From Vectrevirus T145P2: a DNA stretch of 44,662 nt. The notes under the pieces are model-generated. The model was not told the origin of the DNA. It worked only from the letters and a program-made list of their open reading frames with translations, and made no database searches. Within the stretch, counting starts at the first letter, position 1. Every line of letters starts with the position of its first letter. Location of the stretch: the sequence record OZ035802.1. One strand, given 5' to 3'. Of the stretch, positions 1-44,662 are shown piece after piece. The position numbers were made by a program, and so were the translations under genes.

Positions 1-29
1 TAATAAGTTCAAGATTTGGAGGGAGAAGC

Positions 30-329
30 GTGAGCGTACACAATAAACATGCAGCTACAGAGGACGAGGTTGGCATTCTGCATGGTGCTATTACCAAAAT
101 CTTCAATAAGAAAGCACAGGCAATACTGGACACTATAGAAGAAGACCCTGATGCAGCATTACATTTAGTGTCTGGTAAGGATATTGGTGCGATGTGTAAG
201 TGGGTTCTTGATAACGGCATTACCGCCACACCTGCTGCACAGCAGGAAGAGTCCAAGTTATCTAAGCGCCTCAAGGCTATCCGAGAGGCATCCAGTGGTA
301 AGATAATTCAATTCACTAAGGAGGATTGA
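30..329 (+). CDS. putative terminase small subunit (gp18-like)
   Basis: 99-aa ORF with GTG start after GGAGGGAG; stop overlaps start of large terminase; T7-group synteny holin - small terminase - large terminase. No motif-level proof. Confidence 0.5.
   Translation: MSVHNKHAATEDEVGILHGAITKIFNKKAQAILDTIEEDPDAALHLVSGKDIGAMCKWVLDNGITATPAAQQEESKLSKRLKAIREASSGKIIQFTKED
123..145 (+). promoter_or_regulatory. SP6-like phage RNAP promoter embedded in small terminase coding sequence
   Basis: AATACTGGACACTATAGAAGAAG matches the recurrent 23-bp promoter consensus of this genome. Confidence 0.5.
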
Positions 330-2227
330 TGGCTAAGGCAAGAGAATCACAAGCGGAGGCTCTTGCCAGATGGGAGATGCTACAGGAGTTACAGCAGACC
401 TTTCCTTACACAGCGGAAGGTTTGCTTCTCTTTGCAGATACAGTTATTCATAACTTAATTGCAGGCAACCCTCATCTGATTCGTATGCAGGCGGATATCT
501 TGAAGTTCCTATTTTACGGACACAAGTACCGCCTCATCGAAGCGCCTCGTGGTATCGCTAAGACAACACTATCAGCAATCTATACGGTATTCCGTATTAT
601 TCATGAACCGCATAAGCGTATCATGGTTGTGTCCCAAAACGCCAAGCGAGCAGAGGAAATCGCAGGTTGGGTAGTTAAAATCTTCCGTGGCTTAGACTTT
701 CTTGAGTTTATGCTGCCGGATATCTACGCTGGGGACCGTGCATCCGTTAAGGCGTTTGAGATTCATTACACCCTACGTGGTAGTGATAAGTCTCCTTCTG
801 TATCCTGTTACTCAATCGAAGCAGGTATGCAGGGTGCTCGTGCTGATATTATTCTGGCGGATGACGTAGAGTCGATGCAGAATGCTCGTACGGCAGCAGG
901 CCGTGCCTTGCTTGAGGAACTGACTAAGGAATTTGAATCTATCAACCAGTTTGGGGATATCATTTACCTTGGTACACCTCAGAACGTAAACTCTATCTAC
1001 AACAACCTACCTGCTCGTGGTTACTCTGTTCGTATCTGGACTGCGCGTTACCCTTCAGTAGAGCAAGAGCAATGTTATGGCGACTTCCTTGCACCTATGA
1101 TTGTTCAAGATATGAAGGACAACCCAGCACTTCGCTCAGGGTACGGGTTGGATGGTAATAGTGGTGCACCTTGTGCCCCTGAAATGTATGATGATGAAGT
1201 CCTGATTGAGAAGGAAATCTCTCAGGGTGCTGCTAAGTTCCAGCTTCAATTCATGCTTAACACTCGCATGATGGATGCTGACAGATACCCATTACGCCTG
1301 AACAATCTAATCTTCACCTCGTTTGGTACAGAGGAAGTCCCTGTGATGCCTACGTGGAGTAATGATTCCATAAACATCATTGGTGATGCACCTAAGTATG
1401 GTAACAAGCCTACGGATTTCATGTACAGACCTGTAGCTCGCCCATACGAATGGGGTGCTGTCTCCCGCAAGATTATGTATATTGACCCTGCGGGTGGTGG
1501 TAAGAACGGAGATGAGACGGGTGTAGCCATCGTATTCCTGCACGGCACATTCATTTATGTGTATCAGTGCTTTGGTGTACCTGGCGGATACCGAGAGTCG
1601 TCCCTGAATCGCATTGTGCAGGCCGCAAAGCAGGCGGGTGTTAAAGAGGTATTCATTGAGAAGAACTTTGGTCATGGCGCGTTTGAGGCGGTAATTAAGC
1701 CGTACTTTGAACGAGAGTGGCCTGTAACTCTGGAAGAGGATTACGCCACCGGACAGAAAGAGTTGCGTATCATTGAGACGCTGGAGCCGCTCATGGCAGC
1801 CCATAGGCTTATCTTCAATGCAGAGATGGTGAAGTCAGACTTTGAGTCGGTACAGCATTATCCGCTTGAACTACGCATGTCCTACAGTCTTTTCAATCAA
1901 ATGTCGAACATAACGATTGAGAAGAACAGCCTCCGGCACGATGACCGCCTAGACGCCCTGTATGGCGCTATACGGCAATTAACTTCTCAGATAGACTATG
2001 ACGAGGTTACACGGATTAATCGCCTCAGAGCGCAGGAGATGCGCGATTACATCCATGCTATGAACACACCTCATCTACGCAGGGCAATGCTGTATGGAGA
2101 TTACGGTACTGAGCGAAGAGTGACAAACACTTCCGTAGCGATGCAGCAGCGAGTTTACGGGCAGAACTACCGAAATAAATCGGCAAGCAGAAATACACTT
2201 TCTGCAAGGATTTCAAGGACTTATTAA
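326..2227 (+). CDS. terminase large subunit (gp19-like)
   Basis: 633-aa ORF; nuclease-domain segment IDPAGGGKNGDETG resembles T7 gp19 as I recall it; size and position as in T7/SP6 phages. Confidence 0.85.
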   Translation: MMAKARESQAEALARWEMLQELQQTFPYTAEGLLLFADTVIHNLIAGNPHLIRMQADILKFLFYGHKYRLIEAPRGIAKTTLSAIYTVFRIIHEPHKRIMVVSQNAKRAEEIAGWVVKIFRGLDFLEFMLPDIYAGDRASVKAFEIHYTLRGSDKSPSVSCYSIEAGMQGARADIILADDVESMQNARTAAGRALLEELTKEFESINQFGDIIYLGTPQNVNSIYNNLPARGYSVRIWTARYPSVEQEQCYGDFLAPMIVQDMKDNPALRSGYGLDGNSGAPCAPEMYDDEVLIEKEISQGAAKFQLQFMLNTRMMDADRYPLRLNNLIFTSFGTEEVPVMPTWSNDSINIIGDAPKYGNKPTDFMYRPVARPYEWGAVSRKIMYIDPAGGGKNGDETGVAIVFLHGTFIYVYQCFGVPGGYRESSLNRIVQAAKQAGVKEVFIEKNFGHGAFEAVIKPYFEREWPVTLEEDYATGQKELRIIETLEPLMAAHRLIFNAEMVKSDFESVQHYPLELRMSYSLFNQMSNITIEKNSLRHDDRLDALYGAIRQLTSQIDYDEVTRINRLRAQEMRDYIHAMNTPHLRRAMLYGDYGTERRVTNTSVAMQQRVYGQNYRNKSASRNTLSARISRTY

Positions 2228-2250
2228 TTACTGGACACTATAGAAGGAAG
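2227..2250 (+). promoter_or_regulatory. SP6-like phage promoter
   Basis: ATTACTGGACACTATAGAAGGAAG immediately after terminase stop. Confidence 0.6.
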
Positions 2251-2383
2251 GCCCAGATAATAAGATAAATAATAGGTAATATATAGGTTAACCTAGGTTA
2301 TATAGGTATGCCTTAGTATGGGTGTACTCCTGTACACCCTATTCCTTACTTCCTTACTATATTTACATAATAGGAGAGAGACA

Positions 2384-2662
2384 ATGGCTAATGATTATAG
2401 TAGTCAACCATTAACAGGTAAGTCTAAGAGAAAGCAGGTACAACCTGTAAGTGAAGAACTAATGCTTCCGGTAATCCCAAAAGAGGAAGCTAGTAAGAAA
2501 AGCAATGTTGTTAATGATGCCACCAAATCAGGTAAACAGAAAGGGGCCATGGTGTGCCTTGAAGTGGACGGTGGTGTATTGAAGATTGCTATCGCGGTTG
2601 ATGGCAAAGAAGATTCAGAGTGGAAGTTAGTAACAGTGGAAACCCCTGTTACCCCAGTTTAA
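2384..2662 (+). CDS. hypothetical small protein, paralog A
   Basis: ATG after TAGGAGAGAG RBS; 92 aa; shares SGKQKGAMVxLE core and C-terminal VTP with the next ORF. Confidence 0.5.
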   Translation: MANDYSSQPLTGKSKRKQVQPVSEELMLPVIPKEEASKKSNVVNDATKSGKQKGAMVCLEVDGGVLKIAIAVDGKEDSEWKLVTVETPVTPV

Positions 2663-2679
2663 GAGAAGGAGGAGATTAC

Positions 2680-2967
2680 ATGGCTAAATATGGTGAAGGT
2701 TCTGTTACTGGTCAAGCTTTTCGAGTAAAAGCAGTACAAACTATTGCAACGGCAATTCCTATGCCTGTTGTTAAGGAAGCAGACCTTAAGAAGAAAGACC
2801 ACCCTATCAACATCAAACATTTATCAGGTAAACAGAAAGGTGCAATGGTTGCTCTTGAGAAAACTGACACAACCATGCATATTGCTGTTGCACGTGGCAG
2901 TGAACCAACAGACCCTTGGGATGTAACTGGTATGGAAATGGACGCTGTTACTCCAGCAGGGGATTAA
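2680..2967 (+). CDS. hypothetical small protein, paralog B
   Basis: ATG after AGAAGGAGGAG RBS; 95 aa; paralogous to 2384..2662. Confidence 0.5.
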   Translation: MAKYGEGSVTGQAFRVKAVQTIATAIPMPVVKEADLKKKDHPINIKHLSGKQKGAMVALEKTDTTMHIAVARGSEPTDPWDVTGMEMDAVTPAGD

Positions 2968-2969
2968 TA

Positions 2970-3314
2970 ATGCTTAACAAATACTTCAAGCGTAAAGAGT
3001 TCGCTTGCCGTTGTGGGTGCGGTACATCCACTGTTGATGCTGAATTACTGCAGGTAGTCACAGATGTGCGTGAGCACTTTGGTTCTCCTGTAGTTATCAC
3101 TTCGGGGCATCGCTGTGCTAAGCACAATGCTAATGTAGGAGGAGCTAAGAACTCCATGCATCTTACTGGTAAGGCTGCTGACATTAAAGTGTCTGGCATA
3201 TTGCCTTCTGAAGTGCATAAGTATCTTACTAGCAAATACCAAGGCAAGTATGGTATCGGTAAGTATAACTCCTTCACTCACATCGATGTACGGGATGGTT
3301 GTGCGCGATGGTAA
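2970..3314 (+). CDS. putative peptidoglycan hydrolase, peptidase M15-like (endolysin candidate)
   Basis: N-terminal KEFACRCGCG motif and SGHRCxxHN...HLxGxAAD...HID zinc-ligand pattern typical of the M15 (PF08291-like) family; ~114 aa; TAATAATG overlap with upstream gene. Confidence 0.6.
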   Translation: MLNKYFKRKEFACRCGCGTSTVDAELLQVVTDVREHFGSPVVITSGHRCAKHNANVGGAKNSMHLTGKAADIKVSGILPSEVHKYLTSKYQGKYGIGKYNSFTHIDVRDGCARW

Positions 3315-3439
3315 GATGTGTTGAATGGTGTGAGCGTATGGTTGCCCAAGCTGCCGAGGATGGCAACTATGATGACTGGAAGAACTACTCTGACTTGTTA
3401 GCTCAATGGAAAGGGAGATGCAATGAAAAAGCTGTTTAA
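3308..3439 (+). CDS. hypothetical small Cys-containing ORF (43 aa)
   Basis: ATGGTAA overlap with endolysin stop; below ORF-track size cut-off; weak. Confidence 0.25.
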   Translation: MVRCVEWCERMVAQAAEDGNYDDWKNYSDLLAQWKGRCNEKAV

Positions 3440-3572
3440 GTCTAAGAAGGTTGTAGGTGCACTGGTTGCACTTGTTATTGCTCTTGTTTCTGTAGGTCTT
3501 GGTGTAGACCTTGGCTCTGGCACGGAATCCTCTGTGACAGATGTGGTCTGCCAAGTGATTACCTGTGAATAA
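3423..3572 (+). CDS. small single-TMD protein (49 aa), holin/antiholin-like or N-terminal part of a spanin
   Basis: MKKLFKSKK then hydrophobic VVGALVALVIALVSVGLGV; inside lysis cassette. Confidence 0.35.
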   Translation: MKKLFKSKKVVGALVALVIALVSVGLGVDLGSGTESSVTDVVCQVITCE

Positions 3573-3786
3573 GTTCCTAGAAGTGCTGGCAGGTCTTATT
3601 GGCCTGCTTGTCTCTGCTAAGAAGAAACAAGAAGAGAAGGAGGCACAAAGTGAAGCGAATCATGCTAGCGACAATCCTGCTGATTGGTTCGCTGACCACT
3701 TCCGGGTGTCAGCAGGCGTTACCAGAGAAGGCAATGGTGAAACCTCTGAGGCCGACGCTGACGGCAGTTTACGAGGTGGACGATAA
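3565..3786 (+). CDS. candidate i-spanin-like ORF (short, atypical)
   Basis: GTG start; hydrophobic N-terminus FLEVLAGLIGLLVSA; overlaps the lipoprotein ORF in another frame. Confidence 0.3.
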   Translation: MNKFLEVLAGLIGLLVSAKKKQEEKEAQSEANHASDNPADWFADHFRVSAGVTREGNGETSEADADGSLRGGR

Positions 3787-3859
3787 GGTCTGCTTTAGTA
3801 AGCCTGACGCTACAAAATTAGGTTTGTATATTCTTTCGCTAGAACGCGGGTATAATTAA
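3650..3859 (+). CDS. candidate o-spanin (outer membrane lipoprotein, Rz1-like)
   Basis: AAGGAGG then GTG; signal peptide MKRIMLATILLIGSLTTSGC with lipobox Cys; Pro-rich mature part; starts inside the 3565..3786 ORF. Confidence 0.5.
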   Translation: MKRIMLATILLIGSLTTSGCQQALPEKAMVKPLRPTLTAVYEVDDKVCFSKPDATKLGLYILSLERGYN

Positions 3860-3888
3860 TACATAGTTTTATGTATCAGTGTCTTACG

Positions 3889-3913
3889 ATTTACTGGACA
3901 CTATAGAAGAGAT
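3889..3913 (+). promoter_or_regulatory. SP6-like phage promoter upstream of tailspike genes
   Basis: ATTTACTGGACACTATAGAAGAGAT. Confidence 0.6.
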
Positions 3914-3990
3914 AAGATAGTGCCGTTCTTTTGAGCGGCCTATTACTAGCCAATCTTCATAGGGAGGGTTGGGAAGTAATAGGAGGTCTA

Positions 3991-5430
3991 ATGGCTAAAA
4001 TTACCAAACCTGTCACAACTGGTATTATACATGAAGGTGGATTGCTGTCAGATTATCTAAAACAAGCATGGGATAACACCTTACACGCTGATAACTACTT
4101 TGTTAGTGTTAAAGATTTTGGTGCTAAGGGTGATGGCTCTGCCGATGATACTGCTGCATTCAAAGCTGCACTTGCTTCTGGTAAGAACGTGTATATCCCT
4201 GTAGGTATTTATATAATTAGTGAGACTTTGTATTTTAAGAATCAGGTTATAAAAGGTGGCGGCATAGCACCTGTCCCTAGTCTTGGTACAATCCTTGCAA
4301 TTTCACACAATGAGCCTGCATGGAAATATGATGAAAGCGCAGGTTACTCTATGGGTGGTTATTTAGGTGGGTTCTTCATAGATTATGGAGAGAACAAACC
4401 AGATAACTATGCAGGCAGAAAAGGCATAGATCTAGGTGATGACGACCAACAAGCATGGCCTTCTCAATTTATCATTGAGAACATCATTGTCCGTGGTGCA
4501 TACTTTGGTTTGCATGATGAAACAGGAGCATTCCAATACTCAATGCGCAATGTGGTTGCTATCAATTGCTGGGAGGGGTTCCGTAAGTTCACTGGAACTA
4601 CAGTCCTTATGGATACATGCTATGCGCTTAATTGCTATCAAGCATATAGACTGGCTAATGTTTATAATATGACAATGAATAACTGCGCCATGGATGGATG
4701 TAATGATATCCAAGGTTTACAGGCATTTGATATTACAAACTGCAAAGGTCTTGTGATAAATGGCATGTATAGTGAGAATTGTGAGATCCATCATAGCGGT
4801 AATGCTTCTATATTTATTCATGGAGATTCTACAGTAACAATCAACGGTTATGCCTTACACTCGCATAATGTCGTTGTTGATCCAGCATCTGGAAGTGAAG
4901 AAGCATACTTTCTTAGAGCGCACGACAGCTCTAGGGTCAATGTAGATGGAATCTTCTTCGGTGAGAACCTTAAATCTACTAGTATCTTCACCTACCCAAT
5001 TATGGCCTCTGGTGAGTCTAGAATTAAGCTAGGAACTACAGCACTTAAGGCATGGGTCGGTGCTAAGGGTGGTGCATCTATGGCTGCTGTTGGAGATAGT
5101 CTCATTGAATATGACAATACCGTATTTAACCCATCACTTACTGTAGGTTGGTGCAGTAATAATGGTGTTGTAGCTAAAGGGACACTAGTTGTAAACACAA
5201 CATTAGAACCTAATGCAGATTTAAATGCAGGAACTATACAATTAGTTGGTGACTATAAACCAAATAAAGGTGATGTTCTTACATATGGTTCTACTTTCGA
5301 TGTTCAATCATGTGCTATTATTCTGAAGCCACAAGGTGATAATAGTTGTAATGTTTACATTAAAAATCTAAGTGCAGGTAGTAGTGTTACACTTAACGGA
5401 ATATTGCACGTACAGGCAATTCGTAGGTAA
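3991..5430 (+). CDS. tailspike 1, right-handed beta-helix pectate-lyase-like depolymerase
   Basis: ATG after TAGGAGG; N-terminal VSVKDFGAKGDGSADDTAAFKAA motif typical of pectate-lyase-fold tailspikes; repetitive N/G/T-rich beta-helix composition. Confidence 0.7.
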   Translation: MAKITKPVTTGIIHEGGLLSDYLKQAWDNTLHADNYFVSVKDFGAKGDGSADDTAAFKAALASGKNVYIPVGIYIISETLYFKNQVIKGGGIAPVPSLGTILAISHNEPAWKYDESAGYSMGGYLGGFFIDYGENKPDNYAGRKGIDLGDDDQQAWPSQFIIENIIVRGAYFGLHDETGAFQYSMRNVVAINCWEGFRKFTGTTVLMDTCYALNCYQAYRLANVYNMTMNNCAMDGCNDIQGLQAFDITNCKGLVINGMYSENCEIHHSGNASIFIHGDSTVTINGYALHSHNVVVDPASGSEEAYFLRAHDSSRVNVDGIFFGENLKSTSIFTYPIMASGESRIKLGTTALKAWVGAKGGASMAAVGDSLIEYDNTVFNPSLTVGWCSNNGVVAKGTLVVNTTLEPNADLNAGTIQLVGDYKPNKGDVLTYGSTFDVQSCAIILKPQGDNSCNVYIKNLSAGSSVTLNGILHVQAIRR

Positions 5431-5436
5431 TCACAG

Positions 5437-5460
5437 GCAGTGCGTAAGCACTGCTTTTCG
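5437..5460 (+). terminator. stem-loop with T-run between the two tailspike genes
   Basis: GCAGTGC-GTAA-GCACTGC perfect 7-bp stem followed by TTTTCG. Confidence 0.35.
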
Positions 5461-5514
5461 CGCAACTTTTCTTAAAGGTTATCATGATGGTAGCCTTTCA
5501 GAAAAGGAGGTTAC

Positions 5515-7950
5515 ATGATTCAAAGACTAGGTTCTTCATTAGTTAAATTCAAGAGTAAAATAGCAGGTGCAATCTGGCGTAACTTGGATGACAAGCTCAC
5601 CGAGGTTGTATCGCTTAAAGATTTTGGAGCCAAAGGTGATGGTAAGACAAACGACCAAGATGCAGTAAATGCAGCGATGGCTTCAGGTAAGAGAATTGAC
5701 GGTGCTGGTGCTACTTACAAAGTATCATCTTTACCTGATATGGAGCGATTCTATAACACCCGCTTCGTATGGGAACGTTTAGCAGGTCAACCTCTTTACT
5801 ATGTGAGTAAAGGTTTTATCAATGGTGAACTCTATAAAATCACGGATAACCCTTATTACAATGCTTGGCCTCAAGACAAAGCGTTTGTATATGAGAATGT
5901 GATATATGCACCCTACATGGGTAGCGACCGTCATGGCGTTAGTCGTCTGCATGTATCATGGGTTAAGTCTGGTGACGATGGTCAAACATGGTCTACTCCA
6001 GAGTGGCTAACTGATCTGCATCCAGATTACCCTACAGTGAACTATCATTGTATGAGTATGGGTGTATGTCGCAACCGTCTGTTTGCCATGATTGAAACAC
6101 GTACTTTAGCCAAGAACGCACTAACCAATTGTGCATTGTGGGATCGCCCTATGTCTCGTAGTCTGCATCTTACTGGTGGTATCACTAAGGCTGCAAATCA
6201 GAGATATGCAACAATCCATGTACCTGATCACGGACTATTCGTGGGCGATTTTGTTAACTTCTCTAATTCTGCGGTAACAGGTGTATCAGGTGATATGACT
6301 GTTGCAACGGTAATAGATAAGGACAACTTCACGGTTCTTACACCTAACCAGCAGACTTCAGATTTGAATAACGCTGGAAAGAGTTGGCACATGGGTACTT
6401 CTTTCCATAAGTCTCCATGGCGTAAGACAGATCTTGGTCTAATCCCTAGTGTCACAGAGGTGCATAGCTTTGCTACTATTGATAACAATGGCTTTGTTAT
6501 GGGCTATCATCAAGGTGATGTAGCTCCACGAGAAGTTGGTCTTTTCTACTTCCCTGATGCTTTCAATAGCCCATCTAATTATGTTCGTCGTCAGATACCA
6601 GCTGAGTATGAACCAGATGCGGCAGAGCCATGCATCAAGTACTATGACGGTGTATTATACCTTATCACTCGTGGTACTCGTGGCGACCGACTAGGAAGCT
6701 CTTTGCATCGTAGTAGAGATATAGGTCAGACTTGGGAGTCACTGAGATTTCCACATAATGTTCATCATACTACCTTACCTTTTGCTAAAGTAGGAGATGA
6801 CCTTATTATGTTTGGTTCAGAACGTGCAGAAAATGAATGGGAAGCAGGTGCACCAGATGATCGTTACAAGGCATCTTATCCTCGTACCTTCTATGCACGA
6901 TTGAATGTAAACAATTGGAATGCAGATGATATTGAATGGGTTAACATCACAGACCAAATCTATCAAGGTGACATTGTGAACTCTAGTGTAGGTGTAGGTT
7001 CTGTTGTAGTTAAAGACAGCTACATTTACTATATCTTTGGTGGTGAAAACCATTTCAACCCAATGACTTATGGTGACAACAAAGATAAAGACCCATTTAA
7101 AGGTCATGGACACCCTACTGATATATACTGCTATAAGATGCAGATTGCAAATGACAATCGTGTATCTCGTAAGTTTACATATGGTGCAACTCCTGGTCAG
7201 GCTATACCTACTTTCATGGGTACTGATGGAATACGAAATATCCCTGCACCTTTGTATTTCTCAGATAACATTGTTACAGAGGATACTAAAGTTGGACACT
7301 TAACACTTAAAGCAAGCACAAGTTCCAATATACGATCTGAAGTGCAGATGGAAGGTGAATATGGCTTTATTGGCAAGTCTGTTCCAAAGGACAACCCAAC
7401 TGGTCAACGTTTGATTATTTGTGGTGGAGAAGAGACTTCGTCATCTTCAGGTGCACAGATAACTTTGCACGGCTCTAATTCAAGTAATGCTAAGCGTATC
7501 ACTTATAACGGAAATGAGCACCTATTCCAAGGTGCACCAATCATGCCTGCTGTAGATAACCAGTTTGCTGCTGGTGGACCTAGTAACCGATTCACTACCA
7601 TCTACCTAGGTAGTGACCCTGTTACAACTTCAGATGCTGACCACAAGTACGGTATCTCTGGTATTAATACCAAGGTGTTAAAGGCTTGGAGCAGGGTTGG
7701 TTTTAAACAGTATGGTTTGAATAGTGAAGCAGAGAGGAATCTTGATAGCATACACTTCGGTGTCTTGGCTCAGGATATTGTAGCTGCTTTTGAAGCTGAA
7801 GGATTGGATGCCATTAAGTATGGAATTGTGTCCTTCGAAGAAGGTAGGTACGGTGTGAGATATAGTGAAGTTCTAATCCTAGAGGCTGCCTACACTCGCC
7901 ATCGTCTTGATAAATTAGAGGAGATGTATGCCGCTAATAAAATCAGTTAA
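5515..7950 (+). CDS. tailspike 2, endosialidase-like with C-terminal intramolecular chaperone domain
   Basis: 811 aa; two sialidase Asp-boxes (SGDDGQTW, SRDIGQTW); last ~105 aa resemble the autocleaving chaperone domain of endosialidases with SDADHK Ser-Lys motif; N-terminal SLKDFGAKGDG. Confidence 0.8.
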   Translation: MIQRLGSSLVKFKSKIAGAIWRNLDDKLTEVVSLKDFGAKGDGKTNDQDAVNAAMASGKRIDGAGATYKVSSLPDMERFYNTRFVWERLAGQPLYYVSKGFINGELYKITDNPYYNAWPQDKAFVYENVIYAPYMGSDRHGVSRLHVSWVKSGDDGQTWSTPEWLTDLHPDYPTVNYHCMSMGVCRNRLFAMIETRTLAKNALTNCALWDRPMSRSLHLTGGITKAANQRYATIHVPDHGLFVGDFVNFSNSAVTGVSGDMTVATVIDKDNFTVLTPNQQTSDLNNAGKSWHMGTSFHKSPWRKTDLGLIPSVTEVHSFATIDNNGFVMGYHQGDVAPREVGLFYFPDAFNSPSNYVRRQIPAEYEPDAAEPCIKYYDGVLYLITRGTRGDRLGSSLHRSRDIGQTWESLRFPHNVHHTTLPFAKVGDDLIMFGSERAENEWEAGAPDDRYKASYPRTFYARLNVNNWNADDIEWVNITDQIYQGDIVNSSVGVGSVVVKDSYIYYIFGGENHFNPMTYGDNKDKDPFKGHGHPTDIYCYKMQIANDNRVSRKFTYGATPGQAIPTFMGTDGIRNIPAPLYFSDNIVTEDTKVGHLTLKASTSSNIRSEVQMEGEYGFIGKSVPKDNPTGQRLIICGGEETSSSSGAQITLHGSNSSNAKRITYNGNEHLFQGAPIMPAVDNQFAAGGPSNRFTTIYLGSDPVTTSDADHKYGISGINTKVLKAWSRVGFKQYGLNSEAERNLDSIHFGVLAQDIVAAFEAEGLDAIKYGIVSFEEGRYGVRYSEVLILEAAYTRHRLDKLEEMYAANKIS

Positions 7951-8077
7951 GCAAGCTGCTGTACGCCAGAACGCAGAAGAACTTATTCAATCAGGACGTG
8001 ACCCTAAGCAGGCATACGCCATTGCCAAGGATGTACAACGTCGTGCCTTGAAGAAACCTTCTGCATCTTCTGCTTAA
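7928..8077 (+). CDS. hypothetical small basic ORF (49 aa) at right end
   Basis: ATG overlapping tailspike 3' end in another frame; no clear RBS. Confidence 0.2.
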   Translation: MPLIKSVKQAAVRQNAEELIQSGRDPKQAYAIAKDVQRRALKKPSASSA

Positions 8078-8283
8078 GCAGGTTAATATCTTAGTGTACA
8101 CAAGGGCAGACCTAGGTTTGCTCTTAGTGCCATCAAAGGAGGGTGTAGGTATGTTATCTTTGTTGTGTATACTCAGTGATGTCCTAGGTCGTAAGAGGTA
8201 CATTCTTAGTGAAGACCAAATAAGGGACGAGAAGATACGGAGGTCGCTCACAAAGTAACCAAAGTCAAAATTTTGATATAGGC

Positions 8284-8520
8284 GTGTGTGAGGTGTCTCG
8301 CCCTCGCCCTCGCCGGATTTCCCCCATATGGGGCCGCGCTGCGGTTGGCTTGGGAATTGGGCTGGGCTGGTCCGTCTTCGACGGGTGGCCTAGGGCTTGC
8401 CGAGGTCTGCTCTTAGTGGCTGCACAAGGAGAACGCCTAGGAAGCGCTAGGGCACGCCTTAGTATTGGACAAGGTGATTGCCTTAGTGCAACCGCTTAGG
8501 GCTTACACAGGCCGTTTTAG
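8284..8520. other. GC-rich island with CTCGCC x3 and CCCCCATATGGGG palindrome (terminal-repeat candidate)
   Basis: GC content visibly above genome background; T7 carries a similar CCCCCATAGGGGG near its left end as I recall. Confidence 0.4.
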
Positions 8521-8967
8521 GGCCATTCCTGAGCATTTGACAGGGTGAGCGTGGGTGGGCTATCTGTTCGTTTCGCTCCACTACGTTACGCTACACTCAC
8601 CGCGCTTGTGTATCCTTGGTATAATCCTGATGGATGGCTTAGGTTAGCCTTAGTGGGATACCTTAGTTAAAGCCTTAGTGCTTAGCTTAGTATCAACTTA
8701 GTAGTGTACCTTAGTAAGTCTTAGTGTCTTCTCTTAGTGATTGCATAGCTAAAGCTATAAGATGCAATTAGGTCGCGGTCGGTAGACCGCTAATAAGAAG
8801 TAATAGTAATAAGATGCAGTAGGAGGAACACCAGAAACCTAGCCAACCTAGTCTATCCTAGCTCTGTATCTATTGCTTTCCTTAGTCTCACATGTTAGAC
8901 AACCTAGGTTTACCTTAGCAGTTGTGACAGGTATCACATAAATAATCTATCTTAGTGCGATTTAGTG

Positions 8968-8996
8968 TTGACGTAGGCAGTTAACAGGTATACATT
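8968..8996 (+). promoter_or_regulatory. candidate host sigma70 early promoter
   Basis: TTGACG - 17 bp - TACATT. Confidence 0.4.
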
Positions 8997-9219
8997 AGCA
9001 ATCAGTCGGGAGCGACATTAAACACTCAGGGTGAATGATAGAGAGCGTCCTTAACTATCCGGCCTAGCTACTGAAGCCGTTAAACAATGTTAGATAGTGG
9101 AAGATGGCGCAAGCATAACCTACCACGATAAACCAAGGTTAGCGCAATGCTCTTTAACAATTTGCTTAGTGTAACCTGTGTATGCCGTGGTTAATTACTT
9201 ATTGAATGAGGAATTAACT

Positions 9220-9336
9220 ATGAATTATGAAGAAATGTATGAAGTCTATTTCGACTCATTAGATGAAGGAGAAGAAGCATTAACCTTCGCTGAGTTTATG
9301 GAGGCTTTATGGAGTTTCTATCATGACTCTAAATAA
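9220..9336 (+). CDS. hypothetical small acidic early protein (38 aa)
   Basis: ATG after GAGGAA; MNYEEMYEVYFDSLDEGEE... Confidence 0.35.
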   Translation: MNYEEMYEVYFDSLDEGEEALTFAEFMEALWSFYHDSK

Positions 9337-9502
9337 CCGTGAACTGTCCGTTCTCTTCACTCTGTTGTGCTACATGATTCGTAACAACGAATTACTTACG
9401 GAGGATGAGTTAGCCTTGTATCACCGATTCCTTAACGAAGGTTGGACCGATACAGTTAATCAATACCGTAACATGATAGATGAATTGAGGGAGGGTAAAT
9501 AA
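9323..9502 (+). CDS. hypothetical early protein (59 aa)
   Basis: ORF with overlapping start; stop overlaps next start. Confidence 0.4.
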   Translation: MTLNNRELSVLFTLLCYMIRNNELLTEDELALYHRFLNEGWTDTVNQYRNMIDELREGK

Positions 9503-9726
9503 TGTATCAACATGAGGTATTTTTTGAATCATCTAGCGAAGCTATTCGCTTCCACGATGATATGCTACAAGCTGGCGTAGGTGTTGATGTACATCACTTC
9601 CTACTAGATTACGACACTGAATATCACCGAGTTACCTTAGTATCTGAGTATGACAACCAAGTCATTACTGAGTATCTAGGTAGTGAAGATTATGATTACG
9701 ATGAAGTAATCACGACAAATCTCTAA
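9502..9726 (+). CDS. hypothetical acidic early protein (74 aa)
   Basis: AGGGAGGG RBS; D/E-rich with DYDYDE tail. Confidence 0.5.
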   Translation: MYQHEVFFESSSEAIRFHDDMLQAGVGVDVHHFLLDYDTEYHRVTLVSEYDNQVITEYLGSEDYDYDEVITTNL

Positions 9727-9734
9727 ATTAACTA

Positions 9735-9763
9735 TTGACAACCACGGCATACAAGGTTACATT
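9735..9763 (+). promoter_or_regulatory. candidate host sigma70 early promoter
   Basis: TTGACA - 17 bp - TACATT, same architecture as 8968. Confidence 0.4.
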
Positions 9764-10010
9764 AAGCATCAAGACGGCGACGTCTTTAAACATCACGCTC
9801 TTTAACAATAGAGATTAGGCCGGGAGTATCGGTGTGAGGGATAAGGAGGCTTTCCCACAATTAAACTGGTGGCAAAAGGATTGCCCAGCTTTATAGCCCA
9901 GTTATGGATAGCAATAGCGTAAGGATGGCAGCACACCCGCGAGTCTAATCTCTAGCTCTTTAACAATCTGGTTTGTGTCTTGATAGGCTTACTAACAAAG
10001 GTGAACTATC

Positions 10011-10175
10011 ATGACTAACGCACAACGTAAACGCTATGATGCATTGCAAGAGAAACTTGCTGTTGCTTATGCCGCTTGGCAAGCTAACACAGACAAGAGC
10101 AAACACGATAAACTTTATAGTAAAGTGGTTGCAATTAATGCTAAAATAGATAAACTTGTGAATAGTATCTTATAA
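10011..10175 (+). CDS. hypothetical basic early protein (54 aa)
   Basis: ATG after AAGGTGA; helical K-rich sequence. Confidence 0.4.
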   Translation: MTNAQRKRYDALQEKLAVAYAAWQANTDKSKHDKLYSKVVAINAKIDKLVNSIL

Positions 10176-10324
10176 GATAGTTGCTGGCACTAGCCAGCCT
10201 ATCAAGGCACAAGCCACGCTCTTTAACAATATGGGTAGTCGCTTCTTAGTCTGGATAGGTTAAACCTAGGGTATTCTTTTGAGTGCCCTATAATGTAACC
10301 TAACTAACTAATGAGGATTAAATC

Positions 10325-10654
10325 ATGGAACGCAACGCTAACGCTTACTACAACCTTCTGGCTGCAACTGTTGAAGCATTCAACGAGCGCATCAAGTACG
10401 ATGAGATTCGTGAAGATGATGATTACTCTGATGCACTGCATGAGGTTGTAGATAGCATGGTGCCAGTTTATTACAGCGAAATCTTTACTGTGATGGCTGC
10501 TGATGGCATTGATGTTGATTTTGAAGATGCTGGTTTGATTCCTGATACGAAGGATGTAACCAAGATTCTACAAGCTCGCATCTATGAAGCTCTTTATAAT
10601 GATGTACCAAATGACAGCGATGTAGTTTGGTATGAAGGCGAAGAAGAGGAATAA
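10325..10654 (+). CDS. ocr: Ocr-like DNA-mimic anti-restriction protein (T7 gene 0.3 homolog)
   Basis: 109 aa, very acidic; recognisable similarity to T7 Ocr as I recall it (IKYDEIREDDD...VPVYYSEIFTVMAADGIDVDFEDAGLIPDTKDV..ILQARIYE) and EEEE tail. Confidence 0.8.
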   Translation: MERNANAYYNLLAATVEAFNERIKYDEIREDDDYSDALHEVVDSMVPVYYSEIFTVMAADGIDVDFEDAGLIPDTKDVTKILQARIYEALYNDVPNDSDVVWYEGEEEE

Positions 10655-10658
10655 TAAG

Positions 10659-10772
10659 ATGGAAAGGCAATATAACTTCATATTTTCAGACGGTGTAACC
10701 CTGAAATGTTCCTTACGATTTGCGCAGATTCGTGAGGAAGTGCTAGGTACTACATACAAACTATTTAGCTGA
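10659..10772 (+). CDS. hypothetical small ORF (37 aa)
   Basis: ATG 5 nt after ocr stop; overlaps the 10763 promoter; weak. Confidence 0.25.
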   Translation: MERQYNFIFSDGVTLKCSLRFAQIREEVLGTTYKLFS

Positions 10773-10787
10773 CACTATAAGAGAAGG
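10763..10787 (+). promoter_or_regulatory. variant SP6-like phage promoter
   Basis: ATTTAGCTGACACTATAAGAGAAGG. Confidence 0.45.
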
Positions 10788-10848
10788 CTTAACAAGGCGT
10801 TGCTACGGTAGCGCCTGATTAAACTTTCACTTACTAGAGGTTAAGATT

Positions 10849-10974
10849 ATGAAACTATCGCCATCCGCTAAAGGCCTCATTGCAGAACTTAAAGATTCTT
10901 TGAGGAATCCAATCATTTGGGCACTTATCTACATACCTTATGGTATCTACCTATTTCACCTCATCACTGAGTAA
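10849..10974 (+). CDS. hypothetical small membrane protein (41 aa)
   Basis: AGAGG RBS; hydrophobic C-terminal half IIWALIYIPYGIYLFHLI. Confidence 0.35.
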   Translation: MKLSPSAKGLIAELKDSLRNPIIWALIYIPYGIYLFHLITE

Positions 10975-11037
10975 CTAGCCTATAGCCTACCTGAGTGGGC
11001 TATGTGATACTTACTTACACTATATAAGGTGATTACT

Positions 11038-11922
11038 ATGACTACTGAAAACGTCCTCCTGTCTGTTCGTGAAGCTGCAACCGCTGAAATCAAGCAGCAC
11101 TTAGACAATATCGGCACTTCTTACATCAAAGTTGGCGCTTGTCTGAATGAATTACGCGGTGATTTCGAAGGTCAAAAAGACTTTTTAGCTTATGTAGAAT
11201 CAGAGTTCGGCATCAAGAAGGCACAATGCTACAAGCTGATGAGTGTAGCCCGTGTCTTTGAAGGAGACGAACGCTTTAAAGGTGTGGCTATGCGTGTAAT
11301 GTTGGCGCTTGTTCCTTTCGCTGATGAAAATATAATCATGGAGAAGGCCGCAGAACTCGCCGCAGCTGGCAAGCTGGACACTAATGCCGTAAACGCCCTG
11401 ATTGAACCTAAGAAAGAGATAAAGACTGAAACGGTACAATCTAAGGCTGAGGCGGTAAAACAGCAGGAGAACGCTACTGAGGCCGCAGAATCACAGGAAA
11501 TGCAAGCGCCGCAGGTAGTGCCACCAGCGAGCGAGCAGGAGGCCGACGAATCAGCACCATGGGAAGAGGAAAGCAAGCCGGAAGCGCCAAAGGCAGCGCC
11601 GCTGGATAACACGGCTAATACCGAAAACGCCGCTATGGCTAGCCTCTTAGCACAAATTAAGGCACTGACTGAGCAATTACAGGCAGCTAATGACCGCATC
11701 GCCTCCTTAAGTAGCGCACGCGAAAGCAAGAAGGCAGCCGCACCTATGCTGCCGCAATTCAAATCTTCCTGCTTCTATGCTCGCTTAGGTTTAAGCGCTG
11801 AGGAGGCAACGAAGAAAACAGCAGTTAACAAGGCACGCCGCGAACTGGTTAAGCTAGGCTATGGTGAAGGCCATGAAGCATGGCCCTTAATCTCTGAGGC
11901 AGTAGAAGAGTTGACTAAGTAA
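11038..11922 (+). CDS. hypothetical early protein with acidic Ala/Pro/Glu-rich linker
   Basis: 294 aa; AAGG RBS; sits just upstream of RNAP like T7 gene 0.7, but no kinase motifs seen. Confidence 0.6.
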   Translation: MTTENVLLSVREAATAEIKQHLDNIGTSYIKVGACLNELRGDFEGQKDFLAYVESEFGIKKAQCYKLMSVARVFEGDERFKGVAMRVMLALVPFADENIIMEKAAELAAAGKLDTNAVNALIEPKKEIKTETVQSKAEAVKQQENATEAAESQEMQAPQVVPPASEQEADESAPWEEESKPEAPKAAPLDNTANTENAAMASLLAQIKALTEQLQAANDRIASLSSARESKKAAAPMLPQFKSSCFYARLGLSAEEATKKTAVNKARRELVKLGYGEGHEAWPLISEAVEELTK

Positions 11923-11985
11923 CCTTATCGGTGGCATCTTCTTAGGTGTCACCTATTAAGGTTTCTTTCACTAGGAGTAAACAAG

Positions 11986-14613
11986 ATGCAAGACCTACAC
12001 GCTATTCAACTTCAACTTGAAGAAGAAATGTTTAACGGCGGTATCCGTCGCTTTGAAGCGGACCAACAACGCCAGATTGCATCCGGTAATGAATCAGACA
12101 CGGCATGGAATCGCCGCTTATTGTCCGAACTAATCGCACCTATGGCGGAAGGTATTCAGGCTTACAAGGAAGAATACGAAGGCAAGAGAGGTCGTGCACC
12201 ACGTGCATTAGCTTTCATTAACTGCGTAGGAAACGAAGTGGCAGCATATATCACCATGAAAATCGTTATGGATATGCTGAATACAGACGTTACCTTACAA
12301 GCAATCGCTATGAATGTAGCGGACCGCATCGAAGACCAAGTACGTTTTAGCAAGCTGGAAGGTCACGCAGCTAAGTACTTTGAGAAAGTGAAGAAGTCAC
12401 TTAAGGCTAGCAAGACTAAATCTTATCGTCATGCGCACAACGTAGCGGTAGTAGCTGAGAAATCTGTTGCTGACCGTGACGCGGATTTCTCCCGTTGGGA
12501 GGCATGGCCTAAAGACACCTTGCTGCAAATCGGTATGACCTTGCTCGAAATATTGGAGAATAGTGTATTCTTCAATGGTCAACCTGTCTTCCTTCGTACC
12601 TTGCGCACTAACGGCGGAAAGCATGGTGTTTACTATTTACAGACCAGTGAACATGTTGGAGAGTGGATAACTGCATTTAAGGAACATGTAGCGCAGCTCA
12701 GCCCTGCCTATGCACCTTGCGTTATACCTCCCCGCCCTTGGGTATCACCTTTTAACGGTGGGTTTCATACTGAGAAAGTAGCAAGCCGTATTCGTCTGGT
12801 AAAAGGCAATCGTGAGCACGTCCGCAAGCTGACCAAAAAGCAAATGCCAGCCGTTTATAAGGCTGTTAACGCTTTGCAGGCAACTAAGTGGCAGGTTAAT
12901 AAAGAGGTTTTACAGGTTGTGGAGGACGTTATACGTCTAGACCTCGGCTATGGTGTGCCTTCCTTTAAACCACTCATCGACCGTGAGAACAAGCCAGCTA
13001 ATCCAGTGCCGTTAGAGTTCCAGCACCTGCGAGGCCGTGAACTTAAAGAGATGCTAACGCCGGAACAATGGCAAGCCTTCATCAACTGGAAAGGCGAATG
13101 TACCAAGCTGTATACCGCTGAAACTAAGCGCGGCAGCAAATCGGCGGCGACCGTCCGCATGGTTGGGCAGGCACGTAAATACAGCCAGTTTGACGCCATC
13201 TACTTCGTGTATGCACTGGACAGCCGCAGCCGCGTCTACGCGCAATCTAGCACGCTCTCTCCGCAATCAAACGACTTAGGCAAGGCATTGCTCCGTTTTA
13301 CCGAAGGGCAGCGCCTTGATAGCGCTGAGGCGCTTAAATGGTTTTTGGTGAACGGGGCTAATAACTGGGGTTGGGATAAGAAGACTTTTGACGTGCGCAC
13401 CGCTAACGTGCTGGATAGTGAATTTCAAGACATGTGCCGCGACATTGCAGCGGATCCGCTTACCTTCACTCAATGGGTGAATGCCGAATCCCCTTACGGC
13501 TTCCTTGCTTGGTGCTTTGAATATGCGCGTTATCTGGATGCACTGGATGAAGGCACGCAAGACCAATTCATGACGCACCTCCCCGTCCATCAAGATGGTA
13601 GTTGTTCTGGTATCCAGCACTACAGTGCTATGCTACGCGATGCAGTAGGTGCGAAAGCGGTAAACCTTAAGCCCTCTGACTCCCCTCAAGATATTTATGG
13701 TGCCGTTGCGCAGGTAGTAATTCAGAAGAATTATGCATACATGAATGCAGAGGATGCGGAAACCTTCACTTCTGGCAGCGTGACTTTAACAGGTGCGGAA
13801 CTGCGTAGCATGGCTAGTGCGTGGGATATGATAGGAATCACTCGCGGCCTGACCAAAAAGCCCGTAATGACACTACCTTACGGCAGCACACGTCTAACCT
13901 GCCGTGAGTCAGTGATTGATTATATCGTTGATTTGGAAGAAAAAGAGGCCCAACGGGCTATTGCGGAAGGGCGTACCGCCAATCCTGTACATCCTTTTGA
14001 TAATGACCGCAAAGACAGCCTGACACCTAGCGCAGCTTATAACTATATGACAGCTTTAATCTGGCCTTCTATTTCGGAAGTGGTTAAAGCTCCTATAGTG
14101 GCAATGAAAATGATTCGTCAGCTTGCACGTTTCGCAGCTAAAAGAAACGAAGGCTTAGAATATCCCTTACCAACTGGCTTCATCTTGCAACAAAAGATAA
14201 TGGCTACCGATATGCTCCGCGTATCCACTTGCTTGATGGGTGAAATCAAGATGAGTCTCCAGATTGAAACAGATGTAGTTGATGAAACGGCAATGATGGG
14301 TGCGGCTGCTCCTAACTTCGTCCATGGTCACGATGCTAGCCACCTGATTCTGACTGTATGTGACCTGGTGGATAAAGGTATTACATCCATTGCAGTCATC
14401 CATGATTCTTTCGGTACTCATGCAGGACGTACCGCAGACCTGCGGGATAGCTTAAGGGAAGAAATGGTTAAGATGTATCAAAACCATAATGCCCTGCAAA
14501 ACCTGCTAGATGTGCACGAAGAGCGTTGGTTAGTAGACACCGGAATCCAAGTACCAGAGCAAGGAGAGTTTGACCTTAACGAAATCTTAGTTTCAGACTA
14601 TTGTTTCGCATAA
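11986..14613 (+). CDS. single-subunit DNA-dependent RNA polymerase (SP6-type)
   Basis: 875 aa; N-terminus [32 protein letters not shown] nearly matches SP6 RNAP as I recall it; conserved [14 protein letters not shown] and HDSFGTH motifs. Confidence 0.97.
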
Positions 14614-14620
14614 TATTAAT

Positions 14621-14654
14621 AGGCCATTCCTTAGGGAGTGGCCTTTTTCTTTAC
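14621..14654 (+). terminator. rho-independent-type terminator after RNAP gene
   Basis: AGGCCATTCC-TTAG-GGAGTGGCCT stem-loop followed by TTTTTCTTT. Confidence 0.55.
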
Positions 14655-14687
14655 CTACTACCTGTAACATTTCATTAACATAAAAGT

Positions 14688-14703
14688 GTCTCACATGTGA
14701 GAC
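14688..14703. repeat. GTCTCACATGTGAGAC palindrome, copy 1
   Basis: perfect 16-bp palindrome immediately upstream of promoter. Confidence 0.7.
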
Positions 14704-14704
14704 T

Positions 14705-14728
14705 TATTTACCGGACACTATAGGATAG
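14705..14728 (+). promoter_or_regulatory. SP6-like phage promoter (variant)
   Basis: TATTTACCGGACACTATAGGATAG. Confidence 0.5.
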
Positions 14729-14878
14729 CCGTCGGAGACGGGAAAGAAAGGGAAGATAAAGGATATAAAGGAAGTAATAGGTATTAAAGGTTATATAGGT
14801 TATCTAGGAATACCTAGGAATACCTATTACCTTCTTCCTTCCTCTTATTACCACTTAGAGGAAGGGCAGACCTAGGTT

Positions 14879-14894
14879 GTCTCACATGTGAGAC
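14879..14894. repeat. GTCTCACATGTGAGAC palindrome, copy 2
   Basis: perfect 16-bp palindrome immediately upstream of promoter. Confidence 0.7.
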
Positions 14895-14897
14895 TTC

Positions 14898-14922
14898 GTA
14901 TTTACCGGACAGTATAGATAAG
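14898..14922 (+). promoter_or_regulatory. SP6-like phage promoter (degenerate variant)
   Basis: GTATTTACCGGACAGTATAGATAAG. Confidence 0.4.
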
Positions 14923-14948
14923 ACTAACTCACTTTGGAGATTTTAACC

Positions 14949-15077
14949 ATGCGTAACTTTGAGAAGATGACCCGTAAAGCTAACCGTTTTGACATGGAAG
15001 AAGGGCAGACGAAAGGCAAGAAGCTGAATAAACCTGTCCGTGACCGTGCATCTAAACGCGCTGCGTGGGAGTTCTAA
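14949..15077 (+). CDS. small basic protein, T7 gene 1.1-like
   Basis: 42 aa MRNFEKMTRKANR...; GGAGA RBS; position right after RNAP; resemblance to T7 gp1.1 is from memory. Confidence 0.45.
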   Translation: MRNFEKMTRKANRFDMEEGQTKGKKLNKPVRDRASKRAAWEF

Positions 15078-15080
15078 GTT

Positions 15081-17069
15081 ATGGCTATTATTCAGAATGT
15101 ACCGTGTCCTGCCTGTCAAAAGAATGGACATGATATTACTGGCAACCATCTTATGATATTTGAGGATGGCGCTGGTTACTGTAACCGTGGTCACTTCCAT
15201 GATAACGGCAAGCCTTATTACCATAAGCCAGAGGGTGGCATCGAGATAACCGAATTACCTATTACTGGCAATATCAAATATACACCTTCTCAGTTTAAAG
15301 AGATGGAGAAGGAAGGGAAGATTAGCGACCCTAAGCTACGCGCCATCGCACTTGGTGGTATGCGTATGAAAGACCGTTGGGAGGTCATGAATGAGCAAGA
15401 AAGGGCAGACCAAGAAGCAGAGTGGAAACTTGATGTTGAATGGTTCCTCACGCTTAAGCGTAAGAATCTTGTTTCCCGACACATTCGCGGCGACATTTGC
15501 GCATTGTATGATGTACGTGTCGGACACGATGAAGATGGTAGAGTCTCACGGCATTACTATCCACGCTTCGAGAAAGGTGAGCTAGTAGGCGCCAAGTGTC
15601 GCACATTACCTAAAGACTTTAAGTTTGGTCATTTAGGTAAACTCTTTGGTATGCAAGATCTTTTCGGTATGAATACTTTGTCTCACGTGTTAGACAAGGG
15701 AAGACGAAAGGATTGCTTGCTTATTGTGGGCGGCGAACTGGATGCACTAGCAGCACAGCAAATGCTCCTTGATTCTGCCAAGGGTACTAAGTGGGAAGGC
15801 CAGCCTTACCATGTATGGTCTGTCAATAAAGGTGAGTCTTGCCTTGAAGAGATAGTACAGAACCGTGAACACATCGCCCAATTTAAGAAGATTATATGGG
15901 GTTTTGATGGAGATGAGGTAGGGCAGAAGCAGAATCAGCAAGCGGCTCGCCTGTTTCCTGGCAAATCCTATATCCTTGAATACCCTTCTGGTTGCAAAGA
16001 TGCTAACAAGGCATTGATGGCTGGCAAGGCTAAAGAGTTTGTTGATGCTTGGTTTAATGCCAAGTCATCTGATGAAGTCTTTGGTAGCCAGATTAAATCT
16101 ATCGCATCTCAAAGGGATAAGCTCAAGGCTGCACGTCCAGAGCAAGGGCTATCATGGCCTTGGCCTAAGCTGAACAAGGTAACGCTAGGTATTCGTAAGA
16201 ACCAGCTTATCATTGTAGGTGCAGGCTCTGGTGTAGGTAAGACTGAGTTCCTCCGCGAAGTGGTTAAACATCTTATTGAAGAACACGGTGAATCTGTAGG
16301 CATCATTTCTACAGAAGACCCGATGGTCAAGGTGTCCCGTGCTTTTATCGGCAAGTGGATTGATAAGCGTATTGAGTTACCGCCAACCAACGACCCGAAA
16401 GAAGACGGATACCGTGAGGTGTTCGACTACACCGAGGAAGAAGCTAACGCTGCCATTGATTATGTGGCTGATACAGGAAAGCTATTTGTGGCTGACCTAG
16501 AAGGCGACTATTCTATGGAGAAGGTAGAGCAAACTTGCCTAGAGTTTGAGGCTATGGGCATTTCTAATATCATCATTGATAACTTAACGGGGATTAAATT
16601 AGATGAGCGTGCTTTTGGTGGGAAGGTTGGTGCACTTGATGAATGCGTCAAACGAATTGGTACTATCAAAGACCGACATGCGGTTACGATTTTCCTTGTC
16701 TCTCACCTTACACGTCCTCCGGCAAACCGTACCCAACACGAAGAAGGTGGCGAAGTTATCCTTTCTGACTTCCGAGGCTCAGGCGCTATCGGATTCTGGG
16801 CATCTTACGCCTTGGGGATTGAGCGTAATACAAGAGCTGAAACGCTTGATGAAAGGACTACCACGTACATCTCTTGTGTCAAAGACCGCGACCAAGGTAT
16901 CTACACAGGAACCAAAGTCATGCTCAAGGGTGACATTCAGACCGGACGTTTGAGAGAACCACAAGCTAGAACAAGGTCGTTTGATACAGGCGAAGCAAGG
17001 CAACAAGAAGTACCGGATTTACCGGACACTATAGAAGAGACAACCTTTGACGATGAACAGGGGTTTTAA
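15081..17069 (+). CDS. DNA primase-helicase
   Basis: 662 aa; N-terminal Cys-rich zinc ribbon; Walker A GAGSGVGKTEF; acidic C-terminal tail ending in Phe as in T7 gp4. Confidence 0.9.
   Translation: MAIIQNVPCPACQKNGHDITGNHLMIFEDGAGYCNRGHFHDNGKPYYHKPEGGIEITELPITGNIKYTPSQFKEMEKEGKISDPKLRAIALGGMRMKDRWEVMNEQERADQEAEWKLDVEWFLTLKRKNLVSRHIRGDICALYDVRVGHDEDGRVSRHYYPRFEKGELVGAKCRTLPKDFKFGHLGKLFGMQDLFGMNTLSHVLDKGRRKDCLLIVGGELDALAAQQMLLDSAKGTKWEGQPYHVWSVNKGESCLEEIVQNREHIAQFKKIIWGFDGDEVGQKQNQQAARLFPGKSYILEYPSGCKDANKALMAGKAKEFVDAWFNAKSSDEVFGSQIKSIASQRDKLKAARPEQGLSWPWPKLNKVTLGIRKNQLIIVGAGSGVGKTEFLREVVKHLIEEHGESVGIISTEDPMVKVSRAFIGKWIDKRIELPPTNDPKEDGYREVFDYTEEEANAAIDYVADTGKLFVADLEGDYSMEKVEQTCLEFEAMGISNIIIDNLTGIKLDERAFGGKVGALDECVKRIGTIKDRHAVTIFLVSHLTRPPANRTQHEEGGEVILSDFRGSGAIGFWASYALGIERNTRAETLDERTTTYISCVKDRDQGIYTGTKVMLKGDIQTGRLREPQARTRSFDTGEARQQEVPDLPDTIEETTFDDEQGF
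17005..17030 (+). promoter_or_regulatory. SP6-like phage promoter embedded in 3' end of primase-helicase gene
   Basis: GATTTACCGGACACTATAGAAGAGAC; encodes part of the helicase C-terminal tail. Confidence 0.6.
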
Positions 17070-17230
17070 TGGAAATTATTAAACCAGTATTGAATATCGG
17101 TATTGAGATCCTATTCATGCTTGTGATCGCAGATTATGCTGCACGATATGGATTCAAGAAAGCTGTGAAACTTATCGTTGCATCTGGTTTTATTATGTCA
17201 ATGTTCTTTATTGTAACACGCCTTATCTAG
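17069..17230 (+). CDS. hypothetical small membrane protein (53 aa)
   Basis: TAATG overlap with helicase stop; two hydrophobic segments. Confidence 0.35.
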   Translation: MEIIKPVLNIGIEILFMLVIADYAARYGFKKAVKLIVASGFIMSMFFIVTRLI

Positions 17231-17243
17231 TGTATTTATCAGG

Positions 17244-17267
17244 GCTTGTCTCACATGTGAGACAGGC
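17244..17267. repeat. extended GCTTGTCTCACATGTGAGACAGGC palindrome, copy 3
   Basis: 16-bp core with flanking complementarity. Confidence 0.7.
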
Positions 17268-17302
17268 TCTTATTAAGTACATTAAATAACTGGAGATTGA
17301 TT

Positions 17303-17986
17303 ATGTATAACTTAGTGTTGAATGTAGGTGACTTTGTACGCAACATCAAGAAAGATTCAAGTCGCTATCTTTGCCGTGGTGTTGTAACCTTTGTAGGTGA
17401 GAACCTGTATTATGTAGAATATCACAGTGGTGTTAAGCAGTATTACCACAAGAAGACAGCACATAAATATCTTGAAAAGATTGTAGAGATAAACAATCAA
17501 TGTAAGTGCATACATGATAAGGTTTGCGATAAATGTGCTCGCCAGATGCTTAAGAATTTCCTAGCTCCTCTTTATTATGGTGCTGGCCCTCAAACACTAG
17601 CAGAGTACATGGCAGAAAAGAAAACCACACTCAAGAAAGAGCGTCGCAATGTAATCACTGGTAAGACTCAAAGTGAGATGATTAAGCAATGTGGCACTGC
17701 ATTAGGTGTTACACAGTTTAATACTCGTGCATTGGGTAAATCCACAGGACAAGCTATGGTAAAGATTGGAGAAGCCATGATGCATCCAAATGTACCTGTG
17801 CGAATCATGGATGTTGACCATGCAATCACAGAACAAGGTAAGCAACGACGTGTAATTAATAAGCATTTTGCCGACACTATAGAAGGTATTATTCGTAAGC
17901 AAGGGTTGAAAGGTCTTCACATCTTAAATGGTGAAGAATTACTGTATCTACCTATCGTTACTGAAGAAACATACGTGAATATCTAA
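17303..17986 (+). CDS. hypothetical protein with Cys cluster
   Basis: 227 aa; CKCIHDKVCDKC cluster; function unknown. Confidence 0.55.
   Translation: MYNLVLNVGDFVRNIKKDSSRYLCRGVVTFVGENLYYVEYHSGVKQYYHKKTAHKYLEKIVEINNQCKCIHDKVCDKCARQMLKNFLAPLYYGAGPQTLAEYMAEKKTTLKKERRNVITGKTQSEMIKQCGTALGVTQFNTRALGKSTGQAMVKIGEAMMHPNVPVRIMDVDHAITEQGKQRRVINKHFADTIEGIIRKQGLKGLHILNGEELLYLPIVTEETYVNI
17867..17887 (+). promoter_or_regulatory. candidate weak phage promoter inside coding sequence
   Basis: TTTTGCCGACACTATAGAAGG keeps the GACACTATAGAAG core but diverges upstream. Confidence 0.3.
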
Positions 17987-17996
17987 GGGGTTAATC

Positions 17997-18212
17997 ATGA
18001 CTAAGGTATTAATTTATATGCGTGGACCTCATAAATGCTATGCAGTTGTAGCACCAGATGGTGTCAAGCCATATGGTACTTCAAAGGGGTTGGCATTAAT
18101 AGGTGCCAGTCGTAGTGTAAGTTTTCAGAGGGAACTTTTCGGTCATTGGACTGAAAAAGAGTTCCGTAAAGATTTTAAAGTTATTGGCTCTTTTATGGTG
18201 GAGACTAAGTAA
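17997..18212 (+). CDS. hypothetical protein (71 aa)
   Basis: ORF with GGGG RBS. Confidence 0.4.
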   Translation: MTKVLIYMRGPHKCYAVVAPDGVKPYGTSKGLALIGASRSVSFQRELFGHWTEKEFRKDFKVIGSFMVETK

Positions 18213-18466
18213 TGAAACAACGTGCAATCAAACGCTGCATCAAGCGTGCTCAGAAACAATTACGTCGTGGTACATTTAAAGGCCGTATGCGTATTGTAAG
18301 TTTTAATGCTAAAGGTATGGTCTTTGTTAGATCTTATCAAGAAGGTCGAACTATTTATGTAAACGATAAGGGTATTGGCTGGGGCGTAGGCGCTGCACTA
18401 GGTAATGGTGGTGGTCACGGTCATTGGGTAGGTAGCAAAGTAGAGGTGGCAATCTCTTATGTCTAA
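18212..18466 (+). CDS. hypothetical protein (84 aa), Gly-rich C-terminal part
   Basis: ATG overlaps upstream stop. Confidence 0.4.
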   Translation: MKQRAIKRCIKRAQKQLRRGTFKGRMRIVSFNAKGMVFVRSYQEGRTIYVNDKGIGWGVGAALGNGGGHGHWVGSKVEVAISYV

Positions 18467-18632
18467 ACACAGCCTTAAGATGTTCGATGGTCACGAAGAC
18501 CTGCAAGCACAAATTACTAACCAAGCCTTCCTGTTTGCACAGTTAACTATAGCTGAAGCAAAGAAGAACAGCCTGACGCGTGAGCAGGTTATCAAGGAAG
18601 GTGGAGTGAAACGTAAGATTCGCAGTCGATAA
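18459..18632 (+). CDS. hypothetical small ORF (57 aa)
   Basis: overlapping start; weak. Confidence 0.3.
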   Translation: MSKHSLKMFDGHEDLQAQITNQAFLFAQLTIAEAKKNSLTREQVIKEGGVKRKIRSR

Positions 18633-18642
18633 GTCGAGGGTT

Positions 18643-18658
18643 GTCTCACACGTGAGAC
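18643..18658. repeat. GTCTCACACGTGAGAC palindrome, copy 4
   Basis: one-base variant of the core; flanks also complementary. Confidence 0.65.
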
Positions 18659-18689
18659 AGCCTTTCATCATATTGATTGGAGGTGCATT

Positions 18690-18797
18690 ATGCCAAGTGA
18701 TTATGATTCTGATTGGAATTACTATGACTCAATGAATCCAAAACCAGAACGTTCAGATGATTACTACGAAACAGAGGCAATGTATGAAGACTATTAA
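18690..18797 (+). CDS. hypothetical tiny acidic ORF (35 aa)
   Basis: GGAGGTG RBS; D/Y-rich. Confidence 0.25.
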   Translation: MPSDYDSDWNYYDSMNPKPERSDDYYETEAMYEDY

Positions 18798-19002
18798 ATT
18801 AAGCAAGGTTTGCTCTTGCGGTAAAGGCTATCGCAGTCGTGTTGATGGTAAGTGTGAAAACTGCCGCACTAAAAGGCAGAAAGATCACAATAATAAATAC
18901 CACATGCACTTAATGTATCTTGATCTTAAAGCTACACCTGATTCTGTATTAGGTAAAAGTCTTAGAGTTAAATACTTTGGAGCAATCTATGAAATCAATT
19001 GA
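18787..19002 (+). CDS. hypothetical small Cys-rich zinc-ribbon-like protein
   Basis: MKTIKLSKVCSCGKGYRSRVDGKCENCR. Confidence 0.4.
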   Translation, partial: KTIKLSKVCSCGKGYRSRVDGKCENCRTKRQKDHNNKYHMHLMYLDLKATPDSVLGKSLRVKYFGAIYEIN

Positions 19003-21535
19003 TTGGAAGAAGGAAGCAGAAGGGCGTATCTTAGTAATGGATGCGGAAGCTAAAGGTCTGCTGGATGCTATCCGCTACGGTCATCGCGAAGATGTACACA
19101 TCATTTGCTGCATGGACTTGCTCACCACTGAGGAGTTCCTCTTCTTCGACCCATATGAGATGCGTGACCCTGAAGCAAGAGAACACCTGAAGGAATGGGA
19201 AGGTCATCAAGATGGTGACTTGGTTGATGGTGTTAACTTCCTGAAGCACTGTGAAGCTATTGTGTCGCAGAACTTCCTAGGGTACGACGGCCTTCTATTT
19301 GAGAAAGCATTCCCCGATATCTGGAAAGGCTTTAACTATACCGAGAGACGCGGCAAGGGCAGACTCCGCGCTGACCTGTGTCCGGTACGCGTCATGGATA
19401 CGCTGGTCATGAGTCGCCTGTTAAACCCCGATAGACGCCTCCCTCCGCAAGCATACGCCAAAGGCATGGGTAACGTAGCCCCTCACTCAATTGAGGCGCA
19501 CGGCATTCGTATAGGCCGTTATAAGCCGGAGAACGAGGATTGGTCTAAACTAACTGACCACATGGTACATCGTGTACGCGAGGACGTGGCGATTGGTCGT
19601 GACTTGTTCCTCTGGCTCTTTAACGGGGAATGGATGGAGCACAAACGCCGTGGCGTGAATAAACGCACTGGCCTAGGTATTGAGACAGCCTTCCACATGG
19701 AGTCCATTGTGGCGCTGGAGATGAGCCGTCAGGCCGAGCGTGGATTCCGTCTGGATATAGATAAAGCATTAGCACGATGCGAGGAATTGGACGCTAAGAT
19801 TGATGAGACAGTCGCAGCGTTCCGTCCGCACATGCCTATGCGTATCAAGTCTAAACCTTTTAAACCGGAAGAAAAGAATGAAGTATGCCAACGCGCAAAT
19901 GAGTATGGAGCTAGCAACAATATACCTACTGTCCTTGACCCCTCTCACTTTCTTCACGCAGAGAGACGAGGAGATCGCAAGACAGTATGGAGTGTCACTA
20001 CTAAGTCTGGTGATTGGTCGGCTAGCGTCAAGAAAGACTTTCCTCACCTTAGAGGAAACCGTAATGACACGCCAAGCATCAAGTGGATTGGCGCTTACTC
20101 GCCTGTTACTTTCGAAGAGATTCCCTTGGGTAACAGGGATACAGTTAAGCAAGTGCTCTATGATTATGGATGGAAAGGTGTTGAATTTAACGATACCGAG
20201 CAAGCGCATCTCGATGAGCACGGAGTGTTACCCAAACCTTGGAGTGGTAAGATAAATGAAAAGTCCCTTACTTTATGGCAAGAGAGAGCCGCACGTGAAG
20301 GTAAAACAGTCCCTGATTGGTGCTTGGGTATCGCTGCATGGTACATACTCGTATCCCGTCGTGGTCAGATCCTCAACCGTGGTGACGTTGAAGCCTTCGA
20401 CCAGAAGGGGGTGTGGCCTTCGCAAGCTGGTATACGAAAGTGTCGCGGCCTTGTACCTGTAGCATTTAACAAGGAGTTAGGAATCAATGCGCAGCAATAC
20501 TACGAAAGGTACGGATGCTGGCCTACGTCAGACAAGGATGACGGAGAATGGCGTGTGCCAGCTATTGCTATTAGTATTGGAACTTCTACGTTCCGTATGC
20601 GTCATCGTAACGTGGTTAATATTCCTGCCCGTGGTTTGTATCCTTTACGTGATTTATTCATAGCCGGTAAAGGTAAGCTAATCCTTGGTTGTGATGGTGC
20701 TGGTCTTGAACTACGTGTACTGTCTCACTTCATGAATGACCCTGAATATCAAGATATTGTACTGCATGGTGACATTCACACCCATAATCAAATGAAGGCT
20801 GGTCTTCCTAAGCGTGACATGGCGAAGACATTTATATATGCCTTCCTATATGGGTCTGGTATAGCTAACCTTGCAGCAGTATGTGGTGTTACTGAGGAAG
20901 AAATGGAGGAAGTTGTGGCAAGATTTGAGGTTGAACTACCATCTCTTGCACGCCTTCGTGAGAATGTTATCGCACAAGGTAACAAGTTTGGCTACCTACA
21001 AGCACCTGATGGTCATTGGGGTCGCATCCGTATGTCTGGTGGTGAACTTAAAGAGCACACTATGCTTAACGTACTACTCCAGATGACTGGTTCTCTGTGT
21101 ATGAAATACGCATTGGTCAGAGCGTTTGCAGTGATGCGCAAGGAAGGTGTGGCCTTAGATAGCATGGGAAACCCTTGCGGTATAGCTAACGTGCACGATG
21201 AAATCCAGATGGAAGTCCCTGAAGATGAGGTCTTGTATCTCAACTACGACTTGCCTTTCACCTTAGAAGGGTTCGAAACAGAGAAGGCTGCTGTGAAAGC
21301 AGTGTTCGATGCAGAGGAGAAACGTGTTCATGTGGATTCTGAAGGACGTATGTGGTCTGCTGCAAATCTCGTTAGTGTTGATGCTGATGCTGGTGTACTT
21401 CATTGCCAGCGTCGTTATCACCGTGCAGGGCATATCATTGCCGATGCAATGACTTGGGCTGGTCATTATTTGAAGATGCGTTGTCCGATGGCAGGTGAGT
21501 ATAAGATTGGTGCAAGCTGGAAGGAAACACACTGA
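18989..21535 (+). CDS. DNA polymerase, family A (T7 gp5-like)
   Basis: Motif A DGAGLELRVLSHF, motif B KTFIYAFLYGSG, motif C HDEIQMEV; N-terminal 3'-5' exonuclease region. Confidence 0.92.
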   Translation: MKSIDWKKEAEGRILVMDAEAKGLLDAIRYGHREDVHIICCMDLLTTEEFLFFDPYEMRDPEAREHLKEWEGHQDGDLVDGVNFLKHCEAIVSQNFLGYDGLLFEKAFPDIWKGFNYTERRGKGRLRADLCPVRVMDTLVMSRLLNPDRRLPPQAYAKGMGNVAPHSIEAHGIRIGRYKPENEDWSKLTDHMVHRVREDVAIGRDLFLWLFNGEWMEHKRRGVNKRTGLGIETAFHMESIVALEMSRQAERGFRLDIDKALARCEELDAKIDETVAAFRPHMPMRIKSKPFKPEEKNEVCQRANEYGASNNIPTVLDPSHFLHAERRGDRKTVWSVTTKSGDWSASVKKDFPHLRGNRNDTPSIKWIGAYSPVTFEEIPLGNRDTVKQVLYDYGWKGVEFNDTEQAHLDEHGVLPKPWSGKINEKSLTLWQERAAREGKTVPDWCLGIAAWYILVSRRGQILNRGDVEAFDQKGVWPSQAGIRKCRGLVPVAFNKELGINAQQYYERYGCWPTSDKDDGEWRVPAIAISIGTSTFRMRHRNVVNIPARGLYPLRDLFIAGKGKLILGCDGAGLELRVLSHFMNDPEYQDIVLHGDIHTHNQMKAGLPKRDMAKTFIYAFLYGSGIANLAAVCGVTEEEMEEVVARFEVELPSLARLRENVIAQGNKFGYLQAPDGHWGRIRMSGGELKEHTMLNVLLQMTGSLCMKYALVRAFAVMRKEGVALDSMGNPCGIANVHDEIQMEVPEDEVLYLNYDLPFTLEGFETEKAAVKAVFDAEEKRVHVDSEGRMWSAANLVSVDADAGVLHCQRRYHRAGHIIADAMTWAGHYLKMRCPMAGEYKIGASWKETH

Positions 21536-21651
21536 TGGACAGGTTTGATGTTGTTTGCCTATTCTCTATCTTCTTTCTTATATTCCTTATGCTTGCTTGC
21601 TATGGAAGTATGCGATTAGGTATACCTGATGAAGAGGAGGGTTACGATTGA
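21535..21651 (+). CDS. hypothetical small membrane ORF (38 aa)
   Basis: ATGA overlap with polymerase stop; hydrophobic. Confidence 0.3.
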   Translation: MDRFDVVCLFSIFFLIFLMLACYGSMRLGIPDEEEGYD

Positions 21652-21749
21652 TGCAAACTGCTTTTATCATTCTTGGGATCATATTATTTATGGTAGTATT
21701 CTGGGCTTTCTCTGGCATTGACCCAGATTGTGATGGTAACTACGACTGA
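21651..21749 (+). CDS. hypothetical small membrane ORF (32 aa)
   Basis: overlapping start; hydrophobic. Confidence 0.3.
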   Translation: MQTAFIILGIILFMVVFWAFSGIDPDCDGNYD

Positions 21750-21817
21750 GTTATACTCAAGGTCACTTACGAGTGGCCTTTATGAATAACTTATTCCTAC
21801 TTATTTTGTCTAACATG

Positions 21818-21840
21818 ATTTACTGGACACTATAGAAGGA
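21818..21840 (+). promoter_or_regulatory. SP6-like phage promoter
   Basis: ATTTACTGGACACTATAGAAGGA. Confidence 0.6.
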
Positions 21841-21904
21841 AATCCTAGGTAATCTAGGTTTATAAGGTAGTATAGGTAATTAAGTAAATATAGGAGATAT
21901 AAAT

Positions 21905-22282
21905 ATGTCTATGGTAACTACTCTGGTATTCGTGGCTCAATACTTTCGTGGTCTTGCTAATAAGTTCAAGTCCAAGGCTATCAAAGCTATTGAGGCTCGC
22001 ATCGAAGCAGTACAGGCAGAGCAAGTTAAAGTTGAAGAGCATCGTAGTTCTCAAATGATTGACTGTCATAACCGCTACTATGCATCTCGTGATGAACTAA
22101 ATGCACGTCAAGTCAAAGAGGTAGAAGATATGCTGGCACGTCACCAGCAAGAGCGTGACAGCCTGAAAGCTGAATTTGAAGAGAACAAGGCATCAATTGC
22201 TCTTGTAAATCAAGCTGCATCTGACAGCCTGAAGAAAGAGATTGTTATGCTGGAAATAGAACTGGACAACTTGACTAAATAA
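21905..22282 (+). CDS. hypothetical coiled-coil protein (125 aa)
   Basis: hydrophobic N-terminus then heptad-like charged helix. Confidence 0.5.
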   Translation: MSMVTTLVFVAQYFRGLANKFKSKAIKAIEARIEAVQAEQVKVEEHRSSQMIDCHNRYYASRDELNARQVKEVEDMLARHQQERDSLKAEFEENKASIALVNQAASDSLKKEIVMLEIELDNLTK

Positions 22283-22287
22283 GGGTT

Positions 22288-22587
22288 ATGATGGAAGAAG
22301 TGATTCAAGCTAAACATGTAGGTATCATCTTTCGTGATTTAGAGCAGCGTAAAGTTGCAGGTCACACTCGTCTGGCTAAAGAAGACGATACAGCAATCAC
22401 TACTGTGGAACAAGCAGATGCATATCGTGGTCCAGAGTTTACTCAAGGTGAAACTTGTCATCAATTGAGCCTTTCACTTTGTGACACTATGGCTAGTGTA
22501 AATGTACAAGAGGTTGAAGATGGTGAATGTGTTAGTTATGTCTACCCTCTCGATACTATTGCACGTATTAAGGTAGTTCATAAGTAA
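22288..22587 (+). CDS. hypothetical protein (99 aa)
   Basis: ORF follows upstream gene closely. Confidence 0.5.
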   Translation: MMEEVIQAKHVGIIFRDLEQRKVAGHTRLAKEDDTAITTVEQADAYRGPEFTQGETCHQLSLSLCDTMASVNVQEVEDGECVSYVYPLDTIARIKVVHK

Positions 22588-22608
22588 TTACTGGACACTA
22601 TAGAACAA
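22586..22608 (+). promoter_or_regulatory. SP6-like phage promoter
   Basis: AATTACTGGACACTATAGAACAA overlapping upstream stop codon. Confidence 0.55.
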
Positions 22609-22664
22609 TAGGTCGGCTTAGTTCGGCCTATGATTGTGTAGTGTAACAATAGGAGACTAAATAA

Positions 22665-23471
22665 ATGGCACGTGGTGATTTTGATTTTGGTGCTCAGGTT
22701 ACTAAAGCTGAAGGTAAAGTATTTAAGAACCCTGAAGTTGGTGATCATGAAGCAGTAATCTCTGGCATCATTCATGTTGGTTCCTTCCAAGATATCTTTA
22801 AGAAAGGTAATACCACTGAAGTTAAGAAGCCAGCAAACTTTGTTCTTGTTAAGATTATCCTGATGGGTGACGACGATAAGAATGAAGATGATTCTCGCAT
22901 GGAACAATGGATGGCTGTGCCTCTGAAGTCTGGTGATAAGGCAACACTGACTAAGTTCCTGAATGCAGTTGACCCTAAAGAGTTGCTGGGTGGCTTCGAT
23001 GATTTTATCGGTGAATGTCTGACTGCAACTATGGTTGGTTCTGGCGACAAGAATGATGATGGTACTTTCAAGTATGTTAACTGGAAAGGCTTTGGCGGTA
23101 TGCCTGATAAGTTGAAGAAGCTTGTACTGGCTCAGGTAGAAGAGGAAGGTCTGTCTATGACAGGTCATATCACCTTCGACAAGCTGACCAAAGAAATCCT
23201 TGATGACATCCCAGCTAACTTGGTACGTCAATACTTCCTGAACGAGACACCTCGTGGTAAGAACCTGTCTGTTGCTGGCTCTCACGTAGAAGCTATTATC
23301 AAAGCTGCTCGTGAAGAAGACCCTGAATGGAAGAAGGCTAAGAAGAAAGACGAGGAAGATGCTACCCCAGCTAATCGTAAATCTCTGGATACTGGTGAGT
23401 CTGTTCCACAGGAAGTACCTGAAGCAGAAGATACTCCTGCACCGGAGATGGATGAGGACGCGGAATATTAA
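22665..23471 (+). CDS. hypothetical acidic protein, candidate ssDNA-binding protein
   Basis: 268 aa; codon usage looks highly-expressed-like; acidic C-terminal tail ending in Tyr (EMDEDAEY), reminiscent of T7 gp2.5 tail logic. SSB call is inference only. Confidence 0.5.
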   Translation: MARGDFDFGAQVTKAEGKVFKNPEVGDHEAVISGIIHVGSFQDIFKKGNTTEVKKPANFVLVKIILMGDDDKNEDDSRMEQWMAVPLKSGDKATLTKFLNAVDPKELLGGFDDFIGECLTATMVGSGDKNDDGTFKYVNWKGFGGMPDKLKKLVLAQVEEEGLSMTGHITFDKLTKEILDDIPANLVRQYFLNETPRGKNLSVAGSHVEAIIKAAREEDPEWKKAKKKDEEDATPANRKSLDTGESVPQEVPEAEDTPAPEMDEDAEY

Positions 23472-23480
23472 GGAGAAAGG

Positions 23481-23699
23481 ATGAAAGTACAAATCGTAAC
23501 CCTGCACTGCAAGAAAGGAATTACAACTCTTGGCGGCAACACTTTTCACTCCTTCTCTGAAGGGGACACATATGCCGACCTGCACTACATCTGGCGCGAC
23601 GGACAGCACGTGGTGAACTACAGCGACCCAGCTACGGGGAAACGCCACGGCGTATCGCTTCCGGCGCATGACATTGCTCAGGTGAACACAGTTTTATAA
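23481..23699 (+). CDS. hypothetical protein (72 aa)
   Basis: AGGAGAAAGG RBS. Confidence 0.45.
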   Translation: MKVQIVTLHCKKGITTLGGNTFHSFSEGDTYADLHYIWRDGQHVVNYSDPATGKRHGVSLPAHDIAQVNTVL

Positions 23700-23700
23700 A

Positions 23701-23716
23701 GTCTCACGTGTGAGAC
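23701..23716. repeat. GTCTCACGTGTGAGAC palindrome, copy 5
   Basis: variant core, directly after stop codon and upstream of promoter. Confidence 0.65.
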
Positions 23717-23730
23717 AAATCGGTGTCCGG

Positions 23731-23757
23731 TATTTACTGGACACTATAGAAGAGAAG
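23731..23757 (+). promoter_or_regulatory. SP6-like phage promoter
   Basis: TATTTACTGGACACTATAGAAGAGAAG. Confidence 0.65.
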
Positions 23758-23804
23758 AATTTTAATCGGCGATAATGCCATAACCAACAAAAGGAGAATT
23801 TAAT

Positions 23805-24176
23805 ATGTTCAAGATTGAAACTATCGTAAACCGTGTTGTTAAAGGTGCTGCTCTGGTATCCGTTGAGTCTTTCATTATCGTCGATGAAGCTGATCAACTG
23901 GTAGCTGGTACTAAGGCTTACGATACCCGTGAAGAAGCTCAGGCTAAGATTGACAGCATGGGTAACTTCGCTGCTGGTCTGGAGTTCGCTCGTGCTTGCT
24001 TCCCTGAGCAGGCTGACAAAGCCCAGATCGGGAAGGCTAACATCGTAGCTGAATATCTGGATTGGATTGCTGCTGGTAAACCAGTGAAAGAAGTTAAAGC
24101 TGCTGAAGAAGCTGAAGCTCCTGCAGTAGAAGTGTCTGCACCGGAAGCTCCGGTTAGCGAAGAGGAAGAGTTTTGA
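23805..24176 (+). CDS. hypothetical abundant-looking acidic protein (123 aa)
   Basis: AAGGAGA RBS; biased codon usage; own promoter and downstream terminator hairpin; C-terminal tail PVSEEEEF. Confidence 0.6.
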   Translation: MFKIETIVNRVVKGAALVSVESFIIVDEADQLVAGTKAYDTREEAQAKIDSMGNFAAGLEFARACFPEQADKAQIGKANIVAEYLDWIAAGKPVKEVKAAEEAEAPAVEVSAPEAPVSEEEEF

Positions 24177-24235
24177 TAATAGCAGGTGTAGCCTCTGTTA
24201 GTCCTAGTTGACTATCACGCTCACCTCATCTAATG

Positions 24236-24267
24236 CCCTGTCTGCCTTAGTGTAGGCAGGGTCTTTT
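24236..24267 (+). terminator. terminator-like hairpin plus T-run
   Basis: TCTGCC-TTAGTGTA-GGCAGG then GTCTTTTG; same architecture as the hairpin after the capsid gene. Confidence 0.45.
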
Positions 24268-24293
24268 GCGTAATAGTTATTGGAGAATGAATT

Positions 24294-24584
24294 ATGCCGA
24301 CTATTGAAGATCGTTTCCAGATTCACGCATCTTACTCGCCTATGCTTAGAGGTCATCTTATTACCATTAGATTAGATTATGAGTTGTATCTTGTAGATTA
24401 TTTATATACAGACTATGACTGCCAACGTAACATGGTGGGACCGATGAGGTGGGCGGCTGAGTGGGTGCGCGAGCACGTGCTGAAGGAGTGGCCTACATGC
24501 GACCAAACTTCGACTTCGGAGCTACAGTATCGGAAGACAATAATCTCATCCTGTGGCCGACTGAAGGTAATCGAATCGCTTTAA
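24294..24584 (+). CDS. hypothetical protein (96 aa) overlapping exonuclease start
   Basis: GGAGAATGAATT RBS; 3' end overlaps exonuclease coding sequence by ~88 nt in another frame. Confidence 0.35.
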   Translation: MPTIEDRFQIHASYSPMLRGHLITIRLDYELYLVDYLYTDYDCQRNMVGPMRWAAEWVREHVLKEWPTCDQTSTSELQYRKTIISSCGRLKVIESL

Positions 24585-25525
24585 TAGATGCCGATATGTT
24601 GCCTTACATCGTCGCGTATACAATCAGCGACATGACTTATGTACGAGCCATAACTCGTGTTAAGTCAGGACAAGTCCCATCAATCAAAGATACGCCTGAG
24701 TGTAAGCAAGCGTGTGACCGTGTGAACTCCTTGCTTAACTCTTGGGTGTATGCAGCAGAATGTGATGCAGCTAAGTTATTCATGACGAAATCAGAAGCTA
24801 ACTTCCGTGTCCGCCTAGCATTCACCAAGCCTTATAAAGGTCAACGTAAGACCGAGAAGCCTCCATTCTTCTATGAATTGCGAGAGCATCTCTTAGAGGT
24901 TCACGGTGCAATCTTGGCAGATGGAGAGGAAGCAGACGACCTCATGAGTATCGCACAATGGGACAGCCACCGCCGCTTCCAGCAAGATACAGGTAACGAG
25001 TTCCCTATCGGTAGTCCAGAGCATAAAGCATTCTCTGATACTTGCATCGTTTCCTTGGATAAGGATTTGATGATTGTTCCCGGTTGGCATCTACAGCCGG
25101 GTCAAGAGAAGAAGTGGGTAGAGCCTATGGGCTGGCTTGAGCTACGCCGTAAGGCTAATGGGCAAGTCAAAGATCTAAAAGGTGCTGGCCTCATGTTCCA
25201 CTATGCACAGATGATTATCGGTGATGATATTGATAACTATGCTGGCATACCAGGTCGTGGTGCTAAATATGCCTATGATCTTCTCAAAGGTTGTAAGACA
25301 GAGAAAGAATTGTACATGGCAGTGCTTGGTGCTTACAAAGCTAAGTTCGGTCATGGACAGGTTAAGATTAAGAATTACCGAGGTGGTTATCGGGTGGGCA
25401 AAGCCTTTGACCTTATGCTTGAATGCGGTCGCTTAGCTCACATGGCTAGGTTCAAAGGTGATATATGGCGAGCCGATAAGAACCCAATCTTGTGGGGAGA
25501 TGATGCGGAATGGTTAGCAAATTAA
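24497..25525 (+). CDS. 5'-3' exonuclease, FEN-like (T7 gp6-like)
   Basis: Acidic motifs IALIDADM, ADGEEADD, SLDKDL, IGDDIDNYAGIPGRG align with T7 gene 6 exonuclease as I recall it. Confidence 0.85.
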   Translation: MRPNFDFGATVSEDNNLILWPTEGNRIALIDADMLPYIVAYTISDMTYVRAITRVKSGQVPSIKDTPECKQACDRVNSLLNSWVYAAECDAAKLFMTKSEANFRVRLAFTKPYKGQRKTEKPPFFYELREHLLEVHGAILADGEEADDLMSIAQWDSHRRFQQDTGNEFPIGSPEHKAFSDTCIVSLDKDLMIVPGWHLQPGQEKKWVEPMGWLELRRKANGQVKDLKGAGLMFHYAQMIIGDDIDNYAGIPGRGAKYAYDLLKGCKTEKELYMAVLGAYKAKFGHGQVKIKNYRGGYRVGKAFDLMLECGRLAHMARFKGDIWRADKNPILWGDDAEWLAN

Positions 25526-25923
25526 AAGCATCGGAGGTGGCAGCTTATAAGAAGGAATTGCTAGATAAGCAAGGATGGAAATGCCCTCTGTGTGGTGGCA
25601 GTCTCAAAGCTGTCACACCTGTAAACCGTGTACTTGACCATGACCATGAGACAGGATTCTGCCGTGCTGTTGTATGCCGAGGTTGCAATGGTGCGGAAGG
25701 GAAGATTAAGGGTGTTATCTCTGGTTATGGCAAGGCGGGTAATAACCGTTACTTCCAGCTTCAATGGTTAGAGAGATTGTACGAATACTGGAAGTTACAT
25801 AGTACGCCTCAGACAGATAAGTTATATCACAAACATCAAACGGAGGCAGAGAAGCGCGAGGCTAAGAACCGTAAGGCACGCCTTGCTTATGCAAGAAAGA
25901 AGAAGGAGGTTAAAGTTGGGTAA
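25510..25923 (+). CDS. endonuclease VII-like Holliday junction resolvase
   Basis: CPLCGG...DHDHETGFCRAVVCRGCN matches the T4 endonuclease VII zinc-binding/catalytic signature. Confidence 0.75.
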   Translation: MVSKLKASEVAAYKKELLDKQGWKCPLCGGSLKAVTPVNRVLDHDHETGFCRAVVCRGCNGAEGKIKGVISGYGKAGNNRYFQLQWLERLYEYWKLHSTPQTDKLYHKHQTEAEKREAKNRKARLAYARKKKEVKVG

Positions 25924-26923
25924 GCTTCGCAGCTTGTACAAAGACTCCGAGGTACTTGATGCAATCGAGCAAGCTACCGACGAGAAAGGTAATGTTAACT
26001 ACAACGAGATGGCACGGGTATTATCGTGTCACCCTGTGGGTAAGAAGATTACCCGCCAGTTGGCTCGATACTGGCATGGTCAATTCAAGAAGACCAAGAA
26101 GAATGGTGATTACTACCAGACTCTTCTGCAAGAGGATAAGCGTATCAAAGAAGAGCGTAAGCTCAGGACTCCTGACCGCTACGAGGATTTGGCTATTGTA
26201 CCACTGCCTGACTCGCCTCATCGAAGTGTACTGGTAATCCCTGACACTCATGCACCTTACGAGCACCCAGATACCTTAGAGTTTCTGGCAGCGGTGGCAG
26301 CACGTTACCGTCCAGACACTGTAGTTCATCTGGGGGATGAGGCAGATAAACATGCCTTATCGTTCCACGATTCAGACCCCAATCTGGATAGTGCTGGCAT
26401 GGAGTTAGAGAAGGCCCGTGTCTTTATGCATAAATTACACAAGATGTTTCCTGTGATGCGCCTGTGTCATTCTAATCACGGCTCTATGCACTTCCGTAAG
26501 GCAAGCGCTAAGGGTATCCCTGTGCAATACTTGCGTACCTATCGAGAAGTCTTCTTTCCGCATGGGGGTGGCGACCAGTGGGATTGGCAGCATACACACG
26601 TTCTTGAGTTGCCGAATGGTGAACAGGTTGCATTTAAGCATCAACCAGCAGGCTCAGTCTTAGCAGATGCAGCGCATGAGCGCATGAACTTAGTGTGCGG
26701 TCACTTGCATGGTAAGATGTCGGTGGAGTATGCACGTAACACACATGAACAGTATTGGGCTGTGCAGGGCGGCTGTCTGATTGATGAGTCATCTCGTGCA
26801 TTTGCCTATGGTCGTGAGTCCAAATACAAGCCAGCATTAGGTTGTGTGGTTATTCTGGAGGGTGTGCCGCACATTGTCCCGATGCAGACCAATAGTGACA
26901 ATCGCTGGATTGGTAAGATTTAG
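25916..26923 (+). CDS. calcineurin-like metallophosphoesterase
   Basis: Motifs IPDTHAPY, HLGDEAD, HSNHG, CGHLHG in canonical order; start likely TTG after AAGGAGG (an upstream ATG at 25883 runs through rare AGA/AGG codons). Confidence 0.7.
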   Translation: MGKLRSLYKDSEVLDAIEQATDEKGNVNYNEMARVLSCHPVGKKITRQLARYWHGQFKKTKKNGDYYQTLLQEDKRIKEERKLRTPDRYEDLAIVPLPDSPHRSVLVIPDTHAPYEHPDTLEFLAAVAARYRPDTVVHLGDEADKHALSFHDSDPNLDSAGMELEKARVFMHKLHKMFPVMRLCHSNHGSMHFRKASAKGIPVQYLRTYREVFFPHGGGDQWDWQHTHVLELPNGEQVAFKHQPAGSVLADAAHERMNLVCGHLHGKMSVEYARNTHEQYWAVQGGCLIDESSRAFAYGRESKYKPALGCVVILEGVPHIVPMQTNSDNRWIGKI

Positions 26924-26940
26924 TTGACACTATAGAACAA
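26917..26940 (+). promoter_or_regulatory. SP6-like phage promoter overlapping 3' end of phosphoesterase gene
   Basis: GATTTAGTTGACACTATAGAACAA. Confidence 0.55.
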
Positions 26941-26991
26941 AGGGTAGGTATTAGCTTACCCTTGATTGTATAGTGAATGGAGGAATTAATT

Positions 26992-27462
26992 ATGTCAAAG
27001 ATTTATATTGGCGAATACGTCGTACGCCGTGCAGCTTACCGAGATGCCTTCTGGAATAAACTGTGTGAAAGCCTAGGCAAGAAACCAGATGGGGTATTCA
27101 AAGTATCCCGTGCAGAACCTAATTATAACTCTATTATGTTAGAAGGTGTTGAGAAGCGCGAATGGTATGCACCTTACTTCAAGGTTGTTGACTCATTGCA
27201 AGATGAAGATCCTAGCACGTTGGACAACAATATGGTTACTAAGCCTAAGCACTATGAGTTCTTCGATGGGGTAGAGGCAATCACTATCATTGCTCGTAGT
27301 ATGACCGAGAAGCAATTTGCTGGATATTGCATGGGTAATGCTTTGAAGTATCGTCTGCGTGCAGGGAAGAAATTCAACACGGAAGAAGATCTGAAGAAAG
27401 CAGACTACTACAAAGAGCTATTCCAGAAGCATCGTCACGAATGTATTGATGAGGATATTTAA
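26992..27462 (+). CDS. hypothetical protein (156 aa)
   Basis: GGAGGAATT RBS; KPKHYEFFDGVEAITII...GNALKYRLRAG segment resembles a phage domain of unknown function. Confidence 0.55.
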   Translation: MSKIYIGEYVVRRAAYRDAFWNKLCESLGKKPDGVFKVSRAEPNYNSIMLEGVEKREWYAPYFKVVDSLQDEDPSTLDNNMVTKPKHYEFFDGVEAITIIARSMTEKQFAGYCMGNALKYRLRAGKKFNTEEDLKKADYYKELFQKHRHECIDEDI

Positions 27463-27463
27463 T

Positions 27464-27580
27464 ATGACTTGTCCTAATTGTGGAAGTGAAGAAACAGAAC
27501 ATGTAGTTATGTCAGATACTTATCATTTCTACTTCTGTCATAGCTGCGACACCACCATTGAAGAGGAAGAAGCTGTATGA
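27464..27580 (+). CDS. hypothetical zinc-ribbon mini-protein (38 aa)
   Basis: CPNCGS...CHSCD; overlaps ligase start. Confidence 0.35.
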   Translation: MTCPNCGSEETEHVVMSDTYHFYFCHSCDTTIEEEEAV

Positions 27581-28524
27581 ATATATTCCAATTCCTAGGT
27601 CTTCCAGAAGACCACCGCAATCACCCATTCATGCTGGTGAAACATCGCGGTGAAGTACCTGAGAAGAAATTAACTTTTCCATGTTATGCACAGGTAAAAC
27701 GAGATGGTATATTTAGTGCTGTGGTTGTTCGCAACGATGGTGTCGTTGGTATCTTTGGACGCACTGGAAAGAAACTGGCTAACACGGAAACCTTGGAAGA
27801 ATCTTATTCAGCTTTCCCTACTGGCATTTATCTCGGTGAGTTGCAATCTATGGCTATTGATGTCTACCTTGAAGCACTTTCTGGAGTAGTTAACCCTAAC
27901 CGCACTGAGCCACTGGATTTCATAGGCCAGCAGATTAAAGACAACCTGTATATCGACTTCTTCGATATGTTAACCATTAAGGCATTCCATGATGGATTCA
28001 CTGATGTTTCTTATCTCAAACGTTACGATGCTTTACATCGTCGCATCGGCGCTCATCTTAGCGGGTACAACGCTATCCTTCCTATTACTCCTTGCCATAA
28101 TGAGCGAGAAGTTGAAGCGTTTGCGCAAGAGCAAATAGACGCAGGCCGAGAGGGTGCTGTGTTTAAACTGGACTGTGATTATGAAGCAGGCCACAAAGGT
28201 TATCGTCAGACTAAAGAAGTCCGTAAGGTAACTTATGACCTTACTTGTATTGGCTTTGAAGAAGGCAAAGGTAAGTACAAAGGTAAGGTAGCTAACCTCA
28301 TTTTCAAATGGAAAGGGGGCAAGACAATCAAAGCTATGTTAGGTAAAGGGTGGACTCATGCAGATGCAGAACAGATGTTCCACGATATTAAACATGGTGG
28401 ACGATTGAATGTCATTGGTAAAATCTTTGAAGTAAAAGGTCTTCAGGATTCAAGCAAGGGCAACATTCGTCTGCCCAAAGCGGGAGAATTAAGACATGAC
28501 AAAGATGAACCAGACTTCTTTTGA
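27577..28524 (+). CDS. ATP-dependent DNA ligase
   Basis: 315 aa; adenylation motif KRDG (AQVKRDGIFSAVV) and overall nucleotidyltransferase-like layout. Confidence 0.8.
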   Translation: MNIFQFLGLPEDHRNHPFMLVKHRGEVPEKKLTFPCYAQVKRDGIFSAVVVRNDGVVGIFGRTGKKLANTETLEESYSAFPTGIYLGELQSMAIDVYLEALSGVVNPNRTEPLDFIGQQIKDNLYIDFFDMLTIKAFHDGFTDVSYLKRYDALHRRIGAHLSGYNAILPITPCHNEREVEAFAQEQIDAGREGAVFKLDCDYEAGHKGYRQTKEVRKVTYDLTCIGFEEGKGKYKGKVANLIFKWKGGKTIKAMLGKGWTHADAEQMFHDIKHGGRLNVIGKIFEVKGLQDSSKGNIRLPKAGELRHDKDEPDFF

Positions 28525-28711
28525 TAGCATGAAGGCAACTCGTGCAGTTGAGGTAGCAGAAGCTATCTTCGAAACTTTATCCTGTGGCATGGAAGTGCCA
28601 TATACTTTACTTGCTGATGCAGAAGAACTTGGTCTTTCTGTAGAAGCTATCCAAGAGAAGGTTGACGAATTATATGGTACAGACGAAGAAGAAACCGACG
28701 ATTTCATTTGA
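28496..28711 (+). CDS. hypothetical acidic protein (71 aa)
   Basis: GGAGA RBS; overlaps ligase 3' end. Confidence 0.4.
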   Translation: MTKMNQTSFDSMKATRAVEVAEAIFETLSCGMEVPYTLLADAEELGLSVEAIQEKVDELYGTDEEETDDFI

Positions 28712-28715
28712 AGGA

Positions 28716-28844
28716 ATGGAAATGCTTGAGATGATTCTCAAGCCTTCTTCTCCTAAGGTGACTAAGACTCATGAAGAGTTAATCGTTGATGAAGTTAAGC
28801 GTTACATCATGGATTGTGTCAGAGCACAACTGGTGGTCCAATGA
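28716..28844 (+). CDS. hypothetical small protein (42 aa)
   Basis: ATGA overlap with next gene. Confidence 0.35.
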   Translation: MEMLEMILKPSSPKVTKTHEELIVDEVKRYIMDCVRAQLVVQ

Positions 28845-29302
28845 TACGTCCAGCTTCCTTCCTAGATATTCCTGAGATTATAAACCTTGGGAATAAATAT
28901 GTGGAAGAGGAAGTCAAGGTTGTAGCCCACCACTCCGCCTCATGGAATGCAGAACAAAGTGCACATAACCTTTGTGCATCTCTTAGTAGAGAAGATTTAT
29001 TCCTATGGGTTGCTGTAGATGAAGGGCAGATTGTAGGGTTCCTGTGGGCTGGCTATCACGAGTTGGCCCCTTGGACACCTGTAAGAGTTGCCTCTGACAT
29101 TCTCTTTTATATTATACCAGAGAGGCGAGGAACACTACTTGGTATGCGTCTCATCAAAGCCCTAAAGCAATGGGCTAGTGATAATGAATGCTCTGAGGTT
29201 CGCCTGTCTATCGCCTCTGGTATTAATGAAGAACGTGTCGGACGTATGTATAAGCGACTTGGCTTTGAACCGTTTGGCACTGTGTATAACCTGAAGTTCT
29301 AA
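28841..29302 (+). CDS. GNAT-family N-acetyltransferase
   Basis: 153 aa; QIVGFLWAGYHE...RRGTLLGMRLIKALKQWA...GFEPFG follows the GNAT acetyl-CoA-binding pattern. Confidence 0.7.
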   Translation: MIRPASFLDIPEIINLGNKYVEEEVKVVAHHSASWNAEQSAHNLCASLSREDLFLWVAVDEGQIVGFLWAGYHELAPWTPVRVASDILFYIIPERRGTLLGMRLIKALKQWASDNECSEVRLSIASGINEERVGRMYKRLGFEPFGTVYNLKF

Positions 29303-29311
29303 GGAGATAAC

Positions 29312-29521
29312 ATGAGTGTTGTAAAGAAAGCATTTAAGGCTATCGGTCTTGCTCAAGATGCACCACGTATTGAAGCCAAAGTCCCAGCACAGCAGCTTGA
29401 GCGTAAGCCTGAGACTGAAGCTGAAGATATTCAAATTGGTGCAGGTGGTGATGATGCGACTGCATCTGCAAAAGGTAAGCGCGGCCTTGTCCGTCCGGTA
29501 GCTTCTAGCTTGAAGGTGTAA
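29312..29521 (+). CDS. hypothetical small protein, possibly a minor virion protein
   Basis: 69 aa, Gly/Ala/charged-rich; directly upstream of portal. Confidence 0.4.
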   Translation: MSVVKKAFKAIGLAQDAPRIEAKVPAQQLERKPETEAEDIQIGAGGDDATASAKGKRGLVRPVASSLKV

Positions 29522-29522
29522 T

Positions 29523-31073
29523 ATGAAACAGAGCACAGATTTGGAGTATGGAGGTAAGCGGTCTAAGATACCTAAGCTATGGGAGAAGTTCTCCACTAAA
29601 CGTAGCTCTTTTCTTGATAGGGCGAAGCATTACTCCAAATTAACCTTGCCCTATCTGATGAATGACAAAGGTGATAACGAGACTTCGCAGAATGGATGGC
29701 AAGGTGTAGGTGCTCAGGCAACTAATCATCTAGCCAACAAGCTAGCGCAAGTACTATTCCCTGCACAGCGTTCCTTCTTCCGTGTAGACTTAACTGCACA
29801 AGGTGAGAAGGTTCTTAATCAGCGTGGCCTGAAGAAGACAGAGCTAGCTACCATCTTCGCTCAAGTGGAAACACGGGCAATGAAAGAGTTAGAGCAACGT
29901 CAATTCCGTCCTGCTGTAGTGGAAGCATTCAAGCATCTTATTGTTGCTGGTAGCTGTATGCTATACAAGCCGAGCAAAGGTGCAATCAGTGCTATCCCAA
30001 TGCATCACTATGTAGTTAACCGTGATACCAATGGCGACCTGTTAGACATTATCTTACTGCAAGAGAAAGCCTTACGCACCTTTGACCCAGCTACACGTGC
30101 TGTAGTAGAGGTTGGCCTGAAAGGTAAGAAGTGCAAGGAAGATGACAGCGTTAAGCTGTACACACATGCTAAGTATCTTGGTGATGGATTTTGGGAACTC
30201 AAGCAATCTGCTGATGATATCCCTGTGGGTAAGGTGAGTAAAATCAAATCAGAAAAGCTACCTTTCATCCCATTAACTTGGAAGCGAAGCTATGGTGAGG
30301 ATTGGGGTCGCCCTCTTGCAGAGGATTACTCCGGTGATTTATTCGTTATCCAATTCTTATCTGAAGCGGTTGCCCGTGGTGCTGCGCTGATGGCAGATAT
30401 CAAGTACCTGATTCGTCCGGGTGCTCAAACTGATGTTGACCACTTTGTTAACTCTGGCACTGGTGAGGTTGTCACTGGTGTAGAAGAAGACATCCATATT
30501 GTACAGTTAGGTAAGTACGCAGACCTCACACCTATTAGCGCGGTTCTAGAGGTATACACTCGCCGTATCGGTGTTGTCTTCATGATGGAGACAATGACAC
30601 GCCGTGACGCCGAACGTGTTACTGCTGTAGAAATCCAGCGAGATGCGTTAGAGATTGAGCAGAACATGGGTGGGGTATACTCCCTCTTTGCTACTACTAT
30701 GCAATCGCCAGTAGCGATGTGGGGTCTGCTGGAGGCAGGGGAGTCCTTCACTAGTGACTTAGTGGACCCTGTGATTATCACAGGTATTGAAGCTTTAGGA
30801 CGCATGGCTGAGTTGGATAAACTGGCTAACTTTGCTCAGTATATGTCACTGCCATTACAATGGCCTGAGCCTGTCCTAGCTGCTGTGAAATGGCCTGACT
30901 ATATGGATTGGGTGCGTGGTCAAATCTCTGCTGAACTGCCGTTCCTTAAATCAGCGGAAGAGATGGCACAAGAACAGGAAGCACAGATGCAAGCACAGCA
31001 AGCACAGATGCTTGAAGAAGGTGTGGCTAAGGCCGTGCCGGGTGTAATTCAACAAGAACTTAAGGAGGCGTAA
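29523..31073 (+). CDS. head-to-tail connector (portal) protein
   Basis: 516 aa; position and size as T7 gp8; precedes scaffold and capsid. Confidence 0.85.
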   Translation: MKQSTDLEYGGKRSKIPKLWEKFSTKRSSFLDRAKHYSKLTLPYLMNDKGDNETSQNGWQGVGAQATNHLANKLAQVLFPAQRSFFRVDLTAQGEKVLNQRGLKKTELATIFAQVETRAMKELEQRQFRPAVVEAFKHLIVAGSCMLYKPSKGAISAIPMHHYVVNRDTNGDLLDIILLQEKALRTFDPATRAVVEVGLKGKKCKEDDSVKLYTHAKYLGDGFWELKQSADDIPVGKVSKIKSEKLPFIPLTWKRSYGEDWGRPLAEDYSGDLFVIQFLSEAVARGAALMADIKYLIRPGAQTDVDHFVNSGTGEVVTGVEEDIHIVQLGKYADLTPISAVLEVYTRRIGVVFMMETMTRRDAERVTAVEIQRDALEIEQNMGGVYSLFATTMQSPVAMWGLLEAGESFTSDLVDPVIITGIEALGRMAELDKLANFAQYMSLPLQWPEPVLAAVKWPDYMDWVRGQISAELPFLKSAEEMAQEQEAQMQAQQAQMLEEGVAKAVPGVIQQELKEA

Positions 31074-31993
31074 TGTCTTTCTCATTTACTGAACCGTCAA
31101 CCACTCACCCTACTGCTGAAGAGGGTACGGTAGAAACCAAGGAGGTAACAACTGATGCTGCTACTACTGATGCTCCTGCTGACGCTGGCACTGCTGTACA
31201 AGATGACAATGCTGGTGCACAACCTACTGAAGACACCGGAGGAGAAGCTTCTGGACAGCCTTCAGAAAAAGGAGACAATGGCGGAGAGAATGGTGAACCT
31301 AAGCCAGATGATACCGCGACCGACACTGAGGAAGTGCAATACTTCTTCGGAGAACATGAAGTAACAGTAGACATCCCACAGGATGTAACTGACAGCCTTA
31401 AAGAGAAAGGCATTGATGCCAAGCAGGTTGCCAAGGAACTCTATTCCAAAGGTGGCAAGTTTGAACTGTCAGATGCAACCAAGCAGAAATTGTATGATGC
31501 TTTTGGCAAGTTTGCGGTAGATGCTTACCTGTCAGGTCTTAAGGCTCAAAATGAAGCCTTCTTCCTGAAAGAAGCCAACGCAGCTAAAGAGTTGGAAGCA
31601 GCTAACACCCAACGCTTCTCTGATGTTTCTAAGGAAATTGGTGGCGAAGAAGGTTGGTCCCGTCTTGAGGAGTGGGCGCTTGAAACTCTATCCGATGACG
31701 AACTCACGGCATTCAATGCGGTGATGGAGTCTGGCAACCAGTACCTCCAGCAGTACGCTGTGCGTGAACTGGAGAGCCGCCGTAAGCAGGCACAGGGGGA
31801 TGATAAGCCATCCCTGATTGAGCCATCAGCACCTGCTAAGGCTAATGAAGAGAATGGCCCACTGACGCGAGATCAGTACGTTCAAGCAATCGCAACTCTT
31901 AGCCAGAAGTACGGCAATGACCGTAAAGCTATGGCAGAAGCTCAGGCTAAACTGGACGCCCGTCGCCGTGCTGGCATGGCTCGCGGTATCTAA
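31073..31993 (+). CDS. capsid assembly scaffolding protein
   Basis: 306 aa, highly acidic low-complexity N-terminus; between portal and capsid. Confidence 0.7.
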   Translation: MSFSFTEPSTTHPTAEEGTVETKEVTTDAATTDAPADAGTAVQDDNAGAQPTEDTGGEASGQPSEKGDNGGENGEPKPDDTATDTEEVQYFFGEHEVTVDIPQDVTDSLKEKGIDAKQVAKELYSKGGKFELSDATKQKLYDAFGKFAVDAYLSGLKAQNEAFFLKEANAAKELEAANTQRFSDVSKEIGGEEGWSRLEEWALETLSDDELTAFNAVMESGNQYLQQYAVRELESRRKQAQGDDKPSLIEPSAPAKANEENGPLTRDQYVQAIATLSQKYGNDRKAMAEAQAKLDARRRAGMARGI

Positions 31994-31997
31994 TTCA

Positions 31998-32024
31998 GTA
32001 TTTACTGGACACTATAGAAGGGAG
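31998..32024 (+). promoter_or_regulatory. SP6-like phage promoter upstream of capsid gene
   Basis: GTATTTACTGGACACTATAGAAGGGAG. Confidence 0.7.
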
Positions 32025-32072
32025 AAAAGCTCTCCCTAGTTATCAATTTGATTTATAAGGAGATTATAATAC

Positions 32073-33281
32073 ATGTCTACACCGAATACTCTGACTAACG
32101 TTGCTGTATCTGCATCCGGTGAGGTTGACAGCCTTCTCATTGAGAAGTTTAATGGTAAGGTCAATGAGCAGTACCTGAAAGGTGAGAACATTCTGTCCTA
32201 CTTTGATGTACAAACTGTTACTGGCACTAACACAGTGAGCAACAAATATTTGGGCGAAACTGAGTTGCAGGTGCTAGCACCGGGTCAGTCTCCTAATGCC
32301 ACCCCTACTCAGGCGGATAAAAACCAGTTGGTAATTGATACCACTGTCATTGCTCGTAACACTGTGGCTCACATCCACGATGTACAAGGTGACATCGATA
32401 GCCTGAAACCAAAACTGGCTATGAACCAAGCCAAGCAACTGAAACGTCTGGAAGACCAGATGGCAATTCAGCAGATGCTGTTAGGCGGTATTGCTAACAC
32501 CAAGGCCAAACGTAACAAGCCGCGTGTTAAAGGGCATGGCTTCTCTATCAACGTTAACGTAACTGAGAGTGAAGCACTGGCTAACCCTCAGTATGTTATG
32601 GCTGCGGTAGAGTATGCTCTGGAGCAACAGCTTGAGCAGGAAGTGGACATCTCTGATGTAGCTATCATGATGCCGTGGAAGTTCTTCAATGCTCTGCGTG
32701 ATGCAGACCGAATTGTAGATAAGACTTACACTATCAGCCAGTCTGGTGCAACCATTAATGGCTTCGTTCTCTCTTCTTATAACTGCCCTGTGATCCCGTC
32801 TAACCGATTCCCTACCTTCGCTCAGAATCAGGCTCACCACCTGTTGTCTAATGAAGATAACGGCTATCGTTATGACCCTATCGCAGAGATGAATGGTGCA
32901 GTTGCTGTTCTGTTCACTGCCGACGCACTGCTGGTGGGTCGTACCATTGAAGTGACTGGTGACATCTTCTATGAGAAGAAAGAGAAGACTTATTACATTG
33001 ACACCTTCATGGCTGAGGGTGCAATCCCTGACCGTTGGGAAGCAGTGTCTGTAGTTACCACTAAACGTAATGCAACTACTGGTGCTGCTGGAGTTTCTGG
33101 TGATGATCACGCAACCGTACTGGCTCGTGCACAGCGTAAGGCTGTATATGTCAAAACCGAAGGTGCTGCGGCTGCATTCTCTGCTGCCCCAGCAGGTATC
33201 CAAGCGGAAGACCTTGTAGCGGCGGTACGTGCTGTAATGGCAAATGACATCAAGCCGACTGCAATGAAACCTACTGAGTAA
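32073..33281 (+). CDS. major capsid protein
   Basis: 402 aa; GGAGATT RBS; biased codon usage; followed by terminator hairpin; T7 gene 10 position. Confidence 0.85.
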   Translation: MSTPNTLTNVAVSASGEVDSLLIEKFNGKVNEQYLKGENILSYFDVQTVTGTNTVSNKYLGETELQVLAPGQSPNATPTQADKNQLVIDTTVIARNTVAHIHDVQGDIDSLKPKLAMNQAKQLKRLEDQMAIQQMLLGGIANTKAKRNKPRVKGHGFSINVNVTESEALANPQYVMAAVEYALEQQLEQEVDISDVAIMMPWKFFNALRDADRIVDKTYTISQSGATINGFVLSSYNCPVIPSNRFPTFAQNQAHHLLSNEDNGYRYDPIAEMNGAVAVLFTADALLVGRTIEVTGDIFYEKKEKTYYIDTFMAEGAIPDRWEAVSVVTTKRNATTGAAGVSGDDHATVLARAQRKAVYVKTEGAAAAFSAAPAGIQAEDLVAAVRAVMANDIKPTAMKPTE

Positions 33282-33285
33282 TACC

Positions 33286-33322
33286 TATGCCCTATCTACC
33301 TTGCGTAGGTAGGGTTCTTTTT
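33286..33322 (+). terminator. terminator-like hairpin plus T-run after capsid gene
   Basis: TCTACC-TTGCGTA-GGTAGG then GTTCTTTTTG. Confidence 0.5.
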
Positions 33323-33335
33323 GTTAGGAGGATTC

Positions 33336-34073
33336 ATGCCTGTAATTAGACAAACCAGTAAAGTAGGACATATGATGGAAGATGTGGCCTTCCAGATTAT
33401 TGATAGTAAGCTGGAAGCGGTAAACTTGTGTATGCGAGCTATTGGTCGTGAGGGTGTGGATTCTCTCGACTCAGGTGACTTGGACGCAGAAGATGCAAGC
33501 AAGATGATCGACATCGTATCCCAGCGATTCCAGTACAACAAAGGAGGTGGCTGGTGGTTCAATCGTGAACCGAACTGGCAACTTGCACCAGACACTAACG
33601 GTGAAGTTAATTTACCTAACAACTGCCTAGCAGTATTGCAGTGTTATGCTTTAGGTGAAAAGAAAGTACCTATGACTATGCGAGCAGGTAAGCTCTACTC
33701 TACATGGAGTCATACCTTTGATATGCGTAAGCATGTGAATGATAATGGTATGATTCGTCTTACCTTACTTACCTTACTTCCATATGAGCATCTACCTACT
33801 AGTGTAATGCAGGCTATTGCCTATCAAGCTGCTGTAGAGTTTATTGTGTCTAAGGATGCAGATCAGACTAAGCTAGCCACTGCGCAGCAGATAGCCACTC
33901 AGCTTCTTATGGATGTACAATCTGAGCAAATGTCACAGAAGCGATTAAACATGCTGGTACATAACCCCACTCAGCGTCAGTTTGGTATCATGGCTGGTGG
34001 CTCTCAGAATGTACCTGCTTACTCTCATTCACCTTATGAGAGTTGGGCGCTCCGTCCGTGGGAGGATCGTTAA
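33336..34073 (+). CDS. tail tubular protein A
   Basis: ATG after TAGGAGGATTC; position after capsid as T7 gp11. Confidence 0.8.
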   Translation: MPVIRQTSKVGHMMEDVAFQIIDSKLEAVNLCMRAIGREGVDSLDSGDLDAEDASKMIDIVSQRFQYNKGGGWWFNREPNWQLAPDTNGEVNLPNNCLAVLQCYALGEKKVPMTMRAGKLYSTWSHTFDMRKHVNDNGMIRLTLLTLLPYEHLPTSVMQAIAYQAAVEFIVSKDADQTKLATAQQIATQLLMDVQSEQMSQKRLNMLVHNPTQRQFGIMAGGSQNVPAYSHSPYESWALRPWEDR

Positions 34074-36475
34074 TGGAAGTACAAGGTTCATTAGATAGAC
34101 AAATCCAAGGGATTAGCCAGCAGCCGCCAGCGGTACGCTTGGATGGTCAGTGCACAGCTATGGTTAATATGATACCTGATGTAGTGAATGGTACTCAATC
34201 ACGCATGGGTACAACTCATATTGCAAAGATACTTGATGCGGGGACTGATGACATGGCTACTCATCATTATCGCAGAGGTGATGGTGATGAAGAGTATTTC
34301 TTCACGTTGAAGAAAGGACAAGTTCCTGAGATATTTGATAAGTATGGGCGCAAATGTAATGTGACTTCACAAGATGCACCTATGACCTACCTCTCTGAGG
34401 TTGTTAATCCAAGGGAAGATGTGCAATTCATGACGATAGCTGATGTTACTTTCATGCTTAATCGTAGGAAAGTAGTTAAAGCTAGTAACAGGAAGTCACC
34501 TAAAGTTGGAAACAAAGCCATTGTGTTTTGTGCGTATGGTCAATATGGTACATCTTATTCCATTGTAATTAATGGGACCAACGCTGCTAGTTTTAAAACA
34601 CCGGATGGTGGAAGTGCAGACCATGTTGAACAAATTCGAACTGAACGTATCACTTCTGAATTGTACGCTAAGTTGCAGCAATGGAGCGGTGTGAGTGACT
34701 ATGAAATACAAAGAGACGGTACTAGTATATTTATCGAGAGACGGGATGGTGCTAGCTTTACAATAACAACCACCGATGGTGCAAAAGGTAAGGACTTAGT
34801 GGCTATCAAGAATAAAGTTAGCTCTACTGACCTACTCCCTTCTCGTGCGCCTGCTGGTTATAAAGTACAAGTGTGGCCTACTGGCAGCAAACCTGAGTCT
34901 CGTTACTGGCTGCAAGCTGAGCCTAAAGAGGGAAACCTTGTGTCTTGGAAAGAAACAATAGCTGCTGATGTATTACTTGGGTTTGATAAAGGCACAATGC
35001 CTTACATTATTGAACGTACAGGTATCATCGACGGCATAGCTCAATTCAAGATAAGACAAGGTGATTGGGAAGATCGTAAAGTAGGGGATGACTTGACTAA
35101 CCCTATGCCTTCTTTTATTGATGAGGAAGTACCCCAGACAATAGGTGGAATGTTCATGGTGCAGAACCGCCTATGCTTTACAGCAGGTGAAGCGGTTATT
35201 GCTTCTCGTACATCATACTTCTTCGATTTCTTTCGTTATACGGTTATCTCTGCATTGGCAACTGACCCATTTGATATTTTCTCAGATGCTAGTGAAGTCT
35301 ACCAGCTAAAACATGCAGTGACCTTAGATGGCGCTACCGTGTTGTTCTCTGATAAGTCACAATTCATACTGCCAGGCGATAAGCCTTTAGAGAAGTCAAA
35401 TGCACTGCTTAAGCCTGTTACAACATTTGAAGTGAACAATAAGGTGAAGCCAGTAGTAACTGGTGAATCGGTAATGTTTGCCACTAATGATGGTTCTTAC
35501 TCTGGTGTACGAGAGTTCTATACAGACTCTTATAGTGACACTAAGAAGGCACAAGCAATCACAAGTCATGTGAATAAGCTTATCGAAGGTAACATTATCA
35601 ACATGGCAGCAAGTACCAATGTCAACCGATTGCTTGTCACTACCGATAAATATCGTAACATAATTTACTGCTATGATTGGTTATGGCAAGGTACAGACCG
35701 TGTACAATCAGCATGGCATGTATGGGAGTGGCCTATGGGTACAAAGGTGCGAGGTATGTTTTATTCTGGTGAATTACTTTATCTACTCCTTGAGCGAGGC
35801 GATGGCGTCTATCTGGAGAAGATGGACATGGGTGATGCACTAACCTATGGTTTGAATGACCGCATCAGAATGGATAGGCAAGCAGAGTTGATCTTCAAGC
35901 ATTTTAAAGCAGAAGATGAATGGATATCTGAACCACTTCCTTGGACTCCTACTAACCCAGAACTTTTGGATTGCATCTTAATAGAAGGGTGGGATTCATA
36001 TATTGGAGGTTCTTTCCTGTTTAAATATAACCCTAGTGATAACACCTTGTCTACAACCTTTGACATGCATGATGATAACCACGTAAAAGCGAAGGTTATT
36101 GTTGGTCAGATTTACCCTCAAGAGTTTGAACCAACACCTGTAGTTATCAGAGATAGGCAAGACCGTGTATCCTATATTGATGTACCTGTTGTGGGGTTGG
36201 TTCACCTTAATCTTGATATGTATCCTGATTTCTCCGTGGAAGTTAAGAATGTGAAGAGTGGTAAAGTACGCAGGGTGCTAGCGTCAAACCGTATAGGTGG
36301 TGCTCTCAACAACACAGTAGGTTATGTTGAACCAAGGGAGGGTGTCTTCAGATTCCCACTGAGGGCTAAGAGCACGGATGCTGTTTATCGTATTATTGTA
36401 GAATCACCTCATACATTCCAGCTTCGCGATATTGAGTGGGAAGGGAGCTACAATCCAACCAAAAGGAGGGTCTAA
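34073..36475 (+). CDS. tail tubular protein B
   Basis: ~800 aa; TAATG overlap; size and position as T7 gp12. Confidence 0.85.
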   Translation: MEVQGSLDRQIQGISQQPPAVRLDGQCTAMVNMIPDVVNGTQSRMGTTHIAKILDAGTDDMATHHYRRGDGDEEYFFTLKKGQVPEIFDKYGRKCNVTSQDAPMTYLSEVVNPREDVQFMTIADVTFMLNRRKVVKASNRKSPKVGNKAIVFCAYGQYGTSYSIVINGTNAASFKTPDGGSADHVEQIRTERITSELYAKLQQWSGVSDYEIQRDGTSIFIERRDGASFTITTTDGAKGKDLVAIKNKVSSTDLLPSRAPAGYKVQVWPTGSKPESRYWLQAEPKEGNLVSWKETIAADVLLGFDKGTMPYIIERTGIIDGIAQFKIRQGDWEDRKVGDDLTNPMPSFIDEEVPQTIGGMFMVQNRLCFTAGEAVIASRTSYFFDFFRYTVISALATDPFDIFSDASEVYQLKHAVTLDGATVLFSDKSQFILPGDKPLEKSNALLKPVTTFEVNNKVKPVVTGESVMFATNDGSYSGVREFYTDSYSDTKKAQAITSHVNKLIEGNIINMAASTNVNRLLVTTDKYRNIIYCYDWLWQGTDRVQSAWHVWEWPMGTKVRGMFYSGELLYLLLERGDGVYLEKMDMGDALTYGLNDRIRMDRQAELIFKHFKAEDEWISEPLPWTPTNPELLDCILIEGWDSYIGGSFLFKYNPSDNTLSTTFDMHDDNHVKAKVIVGQIYPQEFEPTPVVIRDRQDRVSYIDVPVVGLVHLNLDMYPDFSVEVKNVKSGKVRRVLASNRIGGALNNTVGYVEPREGVFRFPLRAKSTDAVYRIIVESPHTFQLRDIEWEGSYNPTKRRV

Positions 36476-37221
36476 TGGCTATAGGTTCAGCCGTTATGGC
36501 TGGTATGTCTTCTATTGGTAGTATGTTTGCAGGTAGCGGTGCAGCAGCCGCTGCTGGTGGTACTGCCGCAGCAGCAGGAGGGACAGCCGCCGCAGGTGGC
36601 GGAGGTTTGCTTGGCTCCCTTGGTAGTTTCTTAGGAGGTTCTTCTGCTGGCTTCTCTAATGCAGGACTGCTTAGTGCAGGTATGCAAGGTCTTGGTCTTC
36701 TAGGCAATCTTTTTGGTGGAAGTGATGAAGCCAAAGCTATGAAGAAAGCTCAGGAGGAGCAATGGCGGCAGCAGTTAATTGCTACACAAGAAGCATATAA
36801 GACAGTGGCAGATGCAGAACGCTCTGCTGCTAAACAGTATCATGCGGATGCAATAAGCAATCAGGCTTCACTACTGCAGCAGAGAGCACAGGTTGCATTG
36901 CTTGCTGGTGCTACTGGTACTGGTGGTAACTCTGTGTCTTCTATGCTGAATGACTTAGCAGCAGAAGGCGGAAGGAACCAGAGTACAATTATCGATAACT
37001 ATGAGAATCAGAAGATTAACTTCACAAACCAGCTTAAGTCCATCCAACGTGGTGGTCAGATGCAGATGCGTGAGTTTAAGAAACCTTCTGCCGTGAGCAC
37101 CTTGGTGCAAGGTATACCGAGTCTGGCATCTGCCTATGTAACAGGTAGTAAGTCCGGCATGGCTTTAGGTAAAGCTTTAACTGATTCTCGTACATATTCA
37201 TCTGGAACAAGAGGTATTTAA
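36475..37221 (+). CDS. internal virion protein (gp14-like)
   Basis: Gly/Ala-rich hydrophobic N-terminal region; TAATG overlap. Confidence 0.6.
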   Translation: MAIGSAVMAGMSSIGSMFAGSGAAAAAGGTAAAAGGTAAAGGGGLLGSLGSFLGGSSAGFSNAGLLSAGMQGLGLLGNLFGGSDEAKAMKKAQEEQWRQQLIATQEAYKTVADAERSAAKQYHADAISNQASLLQQRAQVALLAGATGTGGNSVSSMLNDLAAEGGRNQSTIIDNYENQKINFTNQLKSIQRGGQMQMREFKKPSAVSTLVQGIPSLASAYVTGSKSGMALGKALTDSRTYSSGTRGI

Positions 37222-40169
37222 TGGCAATTGAGCGACAAGCAGTACAAGGTCTGCCACAAGTGCAGGCCACTTCTCCTAATGTCATGACCTTTGCACCTCA
37301 GCGAGTTGGAGGTGTGGAGGCTGGCGTAGCTTCTACCTCCGGTAGTCGATTTATCGAAGACCTTATTCGAGCAGCCAGTAGTGTAGCTGATGTAACCACT
37401 GGTATCCTTAATCAAAAGATTGAGGAAGATAAGGTTGTTCAAATGGAACGGGCATATAACGGATTAATGCCTTCTGAGGATGCAACTCGTGGTGGCGCTC
37501 GTGCTAACATGCTTGTCAAAGCTCAACTGCTAGCTAATGATGAAGCAGCACGAATGAAAGACATGGCTACTCGTTTCCAAGGAACGGATGACGAGTGGAC
37601 ACAGCTTATGGTTGACTCTCGTAATGAGATGCAGAATAAGCTGTTCCAGCAATACCCTGAGTTGCAAGGTGACAAAGATACTATGCGTATGGTCACTAAT
37701 GTCTTCCAAGAACAGCAGCCTCAGATTTGGGCTACACGAACCCAGCATAAACTTGACCGTGAACAAGCAGACCGTGAGGATACCTTTGACGGGCGAGTGG
37801 CTTCTACTTGGGATTCTAATATTGACCCTGAAGCCTCTGGATATGCTTTACAGGAACGAATCCGCGAAGGTCTTACTCAAGGATTACTACCTGAACAGAT
37901 GCACAAGAAGTTAGTCCAGCGAGCAATTTCACTTGCACAAGGCGGTGATGTTAGCATGGCTGAAGCCCTGAAGTATGTGAAGGACGATAAGGGTGTTTCT
38001 GTTTATGCTAAGAATCCACAGCTTATCACAGCCATCACTAGTGGTAATGCAGTTTGGGCTAGGAATAATGTAGCTGATGTAACTCGTATGTCTTTCGAAG
38101 TTAAAGAATCATACCTTGCAGGCGATTTAACTGATGAAGAATTGTTGGAACGAGCACAGCACATTAATAATCTGACAGGTAACTCTGTCTTCTCTAACCC
38201 AGAACTAGAGGCACTGATGCGCCAACGAGCTAAGCAGAATGCAGGGCTAGGTGCAATGCAGGATATGCGCCGTGAGCTTTACTCCGACCGCCTGACTGGC
38301 TTCCAAGGTAAGACTGATAAAGAGAAGAAGGCTTACATTGATGTTATCAAACAAGATAGCCAACTTTATGCAGACCAGCAAATCAAACAACGTGGCTTGG
38401 ACCCTTACAGTCAAGAGGCTGAAGCTATTCGTGGTGCAGTGGAAGTGCAGCGCCTACAATTCATGAACTCCAAAGGCTTAGTGGATGATACCTTTGAGTC
38501 TCGTATCAAAGCCATGGAATCTATGCTATCGCCTGAGCACTTTGCCAAGGGCGAACCACAAGAGTTGATGACTATTCGCCAGTTGTGGGAACAGTTGCCA
38601 GAAGAGAGCCGAGGTGTCTTTGGTGACACGGTGAATGGCTACATGGATAACTACAACACTGCACTACAAATGGGAGAGACACCTTTGCAGGCTGCAAGGT
38701 TTGCGCGTGAAGCACAGCAGAAATTCTCTCGTACTGAGAAGGAAACCAAGAAGTTCAACTCAGCTATTGGAGAGGCACTGGATGAGGTGTCTGGTGCTGG
38801 CTGGTTTGATGGTAAAACCGAAGTGTCAGACTTAGGTAAAGCTATTGCGGAAGAAGAGTTACGAGCTAAGGCCAATATGTTGTGGTCTAGTGGTATGCGT
38901 AACATGGATTCCATCAAGAAGGCTTTAATTACTTGGGGCAATAAACGCTACACTCAATCAGAGGATGCAAAGACTTCCGGTGGCTATTTCATTAAAGGTG
39001 ATTACACTTCTGCATCTGATATGCTTATGTCAGTTGGGAAAGGCGTAAACCCTACCGATGTACCTCTGGCGCTTGGTAGGTATGTAGAAACACAGATGCC
39101 AGAATTGAAGAAGGAGCTTCAAGAGTGGGAAACTAAAGATGATATATACATTGATTACAATGAACAGAAAGGAACTTTTGTGATTCGTGCTGGTGCAGCA
39201 GGTCGCCCTCTTTCTGGAGTAATCCCTGTAACCTCTTTAGATACTACTTCACTACTAGATTCTGCCTATCAGAAGAAAGTAGAGGAACGAGATAAAGGCG
39301 AGTATGTTCACCCGTATCGTACAGATATTGGTGCACAAGAGCCTATGCCAGCTAAACCAACTGCCAAAGATATTGGTAAATTTGGACTAGCTAACTTCCT
39401 CATGTCTTCTGCTTTTGCTTCTGGTGAGAATCTGCCTTCTAACTTCGAGATTAACTATCGAGGTAATATGCAACAATTCTATGACAAGCTAGCTATGGAT
39501 GAGAATAAAGATAAAGTTGGCTTTAATAAGGCAACTGGAACCTTTACTCCATATAAAGACGCTCACGGTGAGTCTATCGGTTACGGTCATTTCTTAACGG
39601 AAGAAGAGAAGCGAAACGGGTATATTAAGATTGGCGATGAACTAGTTCCCTATCGAGGGTCTATGTCTCAGCTTACAGAGAGCAAGGCTCGCGCCCTTAT
39701 GGAGCAAGATGCTAAGAAGCATGTGCCTCCTACTCGTGACTGGAAGATTCCGTTTGACCAGATGCATCCTGCACAGCAACGTGGCTTGATGGATTTAACC
39801 TACAATTTAGGTAAAGGTGGAATCCAGAACTCACCGCGTGCTCTTGCTGCATTCAAAGCTGGTAAGCTTACGGAGGGTTTTATCGAAATGCTGGGCACTG
39901 CATCAAGTGAAGGTAAGCGTATTCCTGGCCTACTGAAGCGACGCGCTGAGGCATACAATATGGCATCTGCTGGTGGTGTGCCTAAGATTACCGAAGTGGA
40001 GACTCGTGAAGATGGCTCCATGTGGGTTAGGTTTGGTGGACCTATGCCAGCAGGTTCTGTCTCGGCATGGACTCATAAACGTATTGGCGCGGATGGTTGG
40101 TATCAGGTTTATGAGGCTGCACCTACAAAGTTAGCTAAAGGTTCTAAGGTAGGTAAAGTTAAGTTGTAG
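37221..40169 (+). CDS. internal virion protein with C-terminal T4-lysozyme-like peptidoglycan hydrolase domain
   Basis: 982 aa; C-terminal region (~39520..39970) KDAHGESIGYGHFLTEEE...LMDLTYNLGKGG resembles a GH24 phage lysozyme. Confidence 0.75.
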   Translation: MAIERQAVQGLPQVQATSPNVMTFAPQRVGGVEAGVASTSGSRFIEDLIRAASSVADVTTGILNQKIEEDKVVQMERAYNGLMPSEDATRGGARANMLVKAQLLANDEAARMKDMATRFQGTDDEWTQLMVDSRNEMQNKLFQQYPELQGDKDTMRMVTNVFQEQQPQIWATRTQHKLDREQADREDTFDGRVASTWDSNIDPEASGYALQERIREGLTQGLLPEQMHKKLVQRAISLAQGGDVSMAEALKYVKDDKGVSVYAKNPQLITAITSGNAVWARNNVADVTRMSFEVKESYLAGDLTDEELLERAQHINNLTGNSVFSNPELEALMRQRAKQNAGLGAMQDMRRELYSDRLTGFQGKTDKEKKAYIDVIKQDSQLYADQQIKQRGLDPYSQEAEAIRGAVEVQRLQFMNSKGLVDDTFESRIKAMESMLSPEHFAKGEPQELMTIRQLWEQLPEESRGVFGDTVNGYMDNYNTALQMGETPLQAARFAREAQQKFSRTEKETKKFNSAIGEALDEVSGAGWFDGKTEVSDLGKAIAEEELRAKANMLWSSGMRNMDSIKKALITWGNKRYTQSEDAKTSGGYFIKGDYTSASDMLMSVGKGVNPTDVPLALGRYVETQMPELKKELQEWETKDDIYIDYNEQKGTFVIRAGAAGRPLSGVIPVTSLDTTSLLDSAYQKKVEERDKGEYVHPYRTDIGAQEPMPAKPTAKDIGKFGLANFLMSSAFASGENLPSNFEINYRGNMQQFYDKLAMDENKDKVGFNKATGTFTPYKDAHGESIGYGHFLTEEEKRNGYIKIGDELVPYRGSMSQLTESKARALMEQDAKKHVPPTRDWKIPFDQMHPAQQRGLMDLTYNLGKGGIQNSPRALAAFKAGKLTEGFIEMLGTASSEGKRIPGLLKRRAEAYNMASAGGVPKITEVETREDGSMWVRFGGPMPAGSVSAWTHKRIGADGWYQVYEAAPTKLAKGSKVGKVKL

Positions 40170-40186
40170 TACCTAACTCAAGGCTT

Positions 40187-40202
40187 GTCTCACATGTGAG
40201 AC
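40187..40202. repeat. GTCTCACATGTGAGAC palindrome, copy 6
   Basis: perfect core with extended flanking complementarity (GCTTGTCTCACATGTGAGACAGG). Confidence 0.7.
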
Positions 40203-40233
40203 AGGTCTTTATGATAGGCACTATGGAGGAATT

Positions 40234-43200
40234 ATGGAACAAGACATTAAGACGAATTGGGCTGGATATGTCCAGTCTACTCCTGAGCCGTTTTCTATTG
40301 AGGCGGCTCCGGTATCGGCTCCTACGATACGCCAGCGTAATGAGTTACAAGAGCAAGTTCTTGAAGCTAAAGCTGACGCTGATATTTTAGGTGCTGTAGG
40401 TGCTGCCTTCCAGAATGAGTGGTTGGCATTCGGAGGCAAGCGGTGGTATGACCGTGCCACTGCTGATTTCACACCTCAACCAGACTTTGAGATACAACCT
40501 GAGCAACGTGAAGCACTACGTTTCAAATATGGTACGGATATGATGCAGACAATCACTGAGGGTGTTCGTTCTGAGGATGAATTGAACTTCCGTATTCAGA
40601 ATGCTGATGAAGACCTTGAGCGCAATAAGCGCATTGCTCAGGCTGGCTGGGTTGGCTCTGTGGCGACGATTGGCGCTGCTGTGCTTGACCCTGTGGGATG
40701 GGTTGCCTCTATTCCAACCGGTGGTGCCGCTAAAGTTGGGCTCGTAGGCCGTGCTGTGCGTGGCGCTATCGCCGCTGGCGTGAGTAATGCCGCTATTGAA
40801 TCCGTATTGGTCCAAGGTGACATGACTCGTGATTTGGATGACATTATGGTAGCACTAGGTTCCGGTATGGCGATGGGTGGCGTTATTGGCGCTGTAGCGC
40901 GTGGTAGGGCCACTAAGCTCAGTGAGCAAGGGGATGACAGGGCTGCGAGCATTGTGCGCAGTGCAGACGCAGGGGACCGCTATGTGCGTGCTGTTGCTGA
41001 TGATAGTATCGGTGCGATGCGTGTTAAGGGTGAAGAGGTACTCACGGAGGGTGCATTTGATGTCTCTAGCAAAGGTGAAGATTTGCTGAAAACCCTACAG
41101 CGGGAAGGTAATGCAATTGATATGACCCCTCGCCGCTGGGCCGGAACTCTGTCTGCCCTTGGTACTGTCGTACATTCCTCTCAGGATGCAAGTGTACGCG
41201 GCCTTGGTGCTCGCCTGTTTGAGTCCCCCCAAGGCTTAGGTATGCAGAAGGCATCTGCTAGTCTCATGCAGAATACTAACTTGAACCGTCTGAAATCTGC
41301 TGATATGAACCGTTTCAATGACGGGTTTGACTTATGGCTCAAAGAAAATAATATCAATCCAGTTGCAGGTCATACTAACTCTCACTATGTGCAGCAATAT
41401 AATGAGAAGGTATGGGAAGCTGTACGCATCGGTATGGATGAGTCTACGCCTAAGTCTATCCGTATGGCAGCAGAGGGGCAGCAAGCTATGTATCGTGAAG
41501 CATTAGCATTACGTCAACGCTCTGGTGAAGCTGGGTTTGAAAAGGTTAAAGCAGATGATAAGTACATGCCTGATATTTTTGACAGTATGAAGGCTCGTCG
41601 TCAATTCAGTATGCACGATAAAGAGGACATCATTGAGTTATTCTCTCGTGCATACCAGAATGGTTCTCGTAAGGTTCCAAAGGAAGTGGCTGATGATATT
41701 GCACGAGCACAAGTAAACCGCGTTGCTGATGCCACCTTGACCGGACAGCTTAGCTTTGAAAAGGCTATGTCTGGTCAAACCAAAGCAGAATATGAAGCAC
41801 TCATGCGCAAAGCAGGCTTTAGTGATGAAGAGATTGAAAAGATGGTAGAAGCTCTGGATAATAAAGAAACCAGAGATAATATCTCTAACCGAGCTAAGAT
41901 GAGTTTAGGCTTAGATGTTACTCAAGAGTACAATGGTATTCGTATGCGTGACTTTATGAACACTAACGTGGAAGAGTTAACAGATAACTACATGAAGGAA
42001 GCGGCAGGTGGTGCTGCCTTGGCTCGTCAAGGTTTCTCTACCTATCAGGCTGCACTTAATGCAATTGATCTTGTAGAGCGAAATGCACGAAATGCAGCTA
42101 AAGATACAAAAGCACACGCACAATTTGAAGCGGAGTCGGCTAAGATCCGTCAATCAGAGCCTGATTACAAGAAGGCACAAGAGAAGATTGAAGAGTTAAA
42201 GAAGCGACTTAAATTGAAAGAGAAAGATGAAGCAGCAGGTCTGGCTATTGATGAAGAAATCCGTCAGATGCGAGAGGGGCTTCGCTTGATTATGGGTAAA
42301 TCTATCGATTCAAACCCACAAGATTTGTCTACTAAAATGCTGCGTCGTGGGCGTGACATTACAGGCGTACTTCGCTTAGGTCAGATGGGCTTCGCACAGC
42401 TAGGTGAACTTGCTAACTTCATGGGTGAGTTTGGTATTGCTGCCACCACTATGGCTTTAGGTAAGCAATTCCGCTTCACCTCTAAGGCGTTGCGTAATGG
42501 CGATGGCTTCTTTCGAGATAAGAATTTAGCTGAGGTTGAGCGAATGGTAGGTTACATTGGTGAAGACAACTGGCTAACAACTAAGGGTGCGCGTCCAGAT
42601 GAGTTTGGTGATGTAACCACAGTGCGAGGTATGATGGCCCATTTTGACCAGTCCATGAACTCTATACGACGTGCTCAGACAAACCTATCCCTCTTCCGCA
42701 TGGCACAGGGTTCTCTGGAGCGAATGACCAATAGGCAAATAGCTTTGTCTTTCATTGACCACCTTGAAGGCAAGAAGATTATTCCTCAGAAGAAACTGGA
42801 GGAACTTGGTCTTACTCAGGAGTTCATGACTAACCTACAGAAGCACTATGATGCTAACTCTAAAGGTTCTGGCTTGCTTGGCTTTGATACAATGCCTTAT
42901 GCCATGGGTGAAACTTTAGCTAATGCTATTCGTCGTAAGTCAGGTCTAATTATCCAACGTAACTTCATTGGTGATGAAGGTATCTGGATGAACAAAGCAC
43001 TAGGTAAGACATTTGCACAGCTTAAGTCGTTCTCTCTTGTATCTGGTGAGAAGCAATTTGGTCGAGGGATTCGCCACGATAAAATTGGTCTTGCTAAGAA
43101 GACAGCTTACGGTTTTGCTTTGGGTTCAATAGTGTATGCGGCAAAAGCCTATGTGAACTCTATTGGTCGAGAAGACCAAGATGAATATTTGGAAGAGAAG

Positions 43201-43542
43201 TTATCGCCTAAAGGGTTGGCCTTTGGTGCAATGGGTATGATGAGTACAACTGCTGTATTTAGTCTAGGTGGAGATTTCTTAGGTGGCCTAGGTGTTCTAC
43301 CTTCTGAGTTAGTACAATCCCGTTATGAGGCTGGCTTTCAGACTAAGGGGTTGATAGACCAAATACCACTAGTAGGTGTTGGTCAAGATGCATATCGTTT
43401 AGCAGATTCTATAACTAGATACGCAGAGGGTGATACAGAAGGTGTAGATGTGGCACGTAGGGCTTTACGCTTAGTGCCTCTAGCTAATGTAATAGGAATC
43501 CAGAACGCATTGCGTTATGGCTTAGATGAACTGGAGGATTAA
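40234..43542 (+). CDS. large internal virion protein (gp16-like ejectosome component)
   Basis: 1102 aa; GGAGG RBS; largely helical; last of three internal virion genes. Confidence 0.75.
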   Translation: MEQDIKTNWAGYVQSTPEPFSIEAAPVSAPTIRQRNELQEQVLEAKADADILGAVGAAFQNEWLAFGGKRWYDRATADFTPQPDFEIQPEQREALRFKYGTDMMQTITEGVRSEDELNFRIQNADEDLERNKRIAQAGWVGSVATIGAAVLDPVGWVASIPTGGAAKVGLVGRAVRGAIAAGVSNAAIESVLVQGDMTRDLDDIMVALGSGMAMGGVIGAVARGRATKLSEQGDDRAASIVRSADAGDRYVRAVADDSIGAMRVKGEEVLTEGAFDVSSKGEDLLKTLQREGNAIDMTPRRWAGTLSALGTVVHSSQDASVRGLGARLFESPQGLGMQKASASLMQNTNLNRLKSADMNRFNDGFDLWLKENNINPVAGHTNSHYVQQYNEKVWEAVRIGMDESTPKSIRMAAEGQQAMYREALALRQRSGEAGFEKVKADDKYMPDIFDSMKARRQFSMHDKEDIIELFSRAYQNGSRKVPKEVADDIARAQVNRVADATLTGQLSFEKAMSGQTKAEYEALMRKAGFSDEEIEKMVEALDNKETRDNISNRAKMSLGLDVTQEYNGIRMRDFMNTNVEELTDNYMKEAAGGAALARQGFSTYQAALNAIDLVERNARNAAKDTKAHAQFEAESAKIRQSEPDYKKAQEKIEELKKRLKLKEKDEAAGLAIDEEIRQMREGLRLIMGKSIDSNPQDLSTKMLRRGRDITGVLRLGQMGFAQLGELANFMGEFGIAATTMALGKQFRFTSKALRNGDGFFRDKNLAEVERMVGYIGEDNWLTTKGARPDEFGDVTTVRGMMAHFDQSMNSIRRAQTNLSLFRMAQGSLERMTNRQIALSFIDHLEGKKIIPQKKLEELGLTQEFMTNLQKHYDANSKGSGLLGFDTMPYAMGETLANAIRRKSGLIIQRNFIGDEGIWMNKALGKTFAQLKSFSLVSGEKQFGRGIRHDKIGLAKKTAYGFALGSIVYAAKAYVNSIGREDQDEYLEEKLSPKGLAFGAMGMMSTTAVFSLGGDFLGGLGVLPSELVQSRYEAGFQTKGLIDQIPLVGVGQDAYRLADSITRYAEGDTEGVDVARRALRLVPLANVIGIQNALRYGLDELED

Positions 43543-44504
43543 TGAGTTATACTTTCACAGAACATATAGCCAACGGTACGCAAGTAACCTATCCCTTTAG
43601 CTTTGCTGGTAGGGATAAAGGTTATCTTCGTGCCTCAGATGTGATAGTGGAGTCTCTTCAAGGTAGCACTTGGATTGAGGTTACATCTGGCTGGCAACTA
43701 ACTGGCACGCACCAGATTACTTTTGATGTAGCACCAGTTGTAGGTTTGAAGTTCCGTATTCGAAGGGAAGTACAAAAGGAGTATCCATACGCTGAGTTTG
43801 ACCGTGGTGTTACCTTGGATATGAAGTCTTTAAATGGTTCTTTCATTCATATGCTGGAGATTACACAGGAGTTACTTGACGGGTTTTATCCAGAAGGATA
43901 CTTCATTAAACAGAATGTAAGCTGGGGCGGCAATAAGATTACTGATTTGGCTGATGGCACAAATCCTGGAGATGCAGTAAATAAAGGGCAGCTTGATGCC
44001 ATCGACAAGAAGCATACAGATTGGAACGCCAAACAGGACATTGAGATTGCTGGCCTTAAGGCTGGTATGACTTCTGGTATTGCGCACAGAACTGTTCCTT
44101 GGTACACGATAGCCCAAGGTGGTGAGATTTCCGTAAAACCACCTTATGAATTTCAAGATGCACTAGTTTTCCTTAATGGGGTATTGCAGCACCAAATTGT
44201 AGGCGCATACTCTATAAGCAACAACACTATCACTTTCGCAGAGCCGCTTGTGGCGGGTACAGAGGTGTATGTGCTGATTGGTAGTCGTGTGGCTACATCT
44301 GAACCTAATATTCAGTTAGAGTTGAACTTTGACTTAGTAGAAGGCCAACAAGTAGTACAGATTGGCTCTGCATTTAAGTACATTGAGGTCTACCTTGATG
44401 GATTATTACAACCTAAACTTGCTTATCAGGTAGACGGTGACATTGTTACTTTCTCAGAAAGAGTACCAGAATGCCGGATGACTGCTAAGATTATCACAGC
44501 ATAA
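43542..44504 (+). CDS. tail fiber N-terminal-domain-like adaptor protein
   Basis: 320 aa; N-terminus resembles the tail-attachment domain of T7 gp17; too short for a full fiber, so probably docks the two tailspikes. Confidence 0.8.
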   Translation: MSYTFTEHIANGTQVTYPFSFAGRDKGYLRASDVIVESLQGSTWIEVTSGWQLTGTHQITFDVAPVVGLKFRIRREVQKEYPYAEFDRGVTLDMKSLNGSFIHMLEITQELLDGFYPEGYFIKQNVSWGGNKITDLADGTNPGDAVNKGQLDAIDKKHTDWNAKQDIEIAGLKAGMTSGIAHRTVPWYTIAQGGEISVKPPYEFQDALVFLNGVLQHQIVGAYSISNNTITFAEPLVAGTEVYVLIGSRVATSEPNIQLELNFDLVEGQQVVQIGSAFKYIEVYLDGLLQPKLAYQVDGDIVTFSERVPECRMTAKIITA

Positions 44505-44513
44505 GGGGGTGGG

Positions 44514-44662
44514 ATGATTAACTCCGAACTGGTAGATAGTGGTGTGAAGCTTGCGCCACCTGCACTCGTATCAGGTGGGTACTTCCTCGGTATCAGTTGG
44601 GATAATTGGGTGTTAATAGCAACATTCATTTATACCGTGTTGCAAATTGGGGACTGGTTTTA
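44514..44662 (+). CDS. T7-type class II holin (gp17.5-like), truncated by window end
   Basis: GGGGGTGGG RBS; MINSELVDSGVKLAPPALV then hydrophobic FLGISWDNWVLIATFIYTVLQI; joined to base 1 it ends at TAA 44..46 as a 65-aa protein. Confidence 0.65.
   Translation, partial: MINSELVDSGVKLAPPALVSGGYFLGISWDNWVLIATFIYTVLQIGDWF

Follow-up and report, generated by a model that had tools for sequence, protein, structure and literature searches.

We consider it fairly probable that positions 9220 to 10654 of the window (the whole 44,662-nt stretch of Vectrevirus T145P2 DNA analysed here, record OZ035802.1) are part of the immediate-early operon at the leading end of a K1E-like Vectrevirus genome, in which cassettes of small genes would be expressed with the help of rRNA-type boxA elements and long RNA helices, and in which the products would inhibit host proteins. 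The Ocr homologue is, as far as its sequence tells, the only one of the early small proteins with an assignable function.

Genome setting

By identity and gene order, the window represents a Vectrevirus genome of the K1E/K1-5 type in circularly permuted form. Vectrevirus records share 97–98% DNA identity with it, and its gene order and content are matched gene-for-gene in K1E, K1-5 and SP6. The run of small-protein genes ends at the phage RNA polymerase gene. Copies of the phage-promoter core ACACTATA number 13 (1.9 expected) and lie on the + strand in 13 of 13 cases; the first one past the genome end is at 10772, and the first SP6-type phage promoter, read in the sequence as ATTTAGCTGACACTATAAGAGAAG, occupies 10763..10785 (+ strand). 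Since 9220–10772 comes before any phage-type promoter of this end, transcription by host RNA polymerase only is expected there, and the promoter at 10763..10785 should mark the end of the block read solely by the host enzyme. A preliminary description of this DNA had placed the small ORFs in the early, first-injected region; with their position before Ocr and upstream of that promoter, those next to Ocr should indeed be the first to enter the cell and to be expressed.

A consensus scan for sigma-70-type promoters returned two promoter-like sites on the + strand: P1 (TTGACG-N17-TACATT, 8968..8996), upstream of the first boxA, and P2 (TTGACA-N17-TACATT, 9735..9763), which overlaps the 3' arm of an RNA helix described below as helix A. 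Both are pattern matches alone, and such sites are no commoner in the region than chance. The TTGACA of P2 lies outside helix A, yet it is retained in 10 of 10 aligned phages. A search for tRNA and tmRNA genes found none, and an Rfam scan of 8000–12000 gave sub-threshold miRNA noise alone, at the palindrome 10772–10842.

The cassettes adjoining the small ORFs form a mosaic among relatives; the K1E gene 2.5 cassette, for example, is absent here and present in the closest relatives.

Small proteins encoded around Ocr

The Ocr homologue (10325..10654, + strand; 109 aa, net charge -22; PHROG 2568) is a full-length member of Pfam PF08684, matching profile positions 5-97 of 101 with E 2e-31 and 108.9 bits (cutoff 25), which bears out the preliminary call of Ocr at this position. 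The other small ORFs stay below the threshold of this family, and the Ocr profile found no match at E <= 1 in ORFs 9220, 9323, 9502, 10011, 10659 and 10849.

These small ORFs near Ocr are almost certainly genuine genes. Their dN/dS against diverged relatives is 0.02-0.23, with substitutions mainly at third codon positions, and they carry Shine-Dalgarno sequences and coupled start/stop overlaps. The preliminary description had seen no obvious known homologue for them; in fact each belongs to a PHROG family, with end-to-end matches to families 2061, 9275, 6403, 16783 and 11746 at E 1e-14 to 1e-41. Functionally the families add nothing, in that all of them, and PHROG 15473 likewise, are labelled 'unknown function', and both the matching proteins of K1E, K1-5 and SP6 and identical or near-identical deposited proteins carry the name 'hypothetical protein'. 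No family match of the small ORFs was obtained in Pfam, NCBIfam, PADLOC or PDB. Similarity to known anti-defence proteins was judged from general libraries, and none was found by sequence (Pfam, NCBIfam, PADLOC, PDB) or by fold (PDB, BFVD). Our literature search turned up nothing published on what these proteins do, and SP6, K1E and Autographiviridae are absent from the accessory-gene screens examined.

ORF 9220..9336 (+ strand) encodes a 38-aa acidic protein (net -10, pI 4.05) of PHROG 2061, a relative of SP6 gp2. We take it to be a helix-loop-helix protein; it has the conserved motif Y-E-x-Y-F-x-S-L-x-E-G-E-E-A-L-S-F-x-E-F. The ATG at 9220 is preceded by a GAGGA Shine-Dalgarno sequence, no such sequence accompanies the alternative GTG at 9178, which falls within the arm of an RNA helix, and SP6 gp2 is without an N-terminal extension; hence 9220 is the likely start. 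In two lambdoid prophages, the first ORF to follow the repressor gene also belongs to PHROG 2061, and a T7-like Providencia phage has a member among its early genes; a scan of a genome collection with strict patterns for this family returned one prophage. An EF-hand assignment was considered for the 38-aa protein (Pfam E 0.014-0.033, well under the cutoff; PDB E 0.04) and rejected, the hits being weak and the glycine out of register with the canonical loop when inspected by eye.

The start of ORF 9323..9502 (+ strand; 59 aa, mildly acidic with net -4; PHROG 9275) overlaps the end of the 38-aa ORF. The protein corresponds to K1E gp1, K1-5 gp1 and SP6 gp3, most of its residues are invariant, and it is predicted to be a three-helix protein. 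ORF 9502..9726 (+ strand; 74 aa, net -15; PHROG 6403) corresponds to gp2 of K1E and K1-5 and is a distant relative of SP6 gp4. The C-terminal stretch TEYLGxEDYDYD of this protein is invariant except for residue 61, a nearly invariant S, and a ferredoxin-like beta-alpha-beta-beta-alpha-beta fold is predicted with confidence. The profile of its family also matched pentatricopeptide-type (PPR) proteins in a 1.8-billion-protein library and in the PDB. PPR proteins consist of tandem helix-turn-helix repeats of ~35 residues; residues 12-33 alone resemble one such motif, no single stretch passes the threshold, and the protein has 74 aa in all with the alpha/beta prediction just given. We rejected the assignment as a single-motif resemblance multiplied by repeats.

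ORF 10011..10175 (+ strand; K1E gp2.8, PHROG 16783) encodes a basic protein of 54 aa (+5, pI 9.8), the cargo of the helix C cassette described below; K30, a T7-like Przondovirus, has a protein 96% identical to it. ORF 10659..10772 (+ strand; 37 aa; K1E gp4, PHROG 11746) starts 4 nt past the ocr stop and shows the strongest conservation among the early ORFs (dN/dS 0.02-0.08). A 35-aa acidic protein of PHROG 15473 is encoded at 18690..18797 (+ strand), in the K1E gp11.5 region. The preliminary description had counted it among the early genes. Its ORF is located downstream of the phage-promoter cores at 17026 and 17874 and just before the DNA polymerase gene, a position that marks it as a gene of the middle (DNA metabolism) region, outside the early operon.

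ORFs 9220, 9323 and 9502 are found in 10-12 of 12 SP6-like loci, spanning Vectrevirus and Zindervirus and the hosts Escherichia, Salmonella and Citrobacter. They are core genes, not accessory ones, and are under strong purifying selection. Variation between relatives is seen for the 54-aa cargo and for the cassettes nearby.

Such a core may suggest host-takeover proteins directed against housekeeping targets, with ORFs 9220-9726 standing in for T7 0.4, 0.6, 0.7 and gp2. Candidate targets would be host RNA polymerase, cell-division or cytoskeleton proteins, nucleoid proteins and proteases. We put this forward tentatively. It is favoured by the distribution across both genera together with the purifying selection, and by the failure to find homologues of T7 0.4-0.7 among the early ORFs; the invariant C-terminal motif of the 74-aa protein and the greater part of the 59-aa protein fit a conserved target. 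In T7 itself, gp2 is small and acidic and inhibits the RNA polymerase of the host. However, no structural or sequence link to a known takeover protein was found, and RecBCD and type I restriction are conserved targets as well, so that a core distribution is also compatible with anti-defence.

Charge, fold and DNA mimicry

Three strongly acidic ORFs had been reported beforehand at 9220, 9502 and 18690, and all three are present, with net charges of -10, -15 (this one carrying an EDYDYDE stretch) and -9 (counted by hand). When 56 + strand ORFs, crudely collected, are ranked by net charge per residue, 9220 (-0.26), 9502 (-0.20) and Ocr (-0.20) come out as the three most acidic. All three lie inside 1.4 kb, for which our own arithmetic gives a chance of about 1e-3. 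The description of the early proteins as mostly acidic goes too far: ORF 10011 is basic, and ORFs 10659 and 10849 (10849..10974) are about neutral.

Ocr is an all-helical DNA mimic, and its family blocks type I restriction and BREX through DNA mimicry. By extension, the products of 9220, 9502 and 18690 might be Ocr-like anti-defence inhibitors that sequester DNA-binding defence proteins, those of restriction among them, at genome entry, which we regard as unlikely. The genome's most acidic proteins do lie ahead of Ocr at the entering end, the early position of PHROG 2061 in prophages and in the Providencia phage would suit a factor needed at once, and the mosaic of neighbouring cassettes points the same way; among the T7 small early proteins with known function, about two of five act against defence. 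However, acidity as a conserved requirement is not upheld for either family: net charge ranges from -15 to -1 in the 74-aa family and from -12 to -3 in the 38-aa family, two variants of which have -3 or -4. Structure prediction had been proposed as a way to reveal a DNA-mimic charge pattern, and for the 74-aa protein it returns a compact ferredoxin-like domain, a fold unlike an elongated charge array. Predicted fold and unconserved acidity together count against DNA mimicry by this protein. Presence of anti-defence islands is usually patchy, whereas ORFs 9220-9726 are core genes with dN/dS of about 0.1, neither patchy nor fast-evolving. In the general libraries searched, the proteins match no known anti-defence or DNA-mimic family, and ORF 18690 is by position a middle gene.

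Small acidic phage inhibitors include T7 gp2 (RNA polymerase), T7 gp5.9 (RecBCD), ArdA and T4 Arn. The proteins described here resemble them in small size, strong negative charge and early expression. On the other hand, no match in sequence or fold was detected, and in the 74-aa family the charge is unconserved.

boxA copies and long-range RNA helices

The 13-mer GCTCTTTAACAAT, identical to the boxA of the E. coli rrnH leader, occurs in four exact copies at 9149..9161, 9797..9809, 9955..9967 and 10218..10230, on the + strand alone and nowhere else in the 44.6 kb. All four fit the published boxA consensus GYTCTTTAANA on the transcribed strand (PMC5725501). Each of the 12 SP6-like loci holds 2-5 copies. 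In T7 there is one, at 813-825. The T7 boxA is probably known from the older literature; for SP6-like phages we found no paper on boxA, the SP6 and K1-5 genome papers being possible exceptions.

Copies 1 and 3 directly precede the 5' arms of two long-range helices that bracket gene cassettes. In helix A, 9163..9192 pairs with 9740..9768 over 30 bp (both arms + strand; duplex dG -48.1 kcal/mol, z -9.4 against shuffled arms). In helix C, 9969..9989, with the conserved core GATAGGCT, pairs with 10196..10216 over 21 bp (+ strand; dG -38.7 kcal/mol, z -6.4), the 3' arm following just after a small hairpin, GCTGGCACTAGCCAGC. Covariation supports both: helix A has 10 compensatory pairs and 97.2% of cells paired, helix C has 6 and 95.2%, and in neither case was the score reached in any of 500 shuffles. 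Sequences for this comparison were picked by best duplex energy, a choice that favours pairing; once the partner is slid, paired cells drop to 20-44%. G-U pairs outnumber A-C mismatches 40 to 11 on the + strand, an excess that places the constraint on the RNA. We note that selection on an inverted repeat at the level of DNA would also yield compensatory changes, the G-U bias being the sole counter to it.

It is very likely that boxA and helices A and C are selected RNA features. Across six or more phage genera, at least 11 different ORFs, all unrelated to one another, occur as cargo within the frame of helix C.

Between copies 2 and 3 lies a 145-nt non-coding unit (9810..9954, + strand; fold z -2.1) with a strong Shine-Dalgarno sequence and no ORF, found in some relatives alone. 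The 13-bp stem of this unit (AGAGATTAGGCCG / CGAGTCTAATCTCT; helix B) is not significant (arm z -1.6). Folded whole, 9727-10010 does no better than shuffles (z -0.45); the structural signal of this stretch sits in specific helices. A long-range partner for copy 4 was sought and none was found (z -0.6). Between this copy and ocr there is a local hairpin (10230..10327, + strand; dG -37.3, z -5.15, reached in 0 of 200 shuffles), for which the consensus fold of 8 phages has 28 pairs, 4 of them compensatory. The ocr ribosome-binding site lies within its 3' strand, and its position is presumably that of the T7 RNase III site R0.3.

The frames might also be read as DNA-level recombination joints for cassette swap, with RNA processing secondary or absent. 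Cassette gain and loss does fall exactly at the repeats (as with the K1E gene 2.5 cassette), one and the same frame holds unrelated ORFs from genus to genus, and the 54-aa cassette is common to a T7-like phage. Homologous recombination, however, needs direct repeats and not compensatory complementary arms, the bias of G-U over A-C is strand-specific, and the 13-mer is exactly the Nus-binding boxA of rrn. As the main explanation, recombination thus appears quite improbable; being compatible with an RNA role, it would be an addition to that role rather than an alternative. Finally, the small ORFs might be thought to be open frames that arose by chance in a leader that is not translated. Their very short length (31-74 aa) and the unannotated copies in public records (K1E, phiES15) could be cited for this, but it is hardly credible in view of their third-position-dominated substitution and low dN/dS, their Shine-Dalgarno sequences and coupled overlaps, the conservation of the families across genera and a confident fold prediction.

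Comparison with known systems

The T7 class I operon comprises promoters A1-A3, RNase III sites and genes 0.3-1.3. Like the region described here it lies at the leading end and is read by host RNA polymerase, with GCTCTTTAACAAT in exact form past the early promoters and ahead of ocr, a structured hairpin immediately in front of that gene, and a run of small proteins up to the phage RNA polymerase gene. Differences are evident as well. Here boxA occurs four times (2-5 times in SP6-like phages) as opposed to once in T7, Ocr is encoded behind three other genes and not in first place as in T7, and homologues of T7 0.4-0.7 were not found among the early ORFs. Two cassettes here lie within long-range helices, 21-30 bp in length and spanning 200-550 nt, in contrast to the T7 RNase III sites, which are local hairpins.

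The second model is the E. coli rrn leader, with its order boxB-boxA-boxC, its antitermination complex of Nus factors and its leader-trailer helices cleaved by RNase III. It has the same 13-nt boxA, followed within a few nucleotides by the 5' strand of a helix. The rrn leader-trailer helix of 25-40 bp begins just after boxA, and the RNase III site overlaps boxC (PMC10250234). Copy 1 is followed past the core by AATTT as in rrn and has a CTGTGT boxC-like stretch, a likeness that is weak (6-7 of 10 by eye). Upstream of copy 2, a promoter-like site at about 30 nt and a small hairpin in between also recall the rrn leader. In contrast to rrn, the element of boxA and helix is tandemly repeated here, and the looped-out cargo is 0.2-0.55 kb of protein-coding mRNA instead of rRNA. 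By analogy with rrn, boxA would be a Nus site and the helices RNase III substrates.

Proposed mode of expression and possible roles

These data may suggest a mechanism by which the first genes of the phage are expressed. Host RNA polymerase would start at the sigma-70-type sites near 8968 and 9735, and the four boxA copies in the transcript would recruit NusB/NusE and other Nus factors, as in rRNA operons, giving a termination-resistant polymerase. After boxA 1 and boxA 3 the RNA would form the 5' strand of a long helix, and with the 3' strand placed before the next boxA the gene cassette would be looped out, much as 16S rRNA is by the leader-trailer helix. RNase III probably cuts helices A and C and the pre-ocr hairpin, releasing discrete mRNAs; we regard such processing as reasonably likely. 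Small proteins would then be made from the cassettes within the first minutes of infection: the conserved trio of 38, 59 and 74 aa, the swappable basic cargo of 54 aa, and Ocr with the translationally coupled 37-aa protein.

We infer that the small proteins other than Ocr would most likely be stoichiometric binders that inhibit host proteins. For these, anti-defence and takeover of a conserved host function are comparably likely readings. For the core 59-aa and 74-aa proteins, chances are about even that a conserved host function is the target; a defence system is less likely and, on our estimate, doubtful. An anti-defence role of the 38-aa protein, and likewise of the 54-aa cargo, is a plausible suggestion which falls somewhat short of an even chance.

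More broadly, and still as a conjecture that we would not yet call probable, we hypothesize that T7/SP6-type enterobacterial phages carry their first-expressed genes in portable frames that copy the rrn leader of the host, each made of boxA, helix, ribosome-binding site and cargo ORF. Such a frame would recruit the rRNA antitermination and RNA-chaperone machinery together with RNase III, yielding short, excised mRNAs fast, and its conserved ends would allow unrelated, likely anti-defence cargo to be swapped between genera. The 38-aa PHROG 2061 protein would then be a widespread first-strike inhibitor common to lytic and lambdoid phages.

Significance

Through the analysis, what had been a set of tiny acidic ORFs becomes three conserved families that are well delimited, have clear starts and include one confidently predicted fold, and the ranking of the ORFs as core or swappable is what a wet-lab screen needs. 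It also advises caution, in that charge alone is a poor ground for assuming DNA mimicry. If the frames work as proposed, the host system for rRNA transcription and processing would be reused for the first phage genes, and first-gene expression, possibly also transcription-driven genome entry, could depend on Nus factors and RNase III. In that case the frames would further provide a simple marker for early cargo genes, and hence for candidate counter-defence genes, across many Autographiviridae.

Genome setting and early transcription

The interval 8900-11000 matched 105 phage records by megablast, with Vectrevirus T145P2 and vB_EcoP_C at the top (97-98% identity) and K1E and K1-5 at 94% identity. 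With an endosialidase tail spike (5515..7950) and an SP6-type RNA polymerase (11986..14613), the window is recognizable as a K1E-like genome in circular permutation, whose left end falls around 8.2-8.9 kb. The non-coding stretch 8100-8760, near the presumed genome end, contains densely packed short CTTAGTG / CCTTAGT repeats, reminiscent of those close to the left end of T7.

The SP6-type promoter core ACACTATA occurs 13 times in the window, on the + strand only. The earliest copy after the genome end lies at 10772, so that 9220-10772 should, judging from promoter positions, be transcribed by host polymerase alone. A second core, at 11017, lies 5' of a gene (11029-11922) for an acidic 297-aa protein (PHROG 4571, function unknown), which is conserved immediately 5' of the gene for RNA polymerase in every SP6-like locus. 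Sigma-70-like sites were found by sequence match at 8968-8996 and 9735-9763.

Reiterated boxA and long-range RNA helices

The 13-mer GCTCTTTAACAAT is present in four copies (9149, 9797, 9955 and 10218; boxA 1 to 4), all on the + strand, and nowhere else in the 44.6 kb. It is identical to boxA of the E. coli rrnH leader and fits the Nus-factor boxA consensus GYTCTTTAANA (PMC5725501). Two to five + strand copies are found in every SP6-like locus examined, whereas the single copy of T7 is situated between its promoter A3 and gene 0.3. The boxA before ocr in K1E (L001, about 2238-2251) contains an additional T (GCTCTTTTAACAAT) and is the sole imperfect boxA of that kind among the Vectrevirus loci seen.

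Helix A pairs 9163-9192, just 3' of boxA 1, with 9740-9768 (duplex dG -48.1) and loops around the three ORFs at 9220..9726. Helix C pairs 9969-9989, 3' of boxA 3, with 10196-10216, just 5' of boxA 4 (dG -38.7), and loops around a 54-aa ORF (10011..10175). Compared with shuffled arms, the z scores are -9.4 and -6.4, respectively. Such frames, each a boxA and flanking helix around one or more ORFs, were aligned across Vectrevirus, Zindervirus, Tuodvirus, Phimunavirus, Gajwadongvirus, Przondovirus, and phages of Klebsiella and Edwardsiella. In this alignment, where 3' arms were chosen by best duplex energy and the choice is thus biased toward pairing, 97.2% of cells are paired in helix A and 95.2% in helix C, with 10 and 6 pairs altered on both sides. 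For both helices, the observed covariation score was reached by none of 500 shuffles, and shifting the partner by 1-3 columns reduces pairing to 20-44%. Read on the + strand, the helices contain 40 G-U pairs versus 11 A-C mismatches, an excess as would be expected from a constraint acting on the + sense RNA.

Part of the sigma-70-like site at 9735-9763 coincides with the 3' arm of helix A. The TTGACA of this site lies outside the helix and is nonetheless retained in 10 of 10 aligned phages, which suggests a doubly functional sequence, promoter-like site and helix arm in one. Transcripts from this site would start about 30 nt 5' of boxA 2. A small GACG/CGTC hairpin is located between the predicted start point and boxA 2, a layout similar to promoter, boxB and boxA in rrn operons.

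In the segment 9797-9954, boxA 2 is followed by a non-coding unit of 145 nt with a closing stem of 13 bp. This unit is only marginally above chance (fold z -2.1; arms z -1.6) and is complete in only eight Vectrevirus records; it displays a strong TAAGGAGG and no ORF. The unit may be what is left of a cassette, or it may be processed out as a small RNA. No long-range partner was found for boxA 4 (z -0.6). A strong local hairpin comes next (10230-10327; dG -37.3, z -5.15), with the ocr ribosome-binding site within its 3' strand; eight phages conserve this hairpin, and four of its pairs show compensatory change. The arrangement of boxA 4, hairpin and ocr is that of T7, in the order boxA, RNase III site R0.3 and gene 0.3; the T7 record examined carries no annotation of R0.3.

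Exchangeable cargo

Frames of the helix C type share a conserved core, GATAGGCT...AGCCTATC, and hold at least 11 ORFs without detectable mutual similarity. These are K1E 2.5 and 2.8, SP6 gp1, an ACG-C91 ORF, the first genes of PhiM1, PP99 and phD2B, two ORFs in Klebsiella phage H01, one in an Edwardsiella phage, and an unannotated 36-aa ORF, MKGLICVERMVNGKLEILPLENQSSFKEWYGCFSLI, in K1-5 (L005, 1311-1421) and VEc3 (L010, 1462-1572). In public annotation the frame holding the latter is apparently empty. The 54-aa cargo of the window (K1E gp2.8; net charge +5; PHROG 16783, E 6e-41) has a counterpart with 96% identity in the T7-like phage K30, encoded within the same frame type, 5' of ocr. The 70-aa K1E gene 2.5 cassette is carried by the nearest relatives and absent from the window (9727-10010 versus L001 1593-1990 and L004 1455-2010). 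Since the gap sits exactly between repeated boxA-plus-arm frames, deletion by recombination between frames is suggested. The unrelated cargoes, the sharing with K30 and the absence of gene 2.5 indicate that the accessory-like, swappable genes are the frame C cargoes and not the acidic core ORFs.

A further variable position is found 3' of the first phage promoter. It holds a hydrophobic 41-aa ORF (10849-10974; net charge +1; no match in PHROG), and different 62-75-aa membrane-type proteins in K1E, K1-5 and SP6.

The small early proteins

The preliminary description had proposed small acidic early ORFs near Ocr as candidate anti-defence genes without obvious known homologs. All the ORFs it named are present, and Ocr (10325..10654; 109 aa, net charge -22) was correctly identified. 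The lack of homologs does not hold, as all the other ORFs named fall into PHROG families of unknown function, and the early ORFs have K1E or SP6 counterparts (K1E genes 1, 2, 2.8, 3 (ocr) and 4; SP6 gp2, gp3 and gp4). The 35-aa ORF at 18690 (PHROG 15473, E 8e-20), formerly grouped with the early acidic ORFs, is a gene of the middle region, to be treated apart. Proteins identical to those of 59 and 74 aa are on record as 'hypothetical protein [Escherichia phage K1E]', and 'hypothetical protein' is the deposited name of the small early proteins in every source. As hypothetical proteins they are already known. Pfam sequence search returned no family besides Ocr; NCBIfam, PADLOC and PDB sequence searches were empty, and a literature search found nothing published on these proteins.

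Among 56 + strand ORFs, those at 9220 and 9502 and Ocr are the top three in acidity per residue. Outside the early region, a 71-aa ORF (28496-28711; PHROG 5860, function unknown) and a 43-aa ORF (27449-27580) carry -0.20 and -0.19 charges per residue. The ORFs at 9220, 9323 and 9502 overlap or abut where one stops and the next starts, suggesting that their translation is coupled. Pairwise dN/dS versus relatives from 12 SP6-like loci, taken where divergence is appreciable, stays far under 1: it is 0.08-0.18 for the 38-aa, 0.02-0.13 for the 59-aa and 0.09-0.23 for the 74-aa ORF, and about 0.11 for ocr; third codon positions hold most differences. The small early ORFs are real genes. Profile searches across the 12 fetched SP6-like loci detect both the 59-aa protein and the 74-aa family in all 12 (the latter also in Tuodvirus phD2B) and the 38-aa family in 10, so these three are core and not accessory genes of the SP6-like group.

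The 38-aa protein (9220..9336; net charge -10; PHROG 2061, E 4.5e-14) has a 31-aa core, MNYEEMYEAYFDSLDEGEEALSFAEFVEALS. The start at 9220 is preferred to the GTG at 9178, because it has a GAGGA Shine-Dalgarno and SP6 gp2 starts at the equivalent Met; the GTG has no Shine-Dalgarno and lies inside the conserved helix arm. The motif recurs in a 42-aa early-region protein of a T7-like Providencia phage. In two lambdoid elements, Cronobacter phage phiES15 (L021, about 3480-3608; unannotated) and a Citrobacter braakii prophage (L023, 3971-4099), a 42-aa PHROG 2061 ORF is the first after the repressor gene, and the prophage form fits PHROG 2061 best (6.5e-20). This tiny acidic type of protein is thus widespread and repeatedly placed in first-expressed position. 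Its resemblance to EF-hand was below threshold.

Of the 116 relatives of the 59-aa protein (9323..9502; net charge -4; PHROG 9275, E 9e-40), nearly all exceed 80% identity, and the protein has numerous invariant positions. The 74-aa protein (9502..9726; net charge -15; PHROG 6403, E 3e-29) has 46 relatives by word-indexed search, all at 69% identity or more and all located on contigs of some 44 kb. Its N-terminal half is the variable part; residues 56-67, TEYLGSEDYDYD, are invariant save residue 61, which is nearly so. AlphaFold2 predicts a beta-alpha-beta-beta-alpha-beta fold (pLDDT 89.9). Its profile, searched against 1.84 billion representatives, retrieved four true relatives only, phage-like and of 73-190 aa. 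The other matches, PPR proteins, were judged spurious: residues 12-33 (helix 1 and the next loop) resemble one pentatricopeptide repeat motif, EALxLxxEMxxxGV, and this single-motif likeness inflates the E-values. The acidic 74-aa form occurs in six SP6-like loci and a 69-71-aa form in the other six. Besides the fold, the family conserves HE(V/I)(F/Y) in the N-terminal part, Y-x-(V/I)-(T/S)-(L/V) in the centre and, at the C-terminus, the motif aromatic-acidic-acidic-V-(I/N). Since its net charge varies from -15 to -1, charge mimicry is not the conserved property.

The 37-aa ORF (10659..10772; K1E gp4; net charge +1; PHROG 11746, E 6e-30) starts 4 nt past the ocr stop codon. It is the strongest conserved of the early proteins (dN/dS 0.02-0.08) and follows ocr in most SP6-like loci; Klebsiella phage H01 has a detectable relative. 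The protein may act as a partner of Ocr.

For any given small early protein other than Ocr, action on a conserved host function is plausible, at best evenly balanced. A role as anti-defence factor we consider possible yet somewhat doubtful for any one of them: they enter first, are expressed first and are strongly acidic, and the 38-aa family recurs at first-expressed positions of unrelated phages. The DNA-mimic version of this proposal is opposed by the predicted ferredoxin-like fold, the unconserved charge, the core distribution and the strong purifying selection.

A possible mechanism

In rrn operons, boxA nucleates a Nus-factor antitermination complex and is closely followed by the 5' strand of a leader-trailer helix of 25-40 bp (PMC10250234). 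This strand is believed to stay close to the polymerase until its 3' partner has been transcribed; the helix is cut by RNase III (PMC10250234). The phage frames have identical parts in identical order, from which we infer, by analogy, that an rrn-type mechanism may operate in them. The polymerase would read through in a termination-resistant, maybe faster state, long-range pairing of the helix arms would be assisted, and each short mRNA would be cut out by RNase III. At ocr, hairpin cleavage would free the ribosome-binding site.

A description of this boxA/helix cassette design was not found in the literature searched, which did not include the original SP6 and K1-5 genome papers. With its repeated rrn boxA and its covarying helices of leader-trailer type enclosing protein-coding cassettes, the design is a variant of the early operon of T7.

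What the first reader, a model, noticed from the sequence alone, without database searches (positions are those of the whole stretch)
14688..40202. Family of GTCTCACATGTGAGAC palindromes at gene boundaries
Six near-identical 16-bp palindromes occur at 14688, 14879, 17248, 18643, 23701 and 40187, with a degenerate copy at 8885 and one inside the primase gene at ~15677. All six are intergenic, three directly abut a phage promoter (14688, 14879, 23701), and four have extra flanking complementarity. This is far beyond chance. Candidate roles are RNA processing or stabilising hairpins, phage RNAP pause sites, or operators for a dimeric protein.
Basis: seen in the sequence. Interest (0 to 1): 0.6.

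Follow-up and report, generated by a model that had tools for sequence, protein, structure and literature searches.

The report
Binding sites for phage ParB-like protein
The repeated 16-bp palindrome is real, and it is most likely the DNA docking site of an uncharacterised early phage protein with a ParB/KorB-type DNA-binding domain; site and protein change together across two subfamilies of T7-like lytic phages, which exposes an undescribed and directly testable control layer.

Summary
GTCTCACATGTGAGAC occurs 8 times with up to 3 mismatches, against 0.21 expected. The window is a circularly permuted K1E-like (Vectrevirus) genome.

The same half-site, GTCTCAC, is multi-copy in phages whose core proteins are only 40-55% identical, including Colwellvirinae, where the centre is 3 nt. 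SP6, PP1, Klebsiella and Proteus phages carry GTC[C/T]AAC..GTTGGAC at homologous positions.

In 40 distinct sequences, residue 66 of the HTH helix is the only column that separates site types: Lys with GTCTCAC, Asn/His with GTCCAAC. Other helix variants go with GTTTCAC (the parS half-site), GTAACAC and GTCCCAC. Copies inside genes switch His/Asn codons to follow the genome's type.

Three sites (17248, 18643, 40187) also form a covarying 14-bp sense-strand RNA hairpin. What the bound protein does is inferred, not shown; a KorB-like boundary or repressor role is my best guess.

The parts
11038..11922 (+). Gene for the gp6-like early protein (294 aa; ORF call starts at GTG 11029), the proposed trans factor. 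It has an N-terminal ParB/KorB-type HTH domain (residues about 10-122, HTH helices 46-57 and 61-74, Lys66), an acidic linker, a coiled coil and a conserved C-terminal domain.
8885..8900 (.). Left-end copy GTCTCACATGTTAGAC (mixed half-sites), 24 nt upstream of the -35 hexamer of a sigma70-like early promoter.
   Evidence: Homologous left-end copies in K1E, K1-5, SP6, Era103, PP1 and Pm5460.
14688..14703 (.). Perfect copy, 38 nt after the terminator that follows the RNAP gene and 2 nt upstream of phage promoter 14706-14728.
14879..14894 (.). Perfect copy, 5 nt upstream of phage promoter 14900-14922, ahead of the gene 1.1 homolog.
15680..15695 (.). Copy inside the primase/helicase gene, GTCTCACGTGTTAGAC, coding for SHVLD.
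   Evidence: In type-B genomes the same codons read SNVLD with GTC[C/T]AACGTGTTGGAC.
17241..17270 (+). Palindrome 17248-17263 at the tip of a 14-bp sense-strand hairpin, upstream of gp10.
   Evidence: -23.6 kcal/mol, z -7.0.
18636..18665 (+). Palindrome 18643-18658 (centre AC) at the tip of a 14-bp sense-strand hairpin, upstream of the small gene before the DNA polymerase gene.
   Evidence: -19.4 kcal/mol, z -4.9. The flank covaries with SP6 9383.
23701..23716 (.). Copy (centre GT) starting 2 nt after a stop codon, 15 nt upstream of promoter 23732-23754.
40180..40209 (+). Palindrome 40187-40202 at the tip of a 14-bp sense-strand hairpin, upstream of the gp36 internal virion protein gene.
   Evidence: -21.1 kcal/mol, z -5.0.
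21808..21817 (.). Orphan half-site GTCTAACATG abutting promoter 21818. Possibly a decayed copy.
   Evidence: Not followed up.
13401..13416 (.). Decayed relic of the in-gene site in the RNAP gene (CGCTAACGTGCTGGAT, aa TANVLD). The site is intact in Era103, PP1, VEN, Achelous and Vc1.

Best explanation
The palindromes are double-stranded DNA binding sites, parS/operator-like, for the phage's own early protein gp6 (window 11038-11922). gp6 would bind as a dimer through a ParB/KorB-type helix-turn-helix domain, one half-site GTCTCACR per monomer. gp6 is encoded just upstream of the RNAP gene, so it is made early by host RNAP. It would then occupy about 8 sites at the boundaries of expression units: next to the early host-type promoters at the left end, just after terminators, just upstream of phage promoters or ribosome-binding sites, and inside the primase gene. 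My best guess for what this achieves is a KorB-like global control or insulation of transcription: shut-off of early promoters, road-blocking of read-through, or modulation of the adjacent phage promoters. Three sites (17248, 18643, 40187) are also embedded in a conserved 14-bp sense-strand RNA hairpin, a second layer probably concerned with mRNA processing or stability. Status of each step: the existence, conservation and co-variation of sites and protein are shown here. Binding itself is inferred. The physiological role is a hypothesis.
For: (1) The half-site sequence is conserved far beyond neutral decay. The exact GTCTCACRYGTGAGAC is multi-copy in IMG/VR contigs whose RNAP, capsid and portal proteins are 40-57% identical to the window's, at GC contents of 40-56%. 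It is the top de novo palindrome, with a 3-nt centre, in Vibrio phage VEN and Pseudomonas phage Achelous.
(2) All copies in a genome change together. SP6, PP1, K22PH164C1 and Pm5460 carry GTC[C/T]AAC..GTTGGAC at homologous positions. Copies inside the primase and RNAP genes switch His (CAC) to Asn (AAC) to follow the genome's type.
(4) gp6 is homologous to the protein encoded directly after a ParA/CbiA ATPase gene in two high-GC loci whose operons are flanked by the same palindrome. BLASTP gives E 3e-5 and 4e-4, hhalign gives E 1e-4. Context.
(5) Specificity co-varies. In 38 IMG/VR loci the motif KAQxY-X-LM has X = K/R with GTCTCAC (25 loci) and X = N/H with GTCCAAC or GTCTAAC (13 loci), with no exception. 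An unbiased scan of 40 distinct sequences finds residue 66 as the only column that separates the types perfectly; residue 69 of the same helix is among the three next-best columns, each with one overlap. The K-type Vectrevirus clade is nested inside the N-type clade, so the pattern is not plain phylogeny. Further variants: Y65S with GTTTCAC..GTGAAAC, KAHTYR with GTAACAC, and F65/R66 with GTCCCAC. Lys/Arg facing a C:G pair and Asn facing an A:T pair fits common protein-base contacts (general knowledge).
(6) Hairpin formation is not the common denominator. Promoter-adjacent copies fold at z about -1.2, the left-end copy at z +0.65, and left-end and in-gene copies have mixed half-sites.

Against: Some features fit a hairpin better than a rigid dimer on B-DNA. 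The centre is 2 nt in Molineuxvirinae but 3 nt in Proteus phages and Colwellvirinae. Pm5460 has both spacings in one genome. In SP6 the asymmetric copies are T4.G13 (a G.U pair on the sense strand) six times against one C4.A13. Positions 4:13 and 5:12 stay complementary at standard intergenic sites. A flexible coiled-coil dimer and C-to-T bias on the non-template strand could explain these points, but neither was tested.

The three long hairpins show true RNA-type covariation, so part of the family does work as RNA or single-stranded nucleic acid. In KorB, base contacts come largely from residues outside the HTH (my recollection), so calling residue 66 base-contacting is an inference. The proposed regulatory role has no direct support.
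Confidence: 0.7

Rival explanations
1. The family is primarily an RNA element. The sense transcript folds into a hairpin that serves as an RNase III-type processing site or as a 3'/5' stabiliser between cistrons, as at the T7 R sites. The sequence conservation would then reflect an RNA-binding factor or nuclease.
For: Three sites form 14-bp hairpins with 95% of cells paired. 7 of 14 pairs show double changes, 30 cells are G.U on the sense strand, and 0 of 500 shuffles reach the observed score. Energies are -19 to -24 kcal/mol with z -5 to -7. Variation at positions 4:13 and 5:12 keeps pairing. The centre tolerates 2 or 3 nt. Pm5460 annotators called the homologous hairpin a terminator.
Against: In the distant phages there is no flank pairing at all, only the 7-bp arms. 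The short copies fold no better than shuffles, and the left-end and in-gene copies have mismatched arms. A plain structural role does not need 14 invariant bases across phages with 40% protein identity. It also does not predict that one residue of a ParB-fold HTH tracks the stem sequence. Rfam finds nothing. A stem of 6-7 bp is too short for RNase III (general knowledge). As a second layer at the three long sites this reading is likely (about 0.6). As the explanation of the whole family it is not.
Confidence: 0.15
2. The palindrome acts as a single-stranded DNA hairpin on the sense strand, for instance as a priming or loading signal for the phage primase-helicase. The sense strand is the lagging-strand template for rightward forks. 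Alternatively it acts as part of replication origins.
For: Sense-strand bias of wobble pairs. Each arm starts with GTC, the core of the T7 primase recognition site (general knowledge). Two copies flank the promoter pair downstream of the RNAP gene, which matches the layout of the T7 primary origin.
Against: The flanks 5' of GTC do not fit a conserved primase site in the distant phages. Nothing in this model predicts co-variation with gp6. The palindromic symmetry and the R-Y centre are not needed for a primase site.
Confidence: 0.05
3. The sites are recognised by a host factor or by the phage RNA polymerase itself as a pause or termination signal, not by gp6.
For: Sites often sit right after intrinsic-terminator-like hairpins and right before promoters (Era103 7022, Achelous 6445 and 26080, C256 8829 and 18570).
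Against: The site type switches between close relatives that infect similar hosts (K1E-like against SP6 and Klebsiella phages), and it does so along with a phage protein residue. Promoter specificity differs widely among these phages while the palindrome is constant. Dyad symmetry is not a feature of known T7-type pause signals (general knowledge).
Confidence: 0.05
4. The copies are a selfish or gene-converted dispersed repeat with no trans-acting reader. Their uniformity within a genome would come from copy-paste recombination.
For: Within-genome uniformity, and half-converted copies (8885 and 15680 in the window, 559 and 9570 in K1-5).
Against: The 14 bases are conserved across subfamilies with different flanks. 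Positions are conserved and copies are retained inside essential genes at the cost of amino-acid changes. The match to a protein residue is perfect.
Confidence: 0.03

Closest known systems
KorB and its 12 OB operators on plasmid RK2 (ParB family global repressor)
   Different: gp6 lacks the ParB N-terminal CTP-binding domain: no GERR box and no Pfam ParB hit. There is no ParA/IncC partner in the phage. The replicon is a strictly lytic phage. The site sequence differs. Dimerisation is probably through a coiled coil rather than the KorB C-terminal domain.
Chromosomal ParB-parS (TGTTNCACGTGAAACA) and Noc-NBS
   Different: 2 or 3 extra central base pairs separate the half-sites. There is no CTPase or clamp domain, no ParA, and no segregation task in a lytic phage.
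Dispersed SopB centromere repeats of the linear plasmid-prophage N15
   Different: N15 is a plasmid prophage with SopA and needs partition. The window phage is lytic and has no ParA.
ParA-partner proteins of the actinobacterial loci L081/L302 (Bailinhaonella thermotolerans scaffold27) and L084
   Same: Sequence homologs of gp6, with Arg at the position of Lys66. Their parA-'parB' operons are flanked by 3-5 copies of the identical GTCTCACNNGTGAGAC.
   Different: High-GC replicons with a ParA gene and clustered sites of the centromere kind. The C-terminal parts are unrelated.
T7 RNase III processing sites (R0.3 ... R18.5)
   Same: A family of similar intergenic hairpins next to promoters and ribosome-binding sites in a T7-supergroup genome. 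The three long hairpins (14 bp) could work this way.
   Different: T7 sites are longer irregular hairpins with an internal loop, lie downstream of promoters, and are not sequence-conserved across distant phages (my knowledge). Here most copies have only 7-bp arms and lie upstream of promoters.

Membership tests
ParB/KorB superfamily of DNA-binding proteins (for gp6) | Helical HTH DNA-binding domain of the ParB/KorB/SopB type | tested here: met
ParB/KorB superfamily of DNA-binding proteins (for gp6) | N-terminal ParB/Srx CTP-binding domain with a GERRxR box | tested here: not met
   No Pfam ParB-type hit. No GERR motif. The HTH domain starts at about residue 10.
ParB/KorB superfamily of DNA-binding proteins (for gp6) | Partner ParA-type ATPase in the same replicon | tested here: not met
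   tblastn with the L084 ParA gives a best E of 1.8. There is no KGGxGK[ST] motif in any frame of the window. Distant homologs in L081/L302 and L084 do have one.
ParB/KorB superfamily of DNA-binding proteins (for gp6) | Sequence-specific binding to a short palindrome present in several copies | tested here: inconclusive
   The copies and the co-variation of helix residues 65/66 with half-site positions 3-5 are shown. Binding itself cannot be tested with these tools.
Pfam DUF3102 | Score above the Pfam gathering cut-off | tested here: not met
   5 of 10 N-terminal domains hit DUF3102, but only weakly, with a best E of 0.035. This is a hint of remote kinship, not membership.
T7-type RNase III processing sites | Extended, roughly 20-bp or longer irregular RNA hairpin in an intergenic transcript | tested here: inconclusive
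   Three sites form 14-bp regular stems with a 4-nt loop. The other five copies have stems of at most 7 bp or none.
T7-type RNase III processing sites | Cleavage by host RNase III | not testable with these tools
   Needs end mapping in rnc+ and rnc- hosts.
Intrinsic (class I) terminators | G+C-rich hairpin followed directly by a U run | tested here: not met
   The sequences after the stems are CUUAUUAAG, UUUCAUCAU and CUUUAUGAU. The true terminator after the RNAP gene lies separately at about 14621-14649.
Rfam families | Match at the gathering score | tested here: not met
   0 matches in the whole window.

The most novel reading that the evidence does not exclude
Lytic SP6-like and Colwellvirinae phages have taken over the DNA-binding module of a plasmid/phage-plasmid partition protein, without ParA and without the CTPase domain. 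They would use it, together with about 8-11 parS-like sites per genome, as a genome-wide early regulator or organiser of their own chromosome: a KorB-like global circuit in a virulent phage. Its specificity has been re-coded at least five times, each time with re-writing of every site, including sites inside essential genes.
Probability: 0.5. Interest if true: 0.8.

Novelty: new variant of a known kind. Interest (0 to 1): 0.72.

Why it matters
SP6, K1E and K1-5 are classic phages. They are the source of SP6 RNA polymerase and are widely used as therapy candidates. Yet nothing is known about how they switch off early transcription or insulate their transcription units, and they lack T7's gp0.7 and gp2.

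A conserved early DNA-binding protein with a defined 16-17 bp site at unit boundaries would be the first candidate regulator. It would assign a function to a protein family (phrog_4571, 211 phage records, about 117 clusters at 50% identity) now labelled hypothetical.

The natural specificity series offers a compact system for studying how a DNA-binding protein and all its sites co-evolve. The series runs K66 with GTCTCAC, N66 with GTCCAAC, S65 with GTTTCAC, plus the variants that go with GTAACAC and GTCCCAC. It could also supply orthogonal protein-operator pairs for engineering.

Every step is cheap to test by EMSA, point swaps or ChIP.

Tried and rejected
- **Literature.** I searched for the sequence itself, for SP6/K1-5 with palindromes, for DUF3102, for ParB in Autographiviridae and for SP6 gp7. 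Nothing describes the element. The two genome papers most likely to mention it, Dobbins 2004 and Scholl 2004, are not held. I therefore cannot exclude that the repeat was noted there.
- **Rfam at gathering score.** Nothing.
- **Curated protein libraries for gp6.** Pfam, PHROGs, NCBIfam, PADLOC and PDB sequence searches gave no named family.
- **gp16-like protein as the factor.** Rejected: its acidic C-terminal tail ending ...DEDAEY points to a T7 gp2.5-type SSB.
- **gp10 as the factor.** It is only 38% identical to its SP6 counterpart, but it is absent from the distant phages.
- **IMG/VR scan for GTCCAACNNNGTTGGAC.** Only Pm5460 itself plus random singletons.
- **Genome-collection scan for tandem palindromes.** Mostly an unrelated 22-bp-period repeat in rumen Bacteroidaceae MAGs. 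Only the Bailinhaonella locus has a gp6-like gene.
- **Search for relatives of the L081 protein.** Only the protein itself.
Full report
**What the window is.** The 44,662-bp window is a circularly permuted genome of a K1E-like phage (Vectrevirus, Molineuxvirinae). It is 95-97% identical to K1E, PhiNW-E1 and relatives. All genes lie on the + strand. The RNA polymerase gene is at 11986-14613, and the physical left end maps near 7,900-8,250.

**The observation.** GTCTCACATGTGAGAC with up to 3 mismatches occurs 8 times, at 8885, 14688, 14879, 15680, 17248, 18643, 23701 and 40187. Shuffles give 0.21, with a maximum of 2.
- Six copies are intergenic.
- Three lie 2, 5 and 15 nt upstream of phage promoters at 14706, 14900 and 23732.
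- One lies inside the primase gene, at 15680.
- One lies at the left end, 24 nt upstream of a sigma70-like -35 hexamer.
- Only the two central bases vary. They are always purine then pyrimidine, so both strands read GTCTCACR.
- Three sites, not four, have extended flanking complementarity.

**How deep the conservation goes.** K1E, K1-5 and KAW1A4500 keep the sites in place. An exact-match scan of IMG/VR found the palindrome in many contigs. The multi-copy ones are SP6-like phages whose RNAP, primase, DNA polymerase, portal and capsid proteins are only 40-57% identical to the window's. Their GC content ranges from 40 to 56%. Erwinia phage Era103 has it as well.

In Vibrio phage VEN and Pseudomonas phage Achelous (Colwellvirinae), the most frequent palindrome found de novo is GTCTCAC-NNN-GTGAGAC, with 8-11 copies.

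The contexts recur everywhere:
- at the left end;
- directly after the terminator that follows the RNAP gene;
- abutting a phage promoter;
- 2-4 nt before a Shine-Dalgarno sequence;
- after the capsid-gene terminator;
- inside the RNAP or primase gene.

Neutral DNA is scrambled at this divergence, and the promoters of these phages differ. So the 14 fixed bases must be read by something sequence-specific.

**Concerted change of all copies.** SP6 has nine copies of GTC[C/T]AAC-RY-GTTGGAC. Pectobacterium phage PP1 and Klebsiella phage K22PH164C1 have GTCCAAC-RY-GTTGGAC. Proteus phage Pm5460 has GTCCAAC-NNN-GTTGGAC at five sites and a 2-nt centre at the left end. All are at positions homologous to the window's.

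The in-gene copies follow suit. The primase reads TLSHVLDKG in the window but T[ML]SNVLDKG in SP6, PP1 and K22. The RNAP reads RVSHVLD in Era103 and RVSNVLD in PP1. So the site type is kept even at the cost of an amino-acid change. The window's RNAP gene holds a decayed type-B relic. K1-5 still has one unconverted type-B site, and the window has two half-converted ones. This pattern points to a recent switch from type B to type A in Vectrevirus.

**The lead to a reader.** Two high-GC contigs from the IMG/VR scan (L081 and L084) carry 3-5 copies of the identical palindrome. The copies flank an operon made of a ParA/CbiA ATPase gene and a gene for a 320-334 aa protein, which is a classical parA-parB-parS layout. 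That second protein shares a motif with the window's gp6. gp6 is the 294-aa early protein encoded immediately upstream of the RNAP gene (phrog_4571, unknown function). BLASTP gives E 3e-5 (28% identity over 166 aa) and 4e-4 for the two single comparisons. hhalign of the two small profiles gives E 1e-4 over the HTH.

gp6 has no ParB N-terminal CTPase domain, and the phage has no ParA. The rest of the protein is an acidic linker, a predicted long helix (coiled coil) and a conserved C-terminal domain of unknown fold. Homologs of the N-terminal domain occur in 211 phage records, mainly Molineuxvirinae and Colwellvirinae. They make up about 117 clusters at 50% identity among 1.8 billion proteins.

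**The test: protein and site co-vary.** I fetched 41 IMG/VR loci that encode gp6 relatives, with 9-kb flanks.
- In 38 of them the helix motif KAQxY-X-LM could be read. X = K/R goes with GTCTCAC sites in 25 loci, and X = N/H goes with GTCCAAC or GTCTAAC in 13. There is no exception.
- A blind scan of every alignment column in 40 distinct sequences (24 type A, 16 type B) finds residue 66 as the only column that separates the types perfectly. Residues 45, 69 and 75 are next best, each with one overlap, and residue 69 lies in the same helix as 66.
- On a tree of the domain, the K-type Vectrevirus clade is nested inside the N-type clade. Era103, the distant contigs and Colwellvirinae are K-type.
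- Three further variants appear. Y65S goes with GTTTCAC..GTGAAAC, the canonical parS half-site, in Vibrio phage Vc1 and L301. KAHTYR goes with GTAACAC..GTGTTAC in L300. F65/R66 goes with GTCCCAC..GTGGGAC in L292.
- The actinobacterial ParA partners have Arg at this position and type-A sites.

That makes at least five independent joint switches. Lys/Arg opposite a C:G pair and Asn opposite an A:T pair is what common protein-DNA contacts would predict. That last point is inference.

**The RNA layer.** At three homologous sites (window 17248, 18643 and 40187) the palindrome sits at the tip of a longer stem. An alignment of 18 such sites from six genomes shows a 14-bp helix. 95% of cells are paired, 7 of 14 pairs have changes on both sides, 30 cells are G.U on the sense strand, and no shuffle out of 500 reaches the score. 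Predicted energies are -19 to -24 kcal/mol, with z -5 to -7. This is real structure on the sense strand. It most simply marks an mRNA processing or stability hairpin, which I could not test.

This structure is not the common denominator of the family. The promoter-adjacent copies fold no better than shuffles. The left-end copy does not fold. The distant phages have no flank pairing.

**Points that still favour a hairpin.**
- The centre can be 2 or 3 nt, and both occur in Pm5460.
- SP6's asymmetric copies are mostly U.G on the sense strand.
- Positions 4:13 and 5:12 remain complementary.

A flexible coiled-coil dimer and transcription-linked C-to-T bias may account for these points. I rate the issue as open and have kept the RNA reading as the main rival.

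**How it most likely works.** gp6 is made early from host-RNAP transcripts. It dimerises and occupies the palindromes. Given where they lie, I think a KorB-like global role is the most likely one. The sites sit beside the early promoters that drive gp6's own operon, just downstream of terminators, and just upstream of phage promoters and ribosome-binding sites. That role could be repression of early transcription, road-blocking of read-through at unit boundaries, or tuning of the neighbouring phage promoters. An architectural role, bridging or condensing phage DNA, is equally compatible with the data. The existence of the sites, their conservation and the co-variation are shown here. Binding is inferred. 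The physiological role is a hypothesis.

**Novelty.** None of the curated libraries names the protein, and no held paper describes the repeat or the pairing. The original SP6 and K1-5 genome papers could not be read and may have listed the repeat. The kind of system is known: a ParB/KorB-type protein with dispersed palindromic sites. Three things appear new:
- its presence in strictly lytic T7-supergroup phages;
- the absence of both ParA and the CTPase domain;
- the repeated re-coding of specificity.

Noticed in passing
window 8457-8886: CCTTAGT occurs 17 times in the window against 6.2 expected. Seven + strand copies are clustered near the genome's left end, and the last one overlaps the left-end palindrome. 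The palindrome is preceded by CCTTA in the window, K1-5, SP6 and Era103.
   Followed up: partly
window 23717-23754: Promoter 23732 is part of an inverted repeat with its own upstream spacer (GTGTCCGGT / ACTGGACAC). The homologous promoters in Pm5460 (GGTGGTCT/AGACCAC) and PP1 (CCGCCC/GGGCGG) keep the pairing with different sequences, so read-through RNA or melted DNA could sequester the promoter.
   Followed up: partly
window 14621-14949: The region after the RNAP gene reads: terminator (GGCCA..TGGCC + T5), palindrome, promoter, about 150 nt with purine-rich then pyrimidine-rich stretches, palindrome, promoter, then a homolog of T7 gene 1.1 (Pfam Phage_1_1, E 1e-15). This is the layout of the T7 primary replication origin.
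   Followed up: no
window 21808-21817: An orphan half-site, GTCTAACATG, abuts promoter 21818. It may be a decayed copy.
   Followed up: no
window 13401-13416: Decayed relic of the in-gene palindrome in the RNAP gene (CGCTAACGTGCTGGAT, aa TANVLD). It still carries the Asn codon of the type-B form, although the genome now uses type A.
   Followed up: yes
L081/L302 (Bailinhaonella thermotolerans scaffold27) and L084 (129-kb IMG/VR contig): Actinobacterial phage- or plasmid-like replicons have a ParA gene followed by a gp6 homolog. They are flanked by 3-5 copies of GTCTCACNNGTGAGAC, which are presumably their centromere.
   Followed up: yes
L234-L259 (rumen Bacteroidaceae MAGs): Arrays with a 22-bp period of GTCTCACNNGTGAGAC, with any two central bases, occur at many loci per genome. 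No gp6-like gene lies nearby. This is probably an unrelated dispersed repeat.
   Followed up: partly
window 22665-23471: The conserved 268-aa protein ends in an acidic tail, ...EMDEDAEY. That is typical of T7 gp2.5-type single-strand DNA-binding proteins, yet the protein is annotated hypothetical everywhere.
   Followed up: no
window 17297-17986: gp10 is only 38% identical to its SP6 counterpart, while the flanking primase and DNA polymerase are about 90% identical. This is a local mosaic segment right after a long-hairpin site.
   Followed up: no
window promoters 14706, 21818, 22586, 26918, 32000: Most phage promoters are followed within about 25 nt of the start by a short stable hairpin in the leader, for example GGGAGaaaagCTCTCCC at 32000.
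   Followed up: no

Follow-up and report, generated by a model that had tools for sequence, protein, structure and literature searches.

Three replication-region proteins of a K1E-like Vectrevirus end in a common acidic-aromatic tip, and one of them is a candidate single-stranded-DNA-binding protein

Our analysis shows that three proteins encoded in the replication region of a K1E-like Vectrevirus, gp9, gp16 and gp18, carry acidic C-terminal tails closed by an aromatic residue, and that these tails are real and beyond chance. The window, 44,662 nucleotides from Vectrevirus T145P2 (OZ035802.1), is a whole genome of the K1E/SP6 type. The initial annotation had described three such tails, and all were recovered exactly: the primase-helicase gp9 (662 aa) ends in TFDDEQGF, gp16 (268 aa) in EMDEDAEY and gp18 (123 aa) in PVSEEEEF. 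We favour, as the probable though far from assured reading, that the replication module shares one C-terminal motif for polymerase docking, borne by the helicase, by gp16 as the SSB (single-stranded-DNA-binding protein) and by gp18. We regard the three-tail set as a new member or a variant of the known T7-type mechanism. The features concerned are the following.

15081–17069, plus strand: gp9, primase-helicase of the T7 gp4 type, 662 aa (PHROG 239 DNA primase/helicase, E 4e-187; Pfam DnaB_C and Toprim_2; match to K1E gene 9)
16956–17066, plus strand: C-terminal tail of gp9, residues 626–662, net charge −8, ending in DDEQGF (acidic and F/Y-terminated in 27/27 unique homologue tails)
16965–17030, plus strand: 22-aa segment ARTRSFDTGEARQQEVPDLPDT of the gp9 tail, common with the gp16 tail (local alignment score 60, against 25±5 in shuffles)
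18977–21535, plus strand: gp13, family-A DNA polymerase with an ATG at 18989, putative tail receptor (Pfam DNA_pol_A, PHROG 17)
19823–20161, plus strand: thumb insertion of gp13, residues 283–395, net charge +6 for a whole protein of −11 (aligned to T7 gp5 and to six SP6-like polymerases; charge calculation)
22665–23471, plus strand: gp16, predicted single-stranded-DNA-binding protein, 268 aa
22740–23096, plus strand: predicted OB-fold β-barrel of gp16, residues 26–144
23352–23468, plus strand: disordered acidic tail of gp16, residues 230–268, net charge −12, tip DEDAEY (pLDDT below 50)
23370–23435, plus strand: ANRKSLDTGESVPQEVPEAEDT within the gp16 tail, counterpart of the 22-aa segment of gp9
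23805–24176, plus strand: gp18, 123 aa, a small α/β domain (1–97) and a disordered A/E/P-rich tail (98–123; 24096–24173) ending in SEEEEF

A C-terminus was counted as an acidic-aromatic tail when its last eight residues ended in F, Y or W, held at least three D/E and contained no K, R or H. Among 56 non-overlapping plus-strand ORFs, only gp9, gp16 and gp18 have such a terminus (3/56), as compared with 36 of the 13,449 internal 8-mers of the same proteome (0.27%; binomial P = 4.8e-4). Conservation among related phages is a stronger argument for real tails than this count. The three proteins belong to unrelated families, and in each of them the tip, [DE][DE]xxE[FY]-COOH, is the best-conserved stretch of the tail; information content is highest at the final two positions (3.4–4.1 bits in all three families), and the linkers upstream are variable. 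When the gp16 profile was compared with the gp18 profile by hhalign, the four-residue tip was the sole part that aligned. The tip is kept among homologues from at least seven phage genera, its carriers being Vectrevirus, Zindervirus and Eracentumvirus together with Vibrio, Ralstonia, Pseudomonas (Uliginvirus), Marinomonas (Murciavirus) and Aeromonas phages. In the gp16 family, 44 of 46 homologues end in E[YF] or D[F]; in the gp18 family, the terminus is EEEF in 120/120 close homologues, and F or Y is among the final three residues in 97/97 diverse ones.

We also compared unique tails drawn from 45 related loci. An aromatic residue occurs in the final three positions of all primase-helicase (27/27), gp16 (29/29) and gp18 (27/27) tails, as against 0/20 for the DNA polymerase, 2/27 for endonuclease VII and 0/9 for gp17, which served as controls from the same loci. 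The [DE][DE]xxE[FY] tip was not found on the polymerase, exonuclease, endonuclease VII, phosphoesterase or gp17 of related phages, and the C-terminus of gp13-type polymerases is always SWxETH, never acidic-aromatic. The ligase, which ends in DEPDFF, was considered as a fourth tail bearer and rejected, since its terminal aromatic is inconsistent (14/22 unique tails), a basic motif VI (RxDK) always precedes it and none of the 22 tails is acidic by the definition above. In one clade of Klebsiella phages (loci L035–L037), Tyr is present at all three tips, a covariation of F and Y that is confounded by phylogeny.

The helicase and gp16 tails have more in common than the tip. gp9 combines a Toprim primase and a DnaB-like helicase in a single chain, as the T7 gp4 type requires, and its tail shares with that of gp16 a second motif upstream of the tip, S[FL]DTGE…QEVP…DT. 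At the DNA level, the shared segment is identical at just 38 of 66 positions and at 7 of 22 third codon positions, which rules out a recent duplication of DNA as the origin of this likeness. The motif is, judging by these identities, maintained in the protein and not in the DNA; moreover, SFDTG…VP is kept in enterobacterial SP6-like primase-helicases.

The initial annotation had proposed the 268-aa and/or the 123-aa protein as candidate replisome partners, an SSB or an accessory factor. The proposal holds up for gp16 as a candidate SSB, and nothing points to an SSB in gp18. The AF2 model of gp16 is confident and comprises a β-barrel and a disordered tail, with an OB-fold core as in SSBs of the T7 gp2.5 type; its best structural neighbours are ssDNA-binding proteins. 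The protein is laid out as a conserved N-terminal arm, the OB-fold core, a helical domain and the acidic tail, and members of its family always occupy the slot between the family-A polymerase and the 5'–3' exonuclease. Distant relatives end in DDDIPF (including LDDDIPF), DDEIPF or DDEVPF, that is, in the tip of bacterial SSBs; the E. coli SSB terminates in DDDIPF. No SSB is present among the 62 annotated features of K1E, and none of the nine ORFs scanned in the replication region, from primase-helicase to exonuclease, matched an SSB family. In the database, gp16 is labelled 'hypothetical' in all 215 phage records, and the SP6/K1E literature searched, SP6 genome papers aside, contained no earlier SSB assignment for it. 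Taken together, the model and the sequence comparisons suggest gp16 as a candidate for the hitherto unannotated SSB of this phage, and we infer that it binds single-stranded DNA.

At the sequence level, gp16 stands apart from known SSBs: there was no Pfam match, the gp16 HMM was negative against PDB sequences, and hhalign was negative with N4 SSB (probability 0.4%) and with T7 gp2.5 (probability 0.07%, E 0.71). A possible parallel is the DUF669 group, whose members Kazlauskas, Krupovic & Venclovas (2016, PMC4889955) predicted to be acidic-tailed SSBs with a diverged OB fold. Like gp16, proteins of the DUF669/N4-SSB group have no recognizable SSB domain, carry acidic C-terminal tails and belong to genomes without a known SSB. 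Foldseek matched gp16 to phage proteins labelled DUF669 (E 6.6e-5 and 2.3e-4), and in phiKMV-like Aeromonas phages a protein called DUF669-containing by its authors occupies the same polymerase-exonuclease slot, aligns weakly with gp16 over the OB core and has the NEDGS motif in common with it. Nevertheless, Pfam DUF669 matched none of 69 representatives of the gp16 family, the hhalign comparison with Bolek p30 gave an E of 5.8e-4 but a probability of 29%, and neither N4 SSB nor the Bolek protein has an acidic-aromatic tip. The OB-fold protein PrgE of plasmid pCF10 (PDB 8S4S), an atypical monomeric DNA-binding protein, differs from gp16, with 15% sequence identity, no acidic-aromatic tail, no extra helical domain and binding to both dsDNA and ssDNA. 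Bacterial SSBs resemble gp16 in their OB core, flexible linker and acidic tip, which ends in Phe-COOH in SSB-Ct; gp16 differs from them by the lack of a Pfam SSB match, a predicted monomer-type unit and a tip without Ile-Pro.

The analogy with the gp4 and gp2.5 tails of T7, on which the initial annotation relied, is sound for the motif and fails for homology. T7 gp2.5 ends in DEDGDF and T7 gp4 in SNDTDF, and these termini, …DGDF and …DTDF, are mirrored by …DAEY and …EQGF here; both phages are Autographiviridae with a family-A polymerase. On the other hand, gp16 is without detectable homology to gp2.5, the penultimate residue here is Glu and not Asp, a terminal Tyr is allowed, gp18 is a third tail bearer without a T7 counterpart, and the second, upstream motif of the helicase and gp16 tails is a further departure from the T7 replisome. 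The T7 gp2.5 tail anchors on a basic patch at the front of the polymerase, and its terminal Phe is essential (PMC12339929). The polymerase placed at 18989 in the initial annotation is indeed there (ORF 18977/18989–21535, with a DNA_pol_A match), and, by analogy with T7, gp13 would be the tail receptor. When gp13 is aligned to T7 gp5 and to six SP6-like polymerases, the KWKRR of this patch (K587/K589/R590/R591) proves not to be conserved in it, and because of this the receptor site on gp13 is a guess. We infer a candidate docking region in the basic thumb insertion, which sits at the position of the thioredoxin-binding domain of T7, whose loops form basic docking patches there besides the front patch, and is longer than, and different from, that of T7; the SP6/K1E literature searched, SP6 genome papers aside, gave no data on thioredoxin dependence.

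In the mechanism that we propose, gp9, gp16 and gp18 would each present a flexible, acidic linker free of basic residues followed by [DE][DE]xxE-[F/Y]-COOH, and the tails would compete for one basic site, shared by all three, at which they dock on the family-A polymerase, along the lines of gp4 and gp2.5 in T7. In this way the helicase would be tethered to the polymerase, the polymerase could engage the SSB and displace it, and gp18 would reach the fork to serve as accessory factor or regulator, the proteins being handed over at the common site. The gp16 tail probably also folds back onto the DNA-binding cleft of gp16 itself.

As receptor, the helicase ring, the exonuclease or a host protein would do equally well. 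A reading in which real tails share a receptor other than the DNA polymerase, such as the helicase ring or the 5'–3' exonuclease, or in which they serve mainly in cis, shielding the protein that bears them electrostatically or mimicking ssDNA on it, is in our opinion unlikely. It would accommodate the missing front patch of gp13 and finds precedents in T7, where the gp2.5 tail makes further contacts, with the helicase and with gp6, and is required for stimulation of the gp6 exonuclease (PMC4124056), and where it is reported to regulate DNA binding by gp2.5 itself (PMC10359462). Yet a purely cis role accounts neither for the terminal aromatic being conserved above all other positions in three unrelated folds nor for the presence of the motif on gp18, which has no evident DNA-binding fold, and the helicase would be an odd sole receptor because it carries a tail itself. 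The near-perfect SSB-Ct tips on distant gp16 relatives could suggest that the tails mimic the host SSB, recruiting or titrating its partners instead of organizing the phage replisome. We find this very unlikely, as DEDAEY, SEEEEF and DDEQGF lack the Ile-Pro required by host SSB partners, and polymerase, helicase-primase, exonuclease and ligase are all supplied by the phage itself. Moreover, the contigs on which DDDIPF-type relatives occur likewise have a family-A polymerase of their own, which led us to reject such tails as a mark of phages without one.

Two further alternatives concern single proteins. gp16 is a clear member of PHROG 862 (E 2.2e-60), and 66 of 69 representatives of its superfamily match NF046043 (best E 3e-54), the NGO0469 family of 'phage replication initiation proteins', although gp16 itself reaches 18.1 bits, under the cut-off of 75. 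That gp16 is a replication-initiation or origin-binding protein instead of an SSB nevertheless appears highly improbable. Phages of the T7 group start replication through transcription by RNA polymerase and need no initiator. The name also conflicts with the OB fold and SSB-like tail of the gp16 model, and its source is an annotation table of 2007 without experiment, based on matches to a nanovirus Rep (26% identity over 109 aa) and to a primase (32% over 87 aa) (PMC1931599). The NCBI name 'replication initiation protein, NGO0469 family' is a probable misnomer. As for gp18, it might have no part in the replisome and act against the host, as an acidic protein that, for example, inhibits a nuclease or mimics DNA as T7 gp5.9 does; the likeness of its tail to the others would then be superficial. 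Its acidity (pI 4.4) and its gene position just upstream of the exonuclease gene, like T7 genes 5.5–5.9, would fit, and the fold search gave no informative or confident match and no functional lead; UPF0339/DUF1508 (YegP-like) was considered and set aside, with neither a Pfam match nor a confident fold match. We keep this explanation in mind but find it doubtful, as a terminal F/Y is kept by 217/217 gp18 homologues, whose tip consensus is also that of the helicase and gp16, gp18 occurs in virtually the same phage records as gp16 (212 and 215, with matching host distributions), and T7 gp5.9 has no such tip.

If polymerase docking is the common function, as we favour, an acidic linker with E-[F/Y]-COOH would provide a simple signature for replisome partners in Autographiviridae beyond T7, and gp18 is nominated as a third, uncharacterized bearer of the docking motif. 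Given the motif, the conservation of its terminal residue and a candidate basic insertion in the polymerase, peptides and point mutants offer a direct test of the idea. It is tempting to go further and imagine an SP6-like 'tail code' in which helicase, SSB and gp18 plug the same polymerase pocket, gp18 being a new replisome regulator or adaptor, and in which the gp16 superfamily is a large, misnamed family of phage SSBs that rewire their partners by swapping tips (E[FY], DDDIPF or PPGFxYDPxTNSF); this is a possibility that we advance tentatively and hold to be on the unlikely side. If true, gp18 could, for instance, be encoded by the phage to stand in for a host accessory factor, or act as a timer competing with the SSB and helicase tails. 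The assignment of gp16 would flag a probable misnomer spread by NCBI annotation and supply the SP6/K1E group, to which therapeutic and model phages in wide use belong, with its missing SSB.

Across bases 16990-24176 the sequence shares 96-98% identity with replication regions from the Escherichia phages PhiNW-E1, Mt1B1_P10 and K1E (Autographiviridae, Molineuxvirinae, Vectrevirus). All genes of the window are carried by the plus strand, and this 44.7-kb sequence is essentially a complete K1E-like genome in permuted form. The replication genes considered here, in K1E numbering, are:

15081-17069, plus strand: gp9, primase-helicase
18977/18989-21535, plus strand: gp13, family-A DNA polymerase
22665-23471, plus strand: gp16, protein of 268 aa
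23805-24176, plus strand: gp18, protein of 123 aa

The initial annotation reported acidic C-termini with a terminal aromatic residue on gp9 (TFDDEQGF), gp16 (EMDEDAEY) and gp18 (PVSEEEEF), and all three were confirmed to the letter. When a tail was defined by a last residue F, Y or W, at least three D/E and no K, R or H across the final eight residues, only these three proteins qualified among 56 non-overlapping plus-strand ORFs (background of 0.27% of internal 8-mers in the same proteins; binomial P = 4.8e-4). Conservation is a stronger test of the tails than this ORF-terminus statistic. Of 46 gp16 homologues, reaching down to 35% identity, 44 have E[YF] or D[F] as their last residues, while EEEF closes 120/120 close homologues of gp18 and F/Y occurs among the last three residues of its diverse homologues in 97/97. 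We also compared relatives from annotated Erwinia (Era103), Vibrio, Ralstonia, Pseudomonas, Marinomonas and Aeromonas phages and from 39 IMG/VR loci. With only unique tails counted, all primase-helicases (27/27), gp16-like proteins (29/29) and gp18-like proteins (27/27) have an aromatic at one of the three final positions, against 0/20 polymerases (whose C-terminus is invariably …SWxETH), 2/27 endonucleases VII, 2/26 phosphoesterases and 0/9 gp17 proteins as controls. In right-aligned tails, information peaks at the last two positions of each family (3.4-4.1 bits), the linker upstream of the conserved tip positions is variable and free of basic residues, and the three families have the tip consensus [DE][DE]xxE[FY]-COOH in common. 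The tip has the behaviour of a short linear motif maintained by selection. One clade of Klebsiella phages has Tyr at the tip of all three proteins, which is suggestive of co-variation, though confounded by phylogeny.

Several other C-termini of the window deserve mention. The gp10-like protein encoded between primase-helicase and polymerase (229 aa, 17297-17986) ends in PIVTEETYVNI, and its homologues keep NPIVTEETYV followed by 0-2 residues down to about 35% identity; it may bear a further acidic-aromatic docking motif. In a gp25-like protein (71 aa, 28496-28711) the acidic tail ELYGxDEEExDD is conserved but its end varies (DDFI in the window; in relatives DYQY, TDY, AYY, QDY or an end lacking any aromatic), which makes it a less strict form of the tail theme. 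The ATP-dependent DNA ligase (27577-28524) ends in RHDKDEPDFF, and in 14/22 unique tails of its homologues the last residue is aromatic, invariably just after the basic ligase motif VI (RxDK); it is probably not a member of the tail system, 0/22 unique tails being acidic by the definition used here. A 109-aa ORF (10325-10654), the counterpart of K1E gene 3, whose annotation is an Ocr-like anti-restriction DNA mimic, ends in YEGEEEE, an acidic tail without a terminal aromatic.

A Pfam search with gp16 returned no family match. The protein belongs to PHROG 862 (E 2e-60), which has no assigned function, and its homologues are labelled hypothetical in all 215 phage records that hold one. Modelled with AlphaFold2 from 24 homologues (mean pLDDT 77.8), the protein divides as follows:

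Residues 1-19: low confidence, pLDDT below 50
Residues 26-144: β-barrel, pLDDT 82-94
Residues 148-230: helical domain
Residues 230-268: disordered tail

An exhaustive profile search retrieved 80 clusters of relatives. In many distant members the last residues are LDDDIPF, DDEIPF or DDEVPF, which is how bacterial SSB ends; a further subgroup closes with PPGFxYDPxTNSF plus a few residues. One fold carries at least three alternative tip modules, [DE]xxE[FY], DD[DE][IV]PF (identical to the bacterial SSB-Ct) and PPGFxYDPxTNSF, an exchange that suggests switching of partners. Where the genomic context of the distant relatives is readable, they lie directly after the family-A polymerase and before the 5'-3' exonuclease and endonuclease VII, and gp16 occupies the same slot in all SP6-like phages compared. 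No SSB is found among the annotated features of K1E. Because the parts of the model, the tails of the relatives, the genomic slot and this missing K1E annotation converge, gp16 is likely to have the anatomy of an SSB, with a predicted OB core and, on a flexible linker, an acidic interaction tail tipped by an aromatic residue. The interpretation given in the initial annotation is supported in part; the SSB candidacy of the 268-aa protein has good computational support.

The N-terminal arm of gp16 (residues 1-25; window 22665-22739) is highly conserved (F6, G9, A10, G17, F20, N22, P23). It may contact the neighbouring monomer as a cooperativity arm, by analogy with that of PrgE, which does so on ssDNA (PMC11137577). 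Gp16 is flanked by two small genes, gp15.5 (22288-22587) and gp17 (23481-23699, 72 aa), which may be paralogues, since gp17 weakly matches the PHROG of gp15.5 (phrog_8057, E 5e-4).

No sequence link was detectable between gp16 and T7 gp2.5, N4 SSB, Pfam SSB or DUF669, the last checked on the superfamily of gp16 relatives. A Foldseek search against viral models returned uncharacterised phage proteins only, two labelled DUF669 and one Xp10 37L. The case has been made that DUF669 proteins and N4 SSB are OB-fold SSBs with strong sequence divergence and acidic tails (Kazlauskas et al., PMC4889955). In phiKMV-like Aeromonas phages, the slot of gp16 is occupied by a protein that its authors named DUF669-containing; its alignment with the OB core of gp16 is weak (E 5.8e-4, probability 29%) and includes a NEDGS motif common to both. 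Unexpectedly, NCBIfam NF046043, 'phage replication initiation protein, NGO0469 family', is matched by 66/69 superfamily representatives (best E 3e-54); gp16 reaches 18 bits, below the cut-off of 75. This name goes back to a 2007 annotation table (PMC1931599) and to weak BLAST hits rather than experiment, namely to a nanovirus Rep (26% identity, 109 residues) and a primase (32%, 87 residues). It conflicts with the OB-fold, SSB-like anatomy and is probably a misnomer.

In the enterobacterial SP6/K1E clade, the tails of gp9 (ARTRSFDTGEARQQEVPDLPDT) and gp16 (ANRKSLDTGESVPQEVPEAEDT) have a second motif in common, about 10-30 residues upstream of the tip (local alignment score 60; shuffles 25±5). 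The underlying DNA agrees at only 38/66 positions (7/22 third codon positions), so the motif is kept at the protein level and recent duplication is ruled out as the source of the similarity. The K1E, SP6, Klebsiella, Proteus, Pectobacterium and Lelliottia phages keep both SFDTG…VP (helicase) and LDTG…VP (gp16), which suggests a bipartite docking element common to helicase and predicted SSB and absent from gp18.

Gp18 is unrelated to gp16 and to the long phiKMV-type protein. The two occur in virtually the same phages (212 and 215 records for gp18 and gp16, with matching host distributions), and the gp18 gene invariably lies downstream of gp16, at a distance of one or two genes. Gp18 keeps the same tip strictly, an argument that it would share a receptor with the gp9 and gp16 tails.

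As to what this receptor may be, T7 gp2.5 and gp4 end in DEDGDF and SNDTDF, and the initial annotation noted that both tails dock on the T7 polymerase and took the 268-aa and/or 123-aa proteins as candidate replisome partners by analogy; polymerase docking is a plausible role for the tails here. The gp2.5 tail anchors on a front basic patch of T7 polymerase (K587/K589/R590/R591), its terminal Phe being essential (PMC12339929 and references therein). This patch is not conserved in gp13. SP6-like polymerases have a longer insertion where T7 has the thioredoxin-binding domain; in gp13 its net charge is +6, in a protein of net -11. The basic insertion of gp13 would be the candidate docking region, and the tails of gp9, gp16 and gp18 would compete for this one site. 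A host protein, or else the phage's helicase or exonuclease, might be the receptor instead; the gp2.5 tail also touches the helicase and is needed for stimulation of gp6 (PMC4124056).

That acidic, aromatic-tipped tails organize the replisome is a principle known from T7, T4 and bacterial SSB. What is new here is the assignment of gp16/PHROG 862 as the predicted SSB of SP6-like phages by fold, tail and tip exchange among relatives, together with the likely misnaming of NF046043. Also new are a third, small tail-bearing protein, gp18, of which T7 has no counterpart, and the second motif common to the helicase and the predicted SSB.

Follow-up and report, generated by a model that had tools for sequence, protein, structure and literature searches.

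A predicted highly expressed, acidic-tailed protein of the SP6-like phage replication module is a candidate replisome accessory factor

A short gene that has its own promoter, strong ribosome binding site, highly biased codons and terminator, and that is nonetheless set among genes for DNA replication, raises the question of what its small acidic product might do in such apparent quantity. The gene considered here is in the 44,662-nucleotide sequence of Vectrevirus T145P2 (OZ035802.1; the window), which is a whole Vectrevirus genome of the K1E/K1-5/SP6 group. SP6, K1-5 and K1E are classic phages; phage therapy makes use of their relatives, and laboratories rely on SP6 RNA polymerase as a standard tool. 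The ORF at 23805-24176 was identified, by DNA match, as gene 18 of K1-5, and its product (gp18; 123 residues, 13.2 kDa, pI 4.36) corresponds to gp20 of SP6. It matches the PHROG 4429 profile over essentially the full length of both (E = 2.3e-58; residues 1-123 on positions 1-121 of 121).

Annotation of the unit existed already. It carries little functional content, in that the homologues in 212 phage records are labelled hypothetical with few exceptions, i.e. one 'putative ATPase' and a few that are unannotated or bear an unrelated automatic label. Searches of Pfam, NCBIfam and PDB sequences, with single sequences and with profiles of the gene 18 family, returned only noise, and a scan of the whole window against Rfam gave no match. 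Querying the literature with accession numbers and locus tags yielded nothing relevant to gene 18, and no transcriptomic or proteomic studies of the SP6/K1-5 phage group were found; papers on Gifsy defence, Acadevirus and Vibrio phages do not include gene 18 in their content.

Gene 18 is located in the replication/recombination module, i.e. the class II (DNA-metabolism) block, in the conserved order DNA polymerase ... gp16 - gp17 - gp18 - exonuclease - endonuclease VII - phosphoesterase, which is apparent in the Molineuxvirinae, the Colwellvirinae and a Ralstonia phage. The gp16 gene is always two genes upstream of that for gp18, and in PM116 the gene 18 copy is truncated. The features of the locus, together with those elsewhere in the genome with which it is compared, are collected in Table 1.

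Table 1. Features of the gene 18 locus and related elements, numbered by position in the window.
Feature	Position	Strand	Description
Primase/helicase	15081..17069	+	ends ...EETTFDDEQGF; tail tip of the gp18 kind
gp16, orphan 268-aa protein	22665..23471	+	ends ...EMDEDAEY; own promoter at 22586
16-bp palindrome GTCTCACGTGTGAGAC	23701..23716	+	directly 3' of the gp17 stop; promoter 15 nt downstream
SP6-type phage RNA polymerase promoter ATTTACTGGACACTATAGAAGAG	23732..23754	+	predicted +1 at G23749
Leader, 56 nt	23749..23804	+	A-rich, essentially unstructured; Shine-Dalgarno AAGGAG 23791-23796
Folded core, codons 1-95	23805..24089	+	predicted beta-hairpin 3-26, long helices 42-65 and 71-89
Disordered Ala/Glu/Pro/Val linker, codons 96-117	24090..24155	+	pLDDT <50; length and sequence vary
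Conserved tip S-E-E-E-E-F-COOH, codons 118-123, plus stop TGA	24156..24176	+	identified by conservation
Class I terminator (hairpin + U-run)	24235..24268	+	GCCCTGTCTGCC-TTAGTG-TAGGCAGGGT then CTTTTG
Terminator of the major capsid gene, paralogous to that of gene 18	33289..33321	+	hairpin identical to SP6 't5'

The elements on which the original prediction was built, i.e. promoter, ribosome binding site, 123-residue ORF, codon bias, and hairpin with T-run, were all found where it had placed them and all exceed chance expectation. The promoter is identical to the genome consensus at 22 of 23 positions; allowing up to three mismatches, its 23-mer has eight matches in the window against 0.00 expected, and a position weight matrix (PWM) built from the 11 promoters of this genome gives it 38.4 bits, the joint top value of the genome. 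It is a copy, lying upstream of a gene, of the 23-nt SP6-type consensus ATTTAnnnGACACTATAGAAGnn, of which the genome holds 13 sites in total, where none would be expected by chance. Initiation at this promoter would probably occur at G23749. Genus-specific promoter motifs are present at the equivalent position in SP6, PP1, PM116, Kp7, Reminis, AS51, Nerthus, HJG and phiY2, and the AS51 record has a promoter annotated there.

Whether the palindrome just upstream of the promoter belongs to the unit is uncertain. It occurs in eight copies in the genome (0.01 expected), folds as RNA into a hairpin (-7.2 kcal/mol, z = -2.8), and has counterparts by position, with other arm sequences, in SP6, PP1, PM116, Reminis and AS51.

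The Shine-Dalgarno sequence is separated by 8 nt from the ATG at 23805, and folding of the leader (-4.8 kcal/mol, z = -0.8) revealed no significant stabilising 5' stem-loop. A tiny GGC-N6-GCC hairpin is seen in the leaders of relatives, its size being insufficient for any claim. The fraction of optimal codons in gene 18 (90/120 = 0.75) is the highest of all genes, compared with 0.518 for the remaining genome (binomial P = 1.6e-7) and 0.67 for the capsid gene; all four Leu codons are CTG, all three Arg codons CGT and 21 of the 24 Ala codons GCT. Translation ends at three in-frame stops, TGA TAA TAG.

The hairpin downstream of the gene (24235-24262) has an 11-bp stem of -18.3 kcal/mol (z = -4.5), a stability equalled by none of 200 shuffles; it is G+C-rich and is followed immediately by a U-run (CUUUUG), as is characteristic of class I intrinsic terminators. 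This hairpin and the capsid gene terminator are paralogues that differ in the stem by compensated changes. The SP6 t5 terminator, with the sequence ATGCCCTATCTACCTTGCGTAGGTAGGGTTCTTTTG (PMC11347151 supplement), stops SP6 RNA polymerase in vitro with 86% efficiency (PMC11347151), and the relationship in sequence would suggest that termination after gene 18 is likewise efficient. In 10 other genera, too, the homologue of gene 18 is followed by a hairpin, with a stem of 11-13 bp, an energy of -19 to -25 kcal/mol and a z of -4.6 to -5.9, and the MK373771 record has the element annotated as a terminator. Overall, the promoter-gene-terminator layout is kept in 12 genera, with promoter and stem sequences that differ.

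The proposal that gene 18 forms a monocistronic, self-contained unit holds in part. Gene 18 is promoter-proximal in, and the sole gene of, its own transcript; however, two upstream promoters, at 21818 and 22586, also read into it, no terminator having been found in the interval, and their transcripts have gene 18 as the last gene. At the other end, no separate promoter serves gp19 and the genes for exonuclease, endonuclease VII and phosphoesterase (24294-26923): between 24262 and 26918 the best PWM score is -3.5 bits, whereas real sites score 21 bits or more. Because the downstream exonuclease block is without a promoter, the gene 18 terminator must leak. Read-through had been put forward as an observation that would count against the hairpin being a terminator; partial read-through is expected, and therefore does not do so.

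In the proposed arrangement, polymerases initiating at 23732 would be joined by those arriving from 21818 and 22586; most would stop at the 24235-24268 hairpin and a minority would continue into gp19, the two nucleases and the phosphoesterase. With most polymerases stopping and a minority passing, the terminator would therefore serve as an attenuator, giving a high ratio of gp18 to the nucleases, while the unstructured leader, strong Shine-Dalgarno sequence and optimal codons would further raise translational output. The sequence signals, together with their conservation across 12 genera, lend good support to the claim of high expression; within the class II block of SP6-like phages, expression is probably strongest for gene 18, and gp18 is likely to be abundant.

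It may be that expression is overstated by such signals, with the hairpin being mainly an RNA-stability or processing element and gp18 being of ordinary abundance. The T-run after the hairpin is indeed short (CTTTTG), and the corresponding tract in Kp7 is T-poor. However, the hairpin is paralogous to a terminator proven in vitro, the codon bias is the strongest, the promoter is joint best and the features are conserved over 12 genera, such that we consider ordinary abundance very unlikely.

In its consensus promoter, strong ribosome binding site, optimal codons and class I terminator, which closes transcripts from upstream yet permits read-through, the gene 18 unit resembles the phi10-gene 10-Tphi unit of T7 and the capsid/t5 unit of SP6. 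By contrast with these, it comprises a non-structural gene of 123 codons amid replication genes, and its leader is without the 5' stem-loop that is present in the capsid leader.

The likely role of gp18 is best approached from its predicted structure. AlphaFold2 models (37 sequences) have a pLDDT for the core of about 88, with all five models concordant, and the core includes the conserved motif GKANxxAxYLxWxxxGKP. The core fold gave no convincing match in structural comparison and has no recognisable relative. A lead to the DUF1508/UPF0339 family (presumably PF07411), which has no known function, yielded no Pfam match in 24 gp18 members at E values up to 10, and hhalign against E. coli YegP (with an approximate YegP sequence) returned a probability of 0.2; gp18 has two extra long helices and a tail beyond the beta-beta-alpha domain of the YegP type.

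Identity in the core is 95% to SP6 and 40-51% to homologues from Ralstonia, Vibrio and Aeromonas phages. Over phages with hosts from Escherichia to Ralstonia, Vibrio and Aeromonas, conservation of the core is on a par with that of the exonuclease, endonuclease VII and gp16, which argues for a partner of gp18 that is phage-encoded or universal. The linker, by contrast, has indels even between close relatives. The tip is without variation among 17 close relatives; in 24 diverse members there is a terminal aromatic residue in 91% and Glu at -2 in 82%. The aromatic tip is missing in 4 of the 24 diverse members aligned, and in these no frameshift restores it. The four tip-less relatives are all on contigs of ~1 kb.

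The distribution of charge bears on the suggestion, included in the original prediction, that gp18 is a DNA mimic, i.e. a folded protein of the Ocr/ArdA/Gam kind with a rigid surface copying the phosphate backbone. Its small size, overall pI and apparent abundance would be in keeping with such a protein. However, the predicted core is near-neutral (11 basic and 14 acidic residues, net charge -3, family mean -2; core pI 4.9), whereas the disordered tail of 28 residues has a net charge of -9, roughly three quarters of the negative excess of the protein. Moreover, no structural match was found to any known DNA mimic, the class that includes Ocr, ArdA, Gam and gp5.9, and gene 18 is a middle gene of the replication block rather than an early gene. 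A role as a folded DNA mimic is thus highly improbable.

The [D/E]-x-[D/E]-F tip of the tail has counterparts, alike in form, at the ends of two further proteins of these phages, the primase/helicase and gp16. In the 12 genera compared, an acidic stretch with a terminal Phe or Tyr is present on the helicase in 11, the gp16-like protein in 11 and the gp18-like protein in 10, i.e. gp18 shares its tip with the other tail-bearing replisome proteins of its phage. A terminal Tyr on gp18 was found only in Kp7 and HJG, both of which have Tyr-ending helicases; in Kp7 the helicase, gp16-like and gp18-like proteins all end with Tyr, and in HJG all three end A[A/S]Y. The covariation of Phe and Tyr between gp18 and helicase (Fisher about 0.03, over the nine genomes in which both proteins end with an aromatic residue) is only suggestive, and it is imperfect because gp16 ends with Tyr and gp18 with Phe in the window, SP6 and PP1.

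There is a precedent in T7, where gp2.5 and gp4 have like endings, ...EDGDF and ...NDTDF respectively. [quoted passage not shown] In SP6-like phages, as in T7, several proteins of what would be one replisome have a common tip, and gene 18, too, lies in the class II replication block. Tail-bearing proteins number two in T7 and three in SP6-like phages (helicase, gp16 and gp18). Unlike gp2.5 and gp4, gp18 has a core of ~95 residues, predicted to comprise a beta-hairpin and helices and thus different from both an OB fold and a helicase, and its sequence is not similar to that of any T7 protein from this region. High expression, such as is proposed for gp18, is expected for T7 gp2.5.

We therefore tentatively favour a reading in which gp18 is, quite possibly, an accessory protein of the replisome, present in abundance and docking by way of its acidic tail. 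Among the three roles originally suggested, i.e. DNA mimic, replisome factor and host-takeover protein, that of replisome factor is the best fit in view of module position, core conservation and tail tip. gp18 would have an SSB-like build on a different fold, in which a core that is small and of alpha/beta type is followed by a disordered, acidic linker and then by the [D/E]-x-[D/E]-Phe-COOH tip. The tip would dock in a site formed by a basic patch and a hydrophobic pocket, most likely on the phage DNA polymerase. In this protein of 848 residues, alignment to T7 gp5 is limited to the palm and fingers (residues 558-749), and no receiving basic patch could be identified on it. The tips of the primase/helicase and gp16 would be received at the same site, in parallel with the competition of T7 gp4 and gp2.5 for gp5, and the core of gp18 would supply a second contact. 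By analogy with T7, gp18 would thus be predicted to bind the polymerase and to affect replication, as an accessory or exchange factor. Against the docking model, an abundant competitor for the docking site of helicase and gp16 could be harmful rather than helpful. The family members without an aromatic tip, the truncated copy in PM116 and the imperfect covariation with gp16 count against it as well.

A more specific version is that gp18 is, in SP6-like phages (Molineuxvirinae, Colwellvirinae and relatives), a third, very abundant, non-OB and non-enzymatic tail client, absent from T7, that competes with the helicase and gp16 tails for a single docking site on the polymerase and so controls polymerase loading, exchange or processivity. 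We regard this version as doubtful. T7 depends on host thioredoxin, and the third client may possibly act as a substitute for it.

The SSB-like build raises the alternative that gp18 is itself the nucleic acid-coating protein of the phage, SSB or histone-like, with a non-OB fold and an acidic tail that recruits partners and occludes the DNA-binding face. E. coli SSB consists of a DNA-binding core, a disordered linker and a nine-residue acidic tip, ...DDDIPF (PMC7145534), and gp18 is like it in its three-part layout, variable linker and conserved tip with a final Phe, i.e. it has the disordered acidic C-terminal tail with conserved terminal aromatic that is typical of SSBs. This layout, together with abundance, is what would be expected of an SSB from E. 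coli SSB (PMC7145534) and T7 gp2.5. These phages have no annotated SSB, and none could be detected, gp16 and gp18 both being orphans; conserved residues of the gp18 core (K37, K72, K77 and N79, with the aromatics F23, F61, Y84 and W87) could make up a binding face. However, unlike E. coli SSB, gp18 is without an OB fold and without Ile-Pro in its tip, and its core is net-negative, the last being a weak argument against ssDNA binding. As an OB-fold SSB in particular, gp18 gave no OB/SSB fold match and no Pfam, NCBIfam or PDB sequence match. In addition, gp16, with its 268 residues, own promoter and the same tail, is by size no worse a candidate. On balance, it is unlikely that gp18 is the coating protein.

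With respect to gp16, homology to T7 gp2.5 was not supported by phmmer, by profile searches of the PDB or by hhalign against T7 gp2.5, and a match to an NCBIfam phage replication-initiation family is sub-threshold (E 0.0015, 18 bits compared with a cut-off of 75). For these reasons, we refer to gp16 only as a candidate SSB.

The slot occupied by gene 18, between DNA polymerase and exonuclease, is that of T7 genes 5.3-5.9, including those for two small proteins, gp5.5 (an H-NS binder) and gp5.9 (a RecBCD inhibitor). Of the two, gp5.5 reaches a very high abundance, and gp5.9 is an acidic protein. gp18 could be their positional counterpart, a host-takeover decoy, the tail of which imitates the host SSB tip, or DNA, and titrates SSB-interacting or DNA-end-processing enzymes. 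The C-terminal code of E. coli SSB is likewise an acidic tip with a terminal Phe (PMC7145534), and a high copy number would suit a stoichiometric decoy. By contrast with gp5.5 and gp5.9, however, gp18 has a disordered tail with a terminal Phe, and is the product of a conserved core gene, with conservation matching that of replication enzymes across very different hosts; genes for host takeover tend to vary. In sequence, gp18 is not similar to T7 gp5.5, gp5.7 or gp5.9, and the tip of gp18 tracks those of its own helicase and gp16 (Tyr in Kp7 and HJG) in a manner not explained by a fixed host motif. We thus judge the decoy explanation improbable, to about the same extent as that of a coating protein, and retain the replisome accessory reading.

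The most strongly expressed non-structural gene of these classic phages, as judged by sequence signals, carries a hypothetical label in nearly all records. Its terminator is a sister of the phage terminator with the highest efficiency measured so far (86%), and, of practical interest, its promoter-leader-terminator cassette is a compact expression unit, already optimised in nature, for polymerases of the SP6 type. Should docking through a tail code prove true, two orphan families, gp16 and gp18, would gain roles, and the 'acidic tail / basic patch' exchange model of T7 would become a three-client system. Should, further, the reading of gp18 as a third tail client prove correct, it would represent a new class of replisome accessory protein, with gp16 as a second orphan partner.

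A DNA search with a 1.3-kb query around gene 18 matched 103 phage records, the top matches being Vectrevirus/K1E/K1-5-like phages (97-99.6% identity), followed by SP6-like Salmonella phages; the window is therefore a complete SP6-like podovirus genome of ~44.7 kb (Autographiviridae, Molineuxvirinae). The ORF at 23805-24176 corresponds to gene 18 of K1-5 (AAR90060.1) and to gp20 of SP6. Gene 18 is at 23805 here versus 14663 in the K1-5 record AY370674, a rotation of ~9.1 kb, and the window thus begins near putative packaging/lysis genes, not in the early region; two large ORFs near its start (within 1-9000) look tail-fibre- or tail-spike-like. Query coverage with many relatives was ~87%, in two pieces, the alignment breaking near gene 19 (24294-24584), just 3' of the gene 18 unit.

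All the elements of the original prediction, i.e. a promoter, a strong ribosome-binding site, a 123-codon ORF with codon usage like that of highly expressed E. coli genes, and a hairpin plus T-run, are present. The SP6-type promoter, the 23-mer ATTTACTGGACACTATAGAAGAG at 23732-23754, has eight copies in the window with up to three mismatches, where none is expected, and has the joint top score (38.4 bits) with a weight matrix trained on the window's own 11 promoters. A Shine-Dalgarno sequence, AAGGAG, lies 8 nt 5' of the ATG. The fraction of E. coli-optimal codons (Fop) is 0.75, the highest of all genes in the window (capsid gene, 0.67), compared with 0.518 in the remaining genome (P = 1.6e-7); Leu is always CTG, Arg always CGT and Ala GCT in 21 of 24 cases. 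On these signals gp18 would be abundant, and it is very unlikely that its expression has been overstated. A GGC-N6-GCC mini-hairpin at 23768-23779, ~20 nt into the leader, recurs in nine genera with arms flipped or compensated (GCC...GGC in Reminis, AS51 and HJG); the leader fold in the window alone is not significant (z = -0.8).

On the + strand of that genome half, only one other hairpin matches the quality of that following gene 18, and it follows the major capsid gene (see table). From their arms (GCCCTGTCTGCC...GGCAGGGT and GCCCTATCTACC...GGTAGGGT, respectively) the two are obvious paralogues; two stem positions differ, one G-C being replaced by A-U on both sides and a G·U by A-U. The capsid hairpin has exactly the sequence of SP6 't5', as printed in the supplement of PMC11347151, a terminator at which SP6 RNA polymerase terminated with 86% efficiency in single-molecule and bulk assays (PMC11347151). 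The gene 18 hairpin is thus a credible terminator, the efficiency of which can only be inferred. Given this paralogy and that one GenBank record already annotates a terminator directly 3' of a gene 18 homologue, the expression unit is real but not new, being already annotated in published work as well as in sequence records. The spacer between stop codon and terminator (24177-24234) is 58 nt in the window and K1-5, versus only 5 nt in SP6 and phage R4596; in the former it opens with two additional in-frame stops, so that gene 18 ends TGA TAA TAG.

Hairpins and palindromic repeats in the window
Feature	Position	Strand	Remarks
Gene 18 terminator hairpin	24235-24262	+	11-bp stem, -18.3 kcal/mol, z = -4.5, then CTTTTG
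Capsid-gene hairpin, 3' of major capsid gene	33289-33315	+	paralogue of gene 18 hairpin
Palindrome copies, 16 bp each	8885, 14688, 14879, 15680, 17248, 18643, 23701, 40187		
Hairpin + T-run 3' of phage RNA polymerase gene	14621-14644		AGGCCATTCC-TTAG-GGAGTGGCCT then TTTTTC

The unit has its own promoter and terminator, as proposed, but is not self-contained. The stretches from the promoters at 21818 and 22586 to gene 18 contain no + strand terminator-like site, so transcripts from these promoters also end at the gene 18 terminator. The region from there to the next promoter (26918) contains no promoter, its best matrix score being -3.5 bits when every real site scores 21 bits or more; gp19, exonuclease, endonuclease VII and phosphoesterase are therefore transcribable only via read-through, which would make the hairpin an attenuator. 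The Tphi terminator of T7 acts as an attenuator, and the gene 18 hairpin may be its analogue. Read-through had been proposed to speak against a terminator; partial read-through is, however, compatible with one, since the promoterless downstream genes depend on leakage. Given such an attenuator, it can be inferred that cumulative transcription within the replication block would peak at gene 18.

Eight copies of a palindrome, GTCTCAC(A/G)TGTGAGAC, perfect or nearly so, are present in the window versus 0.01 expected, mostly directly 3' of stop codons, with one copy within the primase/helicase gene; the copies at 14688 and 23701 lie 2 and 15 nt, respectively, 5' of phage promoters. Relatives have palindromes with other arms 5' of the gene 18 promoter (SP6 GTCTAACGCGTTGGAC, PP1 GTCCAACGTGTTGGAC, Reminis TGTCTCCTATAAGAGACA). 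The palindrome could act as a hairpin in RNA processing or stability, or as an operator bound by a dimeric protein. The strong hairpin after the RNA polymerase gene, presumably an early terminator for host RNA polymerase, is followed by two palindrome copies and promoters at 14706 and (weaker) 14900.

The locus was compared in 12 genera (Vectrevirus, Zindervirus, Axomammavirus, Acadevirus, an unclassified Klebsiella Molineuxvirinae phage, Eracentumvirus, a Ralstonia phage, Kaohsiungvirus, Uliginvirus, Murciavirus, an Aeromonas phage and a Shewanella phage). The gene order in all of them is DNA polymerase, gp16-like (~260 codons), usually gp17-like (~70 codons), gp18-like, exonuclease, endonuclease VII and phosphoesterase. 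A genus-specific phage promoter directly precedes the gp18-like gene in nearly all compared genomes; in Marinomonas CPP1m no promoter motif was visible within just 50 nt upstream. Immediately 3' of the gene come a hairpin of 11-13 bp (-19 to -25 kcal/mol, z = -4.6 to -5.9) and a T-rich tract; stem sequences differ among genera, so that structure, not sequence, is conserved. In Proteus phage PM116 a ~180 bp insert (within 2839-3143), flanked by a 42-nt direct repeat (2839-2880 and 3021-3062), interrupts the gene; the annotated ORF lacks the acidic-Phe tip, and a 51-codon ORF downstream keeps ...TSEEEEF and the terminator. The gene is intact in Proteus phage Premi.

The protein itself is an uncharacterised orphan. 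It matches PHROG 4429 (unknown function) over its full length, with no match in Pfam or NCBIfam; its profile recovered only 27 clusters at 50% identity from 1.84 billion representative proteins. Homologues occur in 212 of 50,697 phage records (tblastn), labelled hypothetical in nearly all annotated ones. The records listed are all 42-47-kb podoviruses, of Escherichia, Salmonella, Klebsiella, Proteus, Pectobacterium, Erwinia, Pantoea, Edwardsiella, Vibrio, Aeromonas, Shewanella, Marinomonas and Pseudomonas, with a Ralstonia phage added by the DNA search. Core identity to the window is 95% in SP6, 71-73% in PP1, PM116 and Kp7, 51-52% in S2 and Reminis, and 40-43% in AS51 and HJG. Exonuclease, endonuclease VII and gp16 are conserved to about the same degree, and the helicase, within Molineuxvirinae, somewhat more. 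That phages of hosts so different retain gp18 as a core gene argues for a partner that is phage-encoded or universal over a host-specific target.

Alignments divide gp18 into a core of ~95 residues, near-invariant in Vectrevirus and Zindervirus (motif GKANxxAxYLxWxxxGKP), an Ala/Glu/Pro/Val linker with indels even among close relatives, and a conserved S-E-E-E-E-F tip (last residue aromatic in 91%, Glu at -2 in 82% of 24 diverse members), absent, with no frameshift rescue, in four of the 24. AlphaFold2, with 37 input sequences, yields a consistent model in which the core (pLDDT ~88) has a β-hairpin (3-26) followed by long helices (42-65 and 71-89), whereas pLDDT is < 50 for residues 98-121. 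The core has 11 basic and 14 acidic residues, and the tail a net charge of -9. A folded DNA mimic, one of the roles originally offered, is thus highly improbable, the charge being in the disordered tail. A role for gp18 as the missing SSB or as a DNA-coating protein of new fold is unlikely, given that its core is net negative and that gp16 exists.

Acidic stretches ending in an aromatic residue are shared with the window's primase/helicase (...FDDEQGF) and gp16 (...MDEDAEY). Among the 12 genera a terminal F/Y is present in 11 helicases, 11 gp16-like and 10 gp18-like proteins, the exceptions being the SP6 helicase (F at -3), PM116 (disrupted gene) and Nerthus (one or two more residues after F in both gp16 and gp18). 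Tips are alike within a genome, e.g. ...ESEY, ...GEEY and ...AEEY in Kp7, and ...GASY, ...EAAY and ...DAAY in Aeromonas HJG; ADEEF ends both helicase and gp16 in Reminis. A terminal Y of gp18 occurs only in two genomes, both with a helicase terminal Y, a co-occurrence that is only suggestive (Fisher P ~0.03, nine genomes). [quoted passage not shown] No gp18-like protein is present among the T7 proteins of that region; SP6-like phages, with tails on helicase, gp16 and gp18, therefore have a third such protein, with no counterpart in T7.

The gp16 protein (22665-23471) likewise represents an orphan family (PHROG 862, without a Pfam match, 106 of 106 homologues unnamed), with its own promoter and a high Fop of 0.64; it is a candidate for the unassigned SSB of SP6-like phages, although no sequence relationship to T7 gp2.5 or to any solved structure was found. 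The DNA ligase (27577-28524) ends ...DKDEPDFF in the window and ...VDADF and ...TTGDF in HJG and Nerthus (ligase genes at 19089-20039 and 19927-20877 of their sequences), and an acidic 71-residue ORF (28496-28711) ends ...EEETDDFI, so more replication-block proteins may use such a C terminus.

Among the roles originally offered, a replisome factor is the best reading, if a tentative one: gp18 may be abundant and serve the replisome as an accessory or exchange factor, its C-terminal tip docking where the helicase and gp16 tails dock, most likely on DNA polymerase, with the conserved core as a second contact. Counting against this reading are that no receiving patch was identified on the phage DNA polymerase, the tip-less members, and a mismatch between gp16 (Y) and gp18 (F) in three genera. 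A host-directed decoy imitating the SSB tip would fit a gene position analogous to those of T7 gp5.5 and gp5.9, but is improbable for a conserved core gene with a tip matching others within the same phage. The rest of the probability lies with something else. The new elements are an architecture like that of SSB but with a non-OB core, and a tail code common to gp18, helicase and gp16; together they yield a specific hypothesis that can be tested cheaply.

Follow-up and report, generated by a model that had tools for sequence, protein, structure and literature searches.

The genome of Vectrevirus T145P2 (record OZ035802.1) carries a gene for a calcineurin-like metallophosphoesterase (MPE) within its replication and recombination genes, which raises the question of the substrate on which such an enzyme acts in a lytic phage. 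The window, i.e., the whole stretch of 44,662 nucleotides that was analysed, represents a K1E-like Vectrevirus. The gene is already known, as it is annotated as '(metallo)phosphoesterase' in many GenBank records covering hundreds of SP6/K1E-like phages, while a literature search found no functional study of the orthologues from SP6, K1E, or KP34. Taken alone, the gene is a matter of routine annotation. The value of the present analysis lies in joining two previously unconnected bodies of work, because the encoded protein is placed together with mycobacteriophage proteins for which genetic and biochemical data have been published.

The gene, its start codon, and its neighbours

The MPE gene comprises 1008 nt from a TTG start at 25916 to a TAG stop at 26921-26923 and encodes 335 amino acids (Table 1). 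The same 1008-nt CDS is annotated in the LL11 RefSeq record and in SP6, and the PHROGs profile phrog_221 ('metallo-phosphoesterase') matches the protein over its full length (E=3e-105). Among the matches listed (120 of 2805), nearly all homologues have about 335 residues and cover about 100% of the query from residue 1. The first-pass annotation had proposed the TTG codon as start and had read the AGA AGA AGG AGG stretch behind an in-frame ATG as the ribosome-binding site, and both proposals agree with the sequence. The ATG at 25889 is followed by CAA GAA AGA AGA AGG AGG TTA AAG and then by the TTG, which lies 5 nt downstream of AAGGAGGT, and the same arrangement of Shine-Dalgarno sequence and TTG is found in SP6, LL11, and K1E. 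In the SP6 orthologue, the TTG is preceded by 50 open codons that include no ATG, GTG, or TTG. Aeromonas phage Aer_P220 has an ATG at the homologous start codon with just 3 open codons 5' of it. Longer versions of the gene, beginning at TTG 25883 or ATG 25889 or given as a 1143-nt CDS in UTI89UKE2, were rejected, since SP6 lacks the ATG and has no alternative start, and since the extension crosses the endonuclease VII gene in another frame.

Table 1. Positions of the MPE gene, its domains and motifs, and neighbouring features in the window
Feature	Position	Strand	Basis or remark
5'-3' exonuclease gene	24497..25525	+	ORF; weak PF01367 match; annotated as exonuclease in LL11, UTI89UKE2, and others
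Endonuclease VII (resolvase) gene	25510..25923	+	PF02945, E=1.6e-12
Shine-Dalgarno sequence AAGGAGGT	25903..25910	+	5 nt before TTG, within the final endonuclease VII codons
MPE gene, SP6 gene 22 orthologue	25916..26923	+	335 aa plus stop; ORF, phrog_221, and PF00149
N-terminal domain, aa 1 to about 85	25916..26170	+	helices 10-20, 29-37, 47-57, 71-80
Catalytic MPE domain, aa 101-335	26216..26920	+	
Motif I, D110-T-H112	26243..26251	+	invariant in 31 relatives; D110 aligns with D10 of Bxb1 gp47
Motif II, G140-D141-E142-A-D144-K-H146	26333..26353	+	G140, D141, E142, D144, and H146 invariant (31 relatives)
Motif III, S186-N187-H188-G189	26471..26482	+	GNH[DE] equivalent; invariant
Motif IV, H242	26639..26641	+	invariant in close and distant alignments
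Motif V, G262-H263-L-H265	26699..26710	+	invariant; aligns with GHTH of Bxb1 gp47
SP6-type phage RNA polymerase promoter ATTTAGTTGACACTATAGAAC	26918..26938	+	match to SP6 promoter consensus
DUF3310 / T7 gp1.7-like nucleotide kinase gene	26992..27462	+	PF11753, E=3e-25; phrog_1689 'nucleotide kinase'; 471-nt CDS in relatives
ATP-dependent DNA ligase gene	27577..28524	+	PF01068 and PF14743

The MPE gene corresponds to SP6 gene 22, an orthologue with 94% protein identity, and other Vectrevirus records reach up to 99.7%. Orthologues in SP6, K1E, K1-5, LL11, and other Molineuxvirinae (annotated as 'metallo-phosphoesterase', phrog_221) occupy the same position after the endonuclease VII gene. Compared to SP6, 123 codons differ synonymously and 18 nonsynonymously, and third codon positions account for 126 of the 163 nucleotide differences, a pattern indicating that the gene is under purifying selection. 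MPE is a real and well-conserved phage gene; minus-strand ORFs of 41-81 aa within it are unsupported and were set aside. Gene decay was considered on account of frameshifts in relatives. In Phi100-A, the frameshift is caused by an extra G within a G5 run in a record marked 'UNVERIFIED' and probably reflects an error in sequencing. In the K1E record KY435490, motif III contains a 1-nt deletion, and if this frameshift is real, the phage does not need the gene under laboratory conditions. Further GenBank entries for this gene are mis-annotated as 'PP2A-like phosphatase' or 'deoxynucleotide monophosphate kinase', contain a CDS that is too long at the N-terminus, or split the CDS by a frameshift; such mis-annotations are corrected by the present analysis.

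Upstream, the exonuclease gene, whose start at 24497 was inferred from the 1029-nt CDS of relatives, overlaps the start of the endonuclease VII gene by 16 nt. The endonuclease VII stop and the MPE start in turn overlap by 8 nt, which suggests translational coupling. The SP6 promoter consensus has 8 matches in the window, all on the plus strand, versus 0 expected by chance. One of these, ATTTAGTTGACACTATAGAAC, overlaps the MPE stop codon, so that a unit of exonuclease, endonuclease VII, and MPE genes ends with MPE. The first-pass annotation had placed the gene between the resolvase and ligase genes of a replication/recombination block. The block itself is evident from the nearby exonuclease, endonuclease VII, and ligase genes, and endonuclease VII directly adjoins MPE; the ligase gene, however, is separated from it by the promoter, the DUF3310 gp1.7-like kinase gene, and a 44-aa zinc-ribbon ORF. 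Four named subfamilies of Autographiviridae, namely Molineuxvirinae, Colwellvirinae, Corkvirinae, and Melnykvirinae, share the gene order exonuclease - endonuclease VII - MPE, as does one unclassified Aeromonas phage, and elsewhere the MPE gene is located in replication or nucleotide modules. The DNA polymerase of the phage is a separate 852-aa protein of family A. As the first-pass annotation had stated, T7 has no such gene: neither tblastn nor the family HMM found an MPE homologue in the six frames of NC_001604.

With a kinase and a ligase gene downstream, the MPE could be a nucleic acid end-healing enzyme, i.e., a 3'-phosphatase or 2',3'-cyclic phosphodiesterase resembling the MPE domain of bacterial Pnkp, that repairs DNA or RNA ends together with these two enzymes. 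This is improbable, because the neighbouring kinase belongs to the gp1.7-type dNMP kinase family and is not a polynucleotide kinase, and because KP34 retains MPE with no kinase or ligase annotated within 3 kb on either side. In Aeromonas phages, a gene for a HAD-type PNKP 3'-phosphatase directly follows MPE, so that such an activity would be redundant. In addition, Pnkp ranks far below DP1, YfcE, and Mre11 as a match, and the profile of PdeM, the ligase-associated DNA damage response endonuclease (TIGR04123), was rejected with 18.8 bits against a cutoff of 150 and only 33 residues aligned around motifs I and II.

Catalytic and N-terminal domains

The catalytic domain has the beta-sandwich fold of the MPE superfamily and constitutes a stand-alone protein of about 235 aa in most distant relatives. 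Pfam Metallophos (PF00149) matches residues 105-246 with 23 bits, narrowly exceeding the gathering score of 21.5. The calcineurin-like motifs noticed in the first reading of the sequence are all present in canonical order (D110-x-H112, G140-D141-E142-x-D144, S186-N187-H188-G189, H242, and G262-H263-x-H265). Conservation of the metal ligands, on which that reading depended, was assessed in a close alignment of 31 relatives with 48-87% identity and in a distant alignment of 84 relatives. Every metal ligand is invariant in the former, and the core motif residues are invariant across the latter. The protein is predicted to be an active two-metal (Mn2+/Mg2+-type) phosphodiesterase. Some relatives harbour inteins exactly in motifs I and II, for example directly after the GDE of motif II in P0121 and P0169, and inteins at catalytic motifs are typical of important replication-type enzymes.

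The MPE fold is also known from proteins with non-enzymatic roles, such as the inactive B-subunits of eukaryotic polymerases, Vps29, and gp47 in its integrase-binding (RDF) role. A mainly non-enzymatic accessory protein that supports replication or recombination by protein contacts is nevertheless very improbable here. B-subunits and Vps29 have degenerate sites, whereas the metal ligands of this family do not vary among more than 100 diverse sequences. The inteins target the catalytic motifs, and mycobacteriophage enzymes with mutated catalytic motifs are no longer functional. Moreover, this is a lytic phage, and the large ORFs, a minority of which was scanned, yielded no integrase.

The region preceding the catalytic domain (residues 1 to about 85) was modelled as a three-helix domain in the predicted structure and bears an apparent resemblance to tri-helical helix-turn-helix (HTH) DNA-binding domains. 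Residues Y52, W53, and Q56 in its third helix are invariant. A Pfam scan of 26 of these N-terminal domains gave nothing significant. Another 57 relatives carry other N-terminal extensions, many with recognisable HTH domains: HTH_23 was found in 13, HTH_38 in 8, HTH_SB in 6, and HTH_3 and HTH_28 in 4 each, with HNH_repeat in 3 of the 57, where these counts may overlap within one protein. This N-terminal domain had been missed in the first-pass annotation, as had the kinship to Bxb1 gp47 and L5 gp54 and the orthology to SP6 gene 22.

Placement among metallophosphoesterases

Profile comparison, which had been recommended for assigning a subfamily, led to the phage-specific MPE clade phrog_221, in which the protein belongs together with Bxb1 gp47 and L5 gp54 according to its sequence. 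This placement is the new part of the analysis. The window protein matches phrog_221 with E=3.2e-105 at profile positions 16-358, and Bxb1 gp47 matches it with E=4.5e-116 at positions 110-363; PHROG families are remote-homology clusters, within one of which different substrates are possible. An hhalign comparison of the 84-relative profile with Bxb1 gp47 gave a probability of 97.5% and E=4.9e-12 over 204 columns, and the family HMM scores Bxb1 gp47 end to end with 43 bits. The same profile searched against all PDB sequences detected no solved MPE above 12 bits, and a direct PDB sequence search with the protein gave no match. Thus, no solved close relative exists.

Other MPE families were compared and rejected. 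The first-pass annotation had considered an Mre11/SbcD-like nuclease. These nucleases are only 13-16% identical to the window protein, which ends with the MPE domain at residue 335 and has no capping or DNA-binding C-terminal domain. The Mre11, Mre11_DNA_bind, and SbcD profiles of Pfam and NCBIfam did not match, and neither a coiled-coil ATPase-sized ORF beside MPE nor a Rad50/SbcC-type ATPase among the identified genes of the window was found, so that this option was abandoned. DP1, the small subunit of archaeal PolD with an MPE proofreading 3'-5' exonuclease, shows 12% identity; the window protein has a helical HTH-like N-terminal domain, no OB-fold, and no DP2 partner, and is not of this type.

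A protein phosphatase had been suggested as well. A Ser/Thr phosphatase of the 'PP2A-like' kind, comparable to lambda phosphatase, would reverse phosphorylation of host or phage proteins. It belongs to the same superfamily, and the orthologue appears as 'protein phosphatase 2a-like protein' in some records. However, PPP enzymes (lambda PP, PP2A-like) have the motifs GDxHG, GDxVDRG, and GNHE, whereas MPE reads PDTHAP, GDEADKH, and SNHG and has neither the conserved Arg and Gly of PPP motif II nor the Glu of PPP motif III. As no PPP profile of Pfam or NCBIfam matched either, we regard this function as highly unlikely.

The MPE could also be a phosphodiesterase for small molecules or nucleotides, in the manner of YfcE/MJ0936, ApaH, or the cyclic-nucleotide phosphodiesterases, and serve nucleotide salvage near the kinase or counter-defence by destruction of a nucleotide that the host uses for signalling. 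This is unlikely, albeit the least so of the alternatives. The recurrent N-terminal fusions to DNA-binding domains would be hard to explain, MPE is linked most tightly to the exonuclease and endonuclease VII genes and is separated from the kinase gene by the promoter, and those relatives that have been studied influence the replication and integrity of DNA. YfcE and MJ0936 are small enzymes of 165-184 aa without extra domains, unlike the window protein, and the NCBIfam profile for YfcE (TIGR00040) was rejected with 11 bits against a cutoff of 56. None of the PADLOC defence-system models matched MPE.

Proposed function and comparison with mycobacteriophage proteins

We estimate a probability of about 0.5 that the MPE serves the replication/recombination block as a metal-dependent DNA nuclease. 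The intact active site, the kinship to gp47, the HTH fusions in relatives, the conserved gene order, and the inteins in the catalytic motifs point to this function. In the proposed mechanism, the enzyme would be made in the middle (DNA-metabolism) phase as the last, translationally coupled product of the unit that it forms with exonuclease and endonuclease VII. Within the SP6/K1E lineage, the three-helix HTH-like N-terminal domain may hold the catalytic domain behind it on DNA or on a replication partner. The binuclear centre would then hydrolyse phosphodiester bonds, with the MPE acting as exo- or endonuclease on DNA. Its task could be the processing of intermediates in replication or recombination, the degradation of the host chromosome to supply nucleotides for the synthesis of phage DNA, or both. 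Several points count against a DNA nuclease: the identity to gp47 of about 20% within a remote-homology family that can span different substrates, the weakness of the gp47 exonuclease activity and its possible origin in contaminating nucleases, the missing DNA binding of gp47 (PMC1470463), and the K1E frameshift, if real.

More tentatively, HTH-MPE proteins might be a conserved core DNA-metabolism nuclease common to mycobacteriophages (gp47/gp54) and five Autographiviridae subfamilies. Such an enzyme would either be directly required in phage DNA replication, for instance by acting on ends, flaps, or mismatches together with exonuclease and endonuclease VII, or shred the host chromosome. If so, shredding would feed nucleotide salvage and silence inducible host defences, as reported for A10ZJ24 gp48, and T7 would reach the same ends by endonuclease I plus gene 6 exonuclease alone. 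Independently of this reading, the 'phosphoesterase' is a specific relative of Bxb1 gp47 and A10ZJ24 gp48, the only family members with genetics and biochemistry. It is encoded by no fewer than 645 phages with sequenced genomes, many of which are candidates for therapy against E. coli K1, Klebsiella, Proteus, and Pectobacterium. For SP6/K1E-like phages, this leads to the hypothesis of a DNA nuclease on which replication and/or the breakdown of host DNA would depend, and an influence of the gene on host range, as known from mycobacteriophages, is conceivable.

Among these relatives, Bxb1 gp47 is needed for replication of the phage DNA and has weak exonuclease activity, for which its authors could not exclude contaminating nucleases (PMC11795197). 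A10ZJ24 gp48, a close relative of gp47, is a phosphodiesterase and DNase that breaks down host DNA in vivo and loses its activity through the exchanges D10G and D41V (PMC12287305). D10 and D41 correspond to D110 and D141 of the window protein. The catalytic domains of the Cluster A proteins Bxb1 gp47, L5 gp54, and A10ZJ24 gp48 align with that of the window protein end to end and have its motifs in common, and their genes are likewise located in the replication gene block of an endonuclease VII-encoding phage. In contrast to the window protein, the mycobacteriophage proteins lack the N-terminal HTH-like domain as well as the family-specific residues H146, S149, and H151 of the GDExDxHAxSFH segment, and their motif I reads DTQ instead of DxH. 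The role of gp47 in integrase directionality has no counterpart in the lytic phage of the window.

Gene identity, start codon and transcription unit

The gene for the calcineurin-like metallophosphoesterase (MPE) of Vectrevirus T145P2 lies in a 2.2-kb region with 99.4% identity to the Escherichia phages Phi100-A and vB_EcoP-UTI89UKE2/3 and 97% identity to K1E. Because this region matches 99 phage records, nearly all from SP6/K1E-like Autographiviridae of the genus Vectrevirus, the gene is the orthologue of SP6 gene 22; the SP6 CDS '22' also comprises 1008 nt, and the proteins are 94.3% identical (tblastn). Codon changes relative to SP6 (123 synonymous, 18 nonsynonymous) and LL11 (72 and 2, respectively) reveal purifying selection on a translated gene. 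No homologue was found in T7, as the first-pass annotation had claimed. That annotation correctly identified a known gene and was no discovery: many of the 645 phage records carrying the gene label it as a (metallo)phosphoesterase. Elsewhere, orthologues are labelled 'protein phosphatase 2a-like' or 'deoxynucleotide monophosphate kinase'. The size of the window (1-44662) fits a complete Vectrevirus genome. Its start point differs from that of the SP6 and LL11 records, with the MPE gene at 25.9 kb versus 16-17 kb; Phi100-A and T145P2 are laid out like the window, which suggests a circularly permuted assembly start.

From TTG 25916 to the stop codon TAG at 26921-26923, the open reading frame encodes 335 aa. 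The first-pass annotation had proposed this TTG as the apparent start, since the upstream in-frame ATG runs through a ribosome binding site-like AGA AGA AGG AGG. This description is exact: ATG 25889 is followed by CAA GAA AGA AGA AGG AGG TTA AAG and then by the TTG, and AAGGAGGT, a strong Shine-Dalgarno site, sits 5 nt 5' of it. Comparison with related phages favours the TTG. SP6 retains AAGGAGGGTAAAG-TTG, has ATA in place of the window's ATG, and holds no ATG, GTG or TTG in its 50 upstream open codons, while in Aeromonas phage Aer_P220 the homologous codon is ATG with a stop three codons further upstream. Nearly all of the best 120 of 2805 matches are homologues of about 335 aa with the N-terminus M-[GAS]-K-[LIV]-R.

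Adjacent genes overlap here: the MPE start and the end (TAA) of the endonuclease VII gene share 8 nt, and the endonuclease VII and exonuclease genes share 16 nt. These overlaps suggest that the three genes form a trio that is probably translationally coupled. In the UTI89UKE2 record MZ234049, the endonuclease VII gene is unannotated and a 1143-nt 'phosphoesterase' CDS (1882-3024) begins 135 nt further upstream, with an ATG that falls within that gene. This overlong CDS was rejected as a mis-annotation.

Eight SP6-type phage RNA polymerase promoters are present in the window, all on the plus strand, with none expected by chance (see table). One of them, ATTTAGTTGACACTATAGAAC, overlaps the MPE stop codon, its ATTTAG including the TAG. 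Thus, the MPE gene is the last of its unit, which begins at or before the 23732 promoter, and it is co-transcribed with the genes of the 5'-3' exonuclease and the resolvase. The promoter after the MPE gene is followed by a group encoding a DUF3310 kinase, a zinc-ribbon ORF and the ligase. The reported location between the resolvase and ligase genes thus holds only in a loose sense: the order stands, but a separate promoter, the kinase gene and the zinc-ribbon ORF precede the ligase gene.

Features of the window around the MPE gene, and SP6-type promoters
Feature	Position	Strand	Remark
SP6-type promoters	3889, 10763, 17017, 17865, 21818, 23732, 26918 (to 26938), 32000	+	core GACACTATAG
ORF	23805-24176		123 aa
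Terminator-like hairpin	24235-24262	+	strong; 11-bp stem, T-rich tail; just past the 123-aa ORF, upstream of the exonuclease gene
Exonuclease	24497 (putative start)-25525	+
Endonuclease VII (resolvase)	25510-25923	+
MPE	25916-26923	+	335 aa, TTG start
DUF3310 / T7 gp1.7-like nucleotide kinase	26992-27462	+
Zinc-ribbon-like ORF	27446-27580	+	44 aa, two CxxC pairs; overlaps DUF3310 gene end and ligase start
Ligase	27577-28524	+

At the site of the zinc-ribbon-like ORF, K1E and UTI89UKE2 have a shorter hypothetical CDS of 117 nt, and SP6 and LL11 have none. The 44-aa product has weak PHROG matches, including one whose family bears the label 'DNA ligase'.

The order exonuclease - endonuclease VII - MPE is found in Molineuxvirinae (SP6, K1E, LL11), Colwellvirinae (uligo), Melnykvirinae (Ahp1), Corkvirinae (CB5, with small inserts) and one unclassified Aeromonas phage. 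In KP34 (Slopekvirinae), the MPE gene comes after the DNA polymerase gene; its neighbours in further phages and in metagenomic contigs are genes for D5-type primase/helicase, Erf, ligase, RNR, MazG, NT5C or thymidylate synthase. The position after the MPE gene is taken by non-homologous kinase-type genes, namely the DUF3310 kinase gene in SP6/K1E-like phages and a split PNKP in Aeromonas phages (3515-4560 and 3867-5059 in loci L005 and L007), where a HAD-type PNKP 3'-phosphatase gene is followed by genes for a P-loop kinase-like protein and the ligase. Because these Aeromonas phages encode a 3'-phosphatase next door, it is unlikely that the MPE is itself the 3'-phosphatase in end healing.

Active site and subfamily assignment

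The MPE matches Pfam Metallophos at residues 105-246 with 23 bits, barely over the gathering score of 21.5, and over its whole length PHROGs family 221 ('metallo-phosphoesterase', E=3e-105). In an alignment of 31 close relatives (48-87% identity), the canonical ligands D110, H112, G140, D141, D144, N187, H188, H242, G262, H263 and H265 are invariant, as are the family-specific residues H117, D119, E142, H146, S149, H151, C184, R194 and H254. The core ligands are also invariant in 84 far more distant catalytic domains (34-54% identity). The calcineurin-like motifs noticed earlier are therefore real, and the binuclear site is intact. A purely structural role is accordingly given very little weight.

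Some metagenomic relatives contain intein-like inserts, roughly 250-300 aa long and in one case bearing a LAGLIDADG domain, exactly after DLH of motif I (P0164) or GDE of motif II (P0121, P0169), the first extein residue past the insert being Cys in each. These positions are consistent with a functionally important active site.

Two records carry frameshifts. In K1E KY435490, a 1-nt deletion (CACGGC to CAC-GC) at about 2580, corresponding to window position 26480 or so, lies in the N187-H188-G189 codons of motif III and leaves two annotated CDS in place of one; this reflects either a sequencing error or, if the deletion is real, a gene that the phage can do without under laboratory conditions. 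In Phi100-A (PQ476009, flagged UNVERIFIED and lacking annotation), the window's closest relative, an extra G in a G5 run at the equivalent of 26563 is probably a homopolymer sequencing error.

A sequence search for solved structures detected none for the MPE, and PADLOC gave no match. The fold-neighbour table is headed by the PolD DP1 proofreading exonuclease (13.7), MJ0936 (13.3) and YfcE (13.1), followed by the Pol delta B-subunit (12.3), Vps29 (11.9), LpxH, SbcD and Mre11 (about 11.3), PPP protein phosphatases (9.9 or less) and the C. thermocellum Pnkp phosphatase domain (8.9). DP1 membership was rejected as the OB fold is absent, and membership in PdeM and YfcE because their NCBIfam scores are sub-threshold (18.8 bits versus a cutoff of 150, and 11 versus 56). 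The first-pass suggestion of an Mre11/SbcD-like nuclease fails as a family assignment, since both the capping domain and a Rad50/SbcC partner are absent. Another of its suggestions, a protein phosphatase, does not hold for the PPP family, whose signatures are replaced by PDTHAP, GDEADKH and SNHG; protein phosphatase activity in general is regarded as highly improbable.

N-terminal domain and candidate function

A confident AlphaFold2 model (31-sequence alignment; pLDDT 85.3, pTM 0.76) contains N-terminal helices at residues 10-20, 29-37, 47-57 and 71-80, a linker, and an alpha/beta domain from about residue 101. HMMER, run exhaustively against 1.84 billion cluster representatives, matched 1705 clusters. 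Because most matches are about 235 aa long and align to residues 102-335 only, the catalytic domain is a self-contained unit, to which the SP6-like lineage has added the N-terminal domain; in KP34-like proteins, the latter is shared only from about residue 45 on. As modelled, this appended domain is HTH-like. Relatives lend independent support: in 57 members of the family that carry different N-terminal extensions, Pfam detected HTH_23 in 13, HTH_38 in 8, HTH_SB in 6, HTH_3 and HTH_28 in 4 each, and HTH_psq and a homing-endonuclease DNA-binding repeat in 3 each, counts that may overlap within one protein. Of the computational clues that point to DNA as substrate or working site, such recurrent, independent fusions of DNA-binding domains to the catalytic domain are the strongest.

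Taken together, the MPE would hydrolyse DNA phosphodiesters by exo and/or endo activity, its N-terminal domain would tether it to DNA or a replication partner, and it would process replication/recombination intermediates and/or break down host DNA to supply phage DNA synthesis. This joint reading is assigned a probability of about one half. The main rival, a small-molecule or nucleotide phosphodiesterase, fits the nearby nucleotide kinase and is compatible with the fold neighbours, but leaves the DNA-binding fusions unexplained and is considered rather unlikely; end healing, protein phosphatase activity and a purely structural role are less likely still.

Relation to mycobacteriophage gp47 and gp48

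Beyond excluding the Mre11/SbcD, PPP, PdeM and YfcE labels and recognising the HTH-like domain, the analysis links the MPE to mycobacteriophage proteins. Bxb1 gp47 belongs to the same PHROG family (E=4.5e-116). An HMM built from distant MPE relatives scores gp47 with 43 bits in an alignment that extends from motif I through the GCLID segment, and hhalign of the 84-sequence profile gives 97.5% probability (E=4.9e-12, 204 columns). Since this profile reaches at most 12 bits with any PDB protein, the kinship is specific, beyond the superfamily level.

The gp47 protein serves the Bxb1 serine integrase as recombination directionality factor; its gene lies between polymerase and primase genes, it did not bind DNA, and its homologues L5 gp54 and D29 gp54 occur in phages using tyrosine integrases (PMC1470463). 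Endonuclease VII, primase and polymerase genes were likewise found near gp47. The gp47 protein is reported to be required for replication of the phage DNA. In its predicted structure it is similar to Mre11 and DP1, and after purification it showed a limited 3' exonuclease activity that depended on Mn2+/Mg2+ and might reflect contamination (PMC11795197). The homologue of gp47 in the Cluster A mycobacteriophage A10ZJ24, gp48, was described in a 2025 study as a toxic phosphodiesterase. In vitro it breaks down linear, plasmid and genomic DNA, and in vivo it cuts the host chromosome into fragments. The phage depends on it for DNA replication in M. tuberculosis but not in M. smegmatis, and D10G, D41V and H175D abolish its effects (PMC12287305). 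From this link follows a hypothesis that can be tested directly in a large set of phages that are candidates for therapy. The window MPE and gp47 are only about 20% identical; the catalytic D10 and D41 of gp48 are 31 residues apart, as are D110 and D141 of the MPE.

Follow-up and report, generated by a model that had tools for sequence, protein, structure and literature searches.

The gene at positions 28841-29302 (plus strand) of Vectrevirus T145P2 almost certainly encodes an enzyme of the GNAT N-acetyltransferase superfamily, as predicted from profile matches, motif alignment, an AlphaFold2 model and Foldseek searches. Judging by synteny in distant podophages and by co-transcription with the portal gene, it is better read as a part of the virion module than as an adjacent metabolic or moron gene. 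Tentatively, its product may be a late, non-virion protein acetyltransferase that serves as a factor for fully infectious particles, a reading for which we infer both the acceptor and the morphogenetic role. All positions refer to the window, the whole stretch of 44,662 nucleotides that was analysed (OZ035802.1).

A maintained and widespread phage gene

The coding sequence starts with ATG, specifies 153 aa and is preceded by a Shine-Dalgarno-like GGTGG (28833-28837, plus strand; read from the sequence), which lies 3 nt 5' of the start codon. Its dN/dS is 0.06-0.12 against relatives with 74-97% amino-acid identity. A ratio of about 0.1 indicates, as far as sequence comparison goes, strong purifying selection on a maintained gene and therefore excludes a chance ORF. 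The initial annotation had assigned a GNAT of this length to the same interval, and the ORF, the Pfam and PHROG profiles and the AlphaFold2 model all confirm it. The window as a whole shares 98-99.5% identity with Vectrevirus genomes (Autographiviridae; K1E- and K1-5-like), a taxonomy that points to a lytic lifestyle.

By its sequence the gene is an orthologue of gp27 of K1-5 and K1E and of gene 28 of SP6, and a member of PHROG 1249. The corresponding proteins are 86.9% (K1-5, by tblastn), 96.1% (K1E) and 75% (SP6) identical to that of the window and have the same neighbours, and Vectrevirus records hold GNAT proteins that are 96-100% identical to it. The K1-5 reference gp27 is 175 aa long and carries a 66-bp in-frame duplication (22-aa insert), which the window copy lacks. 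The gene is already annotated as an acetyltransferase in GenBank for K1-5, K1E, SP6, Era103 and others, contrary to the novelty implied by the initial annotation. The gene call as such adds nothing, the protein having long been given this name, also in dozens of coliphages that are therapeutic candidates. Nor are GNATs uncommon in lytic phages, as had been supposed: PHROG 1249 alone comprises 248 phage records and approximately 1,277 clusters at 50% identity (E<=1e-10), the Rac family in the pre-portal position contributes 209 further records, and the gp13 family, which has a GNAT fold, another 1,205.

PHROG 1249 is a phage-only family that resides in the virion-gene block of T7-supergroup-like podophages. 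A survey of 185,579 bacterial genomes, with patterns that reach close relatives only, found no close relative. The longer members of the family, checked for informative domain fusions, are tandem GNAT-GNAT proteins only. The searchable literature yielded neither experimental work on a PHROG 1249 protein nor functional data or virion proteomes for SP6-like GNATs.

Fold and active site

Three Pfam GNAT models recognize the protein: Acetyltransf_1 (PF00583; 40.6 bits against a gathering cut-off of 20.7, E 3.4e-10), Acetyltransf_7 (PF13508; 38.1 bits against 27) and Acetyltransf_10 (PF13673; 25.3 bits against 23.6). The PHROG 1249 profile, labelled 'acetyltransferase,' covers residues 1-151 (E 2.4e-53). 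The AlphaFold2 model (mean pLDDT 90.2) displays the topology β1-α1-α2-β2-β3-β4-α3-β5-α4-β6-β7, which is the element order of the GNAT superfamily. Foldseek retrieved 689 matches to this model from the PDB at E<=1e-3, with nothing but GNATs among the top 50; the best matches have a TM of 0.7-0.8 at 15-23% identity, with Naa60 in first rank. The fold check that the initial annotation had proposed thus comes out in favor of a GNAT by Pfam, AlphaFold2 and Foldseek alike, with profile support present.

The putative CoA-pyrophosphate loop (motif A) is located between β4 and α3 (29117-29143, plus strand), where the codons read P93-E-R-R96-G97-T-L-L-G101 and align with the PDB GNATs 4j3g and 2bei. Compared with the pattern Q/R-x-x-G-x-G/A, the segment R96-G97-T98-L99-L100-G101 keeps positions 1 and 6, but the Gly at position 4 is replaced by Leu. 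The acetyl-CoA-binding signature noted earlier is therefore present as a family-typical variant, conserved at its first and last positions and altered in the middle. PHROG 1249 as a whole reads R-G-x-x-x-G/A here, a variant that does not appear obviously inactivating. In an alignment of the broad family (54 sequences) R96 is invariant, G97 occurs in 47 sequences and position 101 is G or A in 46. Tyr137, in helix α4 (codon at 29249-29251, plus strand), lines up with the 'DLYKALG' segment around the catalytic Tyr of SSAT2, making this residue the candidate general acid; the position is occupied by Y in 40 of the 54 sequences and by F in 11. The residues conserved family-wide are R3, D9, E23, G66, D/E86, P93, E/D94, R96, G97, W111, Y137, and G141. 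A loss of catalytic residues, which the initial annotation had considered as a possible objection, was not found: catalytic-type residues are kept.

These residues also bear on whether the protein is an enzyme at all or a non-catalytic assembly chaperone that keeps the GNAT fold, as may hold for T7 gp13. The latter is a morphogenesis factor (PMC4819975) that is predicted here to have a GNAT fold and lacks the R-G-x-x-x-G loop, and PHROG 1249 itself misses the middle Gly of motif A and has Phe instead of Tyr137 in approximately 20% of its members. However, R96 is invariant, and G97, position 101 (G/A) and P93-E94 are strongly conserved among members that are 25-30% identical. Together with the passing of three Pfam GNAT models, this is the pattern expected for a working CoA site. 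Because the conservation extends over the whole family, a retained active site is likelier than a mere scaffold, and the chaperone is very unlikely.

The nature of the acceptor is a separate question. Small-molecule enzymes (phosphinothricin/BAR/ArsN, DpA, SSAT, and AAC(6')) are the closest matches among solved structures and sequence models. During infection the GNAT might accordingly acetylate a metabolite such as a polyamine, an amino-acid analogue or an anti-phage compound of the aminoglycoside type. The conserved acidic residues D9, E23, D/E86, E/D94, and E131 would suit a cationic acceptor, and some relatives carry the label 'aminoglycoside acetyltransferase.' By contrast, the NCBIfam scores lie far under the cut-offs (25 against 140 bits for AAC(6') and 28 against 170 for ArsN1); the AAC(6'), ArsN1 and RimI equivalogs score 25-28 bits at best, where the cut-offs are 86-170. 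Among the structures the resemblance is generic, at the 15-23% identity given above, and extends to protein N-terminal acetyltransferases, Naa60 foremost. Moreover, an accessory gene that acts on metabolites should occur sporadically and change its place, whereas this GNAT has a fixed position in the virion modules of very distant phages. A metabolite as the acceptor is thus improbable. The label 'aminoglycoside acetyltransferase' is unsupported by these scores, which matters as these phages are used in phage therapy.

With the cellular small GNATs (BAR/ArsN, SSAT/SpeG/DpA, AAC(6'), and RimI/Naa60) the window protein has in common the fold, the CoA-binding topology, the Arg-Gly that opens α3 and the Tyr of α4. 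At 15-23% identity, none of their subfamily-specific acceptor residues is matched in it. The subfamily assignment for which the initial annotation had called was attempted with phmmer against the PDB, NCBIfam, and Foldseek against the PDB and BFVD; it returned generic GNAT matches only, with the NCBIfam scores below their cut-offs. The initial annotation named no substrate, and we agree.

Position in podophage genomes

PHROG 1249 genes always lie within the virion modules of podophages, where they occupy either of two slots. The first, which is that of the window, is directly 5' of a gp7.3-like gene and the portal gene, and has a ligase or a terminase as its upstream neighbor. The second, used by other members of the family, is located between gp12 (tubular tail B) and gp14 (IVP-B). 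Among 31 close loci from IMG/VR, a sample biased to close relatives, the order ligase-gp25-gp26-GNAT-gp28-portal is found in all with two partial exceptions, one being a sequence that ends upstream of the GNAT (L024) and the other a pair in which ligase, gp25 and gp26 were not detected (L045/L046). The GNATs of Era103, phi-A318, Alpheus and ECBP5 are 30-41% identical, and the order GNAT, small ORF, portal is kept. The same order is retained in two distant loci (L065 and L067), where the large terminase lies upstream of the GNAT. In a further locus (L054) a head-closure gene resembling P22 gp10 precedes the GNAT, whose place is roughly the slot of P22 gp14.

The initial annotation described the gene as lying upstream of the structural module. 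This is correct in that the portal (head-tail connector; 516 aa) gene follows just 3' (29523-31073, plus strand; assigned from the K1-5 annotation and from the portals that phmmer recognizes in all related loci), with a single 69-aa gp7.3-like gene in between. However, it understates the association, as the GNAT travels with the virion genes and would be co-transcribed with the portal gene.

Neighboring genes and transcription unit

The intervening gene, gp28 (29312-29521, plus strand), is immediately 3' of the GNAT gene and encodes a homologue of T7 gp7.3, a small tail-channel/ejected protein. It matches PHROG 1320 (E 9.7e-12), as T7 gp7.3 does too (E 9.7e-30), and the two proteins share the C-terminal pattern GKRxL...G-I-N-I/LKV. 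The nearest phage-RNAP promoter-like site 5' of the GNAT gene is TAGTTGACACTATAG (26921-26935, plus strand) and the next one (32003-32017, plus strand) lies just 5' of the major capsid gene. Both come from a pattern search of the window that gave 12 plus-strand sites against 0.26 expected and none between these two. The first convincing intrinsic-terminator-like structure 3' of the GNAT gene is a strong hairpin with an 11-bp stem and a T-run, located after the major capsid gene (33289-33315, plus strand). Since the unit is bounded by the promoter-like site at 26921 and a terminator past the capsid gene, the GNAT would be produced along with the gp7.3-like gp28 and the portal and scaffold proteins. 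Further downstream, the tubular tail B ORF (34043-36475, plus strand) directly abuts the ORF of the gp14-like IVP-B (36436-37221, plus strand; Pfam T7_gp14, E 1.1e-32). The slot of T7 gp13 (IVP-A) is empty in the window, with no gene between the gp12 and gp14 homologues by ORFs and Pfam.

On the 5' side lies gp26 (28716-28844, plus strand; PHROG 6507), a small ORF of 42 aa from the ATG at 28716, or of 60 aa with the TTG at 28662 as start. The gp26 stop codon and the GNAT start codon overlap as ATGA (28841-28844), which suggests translational coupling. In the IMG/VR loci gp26 is found solely beside GNATs that are at least 61% identical.

A small ORF directly upstream with a 4-nt overlap is also the usual antitoxin-toxin layout, and Rac, the GNAT of phage LUZ19, is toxic if expressed alone (PMC7552054). 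Under a TacT/AtaT-like type II arrangement the GNAT would be the toxin and gp26 the antitoxin. However, neither Pfam nor NCBIfam detects an antitoxin domain, RHH/DUF1778 or other, in gp26, and the ORF in this place comes from other, unrelated families in Era103, phi-A318, ECBP5, LUZ19 and gh-1-like phages (gp6.7 there). The GNAT itself matches no GNAT-toxin family in either database, and no homologues were found, with patterns reaching close relatives, in bacterial genomes, which is where such pairs live. With the antitoxin domain absent and the partner not conserved, the toxin-antitoxin pair was rejected as hardly credible; the initial annotation had likewise seen no partner for one.

Comparison with LUZ19 Rac

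The only characterised GNAT of the pre-portal slot is Rac (gp28 of LUZ19), which is host-directed rather than virion-directed and triggers the cleavage of the host RNA polymerase alpha in its linker (PMC7552054). By analogy, the window GNAT could acetylate at least one host protein in mid-to-late infection and thereby shut down host functions. Rac has approximately 155 aa and occupies the identical slot, in the order small ORF, GNAT, gp7.3-like protein, portal, scaffold; Rac-family GNATs also fill the pre-portal slot in Krylovirinae, Ghunavirus and Waewaevirus. Its phenotype depends on residues of the acetyl-CoA pocket, and global lysine acetylation goes up (PMC7552054). Comparison by hhalign of the window-family alignment with a Rac-family alignment, the latter built from seven GenBank phages, gives a probability of 92% (E 5e-7, 83 columns). 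The GNAT ORF is the sole match of the Rac-family HMM over the window (E 3.7e-5), and PHROG 1249 is the second-best PHROG for Rac. The virion proteome of phiPsa17 does not contain the Rac-like 'gp7,' which is compatible with an intracellular enzyme.

However, this kinship is at superfamily level only (BLASTP E 4.9). The best PHROG for Rac is 3986, which is absent from the PHROG matches of the window GNAT. The invariant β4 motif of the Rac family, D-x-H-V-G (D76, H78, V79, and G80), is missing, the window strand reading V-A-S-D-I-L-F-Y; the Y/G of the Rac-family C-terminal motif is not seen in the window GNAT and the motif-B regions differ. From the missing β4 motif and the differing motif-B regions it follows that the acceptor sites are not conserved between the two proteins. 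A homologue in the same position in LKA1 (Krylovirinae) produces no alpha cleavage and the phenotype is genus-specific (PMC7552054); therefore it does not transfer by position. The host of Rac also differs from that of the window phage. In SIO1-like and P22-like contexts, PHROG 1249 genes are found among ejection-protein genes in phages without a phage RNAP, for which switching off the host RNAP would be counter-productive. A Rac-like attack on a host protein is thus possible but, on this evidence, unlikely. A direct link with Rac, sought by BLASTP, was rejected, no similarity being detected in this way; the relationship is seen by profile methods only.

The IVP-A slot and virion morphogenesis

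The reading of the GNAT as a late, non-virion protein acetyltransferase has parallels in phages that use the second slot. Hardies et al. (2016) described a 'nonstructural acetyltransferase' at the IVP-A slot of phiRIO-1-like and SIO1-like podophages, and T7 IVP-A matches acetyltransferases, is needed for morphogenesis and is not kept in virions (PMC4819975). Work on cobaviruses links the IVP-A slot and an acetyltransferase likewise (PMC6775973). The enzymes of these phages belong to the sequence family of the window GNAT and are also small, single-domain, non-structural and embedded in the virion module. SIO1 gp26.2 matches PHROG 1249 (E 2e-36) and, by tblastn, the window protein (E 1e-8, 27% identity), and the TPWB-05 GNAT matches the PHROG 1249 profile at about 1e-36. 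Unlike these IVP-A-slot acetyltransferases, the window GNAT lies 5' of the gp7.3-like and portal genes, in a genome whose IVP-A slot holds no gene.

T7 gp13 and P22 gp14 are small proteins (approximately 140-150 aa) that occupy the second slot as well. The model of the gp13 family (PF11090; pLDDT 93) has a GNAT fold and its top 50 Foldseek hits are all GNATs; T7 gp13 is thus predicted to share the fold of the window protein. No CoA-pyrophosphate (R-G-x-x-x-G) loop is present in T7 gp13, in contrast to the plausible active site of the window protein, and the job of gp13 may therefore not need acetyl transfer. P22 gp14 retains 'YLPEIRG,' a remnant of motif A. As gh-1-like phages have both gp13 and a GNAT before gp7.3, occupation of one slot does not strictly preclude that of the other.

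Direct sequence links were also sought and rejected. For T7 gp13, hhalign aligned 17 N-terminal columns at 43% probability, and HMM searches were negative, including that of the gp13-family HMM over the window. For P22 gp14 the searches were negative. The link of the window GNAT to these two proteins is one of predicted fold and gene position only.

As a morphogenesis enzyme, the GNAT would be expressed from a transcription unit common to gp28 and the portal and scaffold genes, with a start that may be coupled to the gp26 stop through the ATGA overlap. Being small, single-domain and predicted to be catalytically competent through the CoA loop (R96-G97...G101) and Tyr137 of α4, it would bind acetyl-CoA and pass the acetyl group to an amine of a protein acceptor. 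Candidate targets are proteins of the tail channel and core, small or ejected, that are always encoded alongside it, namely the gp7.3-like gp28 and the gp14-like IVP-B. The enzyme may be the enzymatically intact counterpart of T7 gp13 (IVP-A) and P22 gp14, and in SP6-like phages it would have moved from the gp12/gp14 junction to the site just before gp7.3 and the portal.

In a more far-reaching version, the IVP-A (T7 gp13/P22 gp14) assembly function would take its catalytically active form in the SP6/K1E-type GNAT. Lysine or N-terminal acetylation of small, basic proteins of the tail channel and of ejection (gp28 and the gp14-like IVP-B) would then be required for their loading into the particle, and a single ancestral GNAT of the virion module would have given rise to Rac, T7 gp7 and gp13 by divergence or degeneration. 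Taken as a whole, this version is speculative and rather doubtful.

The order of genes in phages is conserved for many reasons, and adjacency is therefore weak evidence of an enzyme-substrate relation. Acetylation of gp6.7 or gp7.3 is not mentioned in the T7 cryo-EM paper, in which 'acetyl' occurs 0 times (PMC11784390); T7 has no PHROG 1249 enzyme, which qualifies this silence.

Significance for podophage biology

PHROG 1249 is among the most widely conserved unexplained genes of T7-supergroup-like podophages, and its members invariably sit amid the portal, tail-channel and ejection-protein genes. The two relatives that have been touched experimentally diverge, T7 gp13 being needed for infectious particles and LUZ19 Rac causing the cleavage of host RNA polymerase. 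The K1-coliphage GNAT is intact and easily manipulated, and its acceptor would help to settle whether acetylation serves podophage assembly or host shut-off. If the more far-reaching version of the morphogenetic reading is true, post-translational acetylation would be a general step of podophage morphogenesis.

The Acetyltransferase and Its Predicted Active Site

The 153-aa product encoded at 28841..29302 (+) adopts the GNAT fold, as the initial annotation had proposed. Three Pfam GNAT models exceed their curated cut-offs, PHROG 1249 ("acetyltransferase") matches with E 2.4e-53, and an AlphaFold2 model based on 28 homologues (pLDDT 90.2) displays the strand and helix order canonical for GNATs, its best Foldseek PDB matches all being GNATs (TM 0.7-0.8). 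The identity of the enzyme as a GNAT is secure. The textbook CoA-pyrophosphate motif of these enzymes is R-x-x-G-x-G/A. The window protein carries a variant, R96-G97-T-L-L-G101, of the acetyl-CoA-binding signature read earlier, with R96 and G101 kept and the textbook fourth-position Gly replaced by Leu. Catalytic-type residues have been retained. Across 54 family members, with identity down to 19-30%, R96 is invariant, and position 137, where the Tyr of the window protein aligns with the SSAT-type catalytic Tyr, is Y in 40 members and F in 11. Strong conservation extends to G97, position 101 (G or A), P93, E/D94, D/E86, W111 and G141. The dN/dS of the gene against its relatives is 0.06-0.12, and the protein appears to be a functional enzyme. 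No subfamily is assignable, with all NCBIfam scores far under cut-off and cellular matches only 15-23% identical, the nearest being phosphinothricin/ArsN acetyltransferases, polyamine acetyltransferases, AAC(6') and Naa60/RimI. A small-molecule acceptor for the enzyme appears unlikely.

The gene is already known, and the novelty implied at first does not stand, since orthologues are labeled "acetyltransferase" (K1-5 RefSeq) and N-acetyltransferase or GNAT family (other records). The K1-5 reference (NC_008152; locus L001, 3842-4369) contains a 66-bp imperfect in-frame tandem duplication within this gene, which makes its product 22 residues longer. The additional residues, HHSASWNAEQSAITFVHLLIET, fall in the a1-a2 loop region, corresponding to window position 28927-28993. 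The window has no duplication and, among the matches listed, it and the other close Vectrevirus copies match over the full 153 aa with no such insert. The K1-5 insert may be genuine and tolerated by the protein, or else an artefact of old sequencing.

GNATs had been regarded as uncommon in lytic phages, which is incorrect for this podophage group. The family is present in 248 phage records (tblastn), with hosts including Escherichia, Klebsiella, Vibrio, Salmonella, Pseudomonas, Proteus, Erwinia, Rhizobium, Roseobacter and others, and genomes of ~35-50 kb in all records listed except one 20-kb partial record. A profile search of 1.84 billion representatives retrieved 1,277 cluster representatives at E<=1e-10, nearly all single-domain proteins of ~150 aa. 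The few long members are metagenomic tandem double GNATs of 318-385 aa (P0064, P0069, P0075 and P0091), and no fusion other than GNAT-GNAT was seen among the longer members. No close copy was found among 185,579 bacterial/archaeal genomes.

Gene Neighborhood and Transcription Unit

The window represents a K1E/K1-5-like Vectrevirus genome (Autographiviridae, Molineuxvirinae), complete or nearly so, and the 2-kb stretch around the GNAT gene is 98-99.5% identical to dozens of Vectrevirus phages. The ORF starts with ATG, preceded by a GGTGG ribosome-binding site, and its start codon shares an ATGA overlap with the stop codon of gp26. The small overlapping ORFs gp25 (71 aa, PHROG 5860) and gp26 (PHROG 6507) occupy the ligase-GNAT interval (28496-28844). 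By sequence, gp26 is detectable only beside GNATs at least 61% identical; in more distant phages the same place holds unrelated small ORFs, gp6.7 being the one in gh-1-like phages. The absence of a toxin-antitoxin partner was correctly noted at the outset, and such a pair is extremely improbable. A perfect 8-bp-stem hairpin, GCTTGAGA TGAT TCTCAAGC, lies at 28724-28743, a few codons inside gp26 and ~100 nt before the GNAT start; it may serve RNA processing or translational control, or may have arisen by chance. Nine bases past the GNAT stop begins gp28 (69 aa, 29312-29521); the portal gene (29523-31073) comes next, and then the scaffold gene.

Twelve phage-RNAP promoter-like sites with the consensus TACTGGACACTATAG, against 0.26 expected by chance, are all located on the + strand (124, 2229, 3892, 10766, 14709, 17020, 17868, 21821, 22589, 23735, 26921 and 32003). 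One more match of this type, on the minus strand (10288-10302), is probably spurious. The site at 26921 lies upstream of the GNAT gene, the next (32003) precedes the capsid gene, and the first strong terminator (33289) lies past it. From this arrangement the GNAT gene is predicted to share one unit with the genes for the DUF3310 protein, ligase, gp25, gp26, gp28, portal and scaffold. The 161-aa ORF at 26977-27462 matches Pfam DUF3310 (E 3e-25), and the "nucleotide kinase" label of the corresponding K1-5 RefSeq gene seems doubtful.

Two Slots in the Virion Module

The gp28 protein is a homologue of T7 gp7.3 (PHROG 1320, E 1e-11), a small, basic protein of the tail channel that is ejected at infection (PMC11784390). 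The GNAT, a small gp7.3-like ORF and the portal occur as a trio in 31/31 close IMG/VR loci and in Era103, Vibrio phi-A318, Pseudomonas Alpheus and E. coli ECBP5 (GNAT identity 30-41%). It persists in the distant metagenomic loci L065 and L067, where the large terminase, not the ligase, precedes the GNAT. The family has a second recurrent position, that of gp13 (internal virion protein A, IVP-A) at the gp12/gp14 junction; in locus L054 the GNAT follows a P22 gp10-like gene. Both slots adjoin genes whose small products sit in the tail channel or are ejected. Given the trio and the second position, the PHROG 1249 family has its home in podophage virion modules, where it takes one of two slots irrespective of the non-structural genes upstream, even in phages that have no RNA polymerase of their own.

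The pre-gp7.3/portal slot is exactly that of LUZ19 Rac (gp28 of that phage, a different protein from window gp28), and Rac-family GNATs fill it in Krylovirinae, gh-1-like Studiervirinae and LIMEzero. The window protein is related to Rac at the profile level only: hhalign aligns Rac with the window family (92%, E 5e-7, 83 columns), PHROG 1249 is Rac's second-best PHROG (E 5e-4) and the Rac HMM matches solely the GNAT ORF in the window, whereas BLASTP found nothing and the conserved acceptor-side motifs differ between the two families. A Rac-like protein acetylation directed at the host is the main rival to a role in particle assembly or infectivity, and is possible rather than probable. Rac triggers cleavage of host RNA polymerase alpha, which its positional counterpart in LKA1, also a homologue, does not (PMC7552054). 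The corresponding GNAT of phiPsa17, "gp7," is absent from the virion proteome. T7 gp7 ("host range," 133 aa; T7 locus L015, 1631-2032) occupies the slot of the Rac-family GNAT of gh-1-like phages. It weakly matches that family (PHROG 3986, E 0.025; Rac HMM, E 4.5e-5 in a 6-sequence set), with no Pfam GNAT match, and may be a degenerate Rac-family GNAT.

In the second slot, T7 gp13 likewise matches acetyltransferases (Hardies et al.; PMC4819975), and the same analogy is drawn in the cobavirus paper (PMC6775973). A GNAT topology is seen in the model of a 97%-identical gp13 (pLDDT 93), whose 50 best Foldseek matches in the PDB are all GNATs. Unlike the window protein, gp13 (L015, 9808-10224) lacks the R-G-x-x-x-G CoA-pyrophosphate loop, and P22 gp14 (L069, 8911-9366) retains "YLPEIRG," a motif-A remnant. 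Each of the two proteins is a morphogenesis factor, with its gene in a slot occupied by other window-family members. HMM searches for homology of either to the window family were negative, and hhalign aligned only the N-terminal "MIRPxxxxD" of gp13 (43% probability). The gp13 slot is empty in the window, where tubular tail B abuts the gp14-like gene, as it is in LUZ19. The gp14-like (IVP-B) ORF (36436-37221) matches T7 gp14 from residue 81 on only and, as called from its GTG start, shares 40 nt with the end of tubular tail B; unless its real start is farther downstream, the protein has ~80 additional N-terminal aa.

Proposed Role

Tentatively, the most likely role is one linked to the assembly or infectivity of particles, because of the fixed residence in virion modules, in two slots, with any upstream genes and also in phages lacking their own RNA polymerase. 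As an active counterpart of IVP-A, the GNAT would acetylate, or assist, the small tail-channel and ejection proteins; a purely structural chaperone is quite improbable. Against the assembly role, the link to gp13 is one of fold and position only, gh-1-like phages possess gp13 together with a GNAT in the pre-portal slot, and adjacency is weak evidence given the general conservation of gene order in phages. The gene represents a virion-module GNAT family of very wide occurrence, and the window coliphage would be a convenient model for its function.
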